This document shows, in pieces, positions 1 to 64,000 of a stretch of DNA of 64,000 bases (the stretch's first letter is position 1; each line of letters opens with the position of its first letter). Source of the DNA: Microgenomates group bacterium. GTDB taxonomy: Bacteria > Patescibacteriota > Microgenomatia > UBA12405. Made by a program: the position numbers and the translations under genes. The notes under the pieces are model-generated. The model was not told the DNA's origin. It worked only from the letters and a program-made list of their open reading frames with translations, and did not search any database. The DNA lies in the NCBI GenBank assembly GCA_049303675.1, contig JBAQNJ010000001.1, positions 472,711 through 536,710 of the forward strand, given 5' to 3'.

Positions 1-162
1 CTTGCCCAGAAAGTAATTGCTGACAATCCCAAGGCTATCACCGATTATCAAAAAAACCCTCAGAGTATTGGTTTTCTAGTCGGTTGTCTCATGCGCGAGT
101 CCAAAGGCAGTGCCAACCCTCAAGTCGCCAAAGAAATTTTGGAAAAGTTATTGACCCAATAA
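1..162 (+). CDS. gatB: Asp/Glu-tRNA amidotransferase subunit B, C-terminal end (5'-truncated by the window edge)
   Basis: Frame-1 translation ...FLVGCLMRESKGSANPQVAKEILEKLLTQ* matches the GatB/YqeY C-terminal domain (FLVGQVMK..KGKANP pattern). Open at the window start; stop TAA at 160-162. Confidence 0.7.
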   Translation, partial: LAQKVIADNPKAITDYQKNPQSIGFLVGCLMRESKGSANPQVAKEILEKLLTQ

Positions 163-360
163 GTTTTTTGGATCTATCGGCAGTTTTCTCACGGACAGCA
201 CTGCCGCAGTTGGTAGCTTCATTGTCACCCTCCATTTCTCCGACTGACTGTTGATATTATTTCTTCGATAAATCTCGTCTAATCCATCGTTTAAACCCAA
301 CTCAATTACTTCTCGTGCTGCTTTCAAATATTTATCTGGCTGAATATTAGCTCCAAGCAT
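148..360 (-). CDS. hypothetical small protein (70 aa)
   Basis: ORF only; no recognisable motif. Overlaps the gatB 3' end by 15 nt. Confidence 0.25.
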   Translation of the reverse strand: MLGANIQPDKYLKAAREVIELGLNDGLDEIYRRNNINSQSEKWRVTMKLPTAAVLSVRKLPIDPKNLLGQ

Positions 361-382
361 AACAATTACATATTATATCAAT

Positions 383-412
383 AAAATACCGAGTGTCGCC
401 ACTCGGTATTTT
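383..412. terminator. bidirectional intrinsic terminator hairpin
   Basis: Perfect 13-bp inverted repeat aaaataccgagtg-tcgc-cactcggtatttt, with an A-run on the 5' side and a T-run on the 3' side. It sits between the convergent gatB (+) and the 431..751 (-) genes. Confidence 0.6.
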
Positions 413-430
413 ATTATCTTTAAAAACAAT

Positions 431-751
431 CTATAATTTACCCTTTATAGTAGGTTCTCTTTTCGCTGGTGTAGAGGTGGCAGCACTCTTTTTTGGTCCT
501 GCTGTTCCTCCCTGTCTTAGTCTAGTGTCACTCTCTTTGCTTCCGCCTATTTTTATCGCTGGCACTGTCGGATAACCGTTCTTCCTTCCAGTTGCCCCGC
601 TTTGAGTATCCAAAGACCTATTCATATTCATTAACACCGCAATCAAAATTACCAGGCTGATTACCAACAGTCCTAGCAACATTGTCAAGTTGTTTTTTGG
701 TGCCACACTACTAACTTTGTGGACTACTTTCTTCGATTTTGTTTTTTTCAT
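431..751 (-). CDS. hypothetical membrane protein (one TM helix, basic N-terminus, Ser/Thr/Pro-rich tail)
   Basis: ORF with hydrophobic stretch LTMLLGLLVISLVILIAVLM; no family recognised. Confidence 0.5.
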   Translation of the reverse strand: MKKTKSKKVVHKVSSVAPKNNLTMLLGLLVISLVILIAVLMNMNRSLDTQSGATGRKNGYPTVPAIKIGGSKESDTRLRQGGTAGPKKSAATSTPAKREPTIKGKL

Positions 752-825
752 TTTATTGAATAATTAATATTTCTAATTTAAATTTAGGCCTTTTTATCCA
801 AAAATCAAGAGTATAATAGCCTTCT

Positions 826-1125
826 ATGGCCAAAGCCTATGATGTAGAAATTAAAACAAGGCGTCAGCGGGAGACCGGTGGGGTCATCGCTCTTCGTGAT
901 CTTCATGATATTCGTGCTGCCCTCGATATTGGTCTACCTATTTTTGCAGGGCTCGAAGTGACTATCACCGGTCAAAATAGACAGAGACAAATATTGGCTG
1001 TAGTTGATGCCCGAAAAGACAATCTTCTAATCCCGTTTGTCGACAAATCTGCCGCTCGCGTTATCGCCGATAAAATAAATTTCCAAGCCAATCTTCAGAG
1101 ACGTCCTGCCCAGCCACTCAAATAA
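826..1125 (+). CDS. hypothetical protein (99 aa)
   Basis: ORF with coding-like composition; no motif recognised. Confidence 0.45.
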   Translation: MAKAYDVEIKTRRQRETGGVIALRDLHDIRAALDIGLPIFAGLEVTITGQNRQRQILAVVDARKDNLLIPFVDKSAARVIADKINFQANLQRRPAQPLK

Positions 1126-1140
1126 CTGATATTATTAACT

Positions 1141-1716
1141 ATGTGGTGGAAAGTATTGTTATCGATAATTATTGTTGACCTAGTTTATTTAAACTATCAT
1201 TCATTTCAAATCAACCAACCAGTTGACAACACCCCAGTTTCTGAGGACAGTTGCGGTCCCGCCTGTCAGAAATATATTGACTCCAAAATTGTAGTTCCAA
1301 CTCTCATCCCCACCCCAAAACCAATTTATGCACCCAGAACTAGGGTTCGCGCTGTTTCTTATGTACCTATCCCAGGTGCTGGTATCACTACCTCCAATAC
1401 TTGGGCGAATCTATCTGGCACCGATTTTTATTTTGACACTGCCGATTATCTGGGGTTAAAAGAAATTTATTTTGAAGTCAACGCCCATCTTTTCAATGGT
1501 AACGGTACAGCCTTCATCCGACTTTACGATGTGACTCATAGTGTTTGGATTACCGGCTCAGAAATCACTACCAACAATCAGTCAGATACTGCCCTAGTAT
1601 CCAGCAAAGTTCTGTTTGCCTCCGGTCGCAATCTTATCCGTGTCCAAGCCAAGAGCTTGACCGCCGATACTACTGTCTTTACTTCGGGCCGACTCAAAAT
1701 CATTGTCGAAAATTAA
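1141..1716 (+). CDS. hypothetical membrane-anchored or secreted protein (N-terminal TM, beta-rich C-terminal domain)
   Basis: N-terminal hydrophobic helix WWKVLLSIIIVDLVYL followed by a Thr/Ser/Gly-rich domain. Confidence 0.5.
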   Translation: MWWKVLLSIIIVDLVYLNYHSFQINQPVDNTPVSEDSCGPACQKYIDSKIVVPTLIPTPKPIYAPRTRVRAVSYVPIPGAGITTSNTWANLSGTDFYFDTADYLGLKEIYFEVNAHLFNGNGTAFIRLYDVTHSVWITGSEITTNNQSDTALVSSKVLFASGRNLIRVQAKSLTADTTVFTSGRLKIIVEN

Positions 1717-1983
1717 CTATTGCCTGTTTTGGTATCTCCCCATCCTACCTTTTATACCCACCGCCCATGATCGTATTTTACTCATTGTATTGTGTGTCTC
1801 TCTGCTTAATTTAGCCATTTTGTCGATGGCCACAGTATAAGTTATTTCTTTTATCTCCTTATCATTTAAATTAAATCTTCTCATTGATGCCATCAAATCA
1901 TCTCTCGTCAAAGTGGCTACTTTTTCACTAGACATTTCATTTAAAAAATTATACGCTTGCTCTTTTTCCTCAACTGTCGACAT
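1717..1983 (-). CDS. hypothetical small protein (88 aa)
   Basis: ORF only. Confidence 0.35.
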   Translation of the reverse strand: MSTVEEKEQAYNFLNEMSSEKVATLTRDDLMASMRRFNLNDKEIKEITYTVAIDKMAKLSRETHNTMSKIRSWAVGIKGRMGRYQNRQ

Positions 1984-2044
1984 GTCATATTATATCAATT
2001 AACATCATATCCTTATTAGGATATTTTTTAAGTTAAAATAGGTA

Positions 2045-5000
2045 GTGGAACTAAACCAGCAGCAACAGCAAGCAGTCGATACTATCGAGGGACCAGTGAT
2101 GGTCATTGCCGGCGCTGGTACCGGTAAAACCCAAGTCATTGCCCACCGTATCGCCAATATTTTACAAAAAACCCAAACATCACCTTCATCAATTTTATGT
2201 CTGACATTTACCGACAATGCTGCGACCAACATGCGCACCCGCCTTATCAGTCTGATTGGCCCTACTGCCTATTCAGTTCGTATTCATACCTTCCATTCAT
2301 TTTGCCAAGAAATCATCCAATCACATCCGGATTATTTTATTTTTGCCCCCAAACTAATCGCTATCGAAGAACTCGACAAAATCCAAATTATTCGTGGTTT
2401 ATTGGACAAGTTGCCGGACAACTCAACTATTAGGCCATGGGGAGATCATTATTTTTATCAGCGTGATATTATTTCTGCCATTCAGACTCTTAAGCGCGAA
2501 AACATTTCTGTTGATAAATTATCAACCCTAATTTCCGATCAAGAAAAATTTATCTCACTAATCACTGATCACTATTCACTGCTCAAATCACTCCGTGTCA
2601 ACGTCGACCTCGACAATCAAATTACCAGCATTTCTCAAAAATTACTTAATTTACCAAATATATCATCATCAATCTTGTCACTAATCACTTATCACTCTTC
2701 ACTATATAAAAATGGTGGCTACAATTTAGGAGCAGCTAAAAATCCAGCTATCAACTATAAAAATGCTCTCCTTAAATTTATTGATAATTTAATTCGCGAT
2801 ATCCCCAAACAAAAAGATTTACAAACCATCTATCTAGGCTACCAATCTGCTTTGCAGACAAATGGTTATTACGATTTTGACGATATGATTTTGTTTGTTA
2901 TCCGTGCCTTTGAGGCACACCCTGATCTACTGTTAGAACATCAAGAACAATCCCAATATTTTCTAGTTGATGAATATCAGGACACCAACTCCGCCCAGAA
3001 CAAAATCATCAATCAATTAGCCTCCTATTATGATCAGCCCAATTTATTTGTAGTTGGAGACGACGATCAGTCTATTTTCAGATTCCAAGGAGCCAGTACC
3101 GCCAATATCCTCGATTTTTATAATCAATATCATCCGACAGTTATTGTTCTTCAAAATAATTATCGTAGCCATCAGCTAATTCTCGACTCTGCCTCCTCAG
3201 TTATCCGCCGTAACCAAAATCAATTGGTAAATTACATCAAAAATATTGACAAGTCTTTGGTGTCTGCGCTCACTCTGGACACCGATCCTATAAATATAAT
3301 CACCCCCCAAACCACGATTGAAGAAAATTATTTTATCAGTATCAAAATCCGCCAATTATTAGATCAGGGGACACCGCCTAGCGAAATTGCCATTTTATTT
3401 CGTAATAATTCCGATATCGCCGATCTAGTGGAGCATTTATCAGTTGCCAAAATAAAATATTTTCTCTCCTCTGATCAAAATATTTTAGATCTACCTCTAA
3501 TCCGTCAGATGATCTATTTGCTTACTCTAATTGACGACCAGTCCAGAAAGGATCTCGTTTACCATCTGCTTTGTGCCCCCTTTATCAATCTAAATTCCAA
3601 TGATATCAATACTCTCTTACTTGGCCGTGATTTACTGAATTACAAGGCAAAGGGTATTTCCCAAACATCAAAAATAAAAATCAAAAATTTGATTCTCCGA
3701 CTCAATCTAGCCCGCAAATGGGTAGTAAATTTACCACTAGATAGATTTTTCGACAAGATTATCCGTAAATTCAAAATACTTAAATCTGTGCTGGCTACCC
3801 ACGACCCCCACTTATTAAACGCCCTCAATACTTTTTATCAGCATCTGCGCCACCAATTCGACCTTTCAGATTTGACTCTCCACCAATTTGTCTTGTATCT
3901 TCAGTCACTCTCAGACAACAATTTACCACTAGTCGCTCCCCAACTACCCGAAGATTCGGCAAATTCTATTCAGCTCCTCACCGTTCATCGAGCCAAAGGA
4001 CTCGAATTTTCCCATGTTTTTTTGTACAAAGTTGTCGACAAAAAATGGGGTAATAGTGTTGACAGGAATCACTTGCACTTGCCTCTGGGTATTATTAACA
4101 CCTCAGTTTCCTCAGAACTGGATGACCAGAACGAAGAGGAACGTCGTTTATTCTATGTCGCTCTGACCCGAGCCAAATCACAAATCTATATTTCCTATAG
4201 TCAACAAAACCAAAATGGTCGGCCACAATTGCCTTCCCAATTTATCAGTGAAATAGATCCGCAGTTAATTCAACCGGTCCTCCTGCCGGATAATTTATAC
4301 CAAAATTCGTTGTCGAGTCTTTTTTCCGACAAAAATATTTTTCATCGTCAGGATCACGCTTTCACCAATTATCTAAAAACTTTTTTGACTACTGATTATA
4401 TTTTCAATGTCACCCACCTCAATTCTTATCTACGCTGTCCACTTTGTTTTTATTATCAAACTATTTTACGTCTACCCGCTGTTCGTGACAAATTCAGTAG
4501 TTTCGGTACCGCCATTCACGAAGCCTTGTCTTTTGCCTACACCATTTCTTCTTCACAACCAGACATTAAAAACATTTTTGAGAAGTCATTAAAACACCAA
4601 CATTTATCCCAAAATGATTTTAATGAAAGTCTCGCTAGGGGATTTCAAACTTTAGTTGAGTATGTTGATTTTTATCGTGTTAAGCCCAGCAAAAATTATC
4701 AAGTCGACTATGACTTCAAAAAAGAGCATCAGTATTTGGACAATATTCCACTAACCGGCAAAATAGATTTGATCGAGAAAATAGGGGATAAGCTGAATCT
4801 ATATGATTTCAAGACAGGAAACCCCGATTCCAAAAGTACGGAGTTGGGTCCGGACGGGGAGTATTTTCGTCAAATCGCTTTTTACCATTTACTAATTTCC
4901 AGTAGCAGTCGTCTACCTCACCAGATCATTAGTTCATATATTGATTTTGTCCAAAAAAGCAAAACCAAAGATACCTTTATTCGCAAAGAAATAACCATTA

Positions 5001-5149
5001 CACCCGAAGATATCCAGAAATTAGAAGTCCAAATAAGAGAGGTCTATCAGAAAATTCTCGCTCTGGAATTTAATAATATCGGCTCTGGGTGTCAGGACAA
5101 ACATCATTTACATTATTTATTTGGCAATTCCGTTTCTGAAAAATATTAA
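2045..5149 (+). CDS. UvrD/PcrA-family superfamily-1 DNA helicase fused to a C-terminal PD-(D/E)XK (Cas4/AddB-like) nuclease domain
   Basis: Helicase motifs: Walker A GAGTGKT, motif II DEYQDTN, motif III VGDDDQSIFRFQGA, and C-terminal helicase motifs VHRAKGLEF and LFYVALTRAK. The C-terminus carries GKIDLIEK...LYDFKTG, a RecB-type nuclease signature. GTG start. Confidence 0.85.
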   Translation: MELNQQQQQAVDTIEGPVMVIAGAGTGKTQVIAHRIANILQKTQTSPSSILCLTFTDNAATNMRTRLISLIGPTAYSVRIHTFHSFCQEIIQSHPDYFIFAPKLIAIEELDKIQIIRGLLDKLPDNSTIRPWGDHYFYQRDIISAIQTLKRENISVDKLSTLISDQEKFISLITDHYSLLKSLRVNVDLDNQITSISQKLLNLPNISSSILSLITYHSSLYKNGGYNLGAAKNPAINYKNALLKFIDNLIRDIPKQKDLQTIYLGYQSALQTNGYYDFDDMILFVIRAFEAHPDLLLEHQEQSQYFLVDEYQDTNSAQNKIINQLASYYDQPNLFVVGDDDQSIFRFQGASTANILDFYNQYHPTVIVLQNNYRSHQLILDSASSVIRRNQNQLVNYIKNIDKSLVSALTLDTDPINIITPQTTIEENYFISIKIRQLLDQGTPPSEIAILFRNNSDIADLVEHLSVAKIKYFLSSDQNILDLPLIRQMIYLLTLIDDQSRKDLVYHLLCAPFINLNSNDINTLLLGRDLLNYKAKGISQTSKIKIKNLILRLNLARKWVVNLPLDRFFDKIIRKFKILKSVLATHDPHLLNALNTFYQHLRHQFDLSDLTLHQFVLYLQSLSDNNLPLVAPQLPEDSANSIQLLTVHRAKGLEFSHVFLYKVVDKKWGNSVDRNHLHLPLGIINTSVSSELDDQNEEERRLFYVALTRAKSQIYISYSQQNQNGRPQLPSQFISEIDPQLIQPVLLPDNLYQNSLSSLFSDKNIFHRQDHAFTNYLKTFLTTDYIFNVTHLNSYLRCPLCFYYQTILRLPAVRDKFSSFGTAIHEALSFAYTISSSQPDIKNIFEKSLKHQHLSQNDFNESLARGFQTLVEYVDFYRVKPSKNYQVDYDFKKEHQYLDNIPLTGKIDLIEKIGDKLNLYDFKTGNPDSKSTELGPDGEYFRQIAFYHLLISSSSRLPHQIISSYIDFVQKSKTKDTFIRKEITITPEDIQKLEVQIREVYQKILALEFNNIGSGCQDKHHLHYLFGNSVSEKY

Positions 5150-5156
5150 TTGAGGC

Positions 5157-5516
5157 GTGTTTTGTCCAACTGGGGTAAAATACGTAATGGCCGAAAAATA
5201 CTCTCACTGTTTTGACTATGTATGTCGAGAATTTGGTATAAAAGAGGAAGACAGTCTTGATATACCTACTCTCGAAGAATTGACAAGAGTTTTTGATATC
5301 TTACCCGATGCTAATGGAGCTGATGCCTTAGCTGTATATAATCCATTTATAAACGCAGCCGTTCACATGTCAAAAATAGACAAACAGCATTCTAGGATGG
5401 TCTGGGAGCTGGAGGGAATAGGTAAAAAACCAAGGAATGTTTCCATTGACAAAGCGACGGAGTTTTATCTTTCTTTATCTCCAGAAATCACCGTCAAGTA
5501 TTTAAAAAAGAAATAA
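5157..5516 (+). CDS. hypothetical protein (true start may be the ATG at 5187)
   Basis: ORF only. Confidence 0.4.
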   Translation: MFCPTGVKYVMAEKYSHCFDYVCREFGIKEEDSLDIPTLEELTRVFDILPDANGADALAVYNPFINAAVHMSKIDKQHSRMVWELEGIGKKPRNVSIDKATEFYLSLSPEITVKYLKKK

Positions 5517-5519
5517 TCC

Positions 5520-6137
5520 ATGAAATATCTAATTTTCGATTTCAACGGGACCATTGTGGACGATTTACCTCTGGTGGTGGAAATTATGACCGAATCGCTA
5601 AAAACCAAAGAAATAGATTTATCGAAATATTCGATTGAATATCTCAGGCGAAAGGGAGTAAGGAAATTTATGGAAGAAATCAATATTTCTAAAATAGAGT
5701 TACTTTGGATATACAAAGAAGTTAAACAAAAAATAAAAGCTAGACAATCAAGTTGTCCAATTGTCAAAGACTTGAAAAAATATTTATCAGAATTATCAAG
5801 CAAGTATAAATTATTAATATTTAGTAATAATTCACCCGAAGTCATTAAAGATTATTTAGTAAAAAATAGTATTGATAAATATTTTAGTGGTGTTTATGAA
5901 GATAATTCATATTTTGGCAAGGATGTTGGTCTAACGAAAATACTAAAAGAATTAAAAATCGATAAAAACGATGTCACCTATTTTGGTGACGAATCACGCG
6001 ACATTGTTGCTGCCAAAAAAGCTGGCATAAAATCTGTTGCCGTCACTTGGGGTTTTGAAGGTGAAATTCCACTCTCTACAGCCAATCCCGATTTTTTAAT
6101 TAATAAGCCTGAAGAGTTATTAAATATAGATTATTGA
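5520..6137 (+). CDS. HAD-superfamily hydrolase (phosphoglycolate-phosphatase-like)
   Basis: N-terminal IFDFNGTIVDD (HAD motif I variant, DxN instead of DxD) and C-terminal YFGDESRDIVAAKKAGIKSVAVTWGF (HAD motifs III/IV). Confidence 0.6.
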   Translation: MKYLIFDFNGTIVDDLPLVVEIMTESLKTKEIDLSKYSIEYLRRKGVRKFMEEINISKIELLWIYKEVKQKIKARQSSCPIVKDLKKYLSELSSKYKLLIFSNNSPEVIKDYLVKNSIDKYFSGVYEDNSYFGKDVGLTKILKELKIDKNDVTYFGDESRDIVAAKKAGIKSVAVTWGFEGEIPLSTANPDFLINKPEELLNIDY

Positions 6138-6146
6138 TTTTTTTTA

Positions 6147-6213
6147 CCTCGCCCTGCCTGTGCCCATATGGGTATCAAGGGGAGGTGGTCGGCCACGGCC
6201 GACCGGAGGGGTT
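6147..6213. repeat. GC-rich structured intergenic element (nested hairpins)
   Basis: cctcgccctgcctgtgcccatatgggtatcaaggggaggtggtcggccacggccgaccggagggg contains a perfect hairpin ggtcggcc-ac-ggccgacc and the palindrome cccatatggg. GC content stands out against an ~38% GC background. Confidence 0.4.
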
Positions 6214-6235
6214 AAAAATAAGATAGAATACTGAT

Positions 6236-7276
6236 ATGACTCTCATCTACATCTTGCTATTAATCATCCTCGCCACCCTTGGCTACTTTATATATCGTCA
6301 AAGTCAGATCAAAGCTATCGAGCCAGATTTATCCAAAGCCATTGATACTCTGGTCAAATTGAGTAATGAAAAATTAGATGATAAAACCAAACAGATTTCA
6401 GTCGATCTAGCAGGCAAAAAAGACGCCATCGAAAAAATGGTCCGCGACATCAGTGAAAATTTAACCAAGGTTGAGAAAGAACGAGTTGGCAGTTTTACCA
6501 ATTTACGTGATGCCATCGAAAACAATGTCAAATTAACCAAAGAATTGTCGGTTACTACCGAAGGTCTAAAACGTGTTTTAAGTAACAACCAACAGCGTGG
6601 TGCTTTTGGCGAAAAAGTCGCCGAGGATTTGTTAAAAATGTCGGGTTTCGTCATCGGCACTGACTACACCCGTCAAGAAACAACCGGGGACGCCCGACCC
6701 GATTTTACCCTATATTTACCCGATAAAACAAAGATTAATATTGATTCTAAATTTCCTTATTCCAACATTGTCAATATGAGTGAGGCTCCTGAAACAGATC
6801 AAAAAAATCATTTTAAAAAGTTATTTGAACAAGATATCAAAAAGAAAATTAATGATGTCACCTCCAGAAATTATATTAATCCCGAGGACAATACTGTTGA
6901 TTTTGTGATTTTGTTTATCCCTAACGAAATGATTTTTAGTTTTATTTACGAAAGTTTCCCCAATGTCTGGCAAGACGCCCTCAACCGAAAAGTCGTCATG
7001 ACCGGTCCATTTTCTTTTACCGCTATTTTGCGCATGGTCAAGCAAGCCTATGAAAATTTTAGATTTCAAAAAAATGTTCAGGGAATTATTACTCAAATCA
7101 AAATTTTTGGTACCGAGTTTGAAAAGTACAATGAAGAGTTTGTCAAAATCGGGGATAGGATCGACAGTCTCCACAAGCAATACGATGAGGTAGGTGCCAC
7201 TCGTACCAAGAAGCTGCAAAAAGTTATTGACAAGATAAATCTTGAAGACAGCACCCATCATGCACTCCCTCTATAG
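6236..7276 (+). CDS. rmuC: DNA recombination protein RmuC
   Basis: N-terminal TM helix, a long coiled-coil, then the conserved RmuC block LSNNQQRGAFGEKVAEDLL and a C-terminal nuclease-like domain. Confidence 0.7.
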   Translation: MTLIYILLLIILATLGYFIYRQSQIKAIEPDLSKAIDTLVKLSNEKLDDKTKQISVDLAGKKDAIEKMVRDISENLTKVEKERVGSFTNLRDAIENNVKLTKELSVTTEGLKRVLSNNQQRGAFGEKVAEDLLKMSGFVIGTDYTRQETTGDARPDFTLYLPDKTKINIDSKFPYSNIVNMSEAPETDQKNHFKKLFEQDIKKKINDVTSRNYINPEDNTVDFVILFIPNEMIFSFIYESFPNVWQDALNRKVVMTGPFSFTAILRMVKQAYENFRFQKNVQGIITQIKIFGTEFEKYNEEFVKIGDRIDSLHKQYDEVGATRTKKLQKVIDKINLEDSTHHALPL

Positions 7277-7564
7277 TGTTTTTGTTTTTACTTTTTACTT
7301 TTTACTTTTAATTTTTATCAACGTCTTTGCCCCCACCTCACCTCTACTTATTGCCACATTTTTTCTCTTATTATTCTGCGCTATTTTTTGTACGCTAAAT
7401 ATATTTTTAAAAAACATTAAAAAAAGCCTACTAATAGGGCTATTTTTTATAGCCTTACTTCTACTCCATTTTTTTCAGCAGATTTCGATATTAAATATTG
7501 TCCTAGTGTTTTTACTTTTTATTTTTGGATTTTGGATTTAGGTTTTTGCCTCTCATTTCCCCTC

Positions 7565-7594
7565 TTGACACCTGTTAGCACTCTATGTAATATA
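7565..7594 (+). promoter_or_regulatory. sigma-70-type promoter of hrcA (TTGACA-N17-TAATAT)
   Basis: TTGACA at 7565-7570, a 17-nt spacer, TAATAT at 7588-7593. The predicted TSS is about 7600-7603, at or next to the hrcA ATG (7603), so the transcript is leaderless. Confidence 0.5.
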
Positions 7595-7601
7595 TTGCTA
7601 A
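7575..7601. promoter_or_regulatory. CIRCE-like HrcA operator (TTAGCACTC-N9-TATTGCTAA)
   Basis: The left arm matches the CIRCE consensus TTAGCACTC exactly, the spacer is 9 nt, and the right arm matches 6 of 9 positions of GAGTGCTAA. It overlaps the spacer and -10 of the hrcA promoter. Confidence 0.55.
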
Positions 7602-7602
7602 C

Positions 7603-8328
7603 ATGGCAGATTTAACTCAGAGACAAATCAAGATTCTCAAATGTATCACCGAAGAATTTATCGACAGTGCTGGTCCAGTTGGATCGGAAAACTTAGAGCG
7701 TAAATTCAATCTCGGTATTTCCTCGGCCACCATCCGCAACGAAATGTCCTCGCTCACTCAACTCGGTTATCTCAAAAAATCTCACCTCTCCGCTGGTCGC
7801 ATGCCCACCAGTATGGGTCTCAAATACTATGTCCGCAATCTGATGACTCCTAAAAACATGAGTACTACCGACGAAATTGGTGTCAAAGAAAAGGTTTGGG
7901 ACTATCGCAACGAGTTTGAGAGGTTACTCAAAGAAACCACCCGTGAACTCGCTATTCGTACTCGATCTATGGCTGTTTCGACCACCGATCATGGCACTAT
8001 CTATAGTTATGGCGCCAGCAATCTATTAGAAGAGCCAGAGTTTTACAACATCGATGTGACTAAAACAGTTTTATCGCTCATCGATAACACCAATTTCTGG
8101 TTTGACATCGTTTCTCGTGCTGGTACCACCGAAGAAATAATCCATCTTTTAATTGGCGAAGATTTAGGTATGGAGCACCTCGAACCCTGCGGATTCATTT
8201 ACCAAACTTACGAAGCCGGCCCTCATCGCGGTATTGTTGGCATTATTGGACCTGCACGCTGTCATTACCAAAGTGTCATCCCAGTAGTCGACTATTTTGC
8301 CGACCTCCTCTCCACTATTAGTCGTTAA
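7603..8328 (+). CDS. hrcA: heat-inducible transcription repressor HrcA (compact, 241 aa)
   Basis: N-terminal winged helix RQIKILKCITEEFIDSAGPVGSENL...SSATIRNEMSSLTQLGYLKKSHLSAGRMPTSMGLKYYV is the canonical HrcA signature. hrcA-grpE-dnaK synteny supports the call. Confidence 0.8.
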   Translation: MADLTQRQIKILKCITEEFIDSAGPVGSENLERKFNLGISSATIRNEMSSLTQLGYLKKSHLSAGRMPTSMGLKYYVRNLMTPKNMSTTDEIGVKEKVWDYRNEFERLLKETTRELAIRTRSMAVSTTDHGTIYSYGASNLLEEPEFYNIDVTKTVLSLIDNTNFWFDIVSRAGTTEEIIHLLIGEDLGMEHLEPCGFIYQTYEAGPHRGIVGIIGPARCHYQSVIPVVDYFADLLSTISR

Positions 8329-8334
8329 TTTTTT

Positions 8335-8772
8335 ATGAAAACCAAAAGTTCAAAAACTCCACTAGTCAACTCTGAGGTCAAAGATCTTAGAGATCAACTT
8401 GCCCGTTCTCTGGCTGACTACTCCAATCTGGAGAAACGCATCGAAGCCCAACGGCAAATGTTTGTCACCCTAGCCACTATGAGTATTATCAACAAAATGG
8501 TGGATGTTCTCGATGACCTTTATCTGACCAACTCCCATCTCAATGATGATGGTCTCCAAATGACTATCAACAAATTTATCAATGTATTATCGTCCGAAGG
8601 ATTAGCCGAAATTGCTACCAATGTCCCCTTCAACCCCGAGACCATGGAATGTGTTAGTACTGTTGATGGTGAAGATAATGTTATTATTTCAGTCCACAAA
8701 AAGGGATATACCCTCAATGGACAAGTTATTCGTCCCGCCCAAGTAATTGTCGGCAAAAAAATTACAAATTAA
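8335..8772 (+). CDS. grpE: nucleotide exchange factor GrpE
   Basis: Coiled-coil N-terminus ([16 protein letters not shown]) and C-terminal beta domain. Positioned between hrcA and dnaK. Confidence 0.8.
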
Positions 8773-8789
8773 TATTTATTAAAAAAACT

Positions 8790-10727
8790 ATGTCAAACTC
8801 AAACAAAATCATCGGTATCGATTTAGGCACCACCAATTCTTGTGTCGCTGTCATGGAAGGCGGCACCGCCAAAGTTATTTTTAGTTCTGAGGGTCGCAAC
8901 ACCATCCCCTCCATTGTCGAAGTGGTCAAAAAACTCGTTGGTGATTTGGCCAAACGACAAATGGTCCTCAACTCCAAAAACACTGTCTTTTCAGTTAAAC
9001 GTCTTATGGGTCGACGCATCGATGATCCCGAGGTAGTCAAAACCATTCAAATAGCTCCCTACAAAATTGTCGCCGGCAAGGACAAAATGGCTTGTGTCGA
9101 AATAGAAGGCAAGATCTATACTCCTCAGGAAATCTCCAGTATGATTTTAGCCAAATGTAAGGCCGATGCCGAAAAATATTTAGGTGAAAAAGTCGAACGG
9201 GCAGTCATTACCGTTCCTGCCTACTTTGATGATTCTCAGCGTCAGGCTACCAAGCAAGCTGGAGAAATCGCTGGGCTCAAGGTTGAGCGTATCGTCAACG
9301 AACCCACTGCTTCTGCCCTCGCCTATGGACTAGATAAAAAGAAAAAGGGAATGGTGGCCGTTTACGATTTAGGTGGAGGTACTTTTGACATATCTGTCCT
9401 CGAAATTGGTGATGGTGTTTTTGAGGTGAAGGCCACCAATGGTGACACCTTTTTAGGCGGCGATGATTTTGATCAAAAGATTTTACATTGGCTAATCGAT
9501 AACTTCAAAAAAGACCAAGGAGTTGATTTGGGTAAAGATCCCCAAGCACTCCAACGTCTGCGTGAAGCTGCCGAAAAAGCCAAAATTGAATTATCCTCGG
9601 CTCAAGAGACCGACATTAATTTACCTTTTATCACTCAACGTGACGGCAACCCCCTCCATCTGACAGTCAAACTGACTCGCTCGGAAATGGAAAAATTAGT
9701 TGATGATCTAATTCAAAAAACTATCGGTCCGGTGGAAAAGTGTCTTAAAGACGCTGGCGTTAGCAAATCCGATATCACCGACGTTGTCATGGTTGGTGGT
9801 ATGACTCGTATGCCCAAGGTTCAACAAGTGGTCAAAGATTTCTTCGGCAAAGATCTGGATACTACTGTTAATCCCGATGAGGTGGTCGCCATTGGTGCTG
9901 CCGTGCAGGGTGCCGTCCTCACTGGTGAAGTCAAAGACATCGTCTTACTCGACGTTACTCCACTAACTTTTGGTATCGAGACCGCCGGTGGTGTTCGCAC
10001 ACCTCTAATTGATCGTAATACTACCGTACCTACCAAGAAATCACAGATATTTACCACCTATTCCGATTCTCAGCCTCAGGTGGAAATCAATGTCTTGCAA
10101 GGTGAGCGTCCTATGGCCGCGGACAACAAGTCTCTTGGTAGATTTGTATTAGATGGTATTCCCCCAGCCCCTCGCGGTACTCCTCAAATCGAAGTCACTT
10201 TTGATATTGATAGCAATGGTATTTTATCTGTCTCTGCCAAAGACAAGGGCACTGGCAAAGAGCAAAAAATCACCATTCAAAATGCTACCAACTTGAAAGA
10301 TGAAGAAATCGAGCAAATGAAAAAGGATGCTGAATCTCATGCTCGTGAAGACGAAGAAAAGCATGGCCTAGCGGAGAGTCGCAACAAGCTTGATGGCACC
10401 ATTTTCTCGGGAGAGAAAACTCTCAAAGATTTTGAGAACAAGGTCAAACCAGAAGATAAAACTATTATTGAGGACAAAATCAAGGCCGGTAAAGAATTGC
10501 TGGCCAAAACCGATGTCAAAAAAGACGAGTTTGATAAGTTCTCTGAAGAATTTAATCAAATCCTCCAAACCATTGGCGCTGCCATATACCAACAGCAACA
10601 ACCCCCACAGGGAGGTCCTGCAGGTGAGCCTACGGCCGAACCATCAGCCGAAGAGCCTGCCTCAGACAAAAAAAAGAAGTCTGCCAAAACTGATGAAAAA
10701 GTTGAGGAAGGTGAGGTTGTTAAATAA
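8790..10727 (+). CDS. dnaK: molecular chaperone DnaK (Hsp70)
   Basis: [39 protein letters not shown] and an acidic C-terminal tail ending ...EEGEVVK. Confidence 0.97.
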
Positions 10728-10737
10728 TAATTACGTC

Positions 10738-10790
10738 ATTGCGAGGTCCGGCTCCGGCCGGACCGCGGCAATCTTTAACAACGTGATTTT
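10738..10790. repeat. dispersed intergenic repeat, copy 1 (tcattgcgagg - hairpin - cgcggcaatctttaacaacgtga)
   Basis: 12-nt and 23-nt conserved arms are shared with 62868-62920. The internal part is a GC hairpin ggtccggc-tccg-gccggacc. It lies directly 3' of the dnaK stop. Confidence 0.5.
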
Positions 10791-10804
10791 AAAAAAATAA
10801 AAAC

Positions 10805-11248
10805 ATGCCAATCGATTTAATTAGAGAAAAACAAGTTAATAGCGAAACAGATTCTTTTTCTGTCAACATAAAACCTCTCAAGATTGAAGGTGCCCCAAAA
10901 CGTCAACTAGATGCACTCGCAAATCATGCGCTAGGTGAAAATAGAGGTGAACTTGCCTTCAAAAGTGTCCATCCATATTTAATCGGACTTAATGGAGACA
11001 ATCCAGAAAACGTTGAAAAACTCTCTGTAGCAGCCATTGATTTTCTTGCAAAAAATTTTCCAGTAAATATCCCCAGTCTATCATTTACTCTGATCCGTCA
11101 TGAAACTATGGCTCGGGTTGGTATACAAAATGCACCAAACTTTGCCATTATGGCGGTACAGGATTTTAGTACTATTATACCCGCTATAAATACTGTGAAG
11201 GAACCTTTTTATGGTACATTTAATCAATTTCTTGAAACGCTAAAATAA
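10805..11248 (+). CDS. hypothetical protein (147 aa), cassette gene 1 of 5 between dnaK and dnaJ
   Basis: ORF with no recognisable domain, tightly packed with the next four ORFs. Confidence 0.5.
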   Translation: MPIDLIREKQVNSETDSFSVNIKPLKIEGAPKRQLDALANHALGENRGELAFKSVHPYLIGLNGDNPENVEKLSVAAIDFLAKNFPVNIPSLSFTLIRHETMARVGIQNAPNFAIMAVQDFSTIIPAINTVKEPFYGTFNQFLETLK

Positions 11249-11249
11249 T

Positions 11250-11603
11250 ATGTCCGACGAATCAATGGAATTTTCTGAAAGGACACCAAAATCAAAGCCA
11301 TCAGCAAAAGTTAATCATATGACTCTGGAAAGAGCCATAGAATTGGGAGAATATGATGAAAAGTTTTTGGAAACTTTTCGAGACTGGGCAGATCTCAGTC
11401 AAAATATTCGCTTCAATTATATTTTGCGAGCTATCAAAAACCGGCGCCAATTTTTACGTCTCAATTATGCTGAAACCTTTAATGTTCTCGACTACAGTCA
11501 AAAGCCAGAACTAAAAAATGTTCTCGAAGCAATCAACAAAAGATTAATTGAACTACAGTTGGAAGAAGAAAAAATTAGAGTAGAATACTCATCACGGTTA
11601 TAA
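11250..11603 (+). CDS. hypothetical protein (117 aa), cassette gene 2
   Basis: ORF starting 2 nt after the previous stop; no domain recognised. Confidence 0.5.
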   Translation: MSDESMEFSERTPKSKPSAKVNHMTLERAIELGEYDEKFLETFRDWADLSQNIRFNYILRAIKNRRQFLRLNYAETFNVLDYSQKPELKNVLEAINKRLIELQLEEEKIRVEYSSRL

Positions 11604-11649
11604 ACTATGAGATGTGCCACCAGCGCGTCTCTACAAAAAATAATAAAAT

Positions 11650-12078
11650 ATGACATCGAAACCAGCAGAAGAAAGTCAAACTCCATTTTTTGAAGATAAA
11701 AACAAAGGCCCTTTGTGGAAAAAACTCAGTGATTCTGAACGCCAAAAATTAATAGATAGAGACAAACAAAAATTTAATGGGTATTTAAGCATTTTACCCG
11801 AAGTCATATATTACCCAAAAGGTGATGAATCATATATTTTACACAAGAAGCTCTTTGGTGAATATTTTAGCGATCATAGCCATGAACTTAGGATTAATTC
11901 AATGATAAAAACCGTAAAAAGAAATGACGAAAGTATAATTCTATACTTTGGTTGTAGTAACGCTAGACCAACAAACGAAATGGAATTTATAAAATCTCTT
12001 ATCAAAGCAACTGGCCATGTTAATGAACTACTGCAAACAGTAGGCGCTACAAAATTAATCTCAGCAAACAAATTATAG
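11650..12078 (+). CDS. hypothetical protein (142 aa), cassette gene 3
   Basis: ORF only. Confidence 0.5.
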   Translation: MTSKPAEESQTPFFEDKNKGPLWKKLSDSERQKLIDRDKQKFNGYLSILPEVIYYPKGDESYILHKKLFGEYFSDHSHELRINSMIKTVKRNDESIILYFGCSNARPTNEMEFIKSLIKATGHVNELLQTVGATKLISANKL

Positions 12079-12081
12079 TTT

Positions 12082-12339
12082 ATGAAAAATCCAGAATTCC
12101 AAATCAACCAGCTTCGGCTTGACAAAATAATTTATGCTGTCGAGGCCGTAGCCATAAACATCACCTGTTTTTCGGTTACTATTTTAGTCGGCAATTTTCT
12201 TGGCGAAAAAAGTTTTGACGCTGGTTACAATCTCATCACTCCCGCCATCTTATCCATTGGTATTATATTTACTCTCTATGCCCTCATTGGCAATCTCCTA
12301 CGGTTGCGTAAAATAAGACAATTAGAAAAATCTATATAA
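12082..12339 (+). CDS. hypothetical small membrane protein (two TM helices), cassette gene 4
   Basis: Two hydrophobic helices: AVEAVAINITCFSVTILVGNFL and ITPAILSIGIIFTLYALIGNLL. Confidence 0.45.
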   Translation: MKNPEFQINQLRLDKIIYAVEAVAINITCFSVTILVGNFLGEKSFDAGYNLITPAILSIGIIFTLYALIGNLLRLRKIRQLEKSI

Positions 12340-12385
12340 TTTGCCTGTTTTACGATATAATACAAACTATATAAATTAAAACACA

Positions 12386-12760
12386 ATGTCAAAACTAAAT
12401 ATCATGTGGAACGAAGTCAGACAGCCAGAGAGACAAATATTAATGGATGAATATACTAAGCTAAACCAACAGTTAGTTCTCAATGGTTTTCCCTTGGTGT
12501 CTTTTCAAACAATTACCAGCTACTCTGAGCAAGAAGACCAATTACGTTTTTTTGCCGGTGACTTACATACAGCAATTAGCAAAAAGTTACCACAGAATGA
12601 AAAAATATTTTTCGAATTACCAGTCAGAAAATCACCTGACAGTGGTATTGCCAGAATGTATGTTTCTTGTGCATCAGGAAAATTAGACTTAATCGAAGAT
12701 GCATTAGATGAAGTAGCTCATGAAAACCCCACAGTTCCACAACGACGAAAAAGGTTATGA
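12386..12760 (+). CDS. hypothetical protein (124 aa), cassette gene 5
   Basis: ORF whose stop overlaps the dnaJ start (ATGA-type junction at 12757-12760). Confidence 0.5.
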   Translation: MSKLNIMWNEVRQPERQILMDEYTKLNQQLVLNGFPLVSFQTITSYSEQEDQLRFFAGDLHTAISKKLPQNEKIFFELPVRKSPDSGIARMYVSCASGKLDLIEDALDEVAHENPTVPQRRKRL

Positions 12761-13617
12761 AAAAAGATTTTTACGAAACATTAGGGGTCCAAAAAGGTGC
12801 CGGCAAGGACGAAATCAAATCGGCCTATCGTAAAATGGCGATGCAAAATCATCCCGATCGCAACAAGGCTCCCGATGCCGAAGAAAAATTCAAGGAAATC
12901 AACGAAGCCTACGAAGTTCTCAGTAACGATCAAAAAAAGCAGGCCTACGACCAGTTTGGTCACGCCGCTTTTGACCCATCTTCGGGCGGATTTGGTGGTC
13001 AGACCCACAGTACTCAAAACGGACCCTTTAGCTATACCTGGCAGAGTAGCGGTGGCAGTAACCCTTTTGGTGGCCAAGAGTTTGACTTTGGCGGATTTAG
13101 CAACCCTTTTGATATTTTCGAATCATTCTTCGGCGGCAATATGGGCGGAGGTCGTCAACGAGCCCAAATCCCGACCTACAAAATTCAAATTAGTTTCCTC
13201 GATGCTGCCAACGGCGTTGAAAAAGAAGTCGATATCAATGGCCACCGCAAAAAAATAAAAATTCCTGCCGGTGTTGATGATGGCCAGCGTATCCGCTTTA
13301 ATGAGTTTATTTTATATATCGACGTTTTACCGGATAATACCTTTAAAAGAGATGGTAATGATGTCTATGTCAATGTCGACATTACTTTTGTTGATGCCGC
13401 TCTTGGTACCGAGCTGGAAGTCCCCACCCTTCATGATCCGATTACTATCAAAGTCAAAGCCGGCACCCAGCCCAACACTCTTGTTCGACTTCGTGGGCAG
13501 GGAATCAAGGATGTCAACGGCTACGGACAGGGAGACCTCTATATCCGACTATCTGTTGTTGTCCCTATCAAACTAACCAGCCATCAAAAAGATCTGTTGA
13601 GAGAATTGGACTTTTAA
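12757..13617 (+). CDS. dnaJ: J-domain co-chaperone DnaJ/CbpA type (no zinc-finger domain)
   Basis: J domain DFYETLGVQKGAGKDEIKSAYRKMAMQNHPDRN with the HPD motif, a Gly/Phe-rich linker and C-terminal substrate-binding domains. There are no cysteines at all, so the CxxCxGxG repeats are absent. Confidence 0.8.
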   Translation: MKKDFYETLGVQKGAGKDEIKSAYRKMAMQNHPDRNKAPDAEEKFKEINEAYEVLSNDQKKQAYDQFGHAAFDPSSGGFGGQTHSTQNGPFSYTWQSSGGSNPFGGQEFDFGGFSNPFDIFESFFGGNMGGGRQRAQIPTYKIQISFLDAANGVEKEVDINGHRKKIKIPAGVDDGQRIRFNEFILYIDVLPDNTFKRDGNDVYVNVDITFVDAALGTELEVPTLHDPITIKVKAGTQPNTLVRLRGQGIKDVNGYGQGDLYIRLSVVVPIKLTSHQKDLLRELDF

Positions 13618-13650
13618 TGTATAATCTATCCATTAATTAGTGTTAAATGG

Positions 13651-13677
13651 AATGGGGCGGTAAAACGTCCCATTTTT
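13651..13677 (+). terminator. intrinsic terminator-like hairpin between dnaJ and nusA
   Basis: aatggggcg-gtaaaa-cgtcccatt followed by TTTTT. A TGTATAAT promoter-like motif at 13619-13626 lies just upstream. Confidence 0.4.
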
Positions 13678-13693
13678 ATTAATAAAAGAAATT

Positions 13694-14677
13694 ATGGATA
13701 TTAAAAAACTACCAAAAACCGAATTTGCCTCTGCTGTAGCTCAAATTGCAGGTGAACGCAACATTGATCCTCAGGAGATTCTTGATGCTATCGAACAAGG
13801 TTTAATTTCTGCCTACAAACGTGACCAAAAAGAGCATGGCAATCTCATTGACGATGAAGCCCTGTTTGAAGTCGAAATTACTCCTGCTAGTGGTTCATTT
13901 TTAATTTTTGCCATTGATGGTGACAATAGAAAAGATGTTACTCCTCCAGGTTTTGGCCGCATTGCTGCCATGACCGCCAAACAAGTCATCGACCAAAAAA
14001 TTCGCGAAGCCGAGCGTGGCACCGTTATTGCCGAGTATCAACGCAAAATTGGCTCATTAGTTGCTGGTGTAGTTCTCCATATTGATCCCTACAAAATTAA
14101 TGTCGGTATCGGTAAAACAGAAGCAATTTTACCCAAAGATGAGCAAATTCGTAACGAAAATCTCAACTTAGGTGACAAAAAACAATTTTTGCTCAAAGCC
14201 ATCATCGAAGATGACACTGGCCGTAAAGAAATCATTCTCTCCCGCAAGGATCCTGAATTTATCAAGGAGTTATTTTCTCGAGAGGTTCCTGAAGTCGGTA
14301 ATCGTACTGTGGTTATCGAAAAAGTCGCCCGCTCTTCAGGTGAACGCACCAAAATCGCCGTTTCTAGCTCCCAGCCGGGAGTCGATCCAGTTGGTTCTTG
14401 TATTGGTCAAAAGGGTAGCCGCATCCAAGCTGTATTAGGTGAATTACCTAGTTTTGAAAAGGTTGACGTTATCGCTTATTCCAAGAGTTTACAGCAATTT
14501 ATTGCCAATGCCTTGTCCCCCGCTGAAAACGTCAAAATAGTTTCCATCAAAGATGGCCTAGCAGTTGTTGATGTCCCTGAGGATCAATTAGCCCTAGCCA
14601 TAGGTGCCGGTGGTGAAAACGTCCGTCTAGCTGGTATTCTCTGTGATCTGGAAATCAAAGTTCAGGGCGCAAAATAA
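13694..14677 (+). CDS. nusA: transcription termination/antitermination factor NusA (compact; no C-terminal acidic repeats)
   Basis: N-terminal domain, S1 domain and two KH domains (IGQKGSRIQAV..., AIGAGGENVRLA). Confidence 0.9.
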   Translation: MDIKKLPKTEFASAVAQIAGERNIDPQEILDAIEQGLISAYKRDQKEHGNLIDDEALFEVEITPASGSFLIFAIDGDNRKDVTPPGFGRIAAMTAKQVIDQKIREAERGTVIAEYQRKIGSLVAGVVLHIDPYKINVGIGKTEAILPKDEQIRNENLNLGDKKQFLLKAIIEDDTGRKEIILSRKDPEFIKELFSREVPEVGNRTVVIEKVARSSGERTKIAVSSSQPGVDPVGSCIGQKGSRIQAVLGELPSFEKVDVIAYSKSLQQFIANALSPAENVKIVSIKDGLAVVDVPEDQLALAIGAGGENVRLAGILCDLEIKVQGAK

Positions 14678-14685
14678 TTTTTATT

Positions 14686-14721
14686 GTAGAGTCGCCATAT
14701 ATGGCGACTCTACTTTTTTTT
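14686..14721 (+). terminator. strong rho-independent terminator after nusA
   Basis: Perfect 28-nt palindrome gtagagtcgccata/tatggcgactctac (14686-14713) followed by T8 (14714-14721). Confidence 0.8.
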
Positions 14722-14804
14722 ATATCATCATTCCAGTATTCCCAGTTTTAGGTATATAATTCAGAGATTTTACTAAAACTATTTTTTTAATCAAAATATG
14801 TTTT

Positions 14805-14856
14805 ACCCTCGATGTCTTGGGAGGGTCGTCCCGACAAAGTCGGGACGGGGTTGGGT
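14805..14856 (+). other. pair of GC-rich hairpins upstream of infB (possible leader or attenuator structure)
   Basis: accctc-gatgtcttg-ggaggg, then gtcccgac-aaa-gtcgggac (a perfect 8-bp stem) followed by ggggttgggtttta. Confidence 0.35.
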
Positions 14857-14889
14857 TTTATTAAAATTTTAAATTAAAAATTAAAAATT

Positions 14890-16308
14890 ATGACCTTATT
14901 TCGTCCCCCAATCGTCGCTGTCATGGGTCATATTGATCATGGCAAAACCTCTCTCTTAGATCGGATCCGCAACGCCTCGGTAGCCAAAAAAGAAGCTGGC
15001 GGCATTACTCAACATATCAACTCTTATCAAACAGAAGTCAAGACAAAATCTGGTAAAACCGGTAAAATAACTTTCATTGATACTCCGGGACACGCTGCTT
15101 TTTCCAACATGCGCGTCCGTGGTGCCAATATCACTGATATTGTCGTTCTGGTAGTTTCTGCTGTCGATGGAGTCATGGTTCAGACCAAGGAATGTATCGC
15201 CGAAATCAAAAAATCCAATCTGCCTTGCATTGTGGCCATGAACAAGTCTGATCTCGTGGGTAGTTCCCCCGAAAAAATTAAAGGCCAATTAGTCGAGGCC
15301 GATTTAACCCCCGAAGATTATGGCGGCCAAATTCCTGTCATTCCCGTCTCCGCCAAAACCGGCCAAGGAATTGACGAGCTCTTAGACAGTATTCTCCTTC
15401 ACGCCGAAATCATGGAACTCCAGAGTGAGCCTGCTGAACTCCTTGAAGCCACCATTATCGAATCCAAATTAGACAAAGCCCGTGGCCCAGTCGCTGCTGT
15501 TATTGTCAAAAAGGGAACACTACGTCTCGGTGATATTGTTTATTCCCAAGATATATATTGCAAGGTCAAAGCCATGCTCGACTCTTCCGGCAAAAATATC
15601 ACCGAGGCCATTCCCTCTACTCCGGTTGAGATTCTCGGTTTTGAGAAAGTCCCTGCCGTAGGATCACTAATTACGCCCATAAAACAGGACAAAATAGTAT
15701 CAACTGCCAGAACTACTTCTAGCCCGATTACTGATCTAATCCAACTACCAGTAGTTATCAAGGCTGATGTTGAGGGGACTCTCGAAGCCCTCAAAAATAG
15801 TTTTAGTGATGATGTTCGGGTAATTTCTGCCAGTGTTGGTGGGGTGACTGACAATGACATTTTCTTGGCCGCTGCCGGTCATGCCCAAGTTTATGCTTTC
15901 AATGTCACTGTCCCCAAGTTTATTCAAAATTTGGCCGACAACCAAAAAGTAACTATCGTTCAGTCCAAAATAATCTATGAAATAATTGAAGACATCCAGT
16001 CCAAAGTCCTAAAAATGATGGATCCTACCATCGAAGAAACAATCACTGGTGAGGGGATTATCATAGCCGAGTTCAAAATTGATAAAGTTAGAATTGCTGG
16101 CATCAAGGTCACCAAAGGTGAGTTCAACAAAGGAGATTTGATCCATCTGCGTCATGATGAAAAAATCACCAAAGATACCAAGGTTGATGGTATCCACCAA
16201 GCCAAAAACATTGTGGAGCATGTCAAGCTCGGTGCCGAATGTGGTATGACTTTCAAGCCTTATGTTGACTTTAAATTAAATGATGTTATAATAGCCTATA
16301 AGAAATAG
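14890..16308 (+). CDS. infB: translation initiation factor IF-2 (short form: G domain and C-terminal domains only)
   Basis: PPIVAVMGHIDHGKTSLLD (G1), DTPGHAAF (G3), NKSD (G4), and C-terminal beta-barrel domains. Synteny with nusA. Confidence 0.9.
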   Translation: MTLFRPPIVAVMGHIDHGKTSLLDRIRNASVAKKEAGGITQHINSYQTEVKTKSGKTGKITFIDTPGHAAFSNMRVRGANITDIVVLVVSAVDGVMVQTKECIAEIKKSNLPCIVAMNKSDLVGSSPEKIKGQLVEADLTPEDYGGQIPVIPVSAKTGQGIDELLDSILLHAEIMELQSEPAELLEATIIESKLDKARGPVAAVIVKKGTLRLGDIVYSQDIYCKVKAMLDSSGKNITEAIPSTPVEILGFEKVPAVGSLITPIKQDKIVSTARTTSSPITDLIQLPVVIKADVEGTLEALKNSFSDDVRVISASVGGVTDNDIFLAAAGHAQVYAFNVTVPKFIQNLADNQKVTIVQSKIIYEIIEDIQSKVLKMMDPTIEETITGEGIIIAEFKIDKVRIAGIKVTKGEFNKGDLIHLRHDEKITKDTKVDGIHQAKNIVEHVKLGAECGMTFKPYVDFKLNDVIIAYKK

Positions 16309-16310
16309 TA

Positions 16311-17204
16311 ATGAGCAGATTAAATACCAATCTAATCATTTCTAATCCAGTTAATAATTATTCAATTGACAAGCAGGCCAATATGAAAAATTATAATGTA
16401 ACCGACATCAAAAATTTAGTAAATACCGCCAAAACCGCTCTAATCGTCGTGCCCACTATGAGTGTCGATAGTATTGGTGCCGCTCTTGGCTTAGCCATCG
16501 CCCTTAAAAAACGCCAGATTGAATCCAAGGTTTATTGTCCTACCAAAACCGACCAAAACTATTCCAAGCTCAGTGGCTTAGAATTACTCACCGACACTGT
16601 TTCGACCTCAGATCTTATGGTTTCCCTCGAATATCCCTTAGACCAAATCGAGCAAGTGTCTTACAACGATGATGGAGGTAGACTCAACTTGGTCGTCAAG
16701 ACCAAATCCGGCGCTCCCAAAATAGAAAATAATAAAATCATTATCAACAACGATGGTGCCTCTGCCGACGTTTGCTTTATGCTCGGTGATGAAACTGCCC
16801 TCGGCGCCAATTCTAGTATTACAAGTAAGGGTAACTGGATCTTTATTTCTCCGACCAACGTCGCTAAAACATGGGCCAAAGCTACTCTCGTCGATCCAGA
16901 TGCACCTTTTTCTGAGATATTTACCTTCTTATTGCCCATGATTGGGCTAGAATTAGACATTGATTCTGGAAAAGACTTGCTCATTGGTCTACGTGTTGCC
17001 ACTCAGTCTTTCTCCGTCAATGTCTCGCCTGAATCATTTGAAGCTGGAGCCATCTGTTTACGCGCTACCCAGCCTGCCGAGACTCCAACTACACCAGTTG
17101 AACCTATGCCAATTGAAAATGTGGAAAAATCTGGCGGCATGCCCCTGAACTCCACCACCGCTCCTTCAACCCAACCTAATCCAAACTTTACCCCTACAGC
17201 CTAA
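16311..17204 (+). CDS. hypothetical protein with a weak DHH-phosphoesterase-like N-terminus and a Pro/Thr-rich C-terminus (motifs degenerate)
   Basis: ALIVVPTMSVDSIGAALGLAIAL resembles the DHH motif I region (hhhhH.PDPDA.GS..GL), but the catalytic D.D and DHH residues are not conserved. It occupies the slot where rbfA/truB/ribF normally sit. Confidence 0.3.
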   Translation: MSRLNTNLIISNPVNNYSIDKQANMKNYNVTDIKNLVNTAKTALIVVPTMSVDSIGAALGLAIALKKRQIESKVYCPTKTDQNYSKLSGLELLTDTVSTSDLMVSLEYPLDQIEQVSYNDDGGRLNLVVKTKSGAPKIENNKIIINNDGASADVCFMLGDETALGANSSITSKGNWIFISPTNVAKTWAKATLVDPDAPFSEIFTFLLPMIGLELDIDSGKDLLIGLRVATQSFSVNVSPESFEAGAICLRATQPAETPTTPVEPMPIENVEKSGGMPLNSTTAPSTQPNPNFTPTA

Positions 17205-17225
17205 TAATTAATAATCCTAAATAAT

Positions 17226-17522
17226 ATGACAGGACACAAACGTACATTAGTAGAAGATTTATCTCATGTCGGTCATGTATTTAGAGATGCAGCCATTCGA
17301 GTTGATATTCAAGTAAATACTGCCCCGAAACGAACTAAAATCATTGCAGGAGCGGCCTCACTAGGACAAGTTGTCCTAAATACTGCGCTTACTGGAGACT
17401 TTGGCTTGGCTGTTTTGCCTGGTTATCGATTACCAAAAATACTGACCGCTAGTTGTCATGTTGCAGAAGATTTTGGCCGGGCACAAGGTGAGAAGATGTG
17501 GGTAGCAAGGCAAAAAAAATAG
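17226..17522 (+). CDS. hypothetical protein (98 aa)
   Basis: ORF only. Confidence 0.4.
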   Translation: MTGHKRTLVEDLSHVGHVFRDAAIRVDIQVNTAPKRTKIIAGAASLGQVVLNTALTGDFGLAVLPGYRLPKILTASCHVAEDFGRAQGEKMWVARQKK

Positions 17523-17570
17523 TTTTAACATCTGATAAAATATAATATATCTTTAATATCACTTCCAAGT

Positions 17571-17687
17571 ATGGAAAAGAAAATTCAAACAACCATAGGT
17601 GATCCAAAACCAGAACCAAAAACCCCGGATACAGGCACAGGTCCTGCCCAGCCAAGTAGTGGTGCTCCCAGTAGTGACAAAAAATAA
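17571..17687 (+). CDS. possible small ORF (38 aa, Pro/Thr/Ser-rich)
   Basis: ATG...TAA ORF below the 60-aa cutoff of the ORF track; low complexity. Confidence 0.2.
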   Translation: MEKKIQTTIGDPKPEPKTPDTGTGPAQPSSGAPSSDKK

Positions 17688-17690
17688 CCC

Positions 17691-17712
17691 AGTGCTATAA
17701 TCCGCGCATTAA
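17691..17712 (+). promoter_or_regulatory. extended -10 promoter module A (aGTGcTATAATccgcgcattaa)
   Basis: TGnTATAAT with TATAAT at 17696-17701. This 22-mer is 21/22 identical to module B. Confidence 0.45.
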
Positions 17713-17732
17713 ATATACATTATTTACCTACT

Positions 17733-17963
17733 ATGGATATTTTTCCCGCCAAGAAAACAGTCGAGCCAGATTGTAAGAAAAAAAGGGGGTATCCAACAGC
17801 CGATCAAAAACAGACAACAGTTCACATAATATTGGAAGGGCATGTTCCCTGCGGTGGATGTCATTATGTTCGGACAAACTTAAGTCAAGACTTTCAGTTA
17901 GACAGTTGGGATCCGGATAGAAAGTGTCTACTTAGTATTCCTCCTGTAGGAAGAAAATTATAA
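17733..17963 (+). CDS. hypothetical small Cys-containing protein (76 aa)
   Basis: ORF 33 nt downstream of promoter module A; contains PCGGCH. Confidence 0.4.
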   Translation: MDIFPAKKTVEPDCKKKRGYPTADQKQTTVHIILEGHVPCGGCHYVRTNLSQDFQLDSWDPDRKCLLSIPPVGRKL

Positions 17964-17966
17964 TTT

Positions 17967-17988
17967 AGTGCTATAATCCACGCATTAA
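17967..17988 (+). promoter_or_regulatory. extended -10 promoter module B (aGTGcTATAATccacgcattaa)
   Basis: Near-identical copy of module A (21/22). Confidence 0.45.
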
Positions 17989-18004
17989 TATTTTTATAAA
18001 CATC

Positions 18005-18229
18005 ATGCCACAACACTCAAGTATAACCGAAGTAGAGGTTAATTTTATGGTAGAGCATGGCAGAATGACTGTAGCTGAAGGCCAAAAATATCTTGACACT
18101 GCTGCTAGAAATAAAAATAACAATGTTTTAGACAAACTCGATACCAAACCCAGAATCTTTGCCGTTGAACATTCTGACCATATGGCTTCACGGAAACAAT
18201 TATCCAATAATATTGTTTGGAGAGAATAA
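18005..18229 (+). CDS. hypothetical small protein (74 aa)
   Basis: ORF 17 nt downstream of promoter module B. Confidence 0.4.
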   Translation: MPQHSSITEVEVNFMVEHGRMTVAEGQKYLDTAARNKNNNVLDKLDTKPRIFAVEHSDHMASRKQLSNNIVWRE

Positions 18230-18236
18230 TTAATTT

Positions 18237-18260
18237 TGTGTTATAATCCTCCTGTACTAA
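18237..18260 (+). promoter_or_regulatory. promoter module C upstream of rpsO (tGTGtTATAATcctcctgtactaa)
   Basis: Third, more diverged copy of the TGnTATAAT module. Confidence 0.4.
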
Positions 18261-18322
18261 TTACGGTCTTTGAGTAGCCATTCTCAAACATTATATTTTC
18301 ACCGAAATTAGCACTAATAATC

Positions 18323-18592
18323 ATGGCATTAACTACCGAAGAAAAAAAAGACATTATTACCAAGTACTCCCAAGCCAAAGGTGACACTGGTTCTCCTGAA
18401 ATTCAGGTCGCAATTTTAAGTAAAGAAATCGAAAAACTTCAGGGTCATTTGGGCGACAATAAACACGATTCTCCTGCCAAGCGTGGACTTCTCAGTAAAA
18501 TCGCCAAGCGCCGTCGTCTACTTCGTTATCTCACTGCTCACAATCCTGAACGTTATACCAAGATCATCAAAGACCTCGGCCTGAAGAAATAG
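18323..18592 (+). CDS. rpsO: 30S ribosomal protein S15
   Basis: 89 aa with LTTEEKKDIITKY...GDTGSPEIQVA...HL..H..D..S.RGLL, the canonical S15. Located upstream of pnp. Confidence 0.92.
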   Translation: MALTTEEKKDIITKYSQAKGDTGSPEIQVAILSKEIEKLQGHLGDNKHDSPAKRGLLSKIAKRRRLLRYLTAHNPERYTKIIKDLGLKK

Positions 18593-18627
18593 GATACAAT
18601 TAAGGATATTATTAAATTTATTTTTAC

Positions 18628-20832
18628 ATGGACAAGATTCAACATACCGTTACCTTAGGTGACAAAACCCTTATTCTTTCAACCGGCGTTCTCGCTCCCC
18701 AAACAAATGCCTCAGTTACCGCCCAAATAGGTAATACTATTATTTTGGCAACTGTCGTCTTAGGCAAACTCGATACCACCAAAGACTATTTCCCTTTATC
18801 AGTCGAATTCCAGGACAAACTTTATTCTGGCGGTCAAATCAAAGGTGGCAAATGGATGAAGCGAGATGGTGGACCATCAGATGGTGCCATTCTCAATGGT
18901 CGTATTATTGATCGTTCTATCCGCCCACTTTTCCCTGCCGGATTCAAAAACGAAGTTCAAGTCATCATTACGGTTCTCAGTAATGACAAGGAAACAGATA
19001 TAATTATTCCCGCATTTACCGCAGTTTCAGCAGCATTAGCTATTTCCAATATCCCATTTAGTGCTCCAGTCTCTGCTGTAAGAATGGGTTATGTCGATGG
19101 TCAATACATTGTTTTCCCCAATTTAGCTGAATTAGCCCAATCAGAATTAGATTTACTCATTTGTCATGATCCCGAGGGTGTCAATATGATTGAGGCTGAT
19201 GGCAATATAGTCAGCAACGACATTATGCTCGGAGCCATGAAACTGGCAATGGAATCAGGTATCAAGACCAATGAACAATTAATCGATTTTGCCAAAAAAT
19301 ACGGTAAAACAAAGCTAGATTTTGTCCCCCAATCACCCGATGAAAAATTAGTTGAAAAATTAGAAAAAATACTCATCAATGATATTGAAAAATTTTTGGC
19401 CGAAGGTGCCGATGGTGCCCACATCGCTGGTGAAGAAATCATCAAAGAAAAAGCTTTAGAATCAGTTGTTGCTGAAATCGAAAAAGAGGAACTAGCTGCC
19501 GCTACAGTTCTAGAAGCCGTCGACAAAATATTACAGAAACATATTCGCCAATCCACTCTTTCTGGTCAACGTTACGACAAGCGTGCCATGGACGAAGTTC
19601 GTCCTATTTCTGTTGAGGCCGGCTATCTACCTTGTACCCATGGATCTGCCTTATTTCAACGTGGTCTGACCCAAGCCCTAACGGTAGTCACTCTCGGATC
19701 TATTAGTGAACAACAATATTTACAAGACAGTTCCGGTGAGACTACCAAGCGCTATATTCACTACTATTCCGCTGGACCTTATTCCACTGGCCAAACTGGT
19801 CGCACCGGCCGCCCAGGTCGTCGCGAAGTTGGACATGGAGCTCTAGCCGAAAAAGCCCTAATTCCCGTAATTCCCACTGTTGACGAATTTCCCTATACCA
19901 TTATTTTGACATCAGAAGTCTTATCCCAAAATGGGTCTAGCTCTATGGCCTCTACTTGTGGCTCCACCATGTCCCTGATGGATGCTGGCGTGCCCATTAA
20001 AGACAAGGTTGCTGGTATTTCTGTGGGCATGATGTCCGATGATAAGGGTAAATATATATTACTCACCGACATCGCCGGACTCGAAGATCATTATGGTGAT
20101 ATGGATTTCAAAATTACTAGTACTCGTACCGGTATTACTGCTATCCAACTCGATATCAAGCGATCGGGACTCAGCTATCAAATGATCGAAGAAACTTTTG
20201 CTGCCTCAACCAAAGCACGCATGGGCATTCTCGACAAAATGGAAGCCGTTCTGGCCGCACCTCGTGCCCAACTTTCAGTTTATGCTCCCAAGATCAAAAT
20301 GATTCAGTTGCCCGAAGATAAAATTGGCGAAGTCATTGGCTCTGGTGGCAAAACCATCAAAGGTCTCATGGAAAAATTTGGAGTCAATATCGATATTGAT
20401 GACGAGGGACGTGCCTCTATCTCAGCCATAGATCAGGTCAAGATAGATGATTGTGTCTACGAAATTGAAGCCATGATTAAGGAAGTCCAAATCGGTGAAG
20501 AGTACGACGGAGTCGTCACTCGAGTTGAGGCCTATGGTGCCTTTGTCGAGTTTCTCCCCGGACGTGAGGCCTTACTTCATGTTTCCGAAATGAGTGGTGG
20601 CTTTTTATCTGACCCCAGTGCCATCATCAAGGTAGGGGATACTCTCAAAGTAGTTATCGCTGGATTCAACGATAATCATCAAATAAAACTAGCCTCCCCC
20701 GAATTCAAAAATGCTCATCCTGGTGATCCCAGTGCCATGCCCAATCGGGAACGACCCCAATTTGATCGTCCACCCCGATCCGGTGGTTTTCGCAACTTTG
20801 CCTCATCCGGTCCCCAACGACCAAGGAGATAA
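18628..20832 (+). CDS. pnp: polyribonucleotide nucleotidyltransferase (PNPase)
   Basis: Two RNase PH domains (GQTGRTGRPGRREVGHG), KH and S1 domains, and an Arg/Gly/Pro-rich tail. Confidence 0.95.
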   Translation: MDKIQHTVTLGDKTLILSTGVLAPQTNASVTAQIGNTIILATVVLGKLDTTKDYFPLSVEFQDKLYSGGQIKGGKWMKRDGGPSDGAILNGRIIDRSIRPLFPAGFKNEVQVIITVLSNDKETDIIIPAFTAVSAALAISNIPFSAPVSAVRMGYVDGQYIVFPNLAELAQSELDLLICHDPEGVNMIEADGNIVSNDIMLGAMKLAMESGIKTNEQLIDFAKKYGKTKLDFVPQSPDEKLVEKLEKILINDIEKFLAEGADGAHIAGEEIIKEKALESVVAEIEKEELAAATVLEAVDKILQKHIRQSTLSGQRYDKRAMDEVRPISVEAGYLPCTHGSALFQRGLTQALTVVTLGSISEQQYLQDSSGETTKRYIHYYSAGPYSTGQTGRTGRPGRREVGHGALAEKALIPVIPTVDEFPYTIILTSEVLSQNGSSSMASTCGSTMSLMDAGVPIKDKVAGISVGMMSDDKGKYILLTDIAGLEDHYGDMDFKITSTRTGITAIQLDIKRSGLSYQMIEETFAASTKARMGILDKMEAVLAAPRAQLSVYAPKIKMIQLPEDKIGEVIGSGGKTIKGLMEKFGVNIDIDDEGRASISAIDQVKIDDCVYEIEAMIKEVQIGEEYDGVVTRVEAYGAFVEFLPGREALLHVSEMSGGFLSDPSAIIKVGDTLKVVIAGFNDNHQIKLASPEFKNAHPGDPSAMPNRERPQFDRPPRSGGFRNFASSGPQRPRR

Positions 20833-20849
20833 TAGCTCATTGTCGGATC

Positions 20850-20884
20850 ACTGTTTACTATCAACTGAAAACTGTTAACTGAAT
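20850..20884 (+). repeat. tandem heptamer array (ACTGTTT ACTATCA ACTGAAA ACTGTTA ACTGAAT), 16 nt upstream of the lon-like start
   Basis: Five contiguous 7-nt units sharing the ACTG core. The array is homologous along its whole 35 nt to those at 26263 and 28443. Confidence 0.6.
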
Positions 20885-20900
20885 ATAGTATACTTTTTCT

Positions 20901-21962
20901 ATGGATTCTGCTGCCCTGACACCCCAATCAGCCATCGCCAAACTTACAGAAAAATCACAATCAGTCAAATTACCCGATGGTATGGCTGACAAATTAAGTG
21001 AGCTTTTTTCTCAACTCCAAATCAACGCTCGATCCGAGGATACATTTTGGCAATATTATCAATCAGTTTCCAAATATGTCGACTGGGTAATATCTTTGCC
21101 ATGGTACAAGGAAAGTGCTGATATTCTCGACCTCCAACATACCATGGAAAAATTGAATGAAGGTCATTATGGCCTCCAAATGGTCAAAGATCGCCTTCTC
21201 GAATATATCTCTGTATTAGCCCTGCAAAAAGCCCGTCATCCCGACCAAAAGCTACGCTCACCCATCTTATTATTTGTCGGGCTAGTCGGTACCGGCAAGA
21301 CCACTATGGCCAAATCAATTGCTACAGTCATGGGTCGGGAGCTTATCCGCATTCCTTTTGGTGGACTGGGTGACCCACTTTATCTTCGTGGTCAGTCCCG
21401 CATTCACCCCGAAGCCGAGCCGGGAGCCATCATCAGGGGATTGGCCAGTGCCAAGACCCGCAATCCGGTCATTTTATTAGACGAGATAGACCGTGTCGCC
21501 GATGAAGCCCTCAACACCATTATGGGAGTCCTCGTAGAATTATTAGATCCCGAGCAAAACGATCGTTTTACCGACCATTATGTCGATTTTCCCTTTGATC
21601 TCTCCCAAGCTTTTTTCGTGGCTACTTGCAACAATACTACCCGTATTGCCACCGCCGTCATGGATCGTCTCGAACCAATTCAAATGCCCTCCTACAATGA
21701 CGAGGAAAAGATTGGTATTGGTAGGGACTATCTCTTGCCTCGAGCTCTCAAGGATGCTGGTTTATCATCTGATGATTTATCTATTGCCGATGGTGTCTGG
21801 ACCAACATTGTTCGTCCACTAGGTTTTGACTCAGGAGTCCGGACACTTAAAAGAAATATCGAAGGATTATGCCGCAAAGTCGCCTTATTGATTTTATCCG
21901 GCAAAGAAAAAAAAGTTGTTGTCGACGAATCCAATGTTAAATTTTATCTCCCCCAATGGTAA
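20901..21962 (+). CDS. Lon-family AAA+ ATPase module without the S16 peptidase domain
   Basis: LNEGHYGLQMVKDRLLEYISVLA (Lon-specific pre-AAA motif), Walker A GLVGTGKTT, Walker B ILLDEIDR, and a GVRTLKRNIEGLCRKVA lid helix. The ORF stops exactly where the protease domain would begin, and no DGPSAG motif lies downstream. Confidence 0.7.
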   Translation: MDSAALTPQSAIAKLTEKSQSVKLPDGMADKLSELFSQLQINARSEDTFWQYYQSVSKYVDWVISLPWYKESADILDLQHTMEKLNEGHYGLQMVKDRLLEYISVLALQKARHPDQKLRSPILLFVGLVGTGKTTMAKSIATVMGRELIRIPFGGLGDPLYLRGQSRIHPEAEPGAIIRGLASAKTRNPVILLDEIDRVADEALNTIMGVLVELLDPEQNDRFTDHYVDFPFDLSQAFFVATCNNTTRIATAVMDRLEPIQMPSYNDEEKIGIGRDYLLPRALKDAGLSSDDLSIADGVWTNIVRPLGFDSGVRTLKRNIEGLCRKVALLILSGKEKKVVVDESNVKFYLPQW

Positions 21963-22217
21963 AAGCCTCAGTCAAAGAATCATATCCAGTCCTCGTGCTA
22001 GTCATGTTAGCCCTAGCCTTTGTAGTTTTACTCATGACACTTTATCCCTACTTTAGGTAAAATATGCCAATCTATTTGCAATTCAAATATCCTTCTGTTA
22101 CACTCTCTTCACAGCTATTGAATATATTTACTGCCAAGGAAGTTAGTTTTACCGCTTTTTATGTGTATCAAAATTTCCTCTCACAGTTTTTCACTGGCCG
22201 ATTATTAGGTATAAATT

Positions 22218-23993
22218 ATGTTAAATAACAATTTTAAACCAAAAACAAATGTCCGCTTACCAGTTCCAGCCCAATTTTCTGGCGCCCAGTCTCAAGTCCG
22301 CCAGTTCAACCACAAACTAGATTCCCTGCGTATTGTCTCCCTCGGAGGCTTTGGTGATGTCACCCAAAACATGTATGTCTACGAGTACATCCCCAATGGC
22401 GATGAGTCCAAGAGTCAGATCATCATTGTCGACTGCGGAGTCGGCTTTCCCGAAGAAGATGATTTTGGTGTCGATCTCCAAATCCCTGATACCAAATATC
22501 TTGACAACAAAAAGGACCGAATTCTCGGTATTTTTATCACTCATGGTCACGAGGATCATATTGGTGCTCTTCGATTTATTCTCCCCATTATTGGTACCAA
22601 TATTCCTATCCATGCCCCTCGTATGGCTGCCGCTTTTATCGAAGGCAGGTTAGTTGAGGCTAACATTCGATCCAAAATGACTGTTTATGAATCCGGTGAC
22701 ATCATCACTGCTGGTCCCTTTACAGTTGAAACAATCCGCGTCAACCATTCCGTTCCCGATACCAATCATTTTGCCATTACCTCTCCAGTGGGAGTTGTCT
22801 ACCATGGCTCAGATTTTAAATTTGATTTGTTCCCTCTCGATGGCAAACCCACTGACTACGGCCGCATTGCCCGCACCGGAGAGAAGAAGGTTATTGCCCT
22901 ACTCTCCGATTGTCTCGGTTCTGATCATCCGGGTTTTTCCCCTTCTGAAAGTTCTATCGCCGAAGCCTTTGAACATGAAATCAAGACAGCTAAGGGCCGT
23001 ATTTTTGTAACAACTATTTCCTCCAACATTGTTCGTTGGGGGCAGGCTATAGATTACGCCAAACGCGCCGGTCGCAAGATCGTCACTGTCGGCTACTCAG
23101 TCGATAAAGCTATCAAAATTGGCCAAGAATTGGGCTATATCAATATCACTGATGCCGACATTGTCCCTATCGAACGGGTCAAAAACTTTGCTGAAAATAA
23201 ATTAATTTTTTTGGTGGCTGGTTTTGCCGCTCAGGCCAATTCTGCCCTCTCCAAAATGGTCATGGGTAAGCATCGGGTCAAAATCAAGTCAGGGGACAAG
23301 GTTATCTTTTCTTCACCAGACTATATTCCGGGCACCACCTCCAAAATCTTTGAATTAATTGATGTACTCTCCAAACTTGGGGCCGATGTGGTCTCTGGTG
23401 ATGGTCAGGAAATCCATGTCTCCGGCCACGGTTTTCAAAAAGAGCACGCCATGTTGATCAATTTGGTCAGGCCAAAATATTTACTACCTATTGGTGGAAA
23501 TTACCGCCATATCAAAAGCTATTTCAAAATGGCCAAAGCCATGGGTATGAAGGATGAACAGTTTATCAACCCTGACAGTGATTCCATCATCACCTTTTAT
23601 AGCAATGGCACCTATGATCAAAAATCCCACAATCCCATTCGCAAAGTCCTGATTGATGGACTAGGCATTGGCGATGTCGGGGCTACAGTTTTGCGGGATC
23701 GAAAATTATTAGCCGAGGAGGGAATGTTCTCTGTGGTTCTGATGGTCAACAAGGCCTCGGGCAAGTTGGTCAAGGAGCCTGAGATTCTCTCCCGTGGGTT
23801 TGTCTTTGTTAAGGACAACACCGACCTAATTGACTATTTGAAACAAGAGATCAATCGCAAGTTCACCGAAGTTAGCAGTGCTCCTGCCAACTTTGAATAT
23901 ATCCGTCAACAGCTTCAGGGCCATATCGAACAGGTGATTATGGACAAGACCGGTCGCCAGCCCATGGTTCTACCGTTGGTGATGGAGGTATAA
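22218..23993 (+). CDS. rnj: ribonuclease J (metallo-beta-lactamase / beta-CASP RNase)
   Basis: HGHEDHIG zinc-binding motif, beta-CASP motifs and a C-terminal domain. 591 aa. Confidence 0.9.
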   Translation: MLNNNFKPKTNVRLPVPAQFSGAQSQVRQFNHKLDSLRIVSLGGFGDVTQNMYVYEYIPNGDESKSQIIIVDCGVGFPEEDDFGVDLQIPDTKYLDNKKDRILGIFITHGHEDHIGALRFILPIIGTNIPIHAPRMAAAFIEGRLVEANIRSKMTVYESGDIITAGPFTVETIRVNHSVPDTNHFAITSPVGVVYHGSDFKFDLFPLDGKPTDYGRIARTGEKKVIALLSDCLGSDHPGFSPSESSIAEAFEHEIKTAKGRIFVTTISSNIVRWGQAIDYAKRAGRKIVTVGYSVDKAIKIGQELGYINITDADIVPIERVKNFAENKLIFLVAGFAAQANSALSKMVMGKHRVKIKSGDKVIFSSPDYIPGTTSKIFELIDVLSKLGADVVSGDGQEIHVSGHGFQKEHAMLINLVRPKYLLPIGGNYRHIKSYFKMAKAMGMKDEQFINPDSDSIITFYSNGTYDQKSHNPIRKVLIDGLGIGDVGATVLRDRKLLAEEGMFSVVLMVNKASGKLVKEPEILSRGFVFVKDNTDLIDYLKQEINRKFTEVSSAPANFEYIRQQLQGHIEQVIMDKTGRQPMVLPLVMEV

Positions 23994-23999
23994 AAAGTT

Positions 24000-24257
24000 A
24001 TGCCAGCCGGAGTTAGAGTAATCATAGGTGATACCCAATCCTATTTTGATATAGGTAAAGAGCGTGAAGAATTAGTTCCAGTTTATTCAACAGATGAAAA
24101 TGGAATTACAGCTCAAGTTATGTCTGTCCGAGCAACTCCAACTGGATCTACACAAGTAACCTTTTTTTCACCATCTGGTTTAGTAGATAGGATGACTCCA
24201 AATAAAATGAGGGTTACATTGCCTGATAAAACAATAGTTCTAACTGGAATTCGTTAA
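24000..24257 (+). CDS. hypothetical small protein (85 aa)
   Basis: ORF only. Confidence 0.4.
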   Translation: MPAGVRVIIGDTQSYFDIGKEREELVPVYSTDENGITAQVMSVRATPTGSTQVTFFSPSGLVDRMTPNKMRVTLPDKTIVLTGIR

Positions 24258-24349
24258 TCAATCAAAATTTGTTACAATAATCCCAAGCCCGCTTTTGTTA
24301 TAAATTTATTTATGGCATAGCGGGTGTTTTTTGGTGTATAATAAATCCA

Positions 24350-24500
24350 AACCTAAGAAACGGTATCCCGCCGTGGAGGTCCCCGACAAAATATCGGGGC
24401 GGAACTGAACCGTATAAATTCACCAGAGATTAAGAAGGGTGGTACCGTTTCGATTTATCGAGACCCCTTAAAAATTATTTATAGTTTTTAGGAGGTCAAT
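24350..24500 (+). promoter_or_regulatory. T-box riboswitch-like leader (compact) upstream of the tRNA-binding-protein/proS operon
   Basis: A TATAAT at 24337-24342 lies upstream. The T-box consensus AAGGGUGGUACCG is at 24435-24447. It folds as a canonical antiterminator: A1 helix AAGGG/CCCUU (24435-39 with 24465-69), a 7-nt bulge UGGUACC, and A2 helix GUUUCGA-UUUA-UCGAGAC. An F-box-like CCGTAT is at 24408-13 and an AGAGA at 24425-29. A GC-rich stem-I-like hairpin spans 24368-24404. CCU-A lies near the 5' end (24352-55). An SD AGGAGG sits at 24490-95. Confidence 0.5.
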
Positions 24501-24836
24501 ATGGCAACATATGATGATTTTGTAAAACTCGATGTTCGAGTTGGTAAAGTAGTTTTAGTCGAAGATTTTCCTGAGGCCAAAAAACCCGCCTACAAACTAA
24601 CTATCGATTTTGGTAATGAAATCGGGATTAAACATTCTAGCGTTCAAATTGTAAAATTTTATAAAAAAGAAGAATTAAAAGATAAATTGGTTTTAGGTGT
24701 TGTCAATTTTCCACCTCGTCAAATTGGCCCATTTGTATCCGAATCCCTAACCTTGGGCGTTCCTGATGTTAATGGTGATTGTATCTTAATTACTCCTGAC
24801 AAGTCTCAAGCCATAATTGGTGGTAAGCTATTTTAA
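24501..24836 (+). CDS. tRNA-binding domain protein (CsaA/Trbp111/EMAP-II-like OB fold)
   Basis: LDVRVGKVVLVEDFPEAKKPAYKLTIDFG....VVNFPPRQIG..SE.L.LG matches the MetRS C-terminal-type tRNA-binding domain. Confidence 0.7.
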   Translation: MATYDDFVKLDVRVGKVVLVEDFPEAKKPAYKLTIDFGNEIGIKHSSVQIVKFYKKEELKDKLVLGVVNFPPRQIGPFVSESLTLGVPDVNGDCILITPDKSQAIIGGKLF

Positions 24837-24840
24837 TCAT

Positions 24841-26256
24841 ATGCAACAATTACCTGATTTCAAAACAAACTTGTCCGAATGGTTTAATGAAATTGTCCTC
24901 AAGGCTGAATTAGCCGACTATGCCCCAGTCAAGGGATGTATGGTCATCCGCCCTTATGGCTATGCCCTCTGGGAAAACATCCAGCAATTCATGGACAAAT
25001 TGATCAAAGAGCATGGAGTTCAAAATGCCTATTTTCCCTTGTTTATTCCCATGTCTTATTTTCAAAAAGAAAAAGAGCATGTTGAAGGTTTTTCTCCCCA
25101 GCTGGCTATCGTGACTATTGGTGGTGGCAAAGAATTATCTGAAAAACTAGTAGTTCGACCCACCTCCGAAATGATGATGTACGAAATGTACAAAAAATGG
25201 TTTGGCTCGTGGCGCGATTTACCTGTCCAAATGAATCAATGGTGCAACATTGTCCGTTGGGAAAAACGAACGTATCTTTTCTTGCGTACTTCTGAGTTTT
25301 TATGGCAGGAGGGTCACTGTGCCCATTTGACCCACGAAGAATCTATTGCGGAAGTTGAGTGGGCCATCAAAATGTATGGCCAGACTTATAATGAGTTGAT
25401 GGCTATGTATGGAATAATTGGCTACAAGAGTGACTCAGAAAAGTTCGCTGGCGGATACAAAACAATCACTTTCGAATCTCTTATGCCCAATGGTAAATCA
25501 CTCCAAGCTTGTACTTCCCATGATCTAGGTCAAAACTTTTCTCATTCAATCGACTGGACTGTTCAGGACAAAGAAGGCCAGAAAGCCTACCCATGGCAAA
25601 ATTCGTGGGGTTTTTCTACCCGTAGTATCGGCGGATTAATTATGTCTCATGGCGATTCAAAAGGATTAGTCTTACCTCCAAATATCGCGCCAACTCAAGT
25701 GGTCATTGTGCCTATTCCCAATCACGCCACAGCTCTTCATAAATCCCAAGAATTATTTGACCAACTAAAAGCTAATTATCGGGTCAAACTCGACACACTC
25801 GAGGGAGAAACAGCAGGCTACAAATTTAACAAATGGGAAATACAGGGTATTCCTCTCCGAATCGAGCTAGGCGATCGCGATGTCTCCACTGGTACAGTTA
25901 TTATTTATCGTCGGGACACTGGAGAAAAAGTAATAACTGACTTTGATGATGTTAAAAATACTATTCAAAAATTATTAGTTGAAATACAAAAAAATCTTTT
26001 TGAGAAGCATAAAAAATTTACTATTGACCATACATTCAAAGCCGATACTTATGACGAATTCAAAAAAATAATGGTCACCAGTCGTGGGTTTATTTCTGCC
26101 CACTGGTGCGAACAAAAAGATTGCGAGGCCACCATCAAAACCGACACCAAGGCTACCACTCGTTGTCTGCCTCTTGATGTACCTGAGGAATCAGGCAAGT
26201 GTGTCCGTTGTGGCGCGCCCTCTTCTCACCGCTGGCTCTTTGGCCTTAGTTACTAA
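24841..26256 (+). CDS. proS: proline--tRNA ligase (archaeal/eukaryote-like class II form, no INS editing domain, C-terminal Zn-binding domain)
   Basis: Class II motifs and a C-terminal CEQKDCE...CVRCG. The start is taken at the ATG at 24841, immediately after the upstream stop. The ORF-track start at 24817 would overlap the previous gene. Confidence 0.9.
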   Translation: MQQLPDFKTNLSEWFNEIVLKAELADYAPVKGCMVIRPYGYALWENIQQFMDKLIKEHGVQNAYFPLFIPMSYFQKEKEHVEGFSPQLAIVTIGGGKELSEKLVVRPTSEMMMYEMYKKWFGSWRDLPVQMNQWCNIVRWEKRTYLFLRTSEFLWQEGHCAHLTHEESIAEVEWAIKMYGQTYNELMAMYGIIGYKSDSEKFAGGYKTITFESLMPNGKSLQACTSHDLGQNFSHSIDWTVQDKEGQKAYPWQNSWGFSTRSIGGLIMSHGDSKGLVLPPNIAPTQVVIVPIPNHATALHKSQELFDQLKANYRVKLDTLEGETAGYKFNKWEIQGIPLRIELGDRDVSTGTVIIYRRDTGEKVITDFDDVKNTIQKLLVEIQKNLFEKHKKFTIDHTFKADTYDEFKKIMVTSRGFISAHWCEQKDCEATIKTDTKATTRCLPLDVPEESGKCVRCGAPSSHRWLFGLSY

Positions 26257-26262
26257 CTAATT

Positions 26263-26297
26263 ACTGTTCACTGTTCACTCTTAACTGTATACTGAAT
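26263..26297 (+). repeat. tandem heptamer array (ACTGTTC ACTGTTC ACTCTTA ACTGTAT ACTGAAT), ending 2 nt before the ftsK ATG
   Basis: Five contiguous heptamers; same 35-nt architecture as the 20850 and 28443 arrays. Confidence 0.6.
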
Positions 26298-26299
26298 AT

Positions 26300-28399
26300 A
26301 TGCCACGTGGACGCAAAAAGAAGGGGATCTTTCCCACTGTTAAATTAAAACCAGAAACCAGTAAAACTATTCTTTTTGTTTTCTTTTTTGTACTGGCACT
26401 TTTTTCGGTCGCGTCGTTTCTTCAGGTCGGGACCATTACCACTCAATACAACAATATTCTCACCCAATATTTTGGCTACGCCGCTGTCATGGTGCCATTT
26501 CTACTCCTGCTCATTTCCTTTTCTTTTTCCAAACTAAAGTTCCCTCTCAAAGAGGCCAATGTTCCTCTTGGTTTTACTGTCATGTTTATCGCTATTATTG
26601 GATTATTTTCCCAAGGAGTTGTCGGCAGCTTCTTTTGGTTCCAACTTATTACCATGTTTGGTTCTGTGGCTACATTATTAATTTTAATTCTCTCTTTTGT
26701 CATCGGTTTCGTCGTTTTATTTGACACCGATATTGCCACCATCATTAAGTTTATAATCAAAGTTTTTTTGGCAATCAAAAAAATTACAGTTGGTGATGGC
26801 ACTAGGTTTAGTAAAACCAAAAAATCAAAACTCGATAATGAGCCAATCTACATTCAGGATCAATCAAAATTAACCAAAGAAAAAGATGAAATTGGTGTAG
26901 CCCATATTGCCCCCATCTTCAAGTCTCCCACTCCGGCAATGAATCTCAGTCACAACTCAGGCTCTTCCCTCAAATCCAAAGACAACCAAATTTGGCAGTA
27001 TCCTACCCTAGATATTTTTGATAATACCCCAGGTGCCAAAGCCGACAGGGGAGATGTTCGCAAAAATGCCCAAACTATCGAAAAAACTCTCGAGTCATTT
27101 GGTATCACCGCCAGAGTTGCCGATGTCAACAATAGTCCTTCGGTCACTCAATATGCGCTTGAAGTAGCCCTTGGCACCAAGCTCGCCAAAATCGTTAGTC
27201 TCAGCAACGACCTAGCTATGGCTCTTGCTGCTCCGGGCGGTCAAATCCGCGTCGAAGCCCCCATCCCTGGTAAATCATTGGTCGGTATCGAGGTCCCCAA
27301 CCGATCTCTCGAAGTTGTCCCCATACGAACTATTTTGGCCTCCGACGTCATGAGCTCAGCCAAGTCCAAGATTTCTGTACCCTTAGGCTTGGACGTTGCC
27401 GGACAACCCCGTATTGCTGATATCGCCAAAATGCCACATGTTTTAATTGCTGGCCAGACAGGTTCGGGAAAATCAGTTTGTGTTAATTCTTGGATTTCCA
27501 CTATGTTATATCGGTCTTCACCCTCGGAGCTGCGTCTTATTATGGTCGATCCCAAACGTGTCGAGTTGACTCCCTACAATGGTATTCCCCACTTGTTAAC
27601 CCCAGTCATTGTCGAGCCGGAAAAAGTTCTCTCCGCTCTCAAATGGGCGGTCAAAGAAATGGAGGAGCGGTACAAGAGATTTACCGAAGTTGGCGCCAAA
27701 AACATTGAGAGCTACAATAACATGGCCGGTTTTCAGTCAATGTACTATATTATTATTGTCATCGACGAATTAGCTGAAATTATGCTTTTCTCCCCCTCAG
27801 AAGTCGAGGACAATATTTGTCGTATCGCCCAAATGGCTCGAGCAGTAGGAATACATCTTGTTCTGGCCACTCAGCGTCCCTCTGTCAATGTTATTACTGG
27901 TCTTATCAAGGCCAATATTCCTACCCGTATTGCCTTTGCTGTTTCTTCAATGACCGACTCGCGGGTAATATTGGACAGCCCTGGTGCCGAGAAACTCCTC
28001 GGTAGGGGAGATATGTTATATATTCCCCCAGAGTTAGCCAAGCCGGTTCGAGTTCAAGGATGCTTCATCTCCGACAAAGAAATTGAAAAGTTGATCAATC
28101 ATCTCAAATCTCAAAAAGTGACCGACTACAATGATGAGATTACCTCCCAACCAGTCAATATCCCAGGGTCAAAAAACAACAATATCGTCAAAGTAGACGG
28201 CGAAAATCACGACGCCCTGTTTAGCGAGGCAGTCGCTTATATCAAGGAAACCCGCACCGCCTCCGCCACCAATCTCCAAACCCATTTCACTATTGGTTTT
28301 GCTCGTGCCCGTCGAATTCTCAACGAGTTGGAATCAGCTGGTGTTGTTGGTCCAGTCAACGGTGCCAAGCCCCGTGAAATACTTGTTCCTCGTAATTGA
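26300..28399 (+). CDS. ftsK: DNA translocase FtsK/SpoIIIE
   Basis: N-terminal polytopic membrane domain, motor domain with GQTGSGKS Walker A and VIDELAE Walker B, and a C-terminal winged-helix gamma domain. Confidence 0.9.
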   Translation: MPRGRKKKGIFPTVKLKPETSKTILFVFFFVLALFSVASFLQVGTITTQYNNILTQYFGYAAVMVPFLLLLISFSFSKLKFPLKEANVPLGFTVMFIAIIGLFSQGVVGSFFWFQLITMFGSVATLLILILSFVIGFVVLFDTDIATIIKFIIKVFLAIKKITVGDGTRFSKTKKSKLDNEPIYIQDQSKLTKEKDEIGVAHIAPIFKSPTPAMNLSHNSGSSLKSKDNQIWQYPTLDIFDNTPGAKADRGDVRKNAQTIEKTLESFGITARVADVNNSPSVTQYALEVALGTKLAKIVSLSNDLAMALAAPGGQIRVEAPIPGKSLVGIEVPNRSLEVVPIRTILASDVMSSAKSKISVPLGLDVAGQPRIADIAKMPHVLIAGQTGSGKSVCVNSWISTMLYRSSPSELRLIMVDPKRVELTPYNGIPHLLTPVIVEPEKVLSALKWAVKEMEERYKRFTEVGAKNIESYNNMAGFQSMYYIIIVIDELAEIMLFSPSEVEDNICRIAQMARAVGIHLVLATQRPSVNVITGLIKANIPTRIAFAVSSMTDSRVILDSPGAEKLLGRGDMLYIPPELAKPVRVQGCFISDKEIEKLINHLKSQKVTDYNDEITSQPVNIPGSKNNNIVKVDGENHDALFSEAVAYIKETRTASATNLQTHFTIGFARARRILNELESAGVVGPVNGAKPREILVPRN

Positions 28400-28442
28400 T
28401 TTTCATGAAAAATCTCCATAATCTCCAATCATTCACCTATCT

Positions 28443-28477
28443 ACTGTTCACTGTTAACTATTAACTGATAACTGATC
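28443..28477 (+). repeat. tandem heptamer array (ACTGTTC ACTGTTA ACTATTA ACTGATA ACTGATC), ending 1 nt before the rodZ-like ATG
   Basis: Five contiguous heptamers; homologous to the arrays at 20850 and 26263. Confidence 0.6.
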
Positions 28478-28478
28478 A

Positions 28479-29090
28479 ATGTTTCGCACTTCTATTATTC
28501 TCAAAAACGCCCGCGAAGATAAGGATTTGACAGTTGCCGAGGTTAGCAAAAAACTAAAAATTTCCCAAAAATATATCGAGGCAATTGAAAATGAAAACCG
28601 TTCCCTTTTCCCTTCAGAACCATATTGTTCACTCATAATTAAGGACTACGCCAGTTTTTTGGGACTATCTCCAGATGATATTTTATCTCTTTTCCGACGA
28701 GATTTCGCTGCTAACCCCTGTCAAACTAACCCTACTCCTGTAAAATTTTTTTTGACTCCTCAAACCACCTTCAGAGTAGCTGTCGTGGCCACAATTTTTA
28801 TTTTTGTTGTCTATGTCGTTACTGAATATTTCAAATACAACCAAGCCCCTCCACTTAAAATAAATTGGCCCAGTGATGCAGGGCTCACCCTCGCTTCCAA
28901 GATTGAGATTACTGGTTCAACCGATGCTGAGTCGACCGTCAGAGTCGACAACGATTTAATTATTGTCGATCAATTCGGCAATTTCAAAAAAATAATCAGC
29001 TTGATTAAGTCGGATCAAATAATTGCCATCGAGTCTCGTTCCCACAGTGGCAAAACCACCCGTGTCGAAAAAACCTACCATCCCCAATAA
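28479..29090 (+). CDS. RodZ-like membrane protein (N-terminal XRE-type HTH, TM helix, extracytoplasmic C-domain)
   Basis: LTVAEVSKKLKISQKYIEAIENEN HTH; TM helix VAVVATIFIFVVYVV. Confidence 0.5.
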   Translation: MFRTSIILKNAREDKDLTVAEVSKKLKISQKYIEAIENENRSLFPSEPYCSLIIKDYASFLGLSPDDILSLFRRDFAANPCQTNPTPVKFFLTPQTTFRVAVVATIFIFVVYVVTEYFKYNQAPPLKINWPSDAGLTLASKIEITGSTDAESTVRVDNDLIIVDQFGNFKKIISLIKSDQIIAIESRSHSGKTTRVEKTYHPQ

Positions 29091-29122
29091 CACTTTTTTC
29101 TAATTTAGTTTATACTTTTCTT

Positions 29123-29377
29123 ATGGACATAACCCAAATATTTATTATTATTAGTCTGACAATTATTTCTCTAGCAATTGCCTTTTCAACATATTATCTC
29201 ATCGGGTTAATTAAGGAATTATCCACAGCTACCAGCAAAATTACCCAAATTCTCGACGACACCCACAAAATAACTCAGTCTGTCTCACGTCCAGTCTCTT
29301 CTTTTTCCGACTTTCTCATGGGATTCCAAAATGGATTCAAAATCTTTAACAACTTTTTTGATAAGAAGGAGAAATAG
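29123..29377 (+). CDS. hypothetical small membrane protein (84 aa)
   Basis: N-terminal TM helix IFIIISLTIISLAIAF. Confidence 0.4.
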   Translation: MDITQIFIIISLTIISLAIAFSTYYLIGLIKELSTATSKITQILDDTHKITQSVSRPVSSFSDFLMGFQNGFKIFNNFFDKKEK

Positions 29378-29379
29378 TT

Positions 29380-29679
29380 ATGTGTGATTGTGATCACGAC
29401 CATCAAAATAGTAGTGGTTTTATTTTTGGAATATTTTTAGGAGCAATAATTGGGGCTGTCGTGGCTATTTATATTTATAAAAATAACCAGACAGATATTT
29501 TTGAAAATCTCAAATCCAAATTAGCTAAGTATTTCCAAGATTTTACAGCCCCATCTAAACCCCAAAAATCAAAAAAAATAAAGTCATCAAAAATCTCTGT
29601 TTCCATTCCCTCAAAAGTCGAATCTCTCGATTTGACTCCACCCAAAATCTCCAAACCCCAGAAAATGTTCAAAAAATAG
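29380..29679 (+). CDS. hypothetical small membrane protein (99 aa, Gly-zipper TM, Lys-rich tail)
   Basis: GFIFGIFLGAIIGAVVAIYIY TM helix. Confidence 0.4.
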   Translation: MCDCDHDHQNSSGFIFGIFLGAIIGAVVAIYIYKNNQTDIFENLKSKLAKYFQDFTAPSKPQKSKKIKSSKISVSIPSKVESLDLTPPKISKPQKMFKK

Positions 29680-29704
29680 CGCTGTCTCTTGATATAATCC
29701 CTCT

Positions 29705-31411
29705 ATGAACGCCCGCGAATTAAAAAACAAATATATTAAATTCTTTGTCAGCAAAGGCCATGTTGAAATTCCCTCAGCCTCACTCGTCCCCGACAATGAC
29801 CCCACCACTCTTTTTATTTCTGCCGGTATGCACCCGTTAGTTCCCTTTTTGTTGGGCCAGCCTCATCCACTTGGCAATAGACTGGTTGACGTTCAAAAAT
29901 GTGTCCGCACCGGTGACATCGACGAAGTCGGCGATACCACCCATCATACTTTCTTTGAGATGCTTGGCAACTGGTCTCTCGGCGACTATTTTAAAAATGA
30001 AGCTCTGAATTGGAGCTATGAGTTTATCACCCAGCATCTTAGTCTCGATAAATCACGCTTATCAGTAACTTGTTTTGCTGGTAATCAAGATTCGCCCAAA
30101 GATACCCAAAGTTCAGACATTTGGGAAAAGATAGGTATTTCAAAAGATAAAATCAGATTTTTACCCAAAGAAGATAATTGGTGGGGCCCAGCCGGTACTA
30201 CCGGTCCCTGTGGTCCCGATTCGGAAATGTTTATTGATGGAGTCGAAATTTGGAATGACGTCTTTATGCAGTTTAATAAAAATTCACAAGGCGAATACGA
30301 ATCTTTAGTCAAACCAAATGTTGATACCGGTATGGGAGTCGAGCGCACTACTGCCCTATTACAGGGACTTAGTGACAACTATTTGTCCACTATCTGGCTG
30401 CCCATTATCCATCGAATTGAAGAATTATCCAATCAAAAATATCCAGATAACTCGCGTTCTTTTAGGATAATTGCCGATCATTTACGGGCTTCTGTTTTCA
30501 TTATCGCCGATGGAGTCGAGCCCTCCAACAAAGAAGCTGGTTATGTCCTCCGTCGCCTCATTCGTCGTGCAATTCGTCAAGGAAAACTCCTTGGTATAGA
30601 GACAAATTTTTGTTCAATAATAGCTCAATCTATTTTGGGTAATCAAGACAATTACGCTGGTGTTTACCCAGAGCTAAATGAAAATCAGGAGAAGATAAAA
30701 CAAATTTTAGACGCCGAAGAAAATAAGTTCAGAAAAACCTTAGATAGGGGATTAAATGAAATCAATAAATTAATCAGTCGTCAACATAATGTCTCCGGTA
30801 AAGAGGCTTTTGATCTTTATCAGTCCTCAGGATTCCCAGTTGAAATGGTCGAAGAAGAATTGGCCAAAAACAATCTGTCCTTAGATAAGGATGAATTTCA
30901 AAAATTCAAAGACGAACACATCAAGCTCTCTCAGACACTCTCTGCTGGCAAATTCAAGTCTGGATTAGCAGACCATAGTGAAATAATTACCCGCTATCAC
31001 ACTGCTACCCACTTGTTACATGCAAGTTTGCGTAAAATCTTGGGAGATCATGTCCAGCAATCAGGCTCCAATATCACTGGTGAGAGATTGAGATTTGATT
31101 TCAGCCATCCCCAAAAACTTACACCTGAGCAAATATCAAGCATAGAAAACATGGTCAATGACCAAATTGACAGAAGTTTAGAGGTTACCCGTAACGAAAT
31201 GAAATTTACTGAGGCTCAAAAATCCGGCGCTCTTGCTTTTTTTGGCACCAAATACCCCGAGGTAGTCAGTGTTTACACAATTGGAGATTTTAGTAAAGAA
31301 GTCTGTACCGGACCTCATGTCGAAAATATTGGAAAATTAGGTAAATTCAAAATCACCAAAGAAGAGTCAGCTAGCTCCGGCCGTCGGCGCATCTATGCTG
31401 TTTTAGAATAG
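29705..31411 (+). CDS. alaS: alanine--tRNA ligase, compact form (catalytic and editing-like domains, no C-Ala domain)
   Basis: N-terminal class II AlaRS core (FFVSKGH..PSASLVP.NDPTTLFISAGM, WGPAGTTGPCGPDSE) and a C-terminal editing-domain zinc motif HTATHLLH...CTGPHV. 568 aa versus about 870 aa typical. Confidence 0.85.
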   Translation: MNARELKNKYIKFFVSKGHVEIPSASLVPDNDPTTLFISAGMHPLVPFLLGQPHPLGNRLVDVQKCVRTGDIDEVGDTTHHTFFEMLGNWSLGDYFKNEALNWSYEFITQHLSLDKSRLSVTCFAGNQDSPKDTQSSDIWEKIGISKDKIRFLPKEDNWWGPAGTTGPCGPDSEMFIDGVEIWNDVFMQFNKNSQGEYESLVKPNVDTGMGVERTTALLQGLSDNYLSTIWLPIIHRIEELSNQKYPDNSRSFRIIADHLRASVFIIADGVEPSNKEAGYVLRRLIRRAIRQGKLLGIETNFCSIIAQSILGNQDNYAGVYPELNENQEKIKQILDAEENKFRKTLDRGLNEINKLISRQHNVSGKEAFDLYQSSGFPVEMVEEELAKNNLSLDKDEFQKFKDEHIKLSQTLSAGKFKSGLADHSEIITRYHTATHLLHASLRKILGDHVQQSGSNITGERLRFDFSHPQKLTPEQISSIENMVNDQIDRSLEVTRNEMKFTEAQKSGALAFFGTKYPEVVSVYTIGDFSKEVCTGPHVENIGKLGKFKITKEESASSGRRRIYAVLE

Positions 31412-31436
31412 AGACCATTTGTAGTATTCTTATACT

Positions 31437-33518
31437 GTGGATAACAAGTCATTTTGGTTAGCAAACATTGGTCTCGATACTCTCTCTATCTCCCTAGTCA
31501 CCTATGATCAAAATTTTCAAGTCTCTTCCCTTGGCCCAGTAACTCCCTATAAATTAGACCCAGTTGATTTTTCTGCTGCGGTCGACCTCTCTCTTTCTAC
31601 CGCCGCTGAAAACATTTCCTTGTTACCAGAACTAGAGCCAGATACTATTGCTTTGATAATTCCTCCCTATTGGGTGGGCAATGATGGCAAGATTATGGCG
31701 GAAAAGCTAAAATTGTTTGAAGAATTATTTAAGAGTCTGAAATTACGTCCTATGGGTTTTATCTGTTACGATGATGCCATCGCCGAAGCCAACAATCAAA
31801 TTGAAGGATATCCGGCTAGCTTTGTACTGGTCAATTTTTCCACTTCAATCATGACGGTATCTCTCGTTTATCTGGGTAAAGTAATTGAGAGAATCCAGAA
31901 AAACGCCGATCAAAATTTTAACTCAAATCTACTGGAATCAACTCTCATCGAATTTGAGAGCGAATCGACCCTGCCGCCCCAAATTATTGTTACCGGTGAC
32001 TATTCCGAAATGACACTGGAAAGTATCAAGTCTTATCCCTGGATCAATCGAAAAGACGTTGAAACATTCCTCCATTTTCCCGATATAAAATCCTATTCTC
32101 CCAAAGAGCTTGCCAGCATTTATCTCAAAGCTGTCACTAATCAATTTGAAAACTTGCCCCCTGCCCCATTATCAAAACCACCTCAACCGGAGGTGGCTGT
32201 TGAAGAGCTTATAATTGAAAACCCTTCTTCCCCTTTAGTTGGTGTCGATCCCGAAGACGTCGGTTTTGGACCAGTTGATACCAATTTTGCCACTCCGTCA
32301 GTCGAGATCGAAACGGTGACAAATGAATTTACTCCCCCAGCGCCAACTCTCCCCAAGACAAAGTTTTCCTTTCCCAAACTAAGCTTTAGGTTCCCCTCAT
32401 TTCCCAAAATATCCCACAATATTTTTTTTATACCACTCACTCTCTCTCCTCTCCTAATTTTGATTCCATTCTTCTTTTCCACTGCCCAAATCACTCTCTA
32501 TCTCACTCCCTATGTCTTTACCAAAACTATCCCTGCCACATTTGACTCCACTATTTCTTCAGTTGATTTACCCAATAATCGATTTCCCATCACTAGCCAA
32601 TCAAAAGAACTTACCACCTCTGTTTCTGTTGCTGCCACTGGCCAAAAAACTACTGGCGATCGGGCCGGAGGCGAGGTAACTATTTTCAATAAATCTGACA
32701 AGGCAATCAGTTTAACTAGGGGGACAATCCTCTCCGACTCCGCTACCCATAAATTTGAGTTGGAATCTGCTGTTCAAATAGCTGCTAGTAGTTCTGACCT
32801 TACTATGGGTGTAATTACTCTCGGACAGACAAAGGCCATGATAAAGGCACTCGATATTGGTCCAGAATATAATCTGGAGAAAGATGTTCGACTGCAAATC
32901 AAAGATTATTCTGATGCAATTATAATTGTCAAAGTTAACTCATCTTTGGCAGGGGGGACTCGTCGTCAAATAACTGCAGTTTCCGCCACCGACAAAAATA
33001 ATCTTGACAACAAATTAAAGGAATCTATCAACTCCACTATTTCCCAATATACCCAACAAATTTCTACAGATACAAAGATAATTCCCGAGCTTACCAAAAC
33101 CACCAGGGGTCGAGTCGAGTATAATCGTGAAGTTGGTGAGGAAGCAGATGAACTCAGTACCACCGTTATCACCACCATCACCACCTATTTTTTCACCGAC
33201 ACTCAAAAATCAATTATTTCTGAGGCACTTTTTTCCACAGACCCAGATTACAGTTCCACTTCCTCAAATTTTAACCAATTTTCAGTTGGCTTTTTACCCA
33301 ACAAGCAGACTATATTTACTGTTCAATATTTACCCAAAGTGGCTGTCGCTACTATTGCCAAGCTGGCTACTGGCAAAAGCCAAGCTCGTGCCATTTCCCT
33401 AATTAAAAAAAGTTTACCAAGGGTTTACAATTATCAAATTAGTACCAATTTCTCTGCCATCACCCTTATCAACCCATTACCTCTCCGGTCAGAAAATATT
33501 TCTGTTACCATCAAATAG
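31437..33518 (+). CDS. hypothetical bitopic membrane protein with a PilM/FtsA-like (actin-fold) cytoplasmic N-domain and a large extracytoplasmic C-domain
   Basis: N-terminal LANIGLDTLSISLV...ALIIPPYWV...GFICYDDAIAEA resembles PilM/FtsA phosphate-1/2 regions. The central TM is NIFFIPLTLSPLLILIPFFF. GTG start. Confidence 0.35.
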   Translation: MDNKSFWLANIGLDTLSISLVTYDQNFQVSSLGPVTPYKLDPVDFSAAVDLSLSTAAENISLLPELEPDTIALIIPPYWVGNDGKIMAEKLKLFEELFKSLKLRPMGFICYDDAIAEANNQIEGYPASFVLVNFSTSIMTVSLVYLGKVIERIQKNADQNFNSNLLESTLIEFESESTLPPQIIVTGDYSEMTLESIKSYPWINRKDVETFLHFPDIKSYSPKELASIYLKAVTNQFENLPPAPLSKPPQPEVAVEELIIENPSSPLVGVDPEDVGFGPVDTNFATPSVEIETVTNEFTPPAPTLPKTKFSFPKLSFRFPSFPKISHNIFFIPLTLSPLLILIPFFFSTAQITLYLTPYVFTKTIPATFDSTISSVDLPNNRFPITSQSKELTTSVSVAATGQKTTGDRAGGEVTIFNKSDKAISLTRGTILSDSATHKFELESAVQIAASSSDLTMGVITLGQTKAMIKALDIGPEYNLEKDVRLQIKDYSDAIIIVKVNSSLAGGTRRQITAVSATDKNNLDNKLKESINSTISQYTQQISTDTKIIPELTKTTRGRVEYNREVGEEADELSTTVITTITTYFFTDTQKSIISEALFSTDPDYSSTSSNFNQFSVGFLPNKQTIFTVQYLPKVAVATIAKLATGKSQARAISLIKKSLPRVYNYQISTNFSAITLINPLPLRSENISVTIK

Positions 33519-33519
33519 C

Positions 33520-34254
33520 ATGGGTTATATTTATCTCAAAAATGACGACAAACCCAAAGTCGCCGTCCTCAGTTTTACTCAGAAAAAAGTAATCGCCGGA
33601 ATTCTTTTTGCCCTAGGTATATTTTTATTTTCCTCTGCCCTATTACCTATCATCACTTTTCAAATCGAATATTCTTCCAAGTTTGGACAAATAATCAACC
33701 CTCTTTCTGCCAAGTATTACAACAATACTGGTGGAGTTTTAGGTGATGTCGCTGGCAATGATTACACTCAGCTCAGTAATTGGTTTATCAGTGATGGGCA
33801 TACTGATACCAACTCACTCATCCCCCAAAGTTCTTCACCGTTACAAACATACCATCTCTCTATTCCCAAGCTCAATATTACCGATGCTGTGGTCACTCTG
33901 GGTAGTATGGATCTCAAAAAAAGTTTAATTCAGTATCCCCAGACTGCCCTCCCTGGACAGCTGGGTAGCGGGGTAGTCTTCGGCCATTCTGTCCTGCCTC
34001 AGTTTTTCAATCCAAAATCATATTTAACCATATTTTCCACGCTTTATCGGCTAAAACAAGGTGACGAAATTTTTATCGACTTCGACAACATTCATTATCG
34101 TTATTTGGTCGAAGAAATGTATGAAGTCCAACCCACCGATCTCTCAGTTCTGGAACAAAGATTCGATGGCAGATATTTCACCCTCATAACCTGCAGCCCG
34201 CCAGGTACCTACCTCCGTCGGCTAGTTATTCGTTCTCGGATTGATACTTTATGA
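33520..34254 (+). CDS. sortase (transpeptidase)
   Basis: N-terminal TM anchor, catalytic His region (GHS), and the conserved LITC motif in FTLITCSPPGT with Arg downstream (RRLVIRS). Confidence 0.75.
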   Translation: MGYIYLKNDDKPKVAVLSFTQKKVIAGILFALGIFLFSSALLPIITFQIEYSSKFGQIINPLSAKYYNNTGGVLGDVAGNDYTQLSNWFISDGHTDTNSLIPQSSSPLQTYHLSIPKLNITDAVVTLGSMDLKKSLIQYPQTALPGQLGSGVVFGHSVLPQFFNPKSYLTIFSTLYRLKQGDEIFIDFDNIHYRYLVEEMYEVQPTDLSVLEQRFDGRYFTLITCSPPGTYLRRLVIRSRIDTL

Positions 34255-34637
34255 ACTACTTAGCCATTGACTACGGTACTAAAAATATCGGATTAGCCTA
34301 CTCAGTCTTGGGGATAATTTCCACATTAGATGCCATTCCCAATAGTCCTCAAACCATAACTAAAATACAAAAAATTATTATCGATTATCAAATATCTAAA
34401 ATATATGTTGGCCTAAGTGAAGGTGTCATGGCCAAAAAAACTTTAGCCTTCGTCGTCCAGCTTCGATCCATGCTAAACTTAACTATTGAAACGGTGGAGG
34501 AAGCTGTTTCAACGATCGAGGCTACCTCAATTTATCAACAAAACAAGTTGCCTCGCAAAAAATATAAAAAACTAGTTGATTCAATTTCTGCAGCCGTAAT
34601 TTTAAATCGCGTTATTAGTTCATCATCATATGATTAA
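34251..34637 (+). CDS. ruvX: RuvX/YqgF Holliday-junction resolvase-like protein (putative pre-16S rRNA nuclease)
   Basis: MNYLAIDYGTKNIGLAYS N-terminal RNase H-like motif; 128 aa. Sits in the alaS...ruvX...mltG neighbourhood. Confidence 0.85.
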   Translation: MNYLAIDYGTKNIGLAYSVLGIISTLDAIPNSPQTITKIQKIIIDYQISKIYVGLSEGVMAKKTLAFVVQLRSMLNLTIETVEEAVSTIEATSIYQQNKLPRKKYKKLVDSISAAVILNRVISSSSYD

Positions 34638-34827
34638 AAGTTTAATTAGTCCAATTCAAGCGTGGTTATTATCCCAAAGTCGTTGTGTGGCTTGCGGTGA
34701 GTCACTGTTGTCTGGCAGGGTCAATGGTGTCAGAGGCCAAGAATTAGTTACTTGTCGTTGTGGTCGTGTATTCGTCCACGACACCAAAAAAGATCTTTAT
34801 CGTCGTGCCTTGTTTGACGAAATCTAA
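34630..34827 (+). CDS. hypothetical small zinc-ribbon-like protein (65 aa)
   Basis: CVACG...CRCG cysteine pairs. Confidence 0.4.
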   Translation: MIKSLISPIQAWLLSQSRCVACGESLLSGRVNGVRGQELVTCRCGRVFVHDTKKDLYRRALFDEI

Positions 34828-35738
34828 TGAAGAAGTACTCAATCCTCTTTACTATTCTCGGTCTGGTCATTTTTACTTTTTGGTTTATCAACACCAGTAT
34901 GTTGCCAGTCAGTAGTGACACTACCATTTCCCAATTTGTCATCAATCAAGGTGAAGGTGTCAATCAAATTAGTACTAGATTAGCCAAAAATAAGTTAATT
35001 AGAAACAAATACACCTTTCTTTTTTTAGCTCACAAGCTCGGTCTAAACAATTATCTCCAAGCCGGTTTATTTAAATTATCTCCCTCACTTTCGACAGAGG
35101 ATATAATCAATAGGCTGAGCTCTGGTGGCAACTCTGACTATTGGCTCAAAATTATCGATGGCCAGAGAATTGCCCAAATTCAGCCGTTATTTGATAATAG
35201 TCTTGAGGGATATATTTTCCCTGACAGTTATTTGATTCCCCAAGATTATTCTACCGACCAAATTCTCACTATTATTAAAGACAATTTTGACAAGAAGTAC
35301 CAAGAGGCATCAATCAATGCTACCTCCAAGTTGACTCAAAAAGAGATTATCATTTTGGCATCGCTATTGGAACGTGAGGCTCGGACCCTAGTTTCCAAGC
35401 AAATGGTAGCTGGGATACTCATGAACCGTCTCTCCATAAATATGGCTCTGCAATTAGATGCCACCGCCCAGTACGCCCGCGATTCCAAAAACCCTCCAGC
35501 CAAGTACTGGTTGCCGGCCACCATCAAAAATCTAGATATTAAATCAGCCTACAACACTTATCATCAACCTGGCCTACCCCCCGGTCCAATTTGTAATCCA
35601 GGCTATGATTCTATTTATGCTGCCCTCCATCCCACCGAATCAGATTATATGTACTATCTCACTGGCACCGACAATCAAATGCATTACGCTAAATCATTGG
35701 CGCAGCACAACGACAACATTGCCAAATATTTAAAATGA
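34827..35738 (+). CDS. mltG: endolytic murein transglycosylase MltG (YceG-like)
   Basis: N-terminal TM, a YceG domain with LASLLEREA and a C-terminal YYLTGTDNQMHYAKSLAQHN motif. Confidence 0.85.
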   Translation: MKKYSILFTILGLVIFTFWFINTSMLPVSSDTTISQFVINQGEGVNQISTRLAKNKLIRNKYTFLFLAHKLGLNNYLQAGLFKLSPSLSTEDIINRLSSGGNSDYWLKIIDGQRIAQIQPLFDNSLEGYIFPDSYLIPQDYSTDQILTIIKDNFDKKYQEASINATSKLTQKEIIILASLLEREARTLVSKQMVAGILMNRLSINMALQLDATAQYARDSKNPPAKYWLPATIKNLDIKSAYNTYHQPGLPPGPICNPGYDSIYAALHPTESDYMYYLTGTDNQMHYAKSLAQHNDNIAKYLK

Positions 35739-35758
35739 TTTATAGTGTAAAATAAACT

Positions 35759-35929
35759 ATGGCTAAGAATAAGAACCGCAAATCAACTATTGTTACTGAA
35801 ATTACTCTCGGCGGCAAAAAAATCAAAATAGGTAAAGATGCAGTCAAAAGTACCAAAGGAGGATCTTTTGAAGAACTAGTGAAGGGTTTAAAGAAATTAG
35901 CCAAAAAAAACATATTTGAATATACCTAG
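35759..35929 (+). CDS. small basic protein (56 aa), candidate antitoxin partner of the downstream PIN protein
   Basis: ATG..TAG ORF below the track cutoff; Lys-rich. Its stop lies 5 nt before the PIN gene start. Confidence 0.3.
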   Translation: MAKNKNRKSTIVTEITLGGKKIKIGKDAVKSTKGGSFEELVKGLKKLAKKNIFEYT

Positions 35930-35934
35930 TGTAA

Positions 35935-36444
35935 ATGAACATTAATGGGAATGTCCTCTTAGATACAAACATTGTCCAGTATTTAGCCAGTGCTCCAACA
36001 AGTCTCTCCTTCATAAACATGATTGTAGACTTAAACAAAAAGGGTTGTACTATGTCTGTTTCAGAATATTCAATATTTGAACTAATTCGTGGCGCAAGAC
36101 TAAAAACTGAAACTGACTTATCGAATACATTTAATATTTTCAAAAAATATTCCGTGAGCATTGAAGTGCTCTATGCCGCAGCCAGACTTGAGACTCTATA
36201 CCGGATGGAGAATATCCAGTGTGACAAGATAAGCGATGGGGACAAGATAATTGCTGCTACTTCAATATTAACAAACTCGACAATACTGACGACTAACGGA
36301 CGGGATTTCCCTTGGCCGTACTACCAAGAAACGGATCGAGACCCAGTTATTTTTTCTGAAAAAAATATTTCAAAATCAATATTAGTTTCTAGCTTTGTTC
36401 CCGATCAAACATATATATTTAAAAGATTTTCGGAGAGAGTCTAG
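35935..36444 (+). CDS. PIN-domain protein (VapC-like putative toxin / RNase)
   Basis: VLLDTNIV N-terminal acidic motif and DGDKIIAATSILTNSTILTTNGRDF C-terminal PIN signature. Confidence 0.6.
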   Translation: MNINGNVLLDTNIVQYLASAPTSLSFINMIVDLNKKGCTMSVSEYSIFELIRGARLKTETDLSNTFNIFKKYSVSIEVLYAAARLETLYRMENIQCDKISDGDKIIAATSILTNSTILTTNGRDFPWPYYQETDRDPVIFSEKNISKSILVSSFVPDQTYIFKRFSERV

Positions 36445-37526
36445 TCTTTTTTATTCACCAACTCATTTAGTCTTACCCATCGTTCTTTTTTAACTTTCAT
36501 TGATACATCGTTTGGCATTAGTTTGGCCGAGACAGTCCCTAGTCTGGGTGAGTATTTATTAAGATAAGCTATTTCAAATCCAACCTTTTGACACACATCC
36601 ACAGTATCTTCAAATTGGGCATCTGTTTCGCTAGGGAACCCGATAATTATATCTGTACTAAATTTTACTCCAGTCACTTTTGACTTAATATTTTTTACCA
36701 GATCCAAATAATCTTTTTTGGTATAGGCTCGATTCATCTTCTTCAATATTTCATCATTACCCGATTGAAAGGGGAGATGGAGGAGTCGATCAATATTTTT
36801 GTGTTTGGCGATCACCTCAATTAGTTCATCGGAAAAATCCCATGGATTACTACTCACAAAAGATATCTTTTGTAAATTTCTTTTGGCGACATTTTGTAGT
36901 AACTCTGGAAATCTACTTTTAATTCTCTTTTTACCCATATGGACATAACTATCTGTCTCAAAATCACTCCCATAGCTATTTACATTTTGACCAATCAAGA
37001 CTACTTCTGAGAAACCGCTCTCTACTGCCCTATCCACCTCCGCCAATATATCCGCCATAGTTCTCGATCTCTCTACTCCCCTAGCCTTGGGTACAATACA
37101 AAAAGTACAATGGTTATTACAACCGGTACTTATTGAGACTAGGGCCGCCCCTTTTTTGGCTCTAATTGGCTCCCACACCAAATATTTATCAATTCTCACC
37201 CATTCATCTACCCCTTTGATATCTTTTTGACCATACGCCCCTACCGCACAACCCGTAATTATTACTCTTGGACTAGAATTCGTAATTCGTAATTTGTAAT
37301 TTTTAATTAATTCAACCAGTCCGTAAGCTCTATTTTCAGCACTTTCCCGAACTATACAGGTATTGATTACTACTTCACTTGCATCCTGCCATTTATTGAC
37401 TACATCATATCCTTTTTCCCAATAATACGCCTTAATCCGTTCTGAATCAGCTACATTCTGGGCACAGCCAAAAGTTTTGATAAATACTTTTTTATTCGCG
37501 GTTGACATTAAAGACCATTTTACCAC
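36441..37526 (-). CDS. radical-SAM methylthiotransferase of the MiaB/RimO family (no TRAM domain)
   Basis: MTTase N-domain VFIKTFGCAQNVADSE, radical-SAM cluster motif ISTGCNNHCTFC, 361 aa. The true start is probably MSTANKK at 37508. Confidence 0.8.
   Translation of the reverse strand: MVKWSLMSTANKKVFIKTFGCAQNVADSERIKAYYWEKGYDVVNKWQDASEVVINTCIVRESAENRAYGLVELIKNYKLRITNSSPRVIITGCAVGAYGQKDIKGVDEWVRIDKYLVWEPIRAKKGAALVSISTGCNNHCTFCIVPKARGVERSRTMADILAEVDRAVESGFSEVVLIGQNVNSYGSDFETDSYVHMGKKRIKSRFPELLQNVAKRNLQKISFVSSNPWDFSDELIEVIAKHKNIDRLLHLPFQSGNDEILKKMNRAYTKKDYLDLVKNIKSKVTGVKFSTDIIIGFPSETDAQFEDTVDVCQKVGFEIAYLNKYSPRLGTVSAKLMPNDVSMKVKKERWVRLNELVNKKD
37280..37307 (+). repeat. tandem heptamer array (TCGTAAT x2, TTGTAAT, TTTTAAT) embedded antisense in the miaB-like CDS
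   Basis: Near-identical to the array upstream of fusA (60711-60738). On the coding (-) strand it is read in frame as ...LIKNYKLRITN... Confidence 0.5.
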
Positions 37527-38001
37527 CCATTCCCACTATCAATAAGCCACCTAGTCCCATCATGATCGTTGGCCAACTCGTCCCCACAGTTGGCATAGTT
37601 GCTGCCGAGCCACTCCCCACCGCCTCCCAATTCACATTTTCATTACCAATAGTCAGAGTAAATTTAATAGTTGATCCATCACTGGTAAAAGTTATTTGAT
37701 GATCACCGCCAGCCAATGTAGTTGAGGGCTGATAGTCCCAGTTACCCGATGAATCAGCGGCAATTTGTTGGACTGTCCCATCTATATCGGCATCAATATT
37801 TGCTCCTGGCAAGGCTTCACCATGGAATACTATGTTTGGGCTACTGTACCACCAGTGGGAAATCTGTTGTCCGCCCGTATCAACACTACCAATTTTAGAG
37901 AGATGAAATCCCGATGCCAGTACACTCCTACTATTTCCGATTATTAACAACCCCCAAAACAGCCACATGTATAGTTGCTTCATACAAAAAATATAGCACA
38001 A
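37492..38001 (-). CDS. hypothetical secreted protein with an N-terminal signal peptide and a C-terminal hydrophobic anchor plus charged tail
   Basis: Signal-like MKQLYMWLFWGLLIIGNSRSVLA. The C-terminus MPTVGTSWPTIMMGLGGLLIVGMGGKMVFNVNRE has the layout of a sorting signal but no canonical LPXTG. Confidence 0.45.
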   Translation of the reverse strand: MCYIFCMKQLYMWLFWGLLIIGNSRSVLASGFHLSKIGSVDTGGQQISHWWYSSPNIVFHGEALPGANIDADIDGTVQQIAADSSGNWDYQPSTTLAGGDHQITFTSDGSTIKFTLTIGNENVNWEAVGSGSAATMPTVGTSWPTIMMGLGGLLIVGMGGKMVFNVNRE

Positions 38002-38022
38002 ATTTGACAGTGTTGATTAGAG

Positions 38023-38889
38023 ATGCCATTATTATTCATGGATACAATAGACCCAAAGCCAACTGATCAAATTAGTGAAGATACTGATTTAGCCAAACAA
38101 TATCAGGAAATCCTCAACCAATATTCCCAAGAGCTCCAGCCTACTCCACCCACATCTGCCGATTCGCCACCTTCCCCATCACAACCAACGCTTACCCTCC
38201 CTCCCGAAACAATAAGTACGCCACCCCACAACTTTTTCAAGTATTTTTTCTACCTATCCTTGGCCATCTTTTTAGTAGTTTTTTCTATGGTTGTCTATTC
38301 TTTTGTTAAAACCCCCAATTCTACTATTGTTGACAATCCTCAATCTGTCCCCACTATCCCTGCCGAGCCTACAGCAGTTGTTAGTTATTGTCAGACCAAC
38401 GACAAAAATATTCCGGTCGGCGAGTCATTTCCTGCCGCAGATGGCTGCAATACATGTTCCTGCACGTCTGATTTGACCATAGTCTGTACCCAAAAAGCGT
38501 GTGAGGCCACCCCCACAGTCAAATCTACACCAACATCAAAAATTACTCCAAAATTATCCCCCACCGCAGTTTCACTCAAGACTTACACCAATTCCGTCTA
38601 CTTATACTCCTTTGAGTACCCAGCCACTTGGACCCTGGCTGTAGATCCCAATGTAGACAACCGGGAGTTTTCATTTAACTTACCAAACAACGAAGTCGTT
38701 AACGGTGTAATTTTCAAAAACACCGGTGCCAAGAATAGATCAGAAAGCACTTTTAAAGAATTTACTCTCCCCAATAACTACCAACTCCTAGTAAGTTATA
38801 TATCGGGGGATGAGAGGATGAGTATCCCAGGGAAGAGTGACTTGGCCGGATTCAAGAGTTTTCTGTCTACATTTAAATTGACAAAATAA
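38023..38889 (+). CDS. hypothetical Pro/Thr-rich membrane-anchored protein with a Cys-rich extracellular module; paralog 1 of 3 (FLSTFKL motif)
   Basis: TM helix FFYLSLAIFLVVFSMVVYSF and C-terminal ...FKSFLSTFKLTK. Confidence 0.5.
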   Translation: MPLLFMDTIDPKPTDQISEDTDLAKQYQEILNQYSQELQPTPPTSADSPPSPSQPTLTLPPETISTPPHNFFKYFFYLSLAIFLVVFSMVVYSFVKTPNSTIVDNPQSVPTIPAEPTAVVSYCQTNDKNIPVGESFPAADGCNTCSCTSDLTIVCTQKACEATPTVKSTPTSKITPKLSPTAVSLKTYTNSVYLYSFEYPATWTLAVDPNVDNREFSFNLPNNEVVNGVIFKNTGAKNRSESTFKEFTLPNNYQLLVSYISGDERMSIPGKSDLAGFKSFLSTFKLTK

Positions 38890-39824
38890 TGTCTACAGAA
38901 TCAAAGAATCATCAAATATTGATATTACTATCAATTTTATTTGTCACTATATTGGGGATAATCTATTTGTACGTCAATAGATCACCAATAGTCACTTTTA
39001 CTCCACCATCACCAGAAATCAATAAAAATAAATTATTTACAAATGGTAAATTTGAATTTACTTATCCTACTACTCTCGAGCTACTTCAGGGCCAAGATCA
39101 AATAACCTTCAAGACTCCCTTAAATAATCAGATTCAAATTCAGGAAGTGACCGACAATTCCAAAACAATTGCTGACTATTTGGCCAAGAGAGACAAGGAG
39201 TCCCAAGCCAGTTGGGAGGGGATGCCCTCAGTTGATGTCGTTTCTATGAAAAAAACAGTTATCAACGGTCTAAATTGTATCCGGCGTGAAGAGCATCTGT
39301 TGGCAGCCGACATTACTCAAACATCAACCTATTTTAAGCAAGGCGATTTATTAGTAATTATCACTTTATTACCAATACCTGGCAATACCAGAGGGGACGA
39401 CCAAGCCATCTACGATCAAATCCTCTCCACCTTCAAATTTATTGATATCACCAACACTCAAACAGTCAAAATATATTTTCACAATCCCGCCATCGATCCC
39501 AATTTCGATGATCCGAATGCCAATGATTATAAATTAGTTACTATTCCCAAAACAAATACCCCCTTAAAAGATTCACTAGACGAATTAATCAAATTATTTA
39601 TCACCGAAGATGAAAAAGCTTATGGTTCACGTGTATTAAATTTCAGGTTAAAATCGGCCATCATCAGTAGCGGCGTCGCCAAATTAGTTTTTGAGGATCC
39701 TGAGTTTTATACCAGTGGTGGATCTACTCGTGTTGGTTTACTATATTCACAAATTGAAAAAACTGCACTCCAATTTCCATCAGTTAAAAAAGTCGAAATT
39801 TCCGGAGCTACTTTTCAACCATAA
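38889..39824 (+). CDS. membrane-anchored protein with a C-terminal GerMN-like domain; paralog 2 (DQILSTFKF motif)
   Basis: N-terminal TM helix. The C-terminal LVFEDPEFYTSGGSTRVGLLYSQIEKTALQFPSVKKVEISG resembles the GerMN (spore-germination/envelope) domain. Confidence 0.5.
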   Translation: MSTESKNHQILILLSILFVTILGIIYLYVNRSPIVTFTPPSPEINKNKLFTNGKFEFTYPTTLELLQGQDQITFKTPLNNQIQIQEVTDNSKTIADYLAKRDKESQASWEGMPSVDVVSMKKTVINGLNCIRREEHLLAADITQTSTYFKQGDLLVIITLLPIPGNTRGDDQAIYDQILSTFKFIDITNTQTVKIYFHNPAIDPNFDDPNANDYKLVTIPKTNTPLKDSLDELIKLFITEDEKAYGSRVLNFRLKSAIISSGVAKLVFEDPEFYTSGGSTRVGLLYSQIEKTALQFPSVKKVEISGATFQP

Positions 39825-39825
39825 T

Positions 39826-40902
39826 ATGCAGGACAACAAGCCAAATTATCTAATACTTGCTTCAATCTCGCTTATATTTGTTTCATTAATGCTTGGTGCT
39901 TTCTATTTAGGCAGACAGACCAAATCTCTACCATCCAGTGGCTGTACCATGGAGGCGAAAGTTTGCCCTGATGGTTCTGCCGTTGGCAGGAGTGGTCCAA
40001 AATGTGAATTTGCACCGTGTCCCGAAGTTACCACCGTTCCCCTTATGGTTGATAATGACACCTCAGATTGGAAAACCTATACAAATAGTAAACTGAACTT
40101 CTCCTTTAAATATCCAGCAGACTTATCATTATCCGCCAATCAAAAGGTTCCAGATAATTACACCATAAAAAATTCTTCAACTTTTATTGCCTTCAACATT
40201 CAAAGCACATGTCTCAATACCCAGTGTCTATCAATCCAAAGTTTAGACGAAATCGCCAACAATATGCTCAGTCTTGATGTTTTGTCTTCTTTTAGAATTG
40301 GTAGTTCCAAAGGTATAAAAATAACCAATGGATTTATGGTCGAGATTCCGAATTCTAATAATTTCCTTTTATTAAATTCAGGTCAAAATACACCAATAGT
40401 CGACCAAATCCTCTCTACTTTCAAATTTACCGAAACTAAGGCAATTAAGTCAATCAAATATGACCTACCTGCAAATTGGCTATCTGTCCGTGATAATTCC
40501 CAATTATTTGAAGTTGGATACAATCCTGCTACTCAAGATATTAAAATGGACAAACAATCCATTTCGATAATTTACAAAAATTTAAACAATAACCCATATT
40601 ACTCTAACTATGCATCATCTCAACTTTTTCAGATTTTACCCTACAATAATGGTTCACGCCACGCATTTATTGAAAAACAGTTAGGTGAAACGATTAATAG
40701 TGGCAACAAGTTTCCAGATTATTTCGAATCAGACATAAATATTGACGGTAAAAGTTGCCTCGTACTGCATGGAATATCTATCTCTCAATTTTATCCAATT
40801 TGGGGTATGTGTGCCATCAATTCCCAGCAAGCATTGCTTTTTAATTCATTTAATTATGCAGATTTATCCCCACATCTTAGTTCATTAAAGTTTACTCCCT
40901 AA
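39826..40902 (+). CDS. hypothetical membrane-anchored Cys-containing protein; paralog 3 (DQILSTFKF motif)
   Basis: Start placed at the ATG at 39826, directly after the upstream stop. TM helix LILASISLIFVSLMLGAFYL; CPDGSAVGRSGPKCEFAPC module. Confidence 0.5.
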   Translation: MQDNKPNYLILASISLIFVSLMLGAFYLGRQTKSLPSSGCTMEAKVCPDGSAVGRSGPKCEFAPCPEVTTVPLMVDNDTSDWKTYTNSKLNFSFKYPADLSLSANQKVPDNYTIKNSSTFIAFNIQSTCLNTQCLSIQSLDEIANNMLSLDVLSSFRIGSSKGIKITNGFMVEIPNSNNFLLLNSGQNTPIVDQILSTFKFTETKAIKSIKYDLPANWLSVRDNSQLFEVGYNPATQDIKMDKQSISIIYKNLNNNPYYSNYASSQLFQILPYNNGSRHAFIEKQLGETINSGNKFPDYFESDINIDGKSCLVLHGISISQFYPIWGMCAINSQQALLFNSFNYADLSPHLSSLKFTP

Positions 40903-40928
40903 TCATCTTCTTGCTCTAGGTAGCAAAT

Positions 40929-40977
40929 GCGTATATAATCGACTATTCGCGAGCGGTTGGAACATAACTCGCTTTTT
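40929..40977 (+). promoter_or_regulatory. TATAAT promoter-like motif plus hairpin/T-run in the rpoB upstream region
   Basis: gTATATAAT at 40930-40937, a short hairpin gcgag...ctcgc, then TTTTT (40973-40977). Could be a leader attenuator or the terminator of the upstream gene. Confidence 0.3.
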
Positions 40978-41001
40978 AATTAGTAATTAACCAATTTTCT
41001 G

Positions 41002-44000
41002 ATGCCTACCGCAAAAAGAATCGTCTGGGGTAAAAAACGCCCTAATCTTCCTAAATTAGAATTAATTAAAATCCAAACCGAATCTTGGTCCCAATTCCTC
41101 GAAAAAGAGCTCTCTGACACCATCCAAACCATTTCTCCTATTTCTGATTATACTGGCAACAACTGGCAACTCGAACTCGGCCAAATGCACATTGACTCTA
41201 CCCCAATTACCCCTGACACTGCCAAGAAAAAAGGTCTCAACTACGTCGTCCCCATCCGTATTAATGCCAAATTAACCAACAAAAGAACTGGCGATATTCG
41301 CGAAGAAAATGTTTTCTTTTTAAATTTACCCACCATGACCACCGAGGGTACCTTTATTGTCAACGGTATCGAAAGAGGTGTCATCAACCAATTAGTTCGC
41401 TCTCCAGGAGTTTATTTTACTGGTGAATCCGATCCTGCTACTGGTAAAACACTTTACAATGCTGAAATCCGCCCTGTTCGTGGCTCTTGGCTCGAATTCT
41501 TTATAGGTAAAAAAGACGTTATTTTTGCCCGCATCGACCGTAAGAAAAAGTTTCCCGCTACTATCATGCTCCGTGCTGCCTGCCAAATGGGCGACAAGCA
41601 ATTGATAGCCGAATTCTCAGATTACATCAACAATACCATTTCTGCCGACAATACCAAGACATCCGAAGAGGCTATTCTCGAATTTTATCGCAAACTCCGT
41701 CCAGGTGAGCCAGTCGTCCTCGAAAATGCTCAAAAGTTTTTCACTGAGCGATTCTTTGATCTGCGCACCTACGAAATTGGTAACGTTGGCCGTTACAAAA
41801 TCAACAAAAAATTTGGATTCAAATTTGACGACACCAAAAAAGAAAACTGGGTCCTACGCAAAGAAGATCTCGTGGCTGCTATCAAGTACTTAATTCAATT
41901 ACAAAAAGGTGAAGTTACTCGTCTCGATGATATCGATTCACTCGCCAACCGTCGTCTGCGTCGTTCCGGCGAAATCGTCTCTCAAATTGCCATTCGCCCC
42001 GCCCTCGCTCGTTTTGAACGCATGGTCAAAGAGCGCATGTCACTTATCTCCACCAAAGAAAAACCCCTTCCCTCCCAAATGATCAATCCTCAACCATTGA
42101 TCTCTTCACTCAACACTTTTTTTCGCAGCAACCAATTATCAGCCATTCTCGACCAAACCAATCCATTGTCAGAAATTGATTTATTGCGTCGGGTTACTGT
42201 TGTCGGTATTGGCGGTCTGACTCGTGAGCGGGCAGCATTTTCTATCCGCGACGTTCATTCCAGTCAATACGGTCGTATTTGTACTGTCCGTTCTCCAGAA
42301 GGCCCCAATATTGGTTTGGTTACCTACCTTGCTCTCTATGCCCAAGTCAACAAATATGGTTTTATCGAATCTCCTTTTAGAAAGGTCGTTAAATCAGGCA
42401 AAAAATTAACTATCGCTCCAGAAATTTTCTTCTTGGATGCCGACGATGAATACAGTGCCCATATCACCCATTTGGGTGTTGGCATGGATGACAAAGATAA
42501 CATCACCCAAGAGTGGTTGCCAATTCGTCATGAGGGCGAATTTATCGAAGGGCCAGCCGAGCTCGTCGATTATATTGACATGGTTCCCAACGAAATTGTC
42601 GGTACCTCCGCTTCTTTGATTCCTTTTGTCGACCACGATGACGCTACCCGTGCCCTGATGGGATCGCACATGCAGACCCAAGCAGTTCCTTTGATTAGCC
42701 CCCAATCACCTATTATTGGTACCGGCATGGAAGGCGCCATTGCCACTGCCATGAATCGGACAATTTGTGCCAACAATTCAGGAAAAGTTACTTACGTCGA
42801 TGGTGAGAAAGTTATTGTTACTCTCGATAAAAAATTAGACAAAGGCTCAGAAGGTAATCACAGTACTATTAGTACAGATGGTAAGACTGAGACCTATTTT
42901 GTCGTCAAATTTGACCGTACCTCACCTTATGGTACCTGTTACAACCAAAAAGCCGCCGTCAATGTCGGTGATGTTGTCAAAAAAGGTGATTTATTAATCG
43001 ACGGACCTTCCACTGATGGTGGTGAACTCTCAATTGGCCGCAATATTTTAGTTGCCTATGCCTCTATTGATGGTTTATCTTACGAAGATTCTTTCCTTAT
43101 TTCTGACCGTTTGGTCAAACAAGATGTCCTCACCAACATTCAAATCTATGAGAATGTCGCCCAAGTCGTCGAGACCAAGCTCGGTACCGAGGAATTAACC
43201 AAAGATATCCCCAACGTCTCCGAAGCCGAATTGGCCAAACTTACCGATGATGGTGTGGTGATGATTGGTGCTACAGTTGGCCCCAACGATATTTTGGTTG
43301 GTAAAGTCGAGCCTCGCGGTGAAAAAGAATTGTCCGCCGAAGAAAGATTATTACGAGCTATTTTTGGTGAAAAAGCCCGCGAAGTCAAAGACACTTCTTT
43401 GCGTGTTGCCAATGGCGAGAGTGGAGTCGTCATCAAAGTTGATATTTTAGACAAAGAAAAAGGCGACGAACTCGATCCTGGTGTCAACAAAGTAGTCAAA
43501 GTTTATGTTGCTCAAATCCGCCGCATTCAGGAAGGGGACAAGATCGCCGGCCGCCATGGAAACAAGGGTGTTATCTGCCGCATTATGCCCGAATACGATA
43601 TGCCACATTTGGCCGACGGTACCCCAGTTGATTTAGTTATGTCTCCACTTTCAGTTATCGCCCGTATGAATTTGGGTCAGATTCTCGAAGTTACTCTTGG
43701 TTATGCCGGCTACAAACTTGACAAAAAATTTGCCGTTCCTGTTTTTGAAAAATATACTGAAGCCCAAATCGCTGATGAACTAAAAAATGCCGGTCTTTCG
43801 GTCAATGGTAAGACTCAATTATATGATGGCCGCACCGGTGACGCTTATGACCAGCCATCAGTTGTCGGGGTTGGCTATATTGTCAAATTAGTTCACATGG
43901 TCGACGACAAGGTCCATGCTCGGTCTACTGGACCATACTCCCTCGTCACTCAGCAACCACTTGGTGGAAAAGCCCGCATGGGTGGACAGCGTTTGGGAGA

Positions 44001-44340
44001 AATGGAAGTCTGGGCTCTCGAAGCTCATCGTGCTGCTCACACCTTACAAGAAATGTTGACTATCAAGTCAGATGATATTGAGGGCCGAACTCATGCCTTC
44101 CAAGCCATCATCAAAGGATTACCGATTCCCGAGCCAGCTATCCCCGAGTCATTCAAAGTTTTGACCAAAGAATTGGCCGGACTAGCTATCGAAATCTCTC
44201 CTGTTGGTGTCAAGGAAATGTTGATCGAAGACAGTCCTGATACTACTCCAGTTGAAATTGATCAATCCGTTACCAACAGTCCATCGTCTACCCCTACCTC
44301 AGACGATACCACTGATACCAAAGAGGAGGAGGAAAACTAA
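41002..44340 (+). CDS. rpoB: DNA-directed RNA polymerase subunit beta
   Basis: 1112 aa with a full set of RpoB conserved blocks (...GDKIAGRHGNKGVI..., PLGGKARMGGQRLGEMEVWALEAH...) and an acidic C-terminal tail. Confidence 0.97.
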   Translation: MPTAKRIVWGKKRPNLPKLELIKIQTESWSQFLEKELSDTIQTISPISDYTGNNWQLELGQMHIDSTPITPDTAKKKGLNYVVPIRINAKLTNKRTGDIREENVFFLNLPTMTTEGTFIVNGIERGVINQLVRSPGVYFTGESDPATGKTLYNAEIRPVRGSWLEFFIGKKDVIFARIDRKKKFPATIMLRAACQMGDKQLIAEFSDYINNTISADNTKTSEEAILEFYRKLRPGEPVVLENAQKFFTERFFDLRTYEIGNVGRYKINKKFGFKFDDTKKENWVLRKEDLVAAIKYLIQLQKGEVTRLDDIDSLANRRLRRSGEIVSQIAIRPALARFERMVKERMSLISTKEKPLPSQMINPQPLISSLNTFFRSNQLSAILDQTNPLSEIDLLRRVTVVGIGGLTRERAAFSIRDVHSSQYGRICTVRSPEGPNIGLVTYLALYAQVNKYGFIESPFRKVVKSGKKLTIAPEIFFLDADDEYSAHITHLGVGMDDKDNITQEWLPIRHEGEFIEGPAELVDYIDMVPNEIVGTSASLIPFVDHDDATRALMGSHMQTQAVPLISPQSPIIGTGMEGAIATAMNRTICANNSGKVTYVDGEKVIVTLDKKLDKGSEGNHSTISTDGKTETYFVVKFDRTSPYGTCYNQKAAVNVGDVVKKGDLLIDGPSTDGGELSIGRNILVAYASIDGLSYEDSFLISDRLVKQDVLTNIQIYENVAQVVETKLGTEELTKDIPNVSEAELAKLTDDGVVMIGATVGPNDILVGKVEPRGEKELSAEERLLRAIFGEKAREVKDTSLRVANGESGVVIKVDILDKEKGDELDPGVNKVVKVYVAQIRRIQEGDKIAGRHGNKGVICRIMPEYDMPHLADGTPVDLVMSPLSVIARMNLGQILEVTLGYAGYKLDKKFAVPVFEKYTEAQIADELKNAGLSVNGKTQLYDGRTGDAYDQPSVVGVGYIVKLVHMVDDKVHARSTGPYSLVTQQPLGGKARMGGQRLGEMEVWALEAHRAAHTLQEMLTIKSDDIEGRTHAFQAIIKGLPIPEPAIPESFKVLTKELAGLAIEISPVGVKEMLIEDSPDTTPVEIDQSVTNSPSSTPTSDDTTDTKEEEEN

Positions 44341-44342
44341 CT

Positions 44343-47300
44343 ATGTTTAAATTCAAAAGCATGACCGACTTCACTGGTCTTCAAATCAAGCTCTCGTCTC
44401 CCGCCGATATTTTATCTTGGTCCAACGGCGAAGTCCTCAAACCAGAGACCATTAACTATCGTAGTTGGCGTCCCGAAAAAGATGGACTTTTTTGCGAAAA
44501 AATCTTTGGACCATCACACGATTATGAATGTTATTGCGGTAAGTACAAAAAAATCCGATTCAAAGGCATAATTTGCGACAAGTGCGGTGTTGAGGTCACC
44601 ACCAGCAAAGTTCGTCGTGAACGCATGGGTCATATTGCTCTAGCTGCCCCTGTCACTCATCTTTGGTATCTACGCAATACTCCCTCACCCTTGAGTATTA
44701 TTCTCGATGTTCCTCAAAAAGATTTGGAGTCAGTTGTCTATTTCACCAAATATCTGATAACCTCCGTCGACAATGACCAGCGCAAAGAAGCCTTGGCCAA
44801 TTTAAGTGCCAATGCCAAATCCCGAGTTACTCAAATTGATATTGATACCAAAAAATTGGTTGCCGACAAAACCGAAGCTACCAATGAAGAGAAAAAGACT
44901 CTCAAGACTAAAATTAAAAATAAAGATCAGCTCTTAATCGCCACCGAAGAACGCGATGTTCGTCTCAAACAAGACATCCAAAAGTTGGAAAACAAAGCCA
45001 CCACGGAGAAGAATCGCATCGAAAGTTTAATCAAATTTTTGGAAGATAAGATTCGCTCTATTGAAATTCTCTCCACTCTCAGCGACGAGGAAAGCTTTTA
45101 TTTGTCCCAATTCAAGGCAGATATTTTCTATGTTGCCCGTATGGGTGCCGAGGCTATTGCCGAAGTCTTACTCAATCTCGATTTACCCAAAACAGTTGTC
45201 AATCTCAAGAAAGAATTAGCCAAGACCAGTAGCAAGATCAAGAAGAAGAAAATCATGTATAAAATCCGTATTCTCAACGGCATGATCGACAACGCCATTG
45301 AGCCATCATGGATGGTACTCAAAAATGTACCTGTCATTCCACCAGATTTACGACCTATGGTCCAATTAACAGGCGGTAGATTTGCTACCTCAGATTTAAA
45401 CGACTTATATCGTCGTCTGATTAATCGCAATAATCGTCTCAAGAAACTACTCAAATTGGGTGCCCCCGAAATTATTTTGCGCAACGAAAAACGCATGTTG
45501 CAGGAATCTGTCGATACTCTGATTGATGCCCAAAAAAGTTCCAAAAACAAGCGTAAATCTCAAAAAAGAGTTCCTCGAGCTCTCTCTGATTTGCTTCGCG
45601 GCAAAAAAGGACGTTTCCGTCGCAATTTGCTCGGTAAGCGCGTCGATTATTCCGGTCGTTCTGTTATCGTCGTTGGTCCAGATCTCAAGCTAAATCAGGT
45701 TGGTTTACCCAAGGAAATTGCTCTAGAAATTTATCGTCCCTTTGTCTTGCGCGAACTTATCGTCAGTGGACTAGCGGCCAACATCAAAAGTGCCAAAAAC
45801 CTCATTGACCATCGTGTTTCCGAGGTCTACGACATTCTCGAGAGAATCACCAAGGGTAGTTTTGTCCTCCTCAATCGTGCTCCCACTCTCCACAAGCTGT
45901 CTATCCAAGCCTTTAAACCAATTTTAACCGATGGTTTGGCAATTAGATTGCACCCTTGTATGTGTGCCGGCTTCAATGCCGACTTTGATGGAGACCAAAT
46001 GGGTGTCCACTTACCTCTATCAGTGGCATCGCTGCGTGAAGCCAAAACTTTGATGTTGCCCTCCCACAACCTACTCAAGCCCTCCGATGGTAGCCCTATT
46101 TCCATCCCAGGCCAAGAAATGGCAGTCGGTTGTTATTACGTCACCTCGATTCAGGTACAGGATCAAAAATTATTTGATCAAGATGGTTATGAAGGCCTCT
46201 CGATTTTTTCCGACAAAGATGAGGCACTTTTGGCCTATCAATCAGGAAAAATTACCCTCCGCCAATTAATCACCGTTCGTATTGAAGGGAAATTAATTAA
46301 AACAACTTATGGTCGTCTTTGGTTCAACACCATTGTCCCCAAGGAGTTTGGTTATATGAACGAAGCCATGGCCGGCAAGAAATCAGTCTCAGATCTGGTT
46401 ATTCGCACCATGGAACAAGTCGGCCGGATGCGAGCAGTCAAGCTAATCGATGATCTCAAAGATATTGGTTTTGCTGGTTTCACCCTCTCCGGTATTTCCC
46501 TGTCTATGGCTGATTGTGGCTATTTACCGGGTAAGGAAGGCATTATTAAGGCGGCTAATGCCCGCGTTGCTGAAATCGAAGACAATTTCAAAATGGGACT
46601 TATTAGTAATGACGAGAAAAAACGTCTCTCTCAGTCCGTCTGGATGGAAATAACCGAGGATATTGCGGAGAAAACTTGGGCTACCCTTGACTCTGATACT
46701 CCTATCAAGATCGTTGCTGCCGCCGGTATCAAGCGGGCTTCCAAAGATCAAATCAAACAGTTGTCAGGTATGCGCGGACTAATGGTTGATCCTATGGGTC
46801 ATATCGTCCCGCTTCCCACCAAGTCCAACTTTAGAGAAGGCTTGTCAGTCTTCGAGTACATTACCGGTGCCCGCGGTACCCGCAAAGGTTTGGCTGACAC
46901 CGCTCTGCGAACTGCTGATGCTGGTTACCTCACTCGTCGTTTAGTTGATGCCGCTCATACCTGTATCACTCGTGAAGAAGACTGTGGTACCACCAAATTT
47001 ATTACCATCAGCAAGACCGACAAAAATCGTGAACGTTACTTTGGCCGCCGTATTCTTGGACGTGTTTTGGCTACCGATGTCCTCGACTCCAAATCCAAAG
47101 TCATTTTGACCAAAGGTACTCTCTTGGACAATGACATGGTTACTACTATCGAGAAAAGCGATGCAGTCAGTGTCGATATTCGTTCACCTCTCACCTGCAA
47201 GGCTACCGTGGGTATTTGTAACCAATGCTATGGTTGGGATCTCAGCAACCGCAAAATGGTCCGCATTGGTGTCCCTGTGGGTGTGGTCGCCGCTCAATCA

Positions 47301-48095
47301 ATTGGTGAACCTGGTACTCAGCTCACTCTCCGTACCAAGCACACTGGAGGAGTCGTTGGTGTTGACGTTACCCAAGGTTTGCCCCGTATTCAGGAACTAT
47401 TTGAAGTTCGTATGCCCAAGATTCCTTCACCTCTCGCCGAAATTAGTGGCAAGGTCAAGGTCAAGGAAAATATTGATGGCTACGAGATTAAATTAACTGG
47501 CAAAGATGAGAATAAAGTCACCAAAAATATTACCTACCTCCTCCCCAGCAACGCTACCATTTTGGTGGCCGATGGCGACTTAGTTGCCCAGGGTGCCCAG
47601 TTATGTACTGGCTCACTTGATGTTCGCGAAATTATGGAAGTCAAGGGAATTGAGGCCGCTCAGAAATACTTGATTGATTCAATTCAATCGGTGTATGAAT
47701 CTCAGGGTATCTCGGTCCACGACAAGCACGTTGAGGTTATGGTCAAAGAGATGAGCGACAAAATCAAAATTGAAGACCCAGGTGATACCAATTTCCTCTA
47801 TGGTCAAATTGTCACCAAAGCTGTCTACAACTCTGAAAACGACAAAGCCAAAGCCAAGAACAAAGATGCCAAGCCCTCTCGCGGTAAGAAGATACTTTTG
47901 GGTCTGATCCAAGCCGCTTTGTCTACAGGCTCATGGCTTTCCGCCTCTTCCTTCCAGCAAACCACTTCAGTTTTGACCGAAGCATCCTTACTTGCCGAAG
48001 TCGACAACTTGATTGGTCTCAAGGAAAATGTTATTATCGGACGTCTCATCCCTGTCAACAGGAGACAAATTAAATTACAAAATGCCAACCTCTAA
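44343..48095 (+). CDS. rpoC: DNA-directed RNA polymerase subunit beta'
   Basis: Zinc-finger [20 protein letters not shown], catalytic NADFDGDQM and the trigger-loop region. 1250 aa. Confidence 0.97.
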
Positions 48096-48504
48096 TCAAC
48101 TAATCAGAAAAGGCCGCAAGGTCCGTAGTATCAAGCTAAAGGCTGGTGCTCTACGCAACAACTTCAACAGTATCAAAAATCGTACTGTCAAAAGTTTCAA
48201 TCCCTTCAAAAAAGGGGTGGTTACTGTGGTCAAGACCATGACTCCCAAAAAGCCTCATTCTGCTCTTCGTAAAGTGGCTAGGATCAAGCTTAGTAACCAC
48301 ACCACGGTTACTGCTTATATCCCTGGGATTGGCCACAATTTGGCCGAGCATGGTATCGTCGCTATCCGCGGCGGACGTGTCCGAGATTTACCCGGTATTC
48401 GTTATCATGTTCTCCGTGGTAAGTTTGATGCCTCAGGTGTTACAGGCCGACTCCAGTCTCGCTCCAAATATGGCGCCAAGCGTCCCGCCAAAACCGCCGC
48501 TTAA
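48082..48504 (+). CDS. rpsL: 30S ribosomal protein S12
   Basis: [13 protein letters not shown]...KSFNPFKKG...[16 protein letters not shown]...[23 protein letters not shown]. The start at 48082 overlaps the rpoC stop by 14 nt. Confidence 0.9.
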
Positions 48505-48545
48505 CTTTATTAACTTTTAACTTTATAAACTTTACAAACTAAATT
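48502..48545 (+). repeat. AACTTT-type short tandem repeats filling the rpsL-rpsG spacer
   Basis: TAACTTTAT TAACTTT TAACTTTATA AACTTTACA AACTAAATT, with a period of about 7-9 nt, ending at the rpsG ATG. Confidence 0.4.
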
Positions 48546-49028
48546 ATGTCACGCAAAGGTCAAAGTAAACCCAGAGTCGTCGCTCCCGACACCCTCTACA
48601 ACAGTATTACCGTCAGTAAAATAATAAATTACTGCATGATTGGAGGCAAAAAATCTGCCGCTACTACCGAGATTTATCGGGCTATGGAAATTTTGCAAAA
48701 AGAAACCAAGTCAGATGATGTCGTCACTACTCTCGAACAAGCTCTGGATAATATCAAGCCCAAAGTCGAAGTCCGTCCCAAGAGAATTGGTGGCGCTGTT
48801 TATCAGGTCCCCACTCCAGTCCGTGGCAATCGCCAATCGTCCCTCGCTGTCCGCTGGCTGATTACTGCTTCACGGGCTCTACCCAACAAGCAATATCACT
48901 TCTTTGGTCAAAAAGTTGCCGTCGAATTATTGGCAGCTCTCAAAAACGAGGGATCATCTGTCAACAAGCGTGCCGAAGTCGAACGTATGGCCGAGGCCAA
49001 CAAAGCCTTTTCCCATATGAGGTGGTAG
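48546..49028 (+). CDS. rpsG: 30S ribosomal protein S7
   Basis: 160 aa, canonical S7 (...PKVEVRPKRIGGAVYQVPTPVRGNRQSSLAVRWLI...). Confidence 0.9.
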   Translation: MSRKGQSKPRVVAPDTLYNSITVSKIINYCMIGGKKSAATTEIYRAMEILQKETKSDDVVTTLEQALDNIKPKVEVRPKRIGGAVYQVPTPVRGNRQSSLAVRWLITASRALPNKQYHFFGQKVAVELLAALKNEGSSVNKRAEVERMAEANKAFSHMRW

Positions 49029-49063
49029 TGGAAACTATCCTATAGTTGTGATATACTATCACT

Positions 49064-49495
49064 ATGAAATTTTCCCTTGATACGAGTCTTCAAAGAGGTT
49101 ATTACGCGGTTCTAATTCAGACTGCTGAAGCTCTTAATACCAAATTAACAGAACTAAACTCTCGTAAATTTCCTATAGAAAATGTAACTTTAGATCTAAA
49201 TGATGGTTATAAAGTTAGTTTTGAGACTGGAGATAAAAAGCTTGCCAATTCCATTGAAACAGCGATGAAAACAGCAGCAAGTGTCGGCCAATTACTTACC
49301 AGTTACCAATGTGAACAGATATCTGGTCGAACAATCCACCAGAATGACGGCGAAATACGACCTCCTGTCACCAATGAAGAAATTGCTGCCCGTATAAAAA
49401 GTTGTGTTTCAACTACAATCGACAGAGAAATTGGTACTGGGTATACTGCTAGGCTAAAAAGTCAGGCCAGAAATTCACTTAGTAGAATTAAATAA
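49064..49495 (+). CDS. hypothetical protein (143 aa)
   Basis: ORF only; first gene of the insertion between rpsG and fusA. Confidence 0.45.
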   Translation: MKFSLDTSLQRGYYAVLIQTAEALNTKLTELNSRKFPIENVTLDLNDGYKVSFETGDKKLANSIETAMKTAASVGQLLTSYQCEQISGRTIHQNDGEIRPPVTNEEIAARIKSCVSTTIDREIGTGYTARLKSQARNSLSRIK

Positions 49496-49553
49496 TATTT
49501 CTTTGTTTACTTTTTAAGTTTAGTATTTTTCTTGGTTGTGCTAACATTAATCA

Positions 49554-50960
49554 ATGTCATTGTTTAGTAAACCACGCGTCGTTATCTGGCCCAGGGTCAA
49601 TAGTCTTAGTCTTTATTTTGACAGATCCGAAAACAATATTTTTTCCCTCGATGTTTGTTTGTGGAAACCACTTTCCGAGTCCGACACTGCCGCCTTCAAA
49701 GGGCTGATCAAAGAGCAGGGGATCGACACCGCCACGGTTCTCGTCCCCGATGATGTTGTTTTCACCAAATCATTTATCTACGATTCCGAAATCACAGAAA
49801 TCGACAAAAACGAAGTCATTGGCCTAGCCAAGAGTTTTATTACCTTCAAAATTAGCCCCGAATCAATCGACTACAATTTAGTCCAAGCGTCCGGCAAAAC
49901 TATTATTCAGGCTCGTATTTTCGATCAGTCAAAATTCTCAGTTCTCCAAACAAATCTCAGCCTTTTAGGAATCAACTTATCCTTTGAGTCTGTCTCTCAA
50001 TCTATTGCCAATCTCATTTCTCACAATTTTACCGATCAGTATTTTCTCATTTATCCCCACGATACCAACGAATATTTATTGATGCTGGCTGCTGGCAGCT
50101 CAGTTTATCTGACCAATATTATCAAGGGCAAGGATTTAGAAATCCAAAAAATAATCAATTACTCCAAGCTATATTTTCCCGACATTGTTACCAAAATATT
50201 TACCCCCTCGGATATCACCGCCGAGATTATTGCCACTACCAAACTCGACAAATTACCCTATAACCAGTCAGTCCTTGCCACCGATTTCAAAAAAACTTCC
50301 AACCTGCCTCTGCCAGTTACCGGAATCCTTGTCTCAAAACCAGTTCCACCTGCTATAATCAATTCTATAGATACAAATTCACCAACCCCTACTATGGAAA
50401 ACAAAAAAAATATTCTCCCTTTTATTGCCGTCTTTGTCATTACCGCCGCTCTCGCCTCAATTATTATCTATTTTGTCCTCAACAAAAATACTTCTGCCCC
50501 GGAAACACCAGTAGTTACCGATATTACTCCCACAATTGAAGTTCCCACTTCTACCCCAGTTCCTACTTTAGCTGAAATTAGCAAAAAGATAAAACTTCAG
50601 GTCCTCAATGCCACCGAAATCAATGGTCAGGCCGCGGTTCTCAAGGAAAAATTAGTCAATCTAGGATTTACGAGTGTGACAGTTGGTAACAGTAAAGACA
50701 AATTAACTGAGAACAAACTCCAAATCAAAGCCTCAATCACTGGCGCTGATTCATATTTCACCCAACAATTGGCTGGATTCTTTGATGTCGTCCCTACCAT
50801 GGATTTACCCGAGACATCCACCTATGATGCCGTCTTTTCTATTGGCGTCAAATTGGTTGCCCTTACCGCCGAGGCTAGTCCTACCGCCAAGGTGACTACT
50901 GCTGCCACCTCTGCTACTCCCACCGCCAAGGCGAGTGGTACCGCCACCCCAACCGAATAA
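49554..50960 (+). CDS. membrane protein with a PilM-like N-domain, a TM helix and a C-terminal LytR_C (LCP-associated) domain
   Basis: TM helix ILPFIAVFVITAALASIIIYFV. The C-terminal LQVLNATEINGQAAVLKEKLVNLGFTSVTVGNS....ASITGADSYFTQQLAGFF matches the LytR C-terminal domain pattern. Confidence 0.45.
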   Translation: MSLFSKPRVVIWPRVNSLSLYFDRSENNIFSLDVCLWKPLSESDTAAFKGLIKEQGIDTATVLVPDDVVFTKSFIYDSEITEIDKNEVIGLAKSFITFKISPESIDYNLVQASGKTIIQARIFDQSKFSVLQTNLSLLGINLSFESVSQSIANLISHNFTDQYFLIYPHDTNEYLLMLAAGSSVYLTNIIKGKDLEIQKIINYSKLYFPDIVTKIFTPSDITAEIIATTKLDKLPYNQSVLATDFKKTSNLPLPVTGILVSKPVPPAIINSIDTNSPTPTMENKKNILPFIAVFVITAALASIIIYFVLNKNTSAPETPVVTDITPTIEVPTSTPVPTLAEISKKIKLQVLNATEINGQAAVLKEKLVNLGFTSVTVGNSKDKLTENKLQIKASITGADSYFTQQLAGFFDVVPTMDLPETSTYDAVFSIGVKLVALTAEASPTAKVTTAATSATPTAKASGTATPTE

Positions 50961-50964
50961 AATT

Positions 50965-51693
50965 ATGAAAGGTATCGTATTATCAGGAGGCAAAGCCACT
51001 AGACTACGTCCACTTACTTGGGTTATTAGTAAGCAGCTATTGCCGGTTTACGATAAACCCATGGTTTTTTATCCTATTGAAACTTTAGTCAAGGCCAATA
51101 TTAGAGATATTCTAGTTATAGTCTCGCCCGAAAATTCAGGAATGTTTTTAAATTTGCTTGGAGACGGGAGTCAATTTGGAGTCAAGCTCAGCTATACCGT
51201 TCAAAAAGAGCCACGTGGGTTGGCGGACGCATTTATAGTCGGTGAAAATTTTATAGGTAACGATTCTGTAACTATGATTTTAGGTGATAATATTTTCGAA
51301 GAGGATTTCTCAGAACATATAAACAACTTTAAATCTGGTGCTCAAATATATATCAAAGAGTACGATGAACCTCGGAGATTAGGAGTCGTAGAAATCGACA
51401 GTCATGGAAATGTTCTCTCAATTGAAGAAAAGCCTGTAAATCCAAAAAGTAACTTTGTTTCTGTCGGGTTGTACACTTATGACAACCGCGTAGTAGAAAT
51501 TGCCAAAAGTTTGACTCCATCTGCTAGAGGAGAACTTGAGATAAGCGGTGACCCAAGCATAAACAACACCTATTTGCAGATGGGTGAAATAAAGGCAATA
51601 AAATTTAATAGTTATTGGCAGGATGCTGGTACATTTGATTCACTATTGGATGCAGGAAATTATATGTTTGCAAAATCAAAAAATATATTATGA
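50965..51693 (+). CDS. rfbA: glucose-1-phosphate thymidylyltransferase (RmlA/RfbA-like sugar nucleotidyltransferase, short form)
   Basis: MKGIVLSGGKATRLRPLT N-terminal signature of sugar-phosphate nucleotidyltransferases. Start taken at the ATG at 50965, after the upstream stop. Confidence 0.75.
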   Translation: MKGIVLSGGKATRLRPLTWVISKQLLPVYDKPMVFYPIETLVKANIRDILVIVSPENSGMFLNLLGDGSQFGVKLSYTVQKEPRGLADAFIVGENFIGNDSVTMILGDNIFEEDFSEHINNFKSGAQIYIKEYDEPRRLGVVEIDSHGNVLSIEEKPVNPKSNFVSVGLYTYDNRVVEIAKSLTPSARGELEISGDPSINNTYLQMGEIKAIKFNSYWQDAGTFDSLLDAGNYMFAKSKNIL

Positions 51694-52709
51694 AACTACT
51701 AGTCACAGGCGGGTGTGGATTTATTGGCTGTAATTTTATTAAATATTGGTTTGAATCACACCCAAATGATTCTATTGTAAATTTAGATAAACTAACATAT
51801 GCAGCCAATCCCAAGAGTTTATATGAATTTAAAAGTAATCCAAACTATACTTTTATACAGGGTGATATTTTAGACACAAATCTACTAGATCGAATCATGC
51901 CAGGAATCGAACTAATTGTTCATTTTGCCGCCGAATCTCACGTCGACCGCTCTATCGATGATCCTCTATTGTTTGTCAAGTCAAATGTTCTTGGTACCTA
52001 CACCCTCCTCAATGCCGCCAGAAAACACGGCAATATCCGCTTTCACCATATTTCAACCGACGAAGTTTTTGGCTCGATACCTTTTGGCTCAACCTCTGAA
52101 TTCTCCGAAGTTACCCCATATGACCCTTCTTCACCTTATTCATCATCGAAGGCGTCCTCAGATCACTTTGTACGATCTTTCTGTAAGACATTTGGACTTC
52201 CTATTACTATCTCTAACTGTTCTAACAACTATGGACCATATCAACATCCAGAAAAAATGATACCTAGAATGATTACAAATTTGATAGATAATTACAAAGT
52301 TCCTGTTTATGGCGAAGGAAAAAATTTTCGAGACTGGATTTATGTTGTCGATCATTGCCGTGCTATTGAGGCAATTATAAACAAGGGTATTATTGGCGAA
52401 ACTTATTGTGTTGGAGGACTCAAGGAAACTTCCAAAAATATAGATTTGGTTCATCAGGTTATCAAATTAATGGGTAAATCCAACGACCAGCTGGAATTTG
52501 TCACCGATCGTCCTTCACACGACAATTATGCGGTCAGCTGGGACAAAATCAACAAAGAACTAGGATGGGTACCTCAGGAAACTCTTGAATCTGGACTCAA
52601 AAAAACTATTGATTGGTATATCCAAAACGAATCTTGGTGGCGCGCCTCCAAAGCCGACGCCGAAGAGTTTTATGTTAAACTGAACAATTATAAAAATATA
52701 AACAAATAA
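51690..52709 (+). CDS. rfbB: dTDP-glucose 4,6-dehydratase
   Basis: MKLLVTGGCGFIGCNFIKY Rossmann motif, YSSSKASSDHFVRSF (catalytic YxxxK), and HPEKMIPRMI. Confidence 0.88.
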   Translation: MKLLVTGGCGFIGCNFIKYWFESHPNDSIVNLDKLTYAANPKSLYEFKSNPNYTFIQGDILDTNLLDRIMPGIELIVHFAAESHVDRSIDDPLLFVKSNVLGTYTLLNAARKHGNIRFHHISTDEVFGSIPFGSTSEFSEVTPYDPSSPYSSSKASSDHFVRSFCKTFGLPITISNCSNNYGPYQHPEKMIPRMITNLIDNYKVPVYGEGKNFRDWIYVVDHCRAIEAIINKGIIGETYCVGGLKETSKNIDLVHQVIKLMGKSNDQLEFVTDRPSHDNYAVSWDKINKELGWVPQETLESGLKKTIDWYIQNESWWRASKADAEEFYVKLNNYKNINK

Positions 52710-53663
52710 ATGAGCGATAAAATTTTAATCTTCGGTAATGGACAGATTGGTCATTTTTATTTAGATTTCTTTGGCAAACAGGGGATAGAATCCAAAATTG
52801 CAGTTGGTGTCGACATTACTCAAAAAGATCAAATCGAACAAGTAGTCGCCGAATATGCTCCGACTGTAGTTATCAACACTGCCGCCAAGACCAGTCTCGA
52901 ATGGTGCACTCTCAATCGCCTTGAAACTTTCAATATCAATGTTCTTGGTGCCGACAATATCGCTCAGGTTTGTGATGTCAACAAAATTTATTTTATTCAT
53001 TTCTCATCTGGCTGTATTTTTGAGAGTAAAGACGAGAACGATGTCAAGTTAGAGACCACTATCCCCAACCCTGCCGCTTTTTACAGCTGGTCCAAGGTCT
53101 GGGCTGAACAGCTAATTCCTTGCTACAAATCTGCCGATTTCAAATGTCTTATCCTTCGTCCACGTCAGCCAGTTTCTGCCCAGGTTTCCCACAAAAACAT
53201 GTTGATTAAATTGTTAACCTACACTCAGTTTATCGACACTGCTAATGCTGGTACAGTTATCGAGGATTTAATGAATTGGACCAAGATACTAATTGAACAG
53301 CGTTACACTGGAGTTCTCCATGTCGCCAACGAGGGTTGGAGCACTCCCTACAGAATTGCTCAATTGCTCCAGAAACATGTCTTGCCAAGTTTGCCTATCG
53401 AGAAAATTACCAAGGCCAAGCTCGATACCATCACTCCCAACAAGCGTGTCGATACTATTCTCAATATTAATAAATTAAAAGCCATTCCAGGGATCGTCGT
53501 CGAATCTTTTGAGAAGAGACTTGAAGAAATCATTATCGAGTTGGCCACCAATCTCAAAACCGCCGACAAAGATTTAGTCAATGAGACTCTCAATTCCACT
53601 GCCGAGTCGAGTAAGCAGCGTGCCGTCACCAATGATGCATGGAAGACATTACTTCGCCAGTAG
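52710..53663 (+). CDS. rfbD: dTDP-4-dehydrorhamnose reductase-like SDR (RmlD family)
   Basis: ILIFGNGQIGHF Rossmann motif, VINTAAKTSLEWCT, and YSWSKVWAEQ (YxxxK). Confidence 0.65.
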   Translation: MSDKILIFGNGQIGHFYLDFFGKQGIESKIAVGVDITQKDQIEQVVAEYAPTVVINTAAKTSLEWCTLNRLETFNINVLGADNIAQVCDVNKIYFIHFSSGCIFESKDENDVKLETTIPNPAAFYSWSKVWAEQLIPCYKSADFKCLILRPRQPVSAQVSHKNMLIKLLTYTQFIDTANAGTVIEDLMNWTKILIEQRYTGVLHVANEGWSTPYRIAQLLQKHVLPSLPIEKITKAKLDTITPNKRVDTILNINKLKAIPGIVVESFEKRLEEIIIELATNLKTADKDLVNETLNSTAESSKQRAVTNDAWKTLLRQ

Positions 53664-53846
53664 TATCTTTGCTAACTCTTTCCACGACCATACACCGGTA
53701 ATGCCAGCAGGCACTTCATCATTTTTATTGTATTCCCAAGAGAATAAATATAAGTGAGGGATCTTACCAATTAACAGATACTCGCCAACTTATGAATACT
53801 ATCTATAGCTCCGGTAACTGGATTCACGTTCATGGATAACTCTGTT

Positions 53847-54287
53847 TCATACAACTTTTACTAGTTCTTGGTATTGAAATTCAGTCAATTTATAATGATC
53901 TACGGCAGTGTCGCGTTTTGAATTCTCCCTTGTCATTATGTAACCATATTCTGGCAGAGACAAATCAGTCTTAAGTTTTCTTGGATCACTAATCACTCCG
54001 CCAAAGTCAAGGCAAAATCGAGTTATATTTTTCATCTATAGTTTGACAATGTCCAAAGCTTGTAATCTCCCAAATATTGCCAATAAAAACGAATCAGCCA
54101 CCGACCCGAAAAATTCATAAAACTTATCAATTGGGATAATCTCAATCATAAAACTATATCCTTTATCGTCAATAGTTTTACCACCATGTTGGCATAAAAA
54201 TATTGTGTTTAACTCAAAACACGGCTTTTGCAGAATATGCTCTGTTACCCGAGTTAAAGAATTATCAGTCATATACACTGGATTCAT
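53847..54287 (-). pseudogene. cupin-fold sugar-nucleotide isomerase/epimerase-like gene (FdtA/WxcM- or RmlC-like) interrupted by an in-frame TAG
   Basis: Two same-frame ORFs (54287..54036 and 54035..53847) are separated only by TAG at 54036-54038 (...IVKL*MKNITRF...). There is weak similarity to dTDP-sugar 3,4-isomerase cupins (IFLCQHGGKTIDDKG vs VLVCLNGSCRVILDDG). The 3' flank (53664-53846) carries stops in all frames. Confidence 0.3.
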
Positions 54288-54559
54288 TTGATCTTAGTGA
54301 ATTTGATATTATTGGGGTCACCGATTATATGGACGCACTCCTTACTGAAATATCAAGTAATTTAAAAGTTCAAACCGACTCATGTCCAAAGAGACTTAAC
54401 TGTTATCGCGGCAATCGAACCATAAAAGTCTCCAATTCATTTATCGCTAGATTCAAGGAATTTCATTCACAAGACTATCAGATTTACGAAATGGTCAAAA
54501 AACAAAAAGTATATCGAGGTAATAGCTACAGTAGTAAATTAACAGCAAAAATGATATAA
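54203..54559 (+). CDS. hypothetical protein (118 aa; overlaps the antisense pseudogene, so doubtful)
   Basis: ORF only. Confidence 0.25.
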   Translation: MCLTQNTAFAEYALLPELKNYQSYTLDSFDLSEFDIIGVTDYMDALLTEISSNLKVQTDSCPKRLNCYRGNRTIKVSNSFIARFKEFHSQDYQIYEMVKKQKVYRGNSYSSKLTAKMI

Positions 54560-54572
54560 TATAGGCCAAAAT

Positions 54573-56090
54573 ATGGCCCTGGATCAACAACACTTTTATC
54601 CTCTCGTCCCAACAGCTGAACAGTCAGAAAATCTGATTAGATCGGGAGATTGGGAGATGCAAGTTATCCTCCAAGATCTACAAGCCCCTCCCATCGATAG
54701 AGTCACCTCACTCGAGGCTTATAACTCATATATAAAATCCAAAATTACTTTTGATCCAGCTAATGGACCCAAGATAATTGAGGGCTATATGTCAAATGAT
54801 CCTCTGGGTGATGGTAATCAGGGGGTAGTGGTTATGGGAAACAGTCTCAAATTAGTCGATCAAGGTTGGTCGCTGATTGCCTCTACCCAATTAACTGATA
54901 ATTCCCTTATTGTTTCCATTATTGAGCAGCCAAGAGGCACTATCGATATGAAGGGCTGGACCGCCGGAGTTGTTCGCGGATTTAATGAACCGCACATTGA
55001 TGAAGCAGATATGGCCGCACTTGAGGCATTCCAAGAAACTGGATTCCAACACGTTGATAAATTTATCCGTGAGTTGGGCATGCCTACCAATATGATGCCC
55101 ACATTTATGCTATCGCGCCTCCGCGGCGGCGCCAACTCATTCTCTATCGAATTTCCTTCAGAAATATTAGAATTAATTGATGTCCCCAGAAAACGTTGGC
55201 ATATTCGACAGGGAATATTCCAAACTGAAGCACCTCAAGCCGAAGTCGAGAAGGTCACCGCCAGTGTCTTTACCGACATTATGGAAGTTTTATCACAACG
55301 AATTTGGTCGGGTACAGTAGATGGATATAGTCTGATTTCTTCTGCCAGAATTCTAACTAGTAAAAGCAATCTTGATTTTTCTGGATATTGGCAACGTTTG
55401 GTCAGTCCCAAATCCCTTAGTCAAACTCACCACAACTATCCCATCACTCCACTAACACTCGATCGCTATCCAGAATTAACCGGAGGAACTCCAACTTGGC
55501 AAATTACTCTCAACAATCAATTGATTGTTCCTCGTCAGATGTGGTTCCATAATATTCGTACCGGTGCTGAAATTGTCCATGGTATCAAGCCCGAGGCAAA
55601 CATCTATGATGGCTTTGCTATTCATACCGACGAGATGGTAGTTATGGCCACAGTTGAAATTAATGGTCAGTTGTATGTCGGCGGACAATTTGGCTCAGTC
55701 GACCATATTGCCGAGCCAAATATTTTTCATTCACCATCTAGTACCATCAATCTAGAAAATTATTCAGATCAAGAGGCAGAAAAACTATTTTATGAGAATC
55801 TCGGATGCACCAGTGCCGAAAGTGATGGGACAGTATTGGCCCTTGCCCAGTCCGGTGGTCCCATCAATCCCAATTCTGCTCATTTTACGGGAACACTCAA
55901 AACAGTTTTTGTTCAAATAAATCCCGAAAAAGTAATTCAGATAACACCCGACAAATATGTTATCCCCAACTCAAATCCAAATTTTGTTTTTGTACCAATT
56001 AAAGAAGCTATTATGAATACTTCCCATGGCCCCACCGCTCTGGCCGCTGCCGTCCTCTGTGGTTCTGCCAAAATTATTTCTCTAAGATAA
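54573..56090 (+). CDS. hypothetical soluble protein (505 aa) with no recognisable domain
   Basis: Long ORF with good coding composition, no TM helix and no known motif. Confidence 0.5.
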   Translation: MALDQQHFYPLVPTAEQSENLIRSGDWEMQVILQDLQAPPIDRVTSLEAYNSYIKSKITFDPANGPKIIEGYMSNDPLGDGNQGVVVMGNSLKLVDQGWSLIASTQLTDNSLIVSIIEQPRGTIDMKGWTAGVVRGFNEPHIDEADMAALEAFQETGFQHVDKFIRELGMPTNMMPTFMLSRLRGGANSFSIEFPSEILELIDVPRKRWHIRQGIFQTEAPQAEVEKVTASVFTDIMEVLSQRIWSGTVDGYSLISSARILTSKSNLDFSGYWQRLVSPKSLSQTHHNYPITPLTLDRYPELTGGTPTWQITLNNQLIVPRQMWFHNIRTGAEIVHGIKPEANIYDGFAIHTDEMVVMATVEINGQLYVGGQFGSVDHIAEPNIFHSPSSTINLENYSDQEAEKLFYENLGCTSAESDGTVLALAQSGGPINPNSAHFTGTLKTVFVQINPEKVIQITPDKYVIPNSNPNFVFVPIKEAIMNTSHGPTALAAAVLCGSAKIISLR

Positions 56091-56100
56091 CCCTAGCCAT

Positions 56101-56607
56101 CTATTTTTCGGCTTCGATTATTTCTTCCATCGTCATCGTCTTAAACTTAGCATTGGCCGCGTCTTCAAACCTTACGCCCACATCAGCCCCTATTGGTCTA
56201 TTTATCGAATTTACATTCCATGTCACGTTTGGATATCTCGAGACAAATTCTGTCAAACTTATGTTGATTACAAACTCTGCATGTTCTAAGCCATTGTTAT
56301 ATTTGTCGCCTTCAGCCGGAGCCATTACTTCAAAATATTTTATTTTATACTGATGGTACTCCAGTGGTTGATCTAGTTCGTACATGTCCACAGGTCTGTT
56401 CTTAAAAATAACCTGTGTTACTCTTTTTCCAAAAGATCTCATATAAGCAGACACCTCCCTATAATCATTATCAGTCTCAGTTCTACAGGCGATGTGGTCA
56501 ATCTTAAATTGGCTGACATCAATTTTTACGCGACTTAAATTAATAAATACCTTATCTAGAAAATTAACATAGTCGTATTTAAAGTTAATCATAAATTTAT
56601 TATTCAT
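56101..56607 (-). CDS. hypothetical protein, possibly VOC/YecM-like metal-binding fold
   Basis: KIDHIACRTE ... LEHAEFVINI resemble the paired His/Glu metal-ligand blocks of YecM/VOC proteins. Confidence 0.35.
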   Translation of the reverse strand: MNNKFMINFKYDYVNFLDKVFINLSRVKIDVSQFKIDHIACRTETDNDYREVSAYMRSFGKRVTQVIFKNRPVDMYELDQPLEYHQYKIKYFEVMAPAEGDKYNNGLEHAEFVINISLTEFVSRYPNVTWNVNSINRPIGADVGVRFEDAANAKFKTMTMEEIIEAEK

Positions 56608-57845
56608 TAATCAGATGACATGATTCTCGCCACCCTCTCCCCCTCCCTGACCGCAAAATTAGTCCCCCGATCTTCCGGATATATCATCGCAAAATTCGCC
56701 TGATATATTTTGTTTTTTACTAACTCGTAACTGCTAACTCCTAACTTATAACTTGTTGTTACCAAGTGTTGTGCATTTCTAAATTTCCACACCCAACTAT
56801 CCTCGATAAGTTTTTTATTAAATTTGGGAAATATTTTTAGTAAATAATCAAAAAATATTTTTTTAATTTCGGCTTCACTTTTATCCATCAACCCACCCTC
56901 ATTGGGAATATATGTGCCCATGTAATACACCTGTTTGCCACCATAATATTTTTTATCAACCATATTGGTATGTTGAATAAAGCAGAGAATAGGGGAGTCA
57001 ATATCATTTATATTATGCCAATAATATTTACTCAAGCTCTGGGTACTAGTAAACACCACATTTATCGCCCCCAAATATTCCACCTCTTTACTCGGACCAG
57101 TGTACAGTATTTTGTCAAAATCTTTTAATTCTTTCATCTCTATTTTTTTATTTAAAATAATTTTCCCATTTATTTTTTTGGCCAATGCGTCGGCAATTAT
57201 TCTAAATCCCCCCTCAAAATATCCGAGTTTACTCGAATTTCCTCGAGTATGAATCCGCGCCCACAGCCACGCCATACTGATTTCTTTGTATTTATCTCCA
57301 AATTTTCCATGCAATAATGGTTGCCAAATTACTTCATAGGCTCTCCTCCCGCACCACTTTTTCATCCACTCTGTTGCCAACTCATTTTCATATTTATGCC
57401 AGTTATTATCATATTGTAGCCAAATTTTGACCAGTCCTAGTCTAACTTTATCCCCAATTCCCAAAGGTTTGAATTTTAGTAAATCCGTAGCCCCCATAAA
57501 TGGATACATTTTGTGGTCAAAATAAAGTGCTGTTTTCTCATCGTGCCATTTTAATTTATCAATTAGTCCCAATTCTTTGGTCAATTCTATAATATATTTA
57601 TCAGTCGAAAAAATATGATGATAGGCCTTTTCTAGGTTGGTGTTGGCAATTTTAAACCCACCTGCCAGACCTCCAATATCAGCAGATTTTTCAAAAATAG
57701 TTATCTCATGTCCCTTTTGTGACAATCTATATCCAGCCACCAATCCCGTCATGCCGGCACCTATAATCGCTATCTTTAACTTCCCCTCTTTCGTCAAAGA
57801 GGGGGTTGGGGGTGATTTTTTCTTCCCCACAATTGCAATTTTCAT
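56607..57845 (-). CDS. FAD-dependent oxidoreductase, UDP-galactopyranose-mutase (Glf)-like / amine-oxidase-like
   Basis: N-terminal dinucleotide-binding KIAIIGAGMTGLVAGYRL...IFEKSADIGG, HHIFSTDKYIIE (Glf-like HIFHTNDKYIW), and ILYTGP. The first codons MKIAIVGKKK duplicate the KIAIIG motif. Confidence 0.55.
   Translation of the reverse strand: MKIAIVGKKKSPPTPSLTKEGKLKIAIIGAGMTGLVAGYRLSQKGHEITIFEKSADIGGLAGGFKIANTNLEKAYHHIFSTDKYIIELTKELGLIDKLKWHDEKTALYFDHKMYPFMGATDLLKFKPLGIGDKVRLGLVKIWLQYDNNWHKYENELATEWMKKWCGRRAYEVIWQPLLHGKFGDKYKEISMAWLWARIHTRGNSSKLGYFEGGFRIIADALAKKINGKIILNKKIEMKELKDFDKILYTGPSKEVEYLGAINVVFTSTQSLSKYYWHNINDIDSPILCFIQHTNMVDKKYYGGKQVYYMGTYIPNEGGLMDKSEAEIKKIFFDYLLKIFPKFNKKLIEDSWVWKFRNAQHLVTTSYKLGVSSYELVKNKIYQANFAMIYPEDRGTNFAVREGERVARIMSSD
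56721..56755 (+). repeat. tandem heptamer array (TAACTCG TAACTGC TAACTCC TAACTTA TAACTTG) embedded antisense in the flavoprotein CDS
   Basis: Five contiguous TAACTNN units. On the coding strand they are read in frame as ...VTTSYKLGVSSYELVKN... Confidence 0.5.
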
Positions 57846-57865
57846 AGATTATTATATCCTAGCCT

Positions 57866-58111
57866 ATGGATCCCAAAAAACCTAACATCATATCTGCTGA
57901 AAACAAAGAAATTTTAATCAAAGAGTTAGTTGATTATTTTTCCGCCGAGCACGATATTAATGTTGGGATTATTGCTGCTGGTGAGATATTGGACAAAATA
58001 TTAGAAAAAGTTGATAAATCAATCTACAATCAAGCTATCGAAGACGCCCAAAAAATAATCCGTCAGGGCCATGAAAGCATTATTGTCAATGTCGGTGCCT
58101 TATCTAAGTAA
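57866..58111 (+). CDS. hypothetical small protein (81 aa)
   Basis: ORF only. Confidence 0.4.
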   Translation: MDPKKPNIISAENKEILIKELVDYFSAEHDINVGIIAAGEILDKILEKVDKSIYNQAIEDAQKIIRQGHESIIVNVGALSK

Positions 58112-58140
58112 ATTTATATTTCAAGGTATAGAATTAATTT

Positions 58141-60132
58141 ATGGGGGTGTTAACTGGCCTAAAAATAATAGATTTGACCAAAGTATTTAGCGGACCTTTG
58201 ACCACTCGTCATTTTGCTGATTTAGGTGCCAGGGTAATCAAAATAGAACCGGCCTCGGGTGACGATAGCCGTCAGTTCCCTCCACTCATCGGCAACTGGA
58301 GTGGATATTTTGAGGTCCTTAATCGTGGCAAAGAGTCGCTCGTTCTCGATCTGCGACAGTCTAGTGATCTAAATTCGTTTTACAAATTGTGCACCGATGC
58401 CGACGTAGTCGTGGAAAATTTTAGTCCAAATGTCAAAAAACACCTAAAGATAGACTACACATACGTCAAGAAATATAACCCCAAAATAATTTATGCCTCT
58501 ATCAGTGGCATTAGTCAAAACGTAAATCGTAAATACTATGATGTCCTGGCTCAGGCCGAGTCTGGACTAATGTCCTTAAACGGTATTCATGGCGATATGA
58601 AAAACGCCACCTCAATTGTTGATGCTTTTACTGGCGTAAAGTTGGCTTTTGCCATATCCACAGCACTTTATACACGCCAAAAAACTGGTCGCGGCTGTCA
58701 GATAGACGTCTCCATGCTGGGTTCTGCTTTCGACCTTCTCGAGCAAAACTTAATTGCCGCCTCGATTTCTCATCAAAACCCATCCAAAACTGGCAATCAC
58801 GACAACGCCATTGCTCCATTTGGCATTTTTCAGTCTGGGGACAAATCAGTGGTCTTGGCCATAGGTAACGCTGTTCAGTGGCAGGCATTTTCTAAATTTA
58901 TTCTCAAAGTAAATCCCCAATTGAACCTCGAGTTCTTTGCTACCAATCATTTACGTCTTCAAAATTTCTCCCAACTAGAAAAGTTTATTAATGAAGTCTT
59001 TTCTGATTACCCTGCCGCCAAGTTAATCAAAATCTTGCAGAAGCTGGGTATACCCTGTGCTCTAGTAAACACCATGTCAGATGTCTTGGCCGATTCAAAA
59101 AATTATCAGCAGAATTTATTGCTCAAATTAAATCACCCTACAGCGGGTAAAATAGTTGTCCCGACTGGCGGGATTACTTTTTCAAATCAGCCAGTTCTGA
59201 GTTACCTTCCATCTCCCACGCTCGATACTACAATAAAATTTTTACCCTATGACTCTTCACATGAAAACGGGGTAGTTGATCTCCTCAACCTCTGTTTTCC
59301 CAGTAAAAATATTTCCCCAAGTTCATTTGTGTGGAAACACTTTGACAAATTCTTTAATAGCCAGAGCATTGCCTATGTCGCCATTTGCGGGCAGACTATT
59401 TGTTCTTTTGTCTGTTTTACTCCAATTGAAATACAGGCAGCCAATCAGTCAGTACACCACTTCTATTCTTGCGCTGTTCAGGCAACTCATCCTAATTTTC
59501 GCCGCCTAGGTTTGGTCGGTCAACTCACCAAAATGATTGAATCCCAATTGGGGAATGATGTTAAATACTTAGGTTTTTCCAATGAGAGTGGTGTCCAAAT
59601 TGACAAGCACTCTCGTCAAATAAATTATCAAATAGTTGGCCAGTTTGCTCGTCAGTATGTTCCCTGCATTCCTCAGATACAATCAAAAATATTTTTTACC
59701 AAAATCAAGACTTTATCCTCAGATAAGTGGCCGCACCAACATATTCATATTCACAAGTCAGCCGATTATCTCGACTGGCGCTATCTTCGCAATCCCAAAA
59801 ATTCTTATGTCTACTATTCTATAAATAATTCAGATCAGGTAGTTGGCTATCTGACTTGTACTCAATCAAAATATCGGGTCGAGGTGGTTGATATCATTTT
59901 CGATGATATTCAAATTAGGTTAAAAGATATTATGAGAGCCTTTTCAAATTATGCCTTTCATCAGGGAAAATTAATTACTACCTACACCTACCTTCCCAAC
60001 ATCCTCTGGCGTGACGCATTTCCTCTGATATCCTTTACCAAAAGATTAGGAATTTACCTGACCATAAAATCAAAGTCCTTAGAATTTCTCAACCATACCC
60101 GTTGGTTTCTCCAGTCTGGAGACATCCAATAA
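58141..60132 (+). CDS. family III CoA-transferase (CaiB/BaiF-like) fused to a C-terminal GNAT/FemAB-like acyltransferase region
   Basis: N-terminal LKIIDLTKVFSGPLTTRHFADLGARVIKIEP...GDDSR...RGKES..LDL is the CaiB/BaiF signature. The C-terminal ~290 aa contains a GNAT motif A-like HPNFRRLGLVGQL. Confidence 0.55.
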   Translation: MGVLTGLKIIDLTKVFSGPLTTRHFADLGARVIKIEPASGDDSRQFPPLIGNWSGYFEVLNRGKESLVLDLRQSSDLNSFYKLCTDADVVVENFSPNVKKHLKIDYTYVKKYNPKIIYASISGISQNVNRKYYDVLAQAESGLMSLNGIHGDMKNATSIVDAFTGVKLAFAISTALYTRQKTGRGCQIDVSMLGSAFDLLEQNLIAASISHQNPSKTGNHDNAIAPFGIFQSGDKSVVLAIGNAVQWQAFSKFILKVNPQLNLEFFATNHLRLQNFSQLEKFINEVFSDYPAAKLIKILQKLGIPCALVNTMSDVLADSKNYQQNLLLKLNHPTAGKIVVPTGGITFSNQPVLSYLPSPTLDTTIKFLPYDSSHENGVVDLLNLCFPSKNISPSSFVWKHFDKFFNSQSIAYVAICGQTICSFVCFTPIEIQAANQSVHHFYSCAVQATHPNFRRLGLVGQLTKMIESQLGNDVKYLGFSNESGVQIDKHSRQINYQIVGQFARQYVPCIPQIQSKIFFTKIKTLSSDKWPHQHIHIHKSADYLDWRYLRNPKNSYVYYSINNSDQVVGYLTCTQSKYRVEVVDIIFDDIQIRLKDIMRAFSNYAFHQGKLITTYTYLPNILWRDAFPLISFTKRLGIYLTIKSKSLEFLNHTRWFLQSGDIQ

Positions 60133-60197
60133 ATACTTGTCTTATAATATATTTTTGCTATAATAATACCCATTAATACCATTCTATCTATATATTT

Positions 60198-60620
60198 ATG
60201 GCAGTTGACATCGCCCGCGTCTCCGATTTTGGATTATTAACTATTCATGGCGCCACTGTAGATTATGCCCATGATACTCCAAATACGCGGTTTCAGTTTT
60301 TTCAAATTCTCAAACTTATAGAACGTCCTGAGACTATAACTCTAAAATCATTTATTGATACAAATACATTTATTCTAGAAATAGACTCGGGTACAGACAA
60401 GTTTATCGAAAATGCAGTCACAAACTATCCTATTCGGACAGGTGAGTTGTCCCACAAATTATTTATTCGTGATATGCAACCTGATTACATCGTTAGGTTT
60501 AACTCACGCCAAACTCTACCTGTCGTCGAAATTCACTTTACTCCTTTTGATAGTTTTCAGACCCGCAGGATACCCTATCTTTTGGCCAACGAAAATACCA
60601 TCCCCATTCCCCTTCGATAG
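60198..60620 (+). CDS. hypothetical protein (140 aa)
   Basis: ORF only. Confidence 0.4.
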   Translation: MAVDIARVSDFGLLTIHGATVDYAHDTPNTRFQFFQILKLIERPETITLKSFIDTNTFILEIDSGTDKFIENAVTNYPIRTGELSHKLFIRDMQPDYIVRFNSRQTLPVVEIHFTPFDSFQTRRIPYLLANENTIPIPLR

Positions 60621-60655
60621 TTTAGGGTTTTTGTGTTATCATATTTCACGTAAAA

Positions 60656-60687
60656 CCTGCCTGCCGGCAGGCAGGGCAGCATTTTTT
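60656..60687 (+). terminator. intrinsic terminator (perfect GC palindrome plus T-run)
   Basis: cctgcctgcc/ggcaggcagg, a 20-nt perfect palindrome at 60656-60675, followed by gcagcATTTTTT. Confidence 0.6.
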
Positions 60688-60703
60688 ATTATTTATTATT
60701 TAT

Positions 60704-60745
60704 TCATAAATCGTAATTCGTAATTCATAATTCGTAATTAATTTT
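60704..60745 (+). repeat. tandem heptamer array (TCATAAA TCGTAAT TCGTAAT TCATAAT TCGTAAT TAATTTT), ending 2 nt before the fusA ATG
   Basis: Homologous to the array inside the miaB-like gene (37273-37313). Preceded by TTATTTA repeats at 60688-60703. Confidence 0.55.
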
Positions 60746-60747
60746 CT

Positions 60748-62853
60748 ATGGCTGATGCTATTAAACTCTCCAAAAATCGCGATGTTAGCATGGATCATGT
60801 CCGTAACATCGGTATTATTGCTCATATTGATGGTGGTAAGACCACTACTACCGAACGTCTCTTGTTCTACACTGGTAAAATTCACAAAATTGGCTCAGTT
60901 GACGCTGGTACCACTACTACTGATACCATGGTCCAAGAGAGGGAGAGAGGAATTACCATTCAATCCGCCTGTGTCACCACTTTTTGGCACGATTATCGTA
61001 TCAATATAATCGATACTCCGGGTCACGTCGATTTTACTGCCGAGGTCGAGCGCTCACTCCGAGTACTCGATGGCGCTATTATGATTTTCGATGGCAATGC
61101 TGGAGTTCAGGCCCAATCAGAAACTGTCTGGCGCCAAGCTGACAAATATGGCGTACCTCGGATTGCTTTTGTCAATAAAATGGACAAAGTCGGTGCCTCC
61201 TTCCAAGGGACACTCGATTCTATTACGGCCAAGCTCCGTGCGCCAATTATTGCTATGGTCCTGCCAGTGGGCGAGGAGCATGCCCATGTCGGTGTCATCG
61301 ATCTCATGGAAATGAAGATGATTGTCTACGACAAGGATCCAGAAGGTATGGAATTTACCGTAAAACCAGTAACAGAAGATTATATGAAGGCGGCCACTGC
61401 CGCCCGTGCCAAAATGGTCGAACAAATTGCCGGTGAAGATGAACATCTCATGGAGAAATTCCTCAATGATGAGGAAATTTCTATTCCCGAGCTCAAAAAA
61501 GCTCTCCGTCGGGCTACAATCGATCGCAAACTCTTCCCAGTATTCTGTGGTGCCGCTTGGCGCAACAAGGGGATTCATCCCATTTTGGATGCCATTGTTG
61601 ACTATTTACCCTCTCCTACCGATTTACCACCCATTGAAGGTTATGACGTGGTCACTCAAGACAAAATTTATCGCAATCCCGAGAAATCAGCTCCCTTATC
61701 GGCCATGCTCTTCAAGGTCCAATCAGATGCCCATGTCGGTACTTTGTCCTATGTTAGGGTATATTCTGGTACTATCCGCTCTGGTTCAGATGTCTACAAT
61801 GCTACCAAACAGAAAACCGAACGTATTGGTCGTCTGCTTTTAATGCACGCCGACAAACGTGAGGGAATTGAAGAAGGTTATGCTGGAGAAATTATTGCCT
61901 GTATTGGCCTCAAAGAATCAACTACTGGCGATACACTTTGCGACAAATCAGCTCCAATTTCTCTCTCCCCAATTCAGTTCTCCGATCCAGTTATTTCGCT
62001 CTCAATTGAGCCAGAAACTGCCGATGATCAGGAAAAAATGGGCGCCGCCCTCAATCGTCTGGCCATTGAAGACCCTACCTTTAAAGTTAGTTACAATCAC
62101 GAAACTGGTCAAACAATTATCGCTGGTATGGGCGAACTTTACCTCGATATTATCGTCGATCGTCTCCGTCGTGAATTCAATGTCGGTGTCAAAACCGGTG
62201 CTCCCCAAGTCGCTTATCGTGAGACAATCTCAGAAAATGCCGATGGTGAGGGTAAATACATTCATCAATCCGGTGGTCATGGACAATATGGTCATTGTAA
62301 AGTCAAAGTTGAGCCCAAAAATCGCGGTGAAGGTGTTGAGTTTGTCAATGGCATCAAGGGAGGTGTTATTCCCGCCAACTTTATTCCGGCTATTGAAAAG
62401 GGAGTCAAAGAATCACTCCAAAAGGGTATTATCGCCGGTTATCCTTGCACCGATATCAAGGTCACTGTTTACGACGGATCCTACCATGATGTTGATTCAT
62501 CCGAGGCCGCCTTCAAATTAGCTGGTAATTATGCCATCAAAGACGCCTTTACCAAGGCCAGACCTCTAATTCTCGAGCCTATCATGAAGATGGAGGTCGC
62601 CACCCCCTCAGAATTTCAGGGAACTGTTATTGGAGATTTGGCTTCTCGTCGCGGTCAGGTGAGTGGGACTACCGATTCACTCGGTTACACTACTATTACT
62701 GCCCTCATCCCTCTAGAAATGGTCCGAGGTTACGCTACTGTTATTAGATCTCTGACTCAAGGTCGCGGATCTTTTTACATGGAGCCATCCCACTATGATC
62801 CCGTTCCTCGTGATGTCCAAGAAAAATTGACCATCAAACCAGGTAAAGAATAA
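60748..62853 (+). CDS. fusA: elongation factor G
   Basis: NIGIIAHIDGGKTTTTE, DTPGHVDF, NKMD, and all five EF-G domains. 701 aa. Confidence 0.96.
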   Translation: MADAIKLSKNRDVSMDHVRNIGIIAHIDGGKTTTTERLLFYTGKIHKIGSVDAGTTTTDTMVQERERGITIQSACVTTFWHDYRINIIDTPGHVDFTAEVERSLRVLDGAIMIFDGNAGVQAQSETVWRQADKYGVPRIAFVNKMDKVGASFQGTLDSITAKLRAPIIAMVLPVGEEHAHVGVIDLMEMKMIVYDKDPEGMEFTVKPVTEDYMKAATAARAKMVEQIAGEDEHLMEKFLNDEEISIPELKKALRRATIDRKLFPVFCGAAWRNKGIHPILDAIVDYLPSPTDLPPIEGYDVVTQDKIYRNPEKSAPLSAMLFKVQSDAHVGTLSYVRVYSGTIRSGSDVYNATKQKTERIGRLLLMHADKREGIEEGYAGEIIACIGLKESTTGDTLCDKSAPISLSPIQFSDPVISLSIEPETADDQEKMGAALNRLAIEDPTFKVSYNHETGQTIIAGMGELYLDIIVDRLRREFNVGVKTGAPQVAYRETISENADGEGKYIHQSGGHGQYGHCKVKVEPKNRGEGVEFVNGIKGGVIPANFIPAIEKGVKESLQKGIIAGYPCTDIKVTVYDGSYHDVDSSEAAFKLAGNYAIKDAFTKARPLILEPIMKMEVATPSEFQGTVIGDLASRRGQVSGTTDSLGYTTITALIPLEMVRGYATVIRSLTQGRGSFYMEPSHYDPVPRDVQEKLTIKPGKE

Positions 62854-62867
62854 AGAGTTTACCCGCC

Positions 62868-62920
62868 GTGGCGGGTCATTGCGAGGAGCATAGCGACGCG
62901 GCAATCTTTAACAACGTGAC
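62868..62920. repeat. dispersed intergenic repeat, copy 2 (gtcattgcgagg-N20-cgcggcaatctttaacaacgtga)
   Basis: Same conserved arms as 10738-10790. Preceded by a small hairpin cccgcc-gt-ggcggg at 62858-62871. Lies immediately 3' of fusA. Confidence 0.5.
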
Positions 62921-62929
62921 TTAAATACA

Positions 62930-62958
62930 ATATCCCCCAGAAATGGGGGATATTTTTA
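62930..62958 (+). terminator. terminator hairpin, copy 1 (atatccccc-agaaat-gggggatat plus TTTT)
   Basis: Perfect 9-bp stem and T-run. Duplicated at 63362-63391. Confidence 0.6.
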
Positions 62959-62980
62959 ATTACTGTGATACAATCCCCAA

Positions 62981-63280
62981 ATGGATTCTAGCAGAAAGGA
63001 AAAAATTCAAAAAGCAGCTACAGACTTGTCTCAATCACCCAATTCAGAAAATTATAATGCCGATGATTGGAAAGCTCGTATAGCTGCCATCAGAAGTAGA
63101 TATGGTTTTAACACCGATGATATAGTCGATGTCCTCAAAATTGTAGTCCATGAAACCGACAAGCAGGTTATAGAAATTGCCAATACTCATGGAGTTCCTC
63201 TGCCTAAAAGAATTTCTTTAATCGCTGGACACTATCTAAAAACAATTCCCTCTAGAATAAAATTAAGGCATAAGACTTAA
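62981..63280 (+). CDS. hypothetical protein (99 aa) flanked by two copies of the same terminator hairpin
   Basis: ORF only; AT-rich. Confidence 0.4.
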   Translation: MDSSRKEKIQKAATDLSQSPNSENYNADDWKARIAAIRSRYGFNTDDIVDVLKIVVHETDKQVIEIANTHGVPLPKRISLIAGHYLKTIPSRIKLRHKT

Positions 63281-63361
63281 TCAATTTTCATTCTTGCAAA
63301 GCTATTTTCTTACCAACCCTGTCCTAAACTGACCATCAAAGTAGGAAAAGAATAAATAACA

Positions 63362-63391
63362 ACATCCCCCAGAAATGGGGGATATTTTTAA
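63362..63391 (+). terminator. terminator hairpin, copy 2 (acatccccc-agaaat-gggggatat plus TTTT)
   Basis: One mismatch relative to copy 1. Followed by tttaacaac, the same tail as the dnaK/fusA repeat. Confidence 0.55.
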
Positions 63392-63438
63392 CAACACCAT
63401 GCTTTACACAATTTACCAAAAATAAATTATACTCACCC

Positions 63439-64000
63439 ATGACCAGAAAAAGTGCCCAAATATTCGATCTAGATGGTACAGCCATAGACTCGCCGGTTCA
63501 TCAATTACCTAGTCAAAGGCTAATTAATGCTATTGCCCATCATCAGGATAAATACTATTTTTGTGCCGCCACCGGTCGCAGCTGGTCTTATGGTCAGGAA
63601 GTCTTACAAGCCCTAAATCTGACCGATCCTTGTGTTATTACCGCCGGCACTCAAATCTGCAATCCCCAAACAGGCGAAATAATTTGGCAGAAAAACATAG
63701 AACCGTCAGATGTTCTCCAAGTATTGGATATATTCAAACAGTACCCTGATTTGTACATGCTTCGCAATGATTATTCGCTCTCAGATTATGCCGAAAAAAA
63801 ATATCAAGTGAAGAGCTTTATCCCACCTGAAGAAATATTTTTTCTGGAGTTAGTGGATGTAGAAGCAGGGCTTGCCGACGAAATTAGTCAAAAACTAACT
63901 CAGATCTCTGGAATTGCTTGTTTAGTTTTAATTGCCCAAGATGACAATCGTAATCGAGATATCCATGTTCTAAACAAGGATGCCACCAAGGAACAGGCAG
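63439..64000 (+). CDS. HAD-IIB (Cof-type) hydrolase, 3'-truncated by the window end
   Basis: IFDLDGTAIDS is a perfect HAD motif I. The ORF is open to the end of the window. Confidence 0.6.
   Translation, partial: MTRKSAQIFDLDGTAIDSPVHQLPSQRLINAIAHHQDKYYFCAATGRSWSYGQEVLQALNLTDPCVITAGTQICNPQTGEIIWQKNIEPSDVLQVLDIFKQYPDLYMLRNDYSLSDYAEKKYQVKSFIPPEEIFFLELVDVEAGLADEISQKLTQISGIACLVLIAQDDNRNRDIHVLNKDATKEQA

Follow-up and report, generated by a model that had tools for sequence, protein, structure and literature searches.

In uncultured bacteria of the Candidatus Shapirobacteria, the interval between dnaK and dnaJ is, judged by its gene content across relatives, a hypervariable slot inside an HrcA/CIRCE-type operon. 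We analyzed a 64,000-nt stretch (the window; positions are counted from its first letter) of a roughly 1 Mb Microgenomates/Shapirobacteria genome (CPR), in which this interval is filled by five ORFs on the same strand. The explanation that we favor on balance, as somewhat probable, is that these are constrained, clade-specific genes, assembled in the slot by recombination and co-expressed with DnaK and DnaJ.

The operon begins with a promoter-like site (TTGACA-17-TAATAT; 7565-7593, + strand) that overlaps a CIRCE-like operator, TTAGCACTC-N9-TATTGCTAA (7575-7601, + strand; two mismatches to consensus), so that promoter and operator together occupy 7565..7601 (+ strand), just 5' of hrcA. When the CIRCE inverted repeat was searched as TTAGCACTC-N9-GAGTGCTAA, the single match was that at 7575-7601, on the best promoter-like site, against a chance expectation of 0.02. 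All genes lie on the + strand: hrcA (7603..8328; Pfam HrcA C-terminal domain, E 1.3e-17), grpE (8335..8772; Pfam GrpE, E 1e-28), dnaK (8790..10727; 645 aa with the C-terminal end EEGEVVK; Pfam HSP70 from precomputed annotation), the five small ORFs, and dnaJ (12757..13617; 286 aa; by Pfam, a J domain, a G/F-rich region and a C-terminal domain). The DnaK protein is 63-95% identical to those of related loci; the dnaJ product has no cysteine and therefore no zinc finger. A CIRCE element at the promoter and a Pfam-identified hrcA mark this as a heat-shock operon of the hrcA/CIRCE type; the spacing between successive ORFs is -4 to 46 nt, and scoring of the + strand from 10728 to 12760 gave no terminator-like site. 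Gene order in the neighborhood (uvrD...rmuC-hrcA-grpE-dnaK-dnaJ-nusA-infB) is conserved, and Pfam annotation within 6 kb on each side records UvrD-like helicase, HAD, RmuC, HrcA, GrpE, HSP70, DnaJ, NusA and IF-2 only.

An earlier note on this DNA had described five small + strand ORFs between dnaK and dnaJ (147, 117, 142, 85 and 124 aa); all of them lie where it placed them, and assembly GCA_049287145.1 annotates each as a gene. The inter-ORF gaps of 2-50 nt that it gave were approximately right (we measured 1, 46, 3 and 46 nt, with 77 nt between dnaK and ORF1). It was correct that the last stop codon overlaps the dnaJ ATG, ORF5 and dnaJ sharing a 4-nt ATGA, and that the cassette is AT-rich (GC 0.348 versus 0.408 for the window, with only 0.8% of 2-kb windows lower). 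Its view that the five lack recognizable domains also stood: Pfam, NCBIfam, PHROGs and PADLOC gave no match, and neither did PDB, phage or plasmid searches for any of ORF1-ORF5. Nor was a MerR-family domain (CbpM / MerR-type modulators, zinc-finger-less J-proteins) matched by Pfam in ORF1-5 at E values up to 1.

ORF1 (10805..11248, + strand) encodes a soluble protein of 147 aa with no known domain and an unusable AF2 model (pLDDT 44); its one other homologue, 74% identical, occupies the same slot position in lineage L015. ORF2 (11250..11603, + strand; 117 aa, acidic and hydrophilic) is the best-conserved cassette gene, with 79-85% identity to its counterparts in L014 and L015. The basic, 142-aa product of ORF3 (11650..12078, + strand) likewise has one other homologue, at 45% identity, in the slot of L026; among 5.8 billion clusters, ORF1 and ORF3 yielded one non-self homologue each. 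ORF3 and the ORF5 family share a homologous N-terminal segment, W-x7-ER-x2-L in ORF3 (hhalign probability 77%, E 2e-5, 32 columns). We considered, and rejected, a single superfamily of ORF1, ORF3, ORF5 and the slot occupants d110, a129 and c127 of relatives: support is confined to the N-terminal link between ORF3 and ORF5, and other pairs gave E 0.009-0.03. ORF4 (12082..12339, + strand; 85 aa) contains a pair of hydrophobic segments (approximately residues 16-41 and 47-75) that are probably membrane-spanning, in agreement with the two TM helices proposed earlier. Its family, with members in the slots of L005, L014, L015 and L021, conserves an N-terminal MKNxEFQIxQLRxDKIIYAVEA and a C-terminal GNLxRLRKIKQLE.

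ORF5 (12386..12760, + strand; 124 aa) belongs to a family of 121-126 aa proteins with 29-37% identity that are always positioned after dnaK and/or before dnaJ; four small homologues were found among 1.84 billion representatives. The family is modeled as an N-terminal helix followed by a ferredoxin-like beta-alpha-beta-beta-alpha-beta domain (pLDDT 68, pTM 0.59). In Foldseek comparisons with the PDB and BFVD, the best matches of this model are ferredoxin-fold proteins, all at E > 1e-3 with TM 0.45-0.6, and a profile search of the PDB reached S6 at E 0.025. The predicted ferredoxin-like fold is a generic one, and the model is the sole usable one among the cassette proteins. Ankyrin-repeat matches to ORF5 are confined to a helix-turn motif of roughly 30 residues and were not counted as homology. 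A derivation of the ORF5 family or of ORF4 from the 5' end of dnaJ, an idea prompted by a 15/16-nt match at 12597-12612, was dropped when profile comparison with DnaJ proved negative; we leave that match as a curiosity.

We surveyed the slot in 19 Shapirobacteria lineages, many of them on short contigs and found partly by GrpE anchoring. Five have an empty slot (L007, L008, L009, L012 and L013) and the remainder carry one to five genes, the window holding the largest set. The cassette families appear as ORF4 only in L005, ORF2 with ORF4 in L014, ORF1-ORF2-ORF4-d110 in L015, ORF4-ORF5 in L021 and ORF5 alone in L022 (on a fully syntenic 949-kb contig); ORF5 homologues also occur in L020, L025 and L203, and the L026 slot holds a129, the ORF3 homologue and c127. 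Elsewhere the occupant is a DUF3850 gene (L006 and L010) or, in another lineage, TM78, a small membrane protein unrelated to ORF4. For each of the five families, one or more further Shapirobacteria lineages have a member, and all copies found are in the dnaK-dnaJ slot and on the same strand. Occupancy is patchy across the DnaK tree, and the flanks are highly conserved within the ingroup (DnaK 77-95% and DnaJ 68-85% identical). Small-gene indels are also seen at the neighboring junctions dnaJ-nusA (L006, L009 and L022) and rmuC-hrcA (L022). Relatives carry varying subsets of the slot families, for all of which annotation is absent; conserved, annotated core genes and housekeeping folds, the two outcomes that the earlier note had held against novelty, were not found, the generic ferredoxin-like model being the only structural assignment. 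An outgroup was assembled from DnaJ relatives of 29-39% identity, taken from a metagenome scan anchored on the DnaJ alignment. There dnaK and dnaJ are close in 14 of 18 loci, and the remaining gene content of dnaK-dnaJ operons is reported to vary considerably between bacteria (PMC12077118), so the statement that the two genes are normally contiguous stands as a tendency only.

Two hairpin-forming elements punctuate the slot. Just after dnaK is a GC-rich hairpin (10738..10772, + strand; -28.6 kcal/mol, z -4.7) that had been taken for a repeat/terminator element; it is strong, but it is single in the window and has no T-run, which excludes both a repeat and a canonical intrinsic terminator. It is conserved in relatives in position but not in sequence, being found at the same place in most Shapirobacteria loci examined (L008 and L014 are without it), and is probably an mRNA 3'-end stabilizer or attenuator. 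The other element, which we name H, is a 28-nt perfect palindrome, GTAGAGACGC-N8-GCGTCTCTAC, that begins with GTAG, is intercistronic, has no T-run, is in some places tandem or accompanied by partial copies, and adjoins highly expressed genes. The 64-kb window contains one remnant and one variant of H. The remnant, a degenerate copy ahead of ORF3 (GAGAUGUGC...GCGCGUCUC plus UAC; 11609..11634, + strand; -13.5 kcal/mol, z -5.7), retains the sense-strand RNA fold by means of G.U pairs, and in L026 the ORF3 homologue is led by an intact H; the variant, at nusA (14686-14713), is the only one of the two followed by T8. The stems are strong, but an intrinsic terminator pairs its GC-rich stem-loop with a U-run, and the slot copies of H are followed by an A-run or by mixed sequence.

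Exact H occurs eight times in about 300 kb of Shapirobacteria loci, always in the slot; we therefore rejected the idea that it is a dispersed, genome-wide REP-like repeat, as far as the available sequence extends. Neither Rfam nor the searchable literature contains H. We did not expect, and cannot explain, its occurrence in diverse phage contigs: exact H was found in 93 stretches of IMG/VR phage contigs as compared with 0-2 for control palindromes, and contigs of 37-69% GC share the exact arms. In these contigs it brackets capsid-, terminase- and tape-measure-like genes, and we discarded the notion that it serves phages as a vehicle for small cassettes; neighbor-protein clustering of the 93 viral loci revealed no shared transposase, and no recombinase was found to accompany it there. 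One further element is a leader 5' of ORF5 (12340..12385, + strand) with an invariant TATAAT at 12356-12361. An alignment shows this leader to be conserved ahead of ORF5-family genes in four lineages, and it is a candidate internal promoter for ORF5-dnaJ. An Rfam csRNA match on the minus strand at 11315-11404 (32 bits versus a gathering score of 57, E 0.29) was dismissed as chance.

The L026 slot is instructive as to how such an array is built. Its two internal junctions are 86% identical, but the flanked genes show only chance-level similarity (52% nt). Besides a copy of the post-dnaK hairpin, each junction has 23 nt of the dnaJ start, ending in GAAGT, and the last codons of dnaK contain that pentamer too. 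These copies of the dnaJ start argue for unequal crossover rather than site-specific recombination. The L026 scars show an array assembled and reshuffled through recombination, unequal or illegitimate, in which the 3' end of dnaK (UTR included) recombines with the 5' end of dnaJ, so that units of post-dnaK hairpin, leader and small gene are stacked; differential loss would then yield the gene subsets seen in relatives. The clear dnaJ-5' scars are in L026 and not in the window, so that this origin is documented in a relative and extended to the window by analogy, where the H remnant ahead of ORF3 would be the scar of array-building recombination.

How firmly are the ORFs established as genes, and as native ones? 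It is extremely unlikely that some or all of them are annotation artefacts, i.e., chance frames in a long regulatory spacer. They are indeed small, AT-rich and without domains, and structure prediction failed for ORF1, but length and frame are kept in orthologues and coding density is near 100%, with stop and start codons that overlap. Against orthologues, pN is 0.13 for ORF1 and 0.12 for ORF2 versus a pS of about 0.58, values similar to those of GrpE and DnaJ; between L005 and L014, ORF4 is under strong constraint, its pN far below pS; conserved motifs run family-wide, and the ORF5 model is of moderate confidence. Fast evolution is seen in ORF3, ORF5 and the window's own ORF4. By these comparisons all five ORFs are real protein-coding genes, and they are found in no clade other than Candidatus Shapirobacteria. 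A foreign island, as the earlier note had contemplated, delivered by a phage, plasmid, integron-like or other mobile system, is very improbable, even though the cassette has the lowest GC in the window, its genes are missing from the closest species representatives, and the exact 28-nt H that leads cassette units recurs in the 93 phage-contig stretches. PHROGs and PADLOC gave nothing significant for the five proteins, tblastn against 50,697 phage (INPHARED) and 72,556 plasmid (PLSDB) records gave no match, and IMG/VR scans for ORF1-4 gave none; integrases and transposases are absent from the 6 kb flanking each side. All homologues found are chromosomal and belong to this slot and this clade, and the H of phages, with no traveling recombinase, brackets ordinary structural genes and not small cassettes. 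Furthermore, ORF1, ORF3 and ORF5, which the closest relatives lack, are interleaved with the shared ORF2 and ORF4, and a single insertion event is therefore ruled out.

A more serious alternative, possible although we give it less than even credence, is that the slot is a permissive, strongly transcribed gap in which duplicated junctions and new small ORFs arise, linger and vanish, their functions being non-chaperone or marginal. The proteins are near-orphans of AT-rich composition (the cassette forms the window's most AT-rich 2 kb, which we count against our favored explanation), ORF3, ORF4 and ORF5 diverge rapidly, presence and absence are patchy on the DnaK tree, small-gene indels also affect the two neighboring junctions, and the recombination scars can be read as mechanical growth of the slot. 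Regional synteny is conserved anyway, and therefore families born in the slot would stay there with no functional tie. In addition, the same slot accepts unrelated occupants (DUF3850, d110, a129, c127 and TM78) and is empty in about a quarter of lineages; therefore the chaperone system does not depend on anything in it. On the other hand, the constraint on ORF1 and ORF2 equals that on GrpE and DnaJ, and ORF4 is strongly constrained in the comparison given above. The ORF5 family has been retained in the slot on either side of the clade's major split (DnaK about 80% identical), its genes repeatedly overlap the dnaJ start, and the recurring pairing of a soluble protein of ~120 aa and a small membrane protein is suggestive of a module under selection.

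In our favored explanation, the cassette would be transcribed from the CIRCE-controlled promoter, and therefore, so far as sequence indicates, its proteins would be made alongside DnaK and DnaJ under stress. The post-dnaK hairpin would lower the level of the cassette relative to dnaK, and the conserved TATAAT leader may supply a second promoter for ORF5-dnaJ. The earlier suggestion of a heat-shock co-regulated accessory module is consistent with this anatomy (CIRCE, one strand, tight or overlapping junctions, purifying selection). Only tentatively do we propose that the cassette proteins work alongside the chaperone machine, whether as clade-specific modulators, as adaptors or as dedicated clients; ORF4 (or the unrelated TM78 elsewhere) could then be a membrane component, the soluble ORF1, ORF3 and ORF5 (110-147 aa) its partners, and ORF5 could be translationally coupled to the zinc-finger-less DnaJ. 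A bolder composite, which we regard as rather unlikely, is a dedicated, operon-embedded, recombination-driven cassette array in which small-gene units led by H are stacked, swapped and lost between lineages, H being a previously undescribed intercistronic element, mobile or protein-recognized, common to CPR bacteria and many unrelated phages, and the products being new clade-specific partners of the zinc-finger-less DnaJ. The genomes of CPR/Patescibacteria are tiny, and a large share of their genes has no known function; the locus offers an unusually informative context for a set of them: the cassette genes are constrained, clade-restricted, found always within the main chaperone operon, and subject to turnover among close relatives. 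Should they modulate DnaK/DnaJ, they would add new co-chaperone partners to a lineage with a zinc-finger-less DnaJ; if not, they would be a clean natural example of small-gene birth, stacking and loss in a strongly expressed operon, with readable scars.

Lineage-specific accessory genes in dnaK operons include dafA of Thermus thermophilus (an ~8 kDa DnaK-DnaJ assembly factor), actinobacterial hspR, and yqeT/yqeU/yqeV 3' of dnaJ in Bacillus subtilis. The cassette resembles these as small, clade-restricted genes in an operon with dnaK and dnaJ (co-transcription being predicted here), although its likeness to DafA is positional only; it differs in that several unrelated families, from none to five among close relatives and of no known family, lie between dnaK and dnaJ. 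Another precedent is the 85-nt dnaK-dnaJ intergenic region of Enterobacteria, with the tpke11 sRNA and differential abundance of dnaK and dnaJ mRNA, a structured spacer after dnaK that uncouples the level of dnaJ from that of dnaK (PMC12077118). The post-dnaK hairpin of most Shapirobacteria loci examined is comparable, but here the spacer has been expanded into protein-coding units, with the hairpin copied along.

Capsule or O-antigen loci also have variable content between conserved flanks, exchanged by homologous recombination. The slot shares with them its conserved DnaK/DnaJ flanks and lineage-specific contents, patchy on the tree; in contrast, it is tiny (0-2 kb), intra-operonic and filled with orphan small proteins, and its exchange between lineages is putative. 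Integron arrays are similar in having co-oriented ORFs stacked 3' of a resident promoter, most with no evident promoter of their own, and in the repeated palindromic junctions, far better conserved than the genes, that separate the units of L026. Unlike integrons, the locus has no intI nearby (Pfam annotation, 6 kb on either side), and by inspection the slot junctions hold H and dnaJ-start copies in place of attC RYYYAAC / GTTRRRY (R''/R') cores. Extragenic palindromes of the REP/BIME type stabilize upstream mRNA in operons, and H resembles them in being palindromic, starting with GTAG, lying between cistrons near highly expressed genes, and sometimes being in tandem. However, in the Shapirobacteria sequence available exact H is confined to the slot, no RAYT-type transposase was seen, and its exact arms also occur in phage contigs across the wide GC range given above; H is a separate lead, to an undescribed intercistronic RNA or DNA element.

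We find that the five small genes between dnaK and dnaJ (ORF1-ORF5) form a hypervariable set within the dnaK operon, restricted to one clade and probably built by recombination. They are neither a foreign island nor an ordinary annotated module; the observation is sound, with more structure to it than a reading from sequence alone could show. In the source annotation (assembly GCA_049287145.1, a 998-kb contig of a Microgenomates-group MAG whose nearest relatives are Candidatus Shapirobacteria), the forward strand carries hrcA (7603-8328), grpE (8335-8772), dnaK (8790-10727), ORF1 (10805-11248, 147 aa), ORF2 (11250-11603, 117 aa), ORF3 (11650-12078, 142 aa), ORF4 (12082-12339, 85 aa), ORF5 (12386-12760, 124 aa) and dnaJ (12757-13617), then nusA and infB. 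The cassette that the earlier note described is thereby confirmed in its coordinates and sizes, as is the overlap of ORF5 with dnaJ, which runs through an ATGA; the gaps are 77, 1, 46, 3 and 46 nt in order from dnaK to ORF5. The cassette is AT-rich, with a GC content of 0.348 where the window as a whole has 0.408, and just 0.8% of 2-kb windows fall below it. Immediately 5' of hrcA, the best promoter-like site is overlapped by a CIRCE-like operator (TTAGCACTC-N9-TATTGCTAA, 7575-7601). The element 3' of dnaK, formerly read as a repeat or terminator, is neither a repeat nor a canonical terminator: it folds into a stable hairpin (-28.6 kcal/mol, z -4.7) that lacks a T-run. ORF3 and ORF4 are in frame with each other, parted by TAG and TTT alone (12076-12084); read-through of this TAG would join soluble ORF3 to ORF4, which has two hydrophobic segments and conserved N- and C-terminal regions.

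All five ORFs are genuine genes. Non-synonymous divergence is low, although synonymous sites have reached saturation (pS 0.57-0.82): against the related locus L015, pN is 0.131 for ORF1 and 0.120 for ORF2 (GrpE, 0.129; DnaJ, 0.108), and the ORF4 copies of loci L005 and L014 differ with pN 0.073 and pS 0.82. Evolution is rapid in ORF3, ORF5 and the window's copy of ORF4; this copy is an outlier, 44-53% identical to other copies (sister L015 included) that are 63-90% identical among themselves, which points either to its faster evolution or to its having been replaced by a divergent allele. Searches of Pfam, NCBIfam, PHROGs and PADLOC returned nothing significant for any of the five, in keeping with the earlier view that none has a recognisable domain, and PDB sequence searches with ORF1, ORF2 and an ORF5-family profile were equally negative. 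An N-terminal W-x7-ER-x2-L segment is homologous in the ORF3 and ORF5 families (hhalign probability 77%, E 2e-5), a likeness visible in the DNA too as a 44-nt direct repeat of 70% identity; the remaining cross-family signals are weak (E 0.009-0.03), and we claim no homology from them. Structure modelling, which the earlier note had proposed, yielded for the ORF5 family (five sequences; pLDDT 68, pTM 0.59) an N-terminal helix followed by a beta-alpha-beta-beta-alpha-beta domain, for which Foldseek (PDB, BFVD) found only generic ferredoxin-fold matches, all with E > 1e-3 (designed ferredoxins, TON_0450, PII/SbtB, ACT, S6); the ORF1 model was unusable (pLDDT 44).

Every copy of these families that we found sits in the dnaK-dnaJ interval (the slot). 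ORF1 has one non-self homologue (74% identity) among 5.8 billion clusters; it adjoins dnaK in L015, L016 and L017, followed by homologues of ORF2 (85%) and ORF4 (51%), d110 (an unrelated gene of 110 aa) and dnaJ. ORF3 likewise has one (45%), in the slot of L026 between two further small genes, a129 and c127. With ORF5 as query, an exhaustive HMMER search gave four small full-length homologues (29-37% identity), each directly 3' of dnaK and/or directly 5' of dnaJ; one lies in L022, a fully syntenic 949-kb Shapirobacteria contig whose DnaK shares just 80% identity with that of the window. Among species-representative genomes, a scan anchored on GrpE gave ten related loci, nine of them spanning dnaK-dnaJ (L011 ends within dnaK): the slot is empty in five of the nine, holds ORF4 alone in L005 and ORF2 with ORF4 in L014, and contains an unrelated DUF3850 gene in L006 and L010, which belong to different branches of the DnaK tree. 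This 89-aa DUF3850/ASCH-like gene (L006:6504-6773, L010:12486-12755; Pfam E 2e-20) replaces the cassette families there. All five families are absent from 80 distant dnaJ loci (566 kb); they are new, but their distribution is narrow.

On the DnaK tree, the set of the window (1-2-3-4-5) is the largest, and that of its sister L015 is 1-2-4-d110. Sets of 4 and 2-4 occur in the next clade, L026 carries a129-3-c127, and members of the ORF5 family are present on both major branches. Since the order interleaves ORF1, ORF3 and ORF5 with ORF2 and ORF4, a single insertion, which the earlier note had hoped to date by comparing this interval among relatives, does not explain the cassette; slot content varies in a manner that fits stepwise stacking followed by differential loss, with allele exchange via the highly conserved flanks as a possible added source. 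A further slot gene, TM78 (L203:6366-6602, also in L204 and L206; 78 aa, strongly hydrophobic N-terminus), lies between an ORF5 homologue and dnaJ. It is unrelated to ORF4, so a soluble protein and a small membrane protein are paired more than once, with different families; L025 has a fragment of TM78, and a fragment in L020 is possibly similar. Neighbouring junctions of the syntenic block are variable too, since L022 carries AbiEii-toxin and DUF6922 domain genes plus two small ORFs between rmuC and hrcA (L022:3205-4742), and dnaJ-nusA insertions occur in L006, L009 and L022. In the window, the rmuC-hrcA gap holds a very hydrophobic 99-aa ORF (7242-7541) that has no gene call in the source annotation.

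The two internal junctions of L026 (L026:7911-8000 and 8427-8519) are a nearly identical pair (86%, about 96% outside one indel), and the genes that they separate are at chance level (52% nt). Each consists, in order, of the preceding stop codon, a copy of the dnaJ start, a short stop, TATAATC, a 28-nt palindrome (H), a leader and the next gene. The dnaJ-start copy (23 nt, ATGAAACCAGATTTTTATGAAGT; mini-ORF MKPDFYEV*) breaks at GAAGT, a pentamer found also in the last dnaK codons (GAAGTGGTTAAATAA). These junctions are scars of the kind left by unequal or illegitimate crossover of the 5' end of dnaJ with the 3' end of dnaK, through which slot units were stacked. The mechanism is a conventional one; it duplicates the whole interval or adds another of its alleles to the stack. 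H or a close variant lies 3' of dnaK or at the slot head in L010, L015, L021, L022, L025, L026 and L203. The window has a degenerate H (11609-11634; -13.5 kcal/mol, z -5.7) at exactly the position of the intact H before the ORF3 homologue in L026; it still folds through G.U pairs, and hence as sense-strand RNA. A TATAAT leader 5' of ORF5-family genes is conserved in four lineages whose proteins are only about 30-37% identical, and may be an internal promoter for ORF5-dnaJ. Inside ORF5, 12597-12612 matches the dnaJ start at 15/16 nt (ATGAAAAAAGATTTTT), at a conserved F-F/Y-F-E/D-L-P motif; 58 kb holds no second match at <=1 mismatch, comparison of the ORF5 family with a DnaJ profile was negative, and the match may be a scar or may be due to chance. 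L020 has three tandem hairpins of related type (L020:157-366; GTAGGAAC...GTTCCTAC) between its dnaK and its ORF5 homologue, with differing inner stems and no genes between them.

From the co-orientation, the tight or overlapping junctions, the CIRCE-controlled promoter, the constraint and the persistent operon residence, we infer that the cassette is co-expressed with DnaK and DnaJ. The post-dnaK hairpin would set its level below that of dnaK, a role comparable to that of the dnaK-dnaJ intergenic region of Salmonella, via which the two mRNA levels are uncoupled (PMC12077118). We tentatively suggest that the cassette proteins work with the chaperone system as partners specific to this clade, whether as modulators, as adaptors or as dedicated clients, a guess prompted by the recurrence of a soluble protein of ~120-147 aa with a small membrane protein (ORF4, or TM78 in L203), and by the local DnaJ. 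The latter combines a J domain with a G/F-rich region and a C-terminal domain; its sequence has zero cysteines and hence no zinc-finger domain, and it is a class B-like J-protein.

The main rival, which we hold to be about equally likely, sees in the slot a permissive nursery under strong transcription, with occupants that are unconnected with chaperones. It is favoured by the unrelated occupants, by the slots that are empty in relatives and by the indels at neighbouring junctions. That the cassette is a foreign island, as the earlier note had entertained, is very improbable: tblastn of ORF1-ORF5 against 50,697 phage and 72,556 plasmid records gave no match, nor did IMG/VR scans with ORF1-ORF4; no integrase or transposase is annotated within 6 kb either side, and the copies that we found are confined to the slot.

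The most surprising part of the finding is H, an exact palindrome (GTAGAGACGC-N8-GCGTCTCTAC; 12-bp stem, tetraloop) with exact copies at L015:4453-4480, L021:26-52, L025:91-118 and L026:7469-7496, 7956-7983 and 8476-8503. In ~300 kb of Shapirobacteria sequence it is confined to the slot. Exact H also occurs in 93 stretches of IMG/VR viral contigs (L107-L199; 123 copies) of 37-69% GC, with diverse flanks and a few recurring loops, one of which (GATTAATC) is identical to that of the post-dnaK copy of L026; in the same database a composition-matched shuffled palindrome gave 0 matches, and two natural stem variants gave 2 and 1. In these phages H is mostly intergenic, within tens of nt of gene ends. 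It flanks capsid-, terminase- and tape-measure-like genes on both sides, and in some cases partial copies lie next to it. We found no transposase common to these phage loci, and no description of H in Rfam or the searchable literature. Exact H arms are common to CPR bacteria and diverse phages. In the window, the nusA terminator (14686-14721) is a compensatory H variant (GTAGAGTCGC...GCGACTCTAC) followed by T8, so that one stem type occurs with a T-run there and without one in the slot.

Follow-up and report, generated by a model that had tools for sequence, protein, structure and literature searches.

Start-proximal ACTG-core heptamer repeats ahead of genes without Shine-Dalgarno sequences in a Microgenomates genome

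Direct repeats of the heptamer TAACTGA lie just before start codons that lack a Shine-Dalgarno (SD) sequence in Beggiatoaceae, Cyanobacteria and Bacteroidetes, with a function left unexplained (MacGregor 2015, PMC4679880). These sets comprise two to six copies, often "split" by one-base variants, 147 of 170 are directed toward the start codon (the commonest end lying 1 nt upstream of it), 132 are without a ribosome-binding site (RBS), and the genes downstream share no functional theme (PMC4679880). Copies inside open-reading frames (ORFs) encode the peptide SLITDH, and S1, Csp or CsrA have been proposed as the proteins that bind the repeats (PMC4679880). As relayed in the same paper, Mrazek et al. 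2007 found heptanucleotide units to be the most abundant class of long simple sequence repeats (SSRs) and attributed them to polymerase slippage (PMC4679880). The STRR and GGGGA(C/T)T repeats run to tens of copies, some of them G-rich with G-quadruplexes, and are not tied in position to start codons (PMC4692102).

We analysed a window of 64 kb, and all window counts given here cover this stretch out of a genome of about 998 kb. The genome, about 1 Mb in size, is of the Microgenomates/Shapirobacteria (CPR). The original prediction placed ACTGNNN arrays immediately upstream of the ATG codons of a lon-like gene, ftsK and a rodZ-like gene; these arrays are real, all are in + orientation, and they end 16, 2 and 1 nt before the respective start codons. 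Array 1 (20850..20884, +) consists of five heptamers (ACTGTTT, ACTATCA, ACTGAAA, ACTGTTA, ACTGAAT), with ACT at -51, -44, -37, -30 and -23 relative to the ATG at 20901; its 16-nt gap (20885..20900, +) is filled by degenerate units, ATAGTAT and ACTTTTT plus CT, which continue the register and would reduce the gap to 2 nt if counted. Array 2 (26256..26297, +) consists of six (ACTAATT, ACTGTTC, ACTGTTC, ACTCTTA, ACTGTAT, ACTGAAT), the first base of the additional unit ACTAATT at 26256 coinciding with the final base of the proS stop codon, while the other five (26263-26297) are followed by AT and then by the ftsK ATG at 26300. Array 3 (28443..28477, +) again has five (ACTGTTC, ACTGTTA, ACTATTA, ACTGATA, ACTGATC), and a single A separates it from the rodZ ATG at 28479. 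The predicted gene identities agree with Pfam: the lon-like AAA+ ATPase (20901..21962, +) matches AAA and Lon_lid, with no protease domain found by Pfam, ftsK (26300..28399, +) matches the FtsK alpha, motor and gamma domains, and the rodZ-like gene (28479..29090, +) matches HTH_25 and has a C-terminal domain. The translation of the last has one apparent hydrophobic, TM-like stretch, judged by eye, which would fit RodZ architecture.

Although the arrays had been thought not to be a described motif, TAACTGA is a rotation of ACTGATA, and the window arrays share the 7-nt unit of the TAACTGA repeats up to that rotation. Array 3 includes TAACTGATAACTGA letter for letter, with TAACTGA twice in succession, and arrays 1 and 2 hold TAACTGA or TAACTGT with variants, in five to six units. 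They also run forward and lie one to a few nucleotides before the start, and no canonical RBS precedes that start: as claimed, none of GGAG, GAGG, AGGA, GGA or GAG occurs in the 25 nt before any of the three ATGs. The likeness extends into coding sequence, where a UvrD-like helicase carries two + strand arrays, one at 2557..2584 (ACTAATC, ACTGATC, ACTATTC, ACTGCTC; peptide SLITDHYSLL) and one at 2680..2707 (ACTAATC, ACTTATC, ACTCTTC, ACTATAT; peptide SLITYHSSLY) that is 92% identical to it over 26 nt; such in-ORF copies give an SLITDH-type peptide here as well. A further array (56723..56757, +; ACTCGTA, ACTGCTA, ACTCCTA, ACTTATA, ACTTGTT) lies towards the 3' end of an FAD oxidoreductase ORF on the - strand, reversed relative to its host gene, so related ACT-period-7 arrays are not confined to the three genes first named. 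Unlike the TAACTGA repeats, the window arrays come from a lineage, CPR/Patescibacteria, that is absent from MacGregor 2015 (PMC4679880), their dominant unit is ACTGTTN rather than ACTGATA, and two of the three overlap the conserved -10 of an apparently leaderless gene, which would make them promoter DNA rather than 5' UTR.

Arrays of five ACTGN3 units were found at more than 120 loci in Cyanobacteria, Acidobacteriota, Planctomycetota, Chloroflexota, Bacteroidota, Beggiatoaceae and a Saccharibacteria MAG, and at these loci Tandem Repeats Finder (TRF) returned 299, 99 and 68 rows for periods 7, 14 and 21, with at most 39 for each other period. The same pattern scan that finds the window arrays also finds ACTGGGG and ACTGTTG arrays. 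Like the cyanobacterial STRRs of Calothrix and Nostoc (PMC4692102), the window arrays are tandem, intergenic 7-nt units, such units often having an ACTG/CAGT core, but they are short, G-poor and unstructured, and an assignment to the STRRs of heterocystous cyanobacteria (CCCCAGT, TTGGTCA, CAACAGT) was rejected, since here there are five to six copies of other units in a CPR genome. With long heptanucleotide SSRs, as summarised in PMC4679880, they share a favoured period of 7 (in the window and in the fetched loci) and a proposed slippage origin, but those repeats are long and mostly perfect, whereas the window arrays are short, with imperfect units that all keep ACT. The best reading is that the window arrays are ACTG-core repeats of a known kind in a new lineage.

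The arrays exceed chance expectation in the window: the five-unit pattern, with up to two mismatches allowed, matches at the three loci only, against 0.00 expected from 100 dinucleotide shuffles, and runs of at least four ACT at period 7 number six on the + strand and zero on the - strand, with none in 100 Markov-2 simulations. An unbiased repeat finder places them at the top of the window's direct-repeat families by size (D1/D2). TRF returns period 7 most frequently in the window, and over the 50 nt that precede window genes the lag-7 autocorrelation stands at z = 4.5. Besides its six ACT arrays the window holds at least five other heptamer arrays, with unrelated genes downstream and with units as unrelated as ACTTTTT, ATTCGTA, AAAATTA and TTAACTT. 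An ACTTTTT-type array (family D4, about five copies of TTTTTAC) lies at 7285..7317 (+), with related copies at 7496-7533 and 49491-49528, and this unit type recurs in the ftsK and rodZ arrays of relatives. An ATTCGTA array of 5.4 copies (family D5; 60702..60739, +) ends 8 nt before the fusA ATG at 60748 and has a sister copy at 37277-37308 within a - strand radical-SAM ORF; ACT-type and ATTCGTA-type arrays together are on the + strand in 8 of 8 cases.

The three arrays had been taken for copies of one 35-nt element, on the ground that the third heptamer lacks its G in each. That third unit is indeed G-less in arrays 2 and 3, whereas in array 1 it is the second, and the in-register identities of 26, 26 and 28 of 35 are equalled or bettered by fractions of 0.32, 0.28 and 0.10 of unit-order permutations. 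Because shuffled unit order aligns as well, the arrays are not copies of a single 35-nt element. What is constant is the core: all 16 units keep ACT, and the 24 mismatches to the consensus ACTGTTA are without exception at positions 4-7, a pattern whose probability under uniform decay would be about (4/7)^24, or ~1e-6, a figure to be read with the ascertainment of the arrays in mind. HutP binds UAG-N4 repeats with a period of 7 and TRAP binds GAG/UAG triplets; a repeated trinucleotide core with a short variable spacer, and in HutP the same 7-nt period, make these sites resemble the window arrays, a resemblance only, as the core here would be ACU rather than UAG or GAG, no terminator or antiterminator structure is present and no such protein is identified. 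In arrays 1 and 2 the ACT cores follow the register -9-7k (-9, -16, -23 and so on), so that the copy at -9..-7 makes up the last three bases of a TATACT hexamer.

Leaderless promoters, whose -10 box precedes the start codon by about 6-7 nt, are established in Actinobacteria and Deinococcus-Thermus, and to our knowledge they are not normally made of, or preceded by, tandem heptamers; a description of leaderless genes in Patescibacteria was not found in the literature searched. In the window, TATACT occurs 6 nt before the lon-like ATG within the degenerate units (20889-20894, +), where a promoter scan listed CTGAAA-18-TATACT, and 6 nt before the ftsK ATG, where it is made by units 5 and 6 of array 2 (26288-26293, +). 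This is leaderless sigma-70-type placement, kept in relatives, and we infer leaderless transcription of both genes. More generally, hexamers resembling a -10 box, defined by A at position 2, T at position 6 and five or more matches out of six, have their 3' end 5-6 nt from the start codon in 19 of 60 window genes; in four relatives, 33 of 91 genes have one ending 5-7 nt from it. The background frequency is 0.0088 per position, and SD-like motifs precede only 5 of 60 and 5 of 91 genes, respectively. About one third of genes in the lineage therefore appear to be leaderless, with a TATACT or TATAAT box near the start. These boxes resemble known leaderless promoters in ending 5-6 nt before an ATG without an SD and in their conservation among relatives, and differ from them in that tandem heptamers precede or build them in the cases described here. 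As the box lies 5-6 nt before the start, the lon-like and ftsK arrays would be core-promoter DNA. Ahead of rodZ no hexamer with A2 and T6 was found at a gap of 4-7 nt from the ATG, so array 3 probably lies in the ftsK-rodZ intercistronic spacer, and a description as promoter DNA does not cover all three arrays.

The same features bear on an alternative in which the arrays work in translation: transcribed by read-through from pnp, proS or ftsK or from upstream promoters, they would form an SD-independent tract for ribosome landing or scanning, and an OB-fold protein (S1 or cold-shock) with a site of about 7 nt would bind each unit and keep the start open. We consider this unlikely. It would account for forward arrays 1-2 nt from an ATG without an SD, for the invariant core and variable spacer expected of a binding array, and for rodZ, which has no -10 and would otherwise be translationally coupled to ftsK; the same layout occurs in Beggiatoaceae, where S1, Csp or CsrA were put forward as binders (PMC4679880). 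The arrays are also without predicted RNA structure (folding energies like those of shuffles, z 0.3-0.8), and no terminator-like site was found between pnp, proS or ftsK and the arrays. But TATACT at -12..-7 predicts a transcript start at the ATG itself, which places the lon-like and ftsK arrays outside the main transcript. Moreover, the majority of SD-less window genes have no array, unit sequences vary among relatives, several unrelated heptamers coexist in one genome, and a candidate binder is not identified.

Across eight related genomes the -10 box is conserved, and upstream of it there are 0-4 units, spaced at a period of 7 or 8 and of ACTG or ACTT sequence, with ACT staying fixed within the period-7/8 arrays. 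At ftsK, TATACT or AATACT, 6 nt and ATG follow one another in 7 of 8 genomes, the gap being 9 nt in L126; the same layout occurs before the lon-like gene, alaS, proS and a small gene after rodZ. The lon-like hexamer and its spacing are kept in 5 of 6 relatives examined (L126-L130), and L132 has AATACT 3 nt before a called GTG. The ftsK arrays themselves run from five to six ACTG units in the window, through ACTTTCTA, ACTTTTT and ACTTTAT in L126 and ACTTT units at period 7-8 in L130 and L132, to two units in L127 and L129 and none in L128 and L131. L128 instead carries its -10 box tandemly duplicated at period 7 (TTATAGT, TTATACT, TTATAC, then ATG). The lon-like array is present in the window only, being absent from all six relatives whose upstream region was examined, and the rodZ array is shared by the window with L126 alone (1 of 7 relatives), rodZ beginning 8-17 nt past ftsK in the others. 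The original suggestion of a promoter or leader module comes near to the picture at lon-like and ftsK, whose conserved TATACT 6 nt before the ATG lies inside or abuts the array, but a module common to cell-division and quality-control genes does not hold: two of its three arrays are scarcely or not at all found in relatives, and other heptamer arrays in the window precede fusA, rpsG, infB and a LytR_C protein.

This turnover also weighs on the idea of an operator array, in which a DNA-binding regulator would read ACT(G/T) cores 7-8 bp apart and co-regulate ftsK, rodZ and the Lon-like ATPase. ACTTT/ACTGT units do persist at ftsK, where 4 of 8 genomes have four or more of them and 2 others have two, the core is invariant and the spacer variable, and the window arrays share ACTG as those of L126 share ACTT, as if they had co-evolved with a factor. 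We nevertheless regard an operator as quite unlikely, because a 7-8 bp period puts successive sites on different helix faces, dyad symmetry is absent, relatives mostly or wholly lack the lon-like and rodZ arrays, unrelated genes (fusA, rpsG, infB) also follow heptamer arrays, ACT arrays occur within ORFs, and there is no adjacent regulator gene, the HTH protein at hand being RodZ-like with its TM-like stretch. An operator or iteron array of the MraZ type was likewise rejected, as such direct repeats are phased at about 10-11 bp and conserved between orthologues.

The arrays do not differ between five assemblies of the population (L121-L125; 100% identity). Phase variation is known to make use of tandem repeats placed between promoter elements (PMC4679880), and unit number varies among the related genomes; both would fit a contingency locus, in which heptamer copy number would shift the -10/ATG spacing or the upstream context and switch expression. 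Yet we judge such a locus very improbable: imperfect units suppress slippage, the five independent assemblies do not differ, the genes are housekeeping genes rather than surface antigens, and extra units upstream of the -10 leave the -10/ATG spacing unchanged. A phase-variable locus, marked by copy-number polymorphism and near-perfect units, was accordingly rejected.

With moderate confidence we favour slippage-generated heptanucleotide repeats of the TAACTGA class, sited in promoter or intercistronic DNA of SD-less genes and generic in role. Short repeats of this kind would sit in the tiny non-coding gaps ahead of SD-less CPR genes, their last units supplying or abutting the -10 and the others filling the spacer, -35 and upstream positions in a 7-bp register, whereas the rodZ array may fill a widened ftsK-rodZ gap and be transcribed as an unstructured, G-poor, SD-less spacer. 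They were probably born by replication slippage, seeded by a direct repeat in the promoter (ACTnTAT-ACTG), and would turn over fast, the -10 box and not the array being the conserved functional part. The lack of predicted RNA structure agrees with this, and Rfam 15 gave no match at the gathering threshold in the whole window. The arrays do not look like a dedicated regulatory switch; as an AT-rich, structure-free, stop-rich flank they would be tolerated or mildly useful, and a gene-specific operator, or indeed any specific regulator, is probably absent. Several observations go against the slippage reading. The fixed ACT core looks like constraint, as in a binding-site array. The three unlinked window arrays share ACTG where the ftsK and rodZ orthologues of the closest relative are preceded by ACTT, a split that suggests a genome-wide concerted change. 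The ACT-type and ATTCGTA-type arrays also lie on the + strand without exception, and array 3 has no usable -10. Given the imperfect units and the five identical assemblies, there is also no direct sign of ongoing slippage.

A dedicated DNA- or RNA-binding factor for the arrays may nevertheless exist. In its broadest form, which we think rather improbable, ACT(G)-core arrays would be a platform for a widespread single-strand-binding protein with a 7-nt footprint (cold-shock or S1-type OB fold), replacing SD pairing or licensing promoters in SD-poor lineages of at least eight phyla. Were that so, the CPR arrays would be such platforms fused to the -10 of leaderless genes, and ACT invariance, forward orientation and the ACTG and ACTT variants would reflect co-evolution with the factor.

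Start-proximal heptanucleotide repeats have been noted for years in Beggiatoaceae and Cyanobacteria without a mechanism, and ACTG-core repeats in a ~1-Mb CPR genome offer a simpler system for their study. There the DNA next to the start codon is the core promoter of apparently leaderless genes, and a comparison of orthologous loci shows arrays appearing, disappearing and changing period while the -10 box stays in place. MacGregor's alternative, that the repeats are irrelevant and the genes act as leaderless mRNAs, becomes directly testable here. In these Shapirobacteria-like CPR about one third of genes are apparently leaderless and almost none have an SD, and such starts bear on gene calling and on translation in reduced genomes.

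The three arrays of ACTGNNN heptamers lie on the + strand, exactly where the original prediction placed them: array 1 at 20850-20884 (ACTGTTT ACTATCA ACTGAAA ACTGTTA ACTGAAT, followed by ATAGTATACTTTTTCT and the ATG of the Lon-like gene at 20901), array 2 at 26263-26297 (ACTGTTC ACTGTTC ACTCTTA ACTGTAT ACTGAAT, then AT and the ftsK ATG at 26300, with an additional unit, ACTAATT, overlapping the proS stop at 26256) and array 3 at 28443-28477 (ACTGTTC ACTGTTA ACTATTA ACTGATA ACTGATC, then A and the ATG of the rodZ-like gene at 28479). Their standing as a non-random feature of the window was borne out three times over: a search for the five-unit pattern with up to two mismatches returned these three sites only (0.00 expected), runs of four or more ACT at period 7 occurred six times on the + strand, never on the - strand and in none of 100 Markov simulations, and an unbiased repeat finder recovered the arrays as the two largest direct-repeat families. 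Pfam agreed with the gene identities proposed, the first being an AAA+ ATPase with AAA and Lon_lid domains and no protease domain, the second FtsK and the third an HTH_25 protein, whose hydrophobic, TM-like stretch (judged by eye) fits RodZ; given this architecture, the RodZ-like protein itself is unlikely to be a DNA-binding factor here. As claimed, none of the three genes has a Shine-Dalgarno (SD)-like motif between -25 and -1. The proposal that the arrays are copies of one 35-nt element fell: in-register identities of 26, 26 and 28 of 35 are matched as well when the units are permuted (p = 0.32, 0.28 and 0.10), so that whole-length homology is rejected, and the unit lacking G, said to be the third in every array, is the second in array 1. 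Because permuted orders align equally well, the arrays share a unit consensus and not a single 35-nt ancestor; ACT is invariant (16/16 units), G follows in 12/16, and the rest is W-rich with no G.

Sequences upstream of 60 window genes and of 91 genes from four Shapirobacteria-like relatives (L126-L129) were lined up on the start codon and scored for -10-like hexamers (A at position 2 and T at 6, with 5/6 or more matches to TATAAT/TATACT). Of the 60 window genes, 19 had such a hexamer ending 5-6 nt ahead of the start, and of the 91 relatives' genes 33 had one ending at 5-7 nt, on a background of 0.0088 per position, whilst SD-like motifs preceded five genes in each set (5/60, ~8%, and 5/91). 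Window examples of a TATAAT/TATACT box at 5-6 nt are found at 826, 6236, 29123, 29705, 49064, 57845 (- strand), 58141 and 62981. Boxes at about one third of starts and SDs at ~8% imply that initiation would be pervasively leaderless in this clade of the CPR (Patescibacteria), also in the four relatives, where the same pattern of boxes and few SDs recurs; our literature search found no description of this for the clade. At ftsK, TATACT or AATACT stands 6 nt before the ATG in seven of eight genomes (the window and seven syntenic loci, L126-L132), with a gap of 9 nt in L126; TATACT plus 6 nt also precedes the Lon-like gene in the window and L126-L130, and alaS, proS and the small gene after rodZ follow the same pattern. 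In arrays 1 and 2 successive ACT fall at -9, -16, -23, -30, -37 and so on from the ATG, the ACT at -9 to -7 forming the 3' half of TATACT. As the ACT register thus runs into the -10 box, we infer that arrays 1 and 2 are core-promoter and upstream DNA of leaderless genes, and the part of the original prediction that saw SD-less starts with a promoter or leader module stands. Array 3 is one base off this register, and no hexamer with A2 and T6 lies at a workable distance from the rodZ ATG. There was no convincing -35 element inside the arrays, CTGAAA-18-TATACT occurring at the Lon-like gene only.

Two other promoter regions in the window were recorded. A TTGACA-17-TAATAT promoter at 7565-7600, before hrcA-grpE-dnaK, bears a CIRCE-like inverted repeat, TTAGCACTC-N9-TATTGCTAA, which is by its sequence an ordinary, somewhat degenerate HrcA operator. 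Three promoter-like blocks at 17679-17712, 17955-17988 and ~18250, (A/T)GTG(C/T)TATAATCC(G/A/T)C..., each before a small ORF or rpsO, resemble an extended -10 promoter cassette that has been duplicated.

The closest FtsK homologues belong to Candidatus Shapirobacteria (81% identity and below), and the rodZ-like protein is also carried by GCA_049287145.1, a 998-kb contig labelled 'Microgenomates group bacterium'. Across the seven syntenic loci (FtsK identity 73-81%) the two promoter-proximal units at ftsK, ACTnTAT ACTGnnn, are conserved, whilst the units further upstream vary widely, and no conservation was seen upstream of -16 in the regions compared. The window has four more units of ACTG type at period 7, L126 has ACTTTCTA ACTTTTT, L130 has ACTTTAG ACTTTTTC ACTTTAAG, and L132 has ACTTTCA ACTTTTAG ACTTTTGG ACTTTTAG at period 8; L127 and L129 have none beyond the two proximal units, and L128 and L131 have no array at ftsK, L128 instead showing its -10 box in tandem duplicate at period 7 (TTATAGT TTATACT TTATAC ATG). 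The notion that upstream units are inactivated -10 copies which lost A-11 holds in the window and L126 but fails in L130 and L132, whose units contain TAGACT. Among the genomes compared, the Lon-like array is found in the window genome only, and the rodZ array in the window (ACTG) and L126 (ACTTTTA ACTTTTT x2) only. The distance from the ftsK stop to rodZ, 8-17 nt in five relatives, is 79 nt in the window and 47 nt in L126, the widened gap being partly occupied by the heptamer array in both. Current copy-number variation was not seen: the window population is represented by five assemblies, and these do not differ. In number, period and sequence the arrays vary over short evolutionary distances, and on the best-supported reading the -10 box would be the conserved functional element.

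Heptamer arrays are not confined to these three genes. ACTTTTT arrays lie at 7272-7309, 7496-7533 and 49491-49528, an AAAATTA array precedes infB and a TTAACTT array precedes rpsG, and ATTCGTA arrays occur on the + strand at 60702-60739, just before fusA in forward orientation, and at 37277-37308, within a - strand radical-SAM (MiaB-like) ORF. Over the 50 nt that precede window genes, autocorrelation at lag 7 reaches z = 4.5; the relatives show none (z = 0.3). ACT arrays also occur in ORFs: one lies on the + strand within a - strand oxidoreductase gene, and a UvrD-like helicase (ORF 2045-5149) holds two ACT-period-7 arrays, at 2557-2584 and 2680-2707, encoding SLITDHYSLL and SLITYHSSLY; these are 92% identical over 26 nt, 123 nt apart, in a variable region. 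They are not an insertion, as the closest orthologue (P0121, 54% identity) has equal-length, non-periodic sequence there, and the second does not serve an internal start, the ATG at 2712 being out of frame with an ORF of only five codons. In the helicase, heptamer periodicity seems to have been written over the coding sequence, the length staying as it was. Since other unit types precede fusA, infB and rpsG, and ACT arrays also sit in ORFs, the downstream genes share no function and it is period 7 itself that is favoured; with the Lon-like and rodZ arrays so restricted among genomes, the supposed cell-division and quality-control module dissolves.

The eight ACT-type and ATTCGTA-type arrays are all on the + strand whatever the local gene direction. 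This strand bias, the invariant ACT core with all 24 deviations at positions 4-7, and the ACTG common to three unlinked arrays where the closest relative has ACTT, speak against a purely neutral view, and keep alive two explanations: a translation-level or OB-fold-binding element, which we hold to be improbable, and a DNA operator array, which we rate lower still. The arrays are predicted to be unstructured as RNA (folding z 0.3-0.8), which together with the lack of an Rfam match rules out a riboswitch, attenuator or other structured RNA. The 64-kb window holds no Rfam family at gathering threshold and no tRNA gene, and its GC skew is negative from end to end despite most genes being on the + strand. 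It does contain a dispersed intergenic 36-nt repeat (CGCGGCAATCTTTAACAACGTGA..., 89% identity) at 10764-10799 and 62897-62932, adjoined by GC-rich hairpins (CCCGCCGTGGCGGG; GTCCCGACAAAGTCGGGAC) with further sites at 14790-14850, 24350-24400 and 62855-62900, which is a candidate small structured or REP-like repeat with no Rfam match. A hairpin with T-tract (ATCCCCCAGAAATGGGGGATATTTTTAA) stands on either side of a small gene, at 62918-62959 and 63350-63391, in two copies of 88% identity that are probably intrinsic terminators.

The motif, at first taken as undescribed, has a precedent: TAACTGA direct repeats, a rotation of ACTGATA, were described by MacGregor 2015 (PMC4679880). Ca. Maribeggiatoa has 170 sets of 2-6 copies, of which 147 run towards a start codon, stopping most often 1 nt short of it, and 132 lack an RBS. 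The genes behind them follow no functional pattern. Some copies are within ORFs, where the TCACTGA variant translates to SLITDH, and Cyanobacteria and a few Bacteroidetes carry the repeats as well. Binding of S1, Csp or CsrA, or irrelevance with leaderless-like mRNAs, was suggested there. Mrazek et al. 2007, as relayed in PMC4679880, found heptanucleotides to be the commonest long SSR unit and proposed polymerase slippage. In a Nostoc preprint heptamer repeats lie near the recF and recO start codons, and deleting the recO repeat changed the reporter response to NtcA and LexA in E. coli; no regulatory role was found for the G-rich GGGGA(C/T)T heptamers of Nostoc or the GGGAATC heptamers of Xanthomonas. 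Our five-unit scan of genome contigs returned at least 120 loci, mostly from other phyla, those listed including Cyanobacteria, Acidobacteriota, Planctomycetota, Chloroflexota, Bacteroidota, Ca. Parabeggiatoa, Omnitrophota and a Saccharibacteria MAG; the source genome was not among the loci listed. Among these matches, TRF rows with periods 7, 14 and 21 numbered 299, 99 and 68 (any other period at most 39), and of a further 153 period-7 arrays 37 contained ACTG/CAGT, the commonest 4-mer but only one of many unit types; both enrichments are biased, as every locus had been chosen for an ACTG array that it contains. In an orientation and start-distance test on these loci, which took ORFs of 80 aa or more, random positions used as control themselves scored 31%, too high for the test to discriminate, and the MacGregor counts are used instead. 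In the Saccharibacteria MAG (L030, 4680-4790) the unit of a long array shifts along its length from GAGTATT to ACTGAAT/ACTGCAT, which shows that ACTG-core heptamer arrays are present in another CPR class.

We give about even chances to the reading that the arrays are slippage-generated heptanucleotide repeats of this known ACTG-core class, in promoter or intercistronic DNA. They would occupy the sole non-coding DNA of a compact genome, the short gaps before start codons, which for two of the three arrays would be promoter DNA of a gene that appears leaderless and for the rodZ array an intercistronic spacer; expansion could plausibly have been seeded by the ACTnTAT-ACTG direct repeat of the promoter itself. 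The arrays thus bring a new lineage to a known, functionally unexplained repeat class, and the pervasive leaderless, SD-poor starts implied for this CPR clade are a useful by-product that is probably under-reported.

What the first reader, a model, noticed from the sequence alone, without database searches (positions are those of the whole stretch)
37273..60745. A second heptamer family (ATTCGTA/TCGTAAT) occurs before fusA and as a near-identical copy inside the antisense miaB-like coding sequence
60704-60745 (TCATAAA TCGTAAT TCGTAAT TCATAAT TCGTAAT TAATTTT, then ctATG of fusA) and 37273-37313 (CTAGAAT TCGTAAT TCGTAAT TTGTAAT TTTTAAT TAATTCA) are clearly homologous ~40-nt elements in the same (+) orientation. 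The second lies inside the minus-strand MTTase gene, where it is translated in frame as ELIKNYKLRITNSS, a linker between the MTTase N-domain and the radical-SAM core. A non-coding-looking 7-nt repeat, which cannot preserve frame by itself, sitting in frame inside a conserved enzyme gene is unusual. It may reflect in-frame insertion of a mini-element or a DNA-level element tolerated in a linker. Both this array and the TAACTNN array at 56721-56755 encode YKL when read on the minus strand.
Basis: seen in the sequence. Interest (0 to 1): 0.65.

Follow-up and report, generated by a model that had tools for sequence, protein, structure and literature searches.

The report
Heptamer-repeat leader cassette inside a gene
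A 35-base element made of five 7-base repeats normally sits just before start codons in this tiny uncultured bacterium, and one copy lies backwards inside a tRNA-modifying enzyme gene, where it is read as a few extra amino acids.

Summary
Window 37276-37310 and 60707-60741 are two copies of a 35-nt cassette, (TAATTCG)2(TAATTNN)2TAATTAA, sharing 29/35 bases. A third copy lies about 8 kb before the window start, 5 nt upstream of a UvrD-like helicase gene.

The genome is a Shapirobacteria-like CPR bacterium. It uses almost no Shine-Dalgarno sites, and period 7 is the only tandem period in excess. Forward arrays (TAAYTNN, a stop codon in all three frames) end 0-14 nt before start codons of fusA, rpsG, infB, ftsK and others.

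The closest known things are the TAACTGA direct repeats of Beggiatoaceae, cyanobacteria and Bacteroidetes, and cyanobacterial STRR. Their function is unproven.

The MTTase copy is antisense to its host gene. Its stop-free complement encodes the end of helix 61-80 and the loop before the Cys-bearing strand. Orthologs have a length-variable linker there, often encoded by other heptamer arrays. One 61%-identical ortholog carries the same array.

I found no length polymorphism, frameshifted alleles, TIRs or TSDs.

Unexpected extras:
- Period-7 arrays are about 11-fold enriched in this MTTase gene across CPR loci. They also occur in miaA.
- The array is the most DNA-conserved stretch between two diverged orthologs.

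Verdict: a new variant of a known, unexplained repeat class.

The parts
37276..37310 (+). Cassette copy inside the MTTase gene, antisense to it: GAATTCG TAATTCG TAATTTG TAATTTT TAATTAA. Its complement is translated as (E)LIKNYKLRITN(S).
36441..37526 (-). MiaB/RimO-family radical-SAM methylthiotransferase, 361 aa by ORF (355 aa as annotated). It has UPF0004 and Radical_SAM domains and no TRAM domain. The array encodes residues about 72-83.
60707..60741 (+). Cassette copy in the fusA 5' leader: TAAATCG TAATTCG TAATTCA TAATTCG TAATTAA. It ends 6 nt before the ATG, with no Shine-Dalgarno motif between.
60681..60704 (+). ATTATTT x3.4 array directly upstream of the cassette. A similar ATTATTT-rich 5' part precedes the cassettes of the sister genome.
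60656..60675 (.). Palindromic GC hairpin CCTGCCTGCCGGCAGGCAGG followed by a T-run. A hairpin plus T-run is present at this position in four related genomes, with different stem sequences.
60614..60642 (+). Promoter-like site TCGATA-17-TATCAT with a TG before the second hexamer. The 'tgnTATCATatttcac' string is conserved upstream of fusA in relatives.
   Evidence: consensus match only
60748..62853 (+). fusA (EF-G), 701 aa
56721..56754 (+). TAACTCG TAACTGC TAACTCC TAACTTA TAACTT array, antisense inside the amine-oxidase-like ORF 56607-57845(-). It is translated as TTSYKLGVSSYELV. The sister genome has (AAAATTC)3 at the orthologous loop.
28443..28476 (+). Forward array ACTGTTC ACTGTTA ACTATTA ACTGATA ACTGAT, containing TAACTGA TAACTGA. 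It ends 2 nt before the ATG of an HTH_25 gene. Relatives lack it and have 2-10 nt spacers there.
26263..26286 (+). Forward array ACTGTTC x2 plus variants, 13 nt before the ftsK ATG
48501..48540 (+). (T)TAACTTTA-type repeat leader filling the rpsL-rpsG spacer. Near-identical leaders precede rplP and rpsS in the same genome.
14864..14890 (+). AAATTTT/AAATTAA period-7 array abutting the infB ATG (14890)

Best explanation
The two elements are copies of a dispersed ~35-nt cassette built from five heptamers, (TAATTCG)2(TAATTNN)2TAATTAA. It belongs to the broader TAAYTNN heptamer-direct-repeat class that pervades this Shapirobacteria-like CPR genome.

The cassette's normal place is on the sense strand, a few nucleotides upstream of a start codon (fusA here, and a UvrD-like helicase gene outside the window).

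Proposed function of the leader copies (inferred, not shown): in an organism that lacks Shine-Dalgarno sites, such arrays give an A/U-rich leader that cannot fold on itself and that places a TAA in all three frames. This would stop upstream ribosomes and leave the start codon accessible for SD-independent initiation, possibly through a single-strand RNA-binding protein such as S1 or a Csp.

The MTTase copy has the same chromosomal orientation but lies antisense to its host gene. The complement (CGAATTA)n has no stop codon in any frame, and the total length keeps the reading frame. It is therefore translated as about 12 residues that lengthen a surface helix and loop before the strand carrying the third cluster cysteine.

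That site tolerates almost any length and sequence. It has carried heptamer arrays for a long time, and their units turn over, either by slippage or templated conversion or by exchange with other copies in the genome. The gene-internal copy is most likely a tolerated by-product with no function of its own.

Shown: family membership, positions, orientation, frame compatibility, ortholog variability, lack of SD.
Inferred: the leader function, the mode of spread and the neutrality of the internal copy.
For: Family:
- Three copies share five units, the same first, second and fifth units, and 29-32/35 pairwise identity.
- The sister genome (EF-G 94% identical) has (TAATTCT/TAATTCC)x5 at the same place before fusA.
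- It also has near-identical ~60-nt cassettes in the L22-S3 and S3-L16 spacers, where the window genome or L170 have 3-6 nt.

Class behaviour:
- Period 7 is the only enriched period.
- 42 of 97 arrays in 2.04 Mb of CPR loci are intergenic although only 8% of the DNA is non-coding. Many lie 0-14 nt from a start codon.
- Only 6 of 54 window genes have even a weak SD-like motif, and none of the array-preceded genes does.
- Leader arrays fold no better than shuffles (z +0.4 to +1.9).
- All of this matches published TAACTGA repeats (PMC4679880): forward copies a few nt before start codons without RBS, including fusA and internal r-protein operon sites, and reverse copies inside ORFs.

Tolerated site:
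- Linker length between AENR..G and TGC ranges from 23 to 49 aa among orthologs.
- AlphaFold places the segment at the end of helix 61-80 and in loop 81-86.
- In B. uniformis MiaB (7MJZ/7MJV) the alignment of the N-terminal domain stops at this point.
- Other orthologs encode the linker with TAATTTC, CAGTTAC/GAGTTAC, AAACTTC, TCAGATG or AAAATTC arrays.
- A second minus-strand gene (amine-oxidase-like) shows the same thing at an orthologous loop in two genomes.
Against: - No experiment or transcript data bear on the leader function. The z-scores for lack of structure are individually weak.
- Array-bearing leaders are not conserved in all close relatives (L169 and L170 lack the fusA array), so they are dispensable.
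- 'Neutral by-product' fits poorly with two results. The array is the single most conserved 27-nt window between the window gene and L101 (92.6% vs 66.7% overall; third positions 89% vs 45%). Period-7 arrays are about 11-fold enriched in this MTTase gene relative to other coding DNA.
- No mechanism of copying is identified: no TIR, TSD or transposase.
- Only about 84 kb of the 998-kb genome could be inspected.
Confidence: 0.55

Rival explanations
1. Independent local slippage. Each array arose in place by replication slippage of a short local seed. The resemblance between the fusA and MTTase arrays reflects a shared mutational or compositional attractor, not common descent or copying.
For: - The unit AATTACG already exists 20 nt downstream, in the conserved codons ATT ACG of the IITGC strand.
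- In L004 the unit AGTTAC likewise matches its GTT ACA codons.
- The site-3 'array' NTCAGATx4 replaces IRSKIPDVRF with no length change, so it looks like in-situ homogenisation.
- Units differ between orthologs, as expected from turnover.
- No TIR or TSD is present.
Against: - Three copies have the same number of units, the same ordered variants and the same TAATTAA terminal unit.
- In the sister genome, whole ~60-nt cassettes including a non-repeat 5' part occur at spacers that are 3-6 nt long in relatives.
- Slippage alone does not explain why only period 7 occurs.
Confidence: 0.2
2. The gene-internal array is itself functional at the nucleic-acid level. It could be a binding site or sensor on the MTTase mRNA or its antisense, for example autoregulation linked to decoding of UNN codons that depends on ms2i6A37. 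Alternatively it could supply a useful basic peptide for tRNA binding in an enzyme that lacks the TRAM domain.
For: - The array is the most DNA-conserved window between the window gene and L101, including third positions.
- NTCAGATx4 is identical in L002, L104 and L121 despite 56-76% protein identity and variable flanks.
- Period-7 arrays run at 16.2 vs 1.4 per 100 kb in MTTase vs other coding DNA (p = 2.5e-16). The excess holds in loci at or below 50% identity (p = 1.8e-8).
- Arrays also occur in miaA (5 arrays in 11.7 kb), mnmA, argS and L4.
- The enzyme lacks TRAM.
- Many encoded peptides are Lys-rich.
Against: - Closer relatives (75-80% identical) have unrelated units or no array at the site, so no specific sequence is required.
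- No start codon, promoter-like or terminator-like site accompanies the plus-strand copy.
- Arrays are counted in loci chosen for containing this gene, and miaA is its neighbour, so sampling is biased. Arrays within one gene are not independent events.
Confidence: 0.12
3. Contingency locus. The heptamer array is a slippage-prone switch. Gain or loss of one unit (7 nt) frameshifts the MTTase and turns it off or on (phase variation).
For: - A 7-nt unit changes the frame.
- Heptanucleotide repeats drive phase variation in neuO and HMW1A (papers listed).
- Arrays that keep length while becoming periodic could be scars of off/on cycles.
Against: - Only 2 perfect units are present.
- Two independent assemblies of the source are 100% identical over 12.4 kb, including the fusA-leader and amine-oxidase arrays. 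The MTTase array lies outside that stretch.
- The P0016 cluster, seen on more than 50 contigs from many samples, shows no length variant at either array.
- None of 162 loci has the MTTase split across frames.
Confidence: 0.03
4. Chance resemblance of AT-rich low-complexity sequence.
For: The genome is 40% G+C, and a 15-nt exact repeat is not significant by itself in 64 kb.
Against: - Shuffle controls exclude it.
- Codon-shuffled MTTase genes give 0 arrays against 30 observed, and all other periods give 0-3.
- A third matching copy exists.
Confidence: 0.02

Closest known systems
TAACTGA heptamer direct repeats of marine Beggiatoaceae, cyanobacteria and Bacteroidetes (MacGregor 2015, PMC4679880)
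   Same: - Tandem 7-nt units in sets of 2-6.
- Mostly intergenic, in forward orientation, ending a few nt before start codons that lack an RBS.
- Found before fusA and inside ribosomal-protein operons.
- Forward copies carry stops in all three frames.
- Reverse copies are translated inside ORFs, at the periphery of proteins.
- The exact unit TAACTGA occurs twice at window 28462-28475, ending 3 nt before an ATG.
   Different: - The host is a CPR/Patescibacteria bacterium. My four literature searches that bear on this found no report from this group.
- Many units are used (TAATTCG, TAACTNN, ACTGTTC and others), whereas BOGUAY uses essentially one.
- The TAATTCG copies form a fixed five-unit cassette with a conserved terminal unit.
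- Reverse copies sit in internal loops of a conserved enzyme, recurrently across orthologs.
STRR (short tandemly repeated repetitive) heptamers of heterocystous cyanobacteria, and the heptamer repeats near start codons in Nostoc PCC 7120 (bioRxiv 10.1101/2022.06.06.494920)
   Same: - Heptanucleotide tandem arrays, dispersed, mostly non-coding and near start codons or promoters.
- Function unresolved.
- STRR arrays are reported (my recollection, not checked in a paper) inside a variable helix of the cyanobacterial RNase P RNA gene, which would be another array tolerated inside a functional gene.
   Different: - Different phylum and different units (CCCCAGT, TTGGTCA and CAACAGT, recalled from memory; TTTTGAA and GACYAAT from the preprint).
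- No report known to me of recurrent in-frame arrays at orthologous loops of one enzyme.
Rickettsia palindromic elements (RPE): selfish repeats inserted in frame in protein-coding genes (recalled from memory; not checked in a paper here)
   Same: A non-coding-type repeat family is found both between genes and in frame inside conserved genes, at surface positions compatible with the fold.
   Different: - RPEs are 100-150-bp palindromic elements, whereas this is a 35-nt direct-repeat array with no palindrome.
- The GC hairpin elements noticed in passing in the same linker resemble RPEs more closely.
Simple-sequence contingency loci (phase variation by heptanucleotide repeats, e.g. neuO, HMW1A)
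   Same: A 7-nt unit within or next to a coding sequence.
   Different: Those arrays are long, perfect and polymorphic. Here they are short, degenerate and invariant in the data available.

Membership tests
TAACTGA-type heptamer direct repeats (MacGregor 2015) | Head-to-tail repeats of a 7-nt unit, 2-6 copies per set, sometimes split by related heptamers | tested here: met
   Both elements have 5 units.
TAACTGA-type heptamer direct repeats (MacGregor 2015) | The unit is TAACTGA | tested here: not met
   The unit is TAATTCG, matching TAACTGA at 4 of 7 positions. Exact TAACTGAx2 occurs elsewhere in the window (28462-28475).
TAACTGA-type heptamer direct repeats (MacGregor 2015) | Predominantly intergenic, in forward orientation, ending within a few nt of a start codon that lacks an RBS | tested here: met
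   The fusA copy ends 6 nt before the ATG and the uvrD-like copy 5 nt before. Other arrays end 0-14 nt before a start. SD-like motifs occur in only 6 of 54 genes.
TAACTGA-type heptamer direct repeats (MacGregor 2015) | The forward strand has stops in all three frames and the reverse strand is open, so in-ORF copies are in reverse orientation | tested here: met
   (TAATTCG)3 has TAA in each frame, while (CGAATTA)n has none. Both in-ORF window arrays are reverse relative to their host gene.
Cyanobacterial STRR | Heptamer units CCCCAGT / TTGGTCA / CAACAGT in heterocystous cyanobacteria | tested here: not met
   The host is a Microgenomates-group CPR MAG. The units differ, though ACTGTTC/ACTGTTA at 26263 and 28443 differ by one base from the complement of CAACAGT.
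MITE / RPE-like mobile insertion | Terminal inverted repeats and a target-site duplication | tested here: not met
   No shared flanks among the three copies. The only candidate is a 7-bp GGACTGG/CTAGTCC inverted repeat around the MTTase copy, partly made of conserved codons.
MITE / RPE-like mobile insertion | Multiple dispersed near-identical copies, with filled and empty sites between relatives | tested here: met
   Three copies lie within about 84 kb. Sister-genome cassettes occupy the L22-S3 and S3-L16 spacers, which are 3-6 nt in relatives. Short linkers in L086, L094 and L097 serve as empty sites.
Phase-variable simple-sequence contingency locus | Unit-number polymorphism between strains or reads, giving frameshifted alleles | tested here: not met
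   Searches show no variants. Read-level data were not available.
MiaB/RimO methylthiotransferase (host gene) | N-terminal UPF0004 domain with three Cys, a radical-SAM CxxxCxxC core and a C-terminal TRAM domain | tested here: inconclusive
   UPF0004 and Radical_SAM are present, the Cys columns are invariant, and the best PDB match is MiaB 7MJZ (E = 3.7e-60). No TRAM domain was detected.

The most novel reading that the evidence does not exclude
Heptamer arrays in CPR bacteria are written and kept uniform by an active, sequence-directed DNA-level process (concerted evolution among dispersed cassettes). On this reading the copies inside the tRNA anticodon-loop modification genes (miaB-like MTTase, miaA, mnmA) are not passengers. 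They would be maintained at the nucleotide level as regulatory sites that couple expression of these enzymes to the same factor or decoding state that acts on the 5'-leader arrays of translation genes.
Probability: 0.12. Interest if true: 0.8.

Novelty: new variant of a known kind. Interest (0 to 1): 0.52.

Why it matters
Heptanucleotide direct repeats near start codons have been known since 1990 (STRR) and 2015 (TAACTGA), and their mechanism is still unproven.

Finding the same syndrome in a minimal, SD-less CPR genome links it to Shine-Dalgarno-independent initiation. Cyanobacteria and Bacteroidetes are, to my knowledge, also phyla of low SD use; I did not check this here. The CPR genome also offers a very small system in which to test the link.

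The fixed five-unit cassette, the genome-specific seventh base and the filled and empty sites between sister genomes suggest copying between loci. That makes the origin of these repeats testable by comparative genomics.

Two results show that a DNA-level repeat process can shape enzyme loops, and they need an explanation:
- Strictly period-7 arrays are enriched in frame in the miaB-like and miaA genes.
- The array is conserved beyond the catalytic motifs between diverged orthologs.

Tried and rejected
- **Cyanobacterial origin.** My first guess, from the STRR-like repeats, was wrong. The proteins and the contig name identify a Microgenomates/Shapirobacteria MAG.
- **Metagenome scan with the MTTase alignment.** Only L006-L008 were useful.
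- **Minority-strand hypothesis.** The idea was that arrays arise only in forward orientation on the majority strand, so only minority-strand genes can host them. It fits the window and its sister genome, but fails in distant CPR loci, where the MTTase is on the majority strand and still carries arrays.
- **Antisense promoter or terminator at the MTTase copy.** None was found.
- **Phase variation.** No frameshifted genes, no length variants and identical assemblies.
- **Anticodon-loop mimicry.** About half the units can be rotated to YUNNAAA, but intergenic arrays fit equally well and there are no stems. I judged this a by-product of A/T-rich composition (hand inspection).
- **Antisense intrinsic terminators in hairpin-bearing linkers.** The T-runs start 6-13 nt after the stems, so they are not canonical. 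Left open.
- **Rfam.** No family matched in the window, and there are no tRNA genes.
- **P0138 locus.** No DNA could be fetched for it.

Full report
**1. Observation**

TRF calls both as period-7 arrays:
- 37277-37308: 4.6 copies, 92% matches.
- 60702-60739: 5.4 copies, consensus ATTCGTA.

Put in register, each is a 35-nt block of five units:

| Copy | Coordinates | Sequence |
|---|---|---|
| MTTase | 37276-37310 | GAATTCG TAATTCG TAATTTG TAATTTT TAATTAA |
| fusA leader | 60707-60741 | TAAATCG TAATTCG TAATTCA TAATTCG TAATTAA |

They share 29/35 bases.

The fusA ATG is at 60748, and the protein has all EF-G domains. The first block lies inside the minus-strand ORF 36441-37526 and is read in frame as ELIKNYKLRITNSS.

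Chance is excluded:
- Period 7 is the only tandem period in excess over dinucleotide shuffles.
- TAAYTNNx3 gives 14 hits against 0.22 expected.

**2. Organism and context**

The MTTase is 100% identical to a protein of a 'Microgenomates group bacterium' MAG. The window maps to GCA_049287145.1, contig JBAQFH010000001.1 (998,417 bp). Its relatives are Candidatus Shapirobacteria.

About 90% of genes are on the plus strand.

The genome hardly uses Shine-Dalgarno sites. Only 6 of 54 genes have even a weak SD-like motif. Many genes have TATAAT-like boxes 6-7 nt before the ATG. For one gene, TGnTATAAT-N6-7-ATG is conserved in about 28 relatives, which implies leaderless mRNAs.

**3. A third copy and the family**

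Fetching 10 kb beyond the window start revealed TAATTCG TAATTCG TAATTGA TAATTAG TAATTAA. It lies 5 nt upstream of the ATG of a UvrD-like helicase gene (L171 858-892).

All three copies are on the same chromosomal strand. All have five units with the same first, second and last units, and they share 29-32/35 bases pairwise. This is a small dispersed family, not three arbitrary arrays.

**4. The wider class in this genome**

Other period-7 arrays on the plus strand belong to the same TAAYTNN pattern, or to related T-rich units. Those that lie upstream of a gene end 0-14 nt before its start codon:

| Array start | Location |
|---|---|
| 28443 (contains TAACTGA TAACTGA) | upstream of an HTH gene |
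| 26263 | upstream of ftsK |
| 14864 | upstream of infB |
| 48501 | rpsL-rpsG spacer, before rpsG |
| 56721 | inside the amine-oxidase-like gene, antisense |

In 2.04 Mb of CPR loci I found 97 arrays. 43% are intergenic, although only 8% of that DNA is non-coding.

Leader arrays are predicted to be unstructured (MFE -0.6 to -7.0 kcal/mol; z +0.4 to +1.9 against shuffles).

**5. Comparison with a sister genome**

The sister genome is JACPHO010000001.1 (EF-G 94% identical, MTTase 76%).

- *fusA leader.* It carries TAATTCT TAATTCC TAATTCT TAATTCC TAATTTC ending 4 nt before the ATG. The array position is conserved and the seventh base differs. Two further relatives (L169, L170) have no array there. 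All four share a promoter-like TGnTATCAT, then a hairpin of variable sequence, then a T-run.
- *Ribosomal-protein operon.* The sister genome has near-identical ~60-nt cassettes, aaattattttattaaaa + (ATTCCTA)n + attaat. They fill the L22-S3 and S3-L16 spacers. At those spacers the window genome or L170 have 3-6 nt, or a different AACTTTA-type leader. These filled and empty sites are the best evidence that cassettes are copied between loci.
- *Amine-oxidase-like gene.* An orthologous loop is encoded by TAACTNN-complement in the window (TTSYKLGVSSYELV) and by (AAAATTC)3 in the sister genome (RKFKIQNSKIKTN). In L169 and L170 it is encoded by non-repetitive DNA.

**6. The MTTase linker in orthologs**

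In an alignment of 39 orthologs, the stretch between AENRAYGL and (I/V)VTGC is the length-variable part of the N-terminal domain. Across about 80 genome loci it ranges from 23 to 49 residues.

The DNA encoding it is itself period-7 repetitive in several lineages, with different units:

| Locus | Units |
|---|---|
| L002, L003, L089 | TAATTTC x4 |
| L004 | CAGTTAC / GAGTTAC |
| L001 | AAACTTC x2 plus a GC hairpin |
| L106 | TCAGATG-type |
| L087 | AAAATTC / AAAAGTT |
| L115 | AAAGTCA / AAAGTTA |

Short forms such as NIDGKKKV (L086) serve as empty sites.

One ortholog that is only 61% identical in the best tblastn segment (64.6% over the full pairwise alignment) is L101, Shapirobacteria CG06_land_8_20_14_3_00_40_12. 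It has AATTACG AATTACA AATTACG AATTACG AATTACA, encoding ITNYKLRITNYK. This is the same unit, the same frame and the same place.

Between the window gene and L101:
- Overall nucleotide identity is 66.7%, and third-position identity is 45%.
- The best 27-nt window in the whole gene is the array, at 92.6% identity with 89% at third positions.

**7. Structure**

AlphaFold2 on the alignment (mean pLDDT 78) predicts helix 61-80, loop 81-86 and strand 87-91. The array therefore encodes the last turns of a helix and the loop before the strand that carries the TGC cysteine. This is inside the UPF0004 domain (Pfam 13-101), not between domains.

The best solved relative is B. uniformis MiaB (7MJZ/7MJV). 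Its N-terminal-domain alignment ends exactly at this segment.

**8. Tests for instability**

- No locus has the MTTase broken across reading frames.
- The P0016 protein cluster, seen on more than 50 contigs from many samples, has no length variant at either of its two arrays.
- An independent Logan assembly is identical to the source over 12.4 kb, which includes the fusA-leader and amine-oxidase arrays but not the MTTase array.

Phase variation is therefore unsupported.

**9. Unexpected results**

*Period-7 specificity inside the MTTase gene.* Inside MTTase genes of 162 loci plus the window, arrays scoring at least 11 number 30 at period 7. Every other period from 3 to 15 gives 0-3, and codon-shuffled genes give 0.

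*Hot sites.* The arrays cluster at three places: nt ~190-250, ~565-660 and ~760-950.

*Enrichment.*
- Density is 16.2 per 100 kb in the MTTase gene against 1.4 per 100 kb in other coding DNA (binomial p = 2.5e-16).
- In loci at or below 50% identity to the window protein it is 14.5 against 2.1 (p = 1.8e-8).

*Other hosts in the flanks*:
- miaA: 5 arrays in 11.7 kb.
- mnmA, argS and the L4 N-terminus.
- Prepilin leader regions.

*Caveats.* Loci were chosen because they contain this gene. miaA is its neighbour. Arrays within one gene are not independent events.

*Site 3.* The array ATC AGA TCT CAG ATT TCA GAT GTC AGA has the same length as the non-repetitive IRSKIPDVRF of other orthologs. It is identical in L002, L104 and L121 although their flanks vary. 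That looks like in-place homogenisation, not insertion.

**10. What is known**

The closest description is MacGregor 2015 (PMC4679880). [quoted passage not shown]
- 2-6 copies per set.
- Mostly forward and ending a few nt upstream of start codons without an RBS.
- Found before fusA and inside r-protein operons.
- Reverse copies inside ORFs are translated as LSVISYQ.
- Also found in cyanobacteria and Bacteroidetes.
- Function proposed to be post-transcriptional (S1, Csp or CsrA binding).

Heptamer repeats near start codons are also reported in Nostoc (bioRxiv 10.1101/2022.06.06.494920).

Four literature searches bear on this. The two aimed at CPR/Patescibacteria found no report of such repeats in that group.

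**11. Interpretation**

The finding is a CPR instance of this repeat class. The specific twists are:
- A fixed five-unit cassette.
- Genome-specific unit variants.
- Recurrent in-frame reverse arrays in loops of a conserved enzyme.

I commit to the following reading.

*Leader copies.* They act as unstructured, stop-rich, A/U-rich translation-initiation leaders in an SD-less genome. This is inferred from position, composition and the literature analogy.

*MTTase copy.* It is a tolerated antisense member of the family at a permissive, long-occupied site. This is inferred from ortholog variability and the structure model.

The conservation between the window gene and L101, and the enrichment in this gene, are not explained by that reading. 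They keep a functional alternative alive.

Noticed in passing
L007 1895-1969, L116 10181-10255, L109 10187-10261, L104/L121 10187-10264, L096 10214-10285, L098 9007-9105, L114 4206-4301, L001 3193-3252; window 57783-57804 and 14827-14847: - A family of GC-rich hairpin elements (e.g. GCCCTTCGGGC plus CCTCCCTTGACAGGGAGG) is encoded in frame in the same MTTase linker of many 55-61%-identical orthologs. The peptides look like NKTLRPSGTSLDRAA or NRNPPTLRASSLEKGGLKK.
- A homologous hairpin forms a 22-aa N-terminal extension of the window's amine-oxidase-like protein. Three relatives lack that extension.
- Another copy is intergenic, upstream of infB.
- 5 of 11 consensus pairs show compensatory changes.
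- The pattern is reminiscent of Rickettsia palindromic elements.
   Followed up: partly
162 CPR loci (L001-L165); arrays listed: - Strictly period-7 arrays are about 11-fold enriched inside the MiaB-like MTTase gene, at three hot sites.
- They also occur in miaA (L010, L012, L154), mnmA (L164), argS (L147) and L4 (L157).
- This may be a link to RNA-binding or tRNA-modification proteins, or a sampling bias.
   Followed up: partly
L002 3809-3835, L101 10764-10790, L104 10872-10898, L121 10905-10931: - NTCAGATx4 (ATC AGA TCT CAG ATT TCA GAT GTC AGA, peptide IRSQISDVR) is identical or differs by one base across orthologs of 56-76% protein identity.
- The flanking synonymous sites vary.
- It has the same length as the non-repetitive sequence in other orthologs.
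   Followed up: partly
whole window; e.g. 29689-29704, 54557-54572, 62966-62980: - There is almost no Shine-Dalgarno use (6 of 54 genes).
- Many genes have TATAAT-like boxes 6-7 nt before the ATG.
- TGnTATAAT-N6-7-ATG is conserved in about 28 relatives for the gene at 29705. This implies widespread leaderless mRNAs.
   Followed up: partly
window 60614-60700; L168, L169, L170 about 130 nt upstream of fusA: The fusA leader architecture is conserved: promoter-like TGnTATCAT + 'atttcac', then a hairpin whose sequence differs in each genome, then a T-run. It could be an attenuator or a regulatory leader. Rfam has no match.
   Followed up: no
window about 40935-41001; upstream of rpoB in more than 30 loci: A conserved sequence 'ttcggcgagcggttggaacataactcgtc' follows a TATAAT box upstream of rpoB in most Shapirobacteria loci. 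It looks like an unannotated leader element. Rfam has no match.
   Followed up: no
window 48501-48545; L166 19032-19086 and 17619-17657; L168 4191-4231 and 19961-20006: A second leader type, (T)TAACTTTA repeats ending in aactttataaactttacaaactaaatt-ATG, precedes rpsG, rplP and rpsS. It is shared with the sister genome. The unit equals the T7 gene 10 'epsilon' enhancer sequence TTAACTTTA (from memory).
   Followed up: partly
window 36441-37526: - The MiaB/RimO-type MTTase of this clade is only about 350 aa and has no TRAM domain.
- It overlaps the convergent PIN-domain gene (35935-36444) by 4 nt, which leaves no room for a terminator.
   Followed up: no
window 37268-37318 (minus strand): The MTTase array is bracketed by a 7-bp inverted repeat, GGACUGG...CUAGUCC. 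The sense RNA folds with z = -2.26 (6 of 200 shuffles fold as well). The left arm consists of conserved YGL codons, so this may be coincidence.
   Followed up: no
whole window: GC skew is negative in 31 of 32 2-kb bins (down to -0.29) on the strand that carries about 90% of the genes. A paper on strand composition disparity in a Microgenomates genome (PMC7143001) surfaced in a search but I did not read it.
   Followed up: no
window 50874-50948: A 39-nt tandem repeat (1.9 copies, 77% matches) lies in a coding region rich in Ala, Thr and Pro codons.
   Followed up: no
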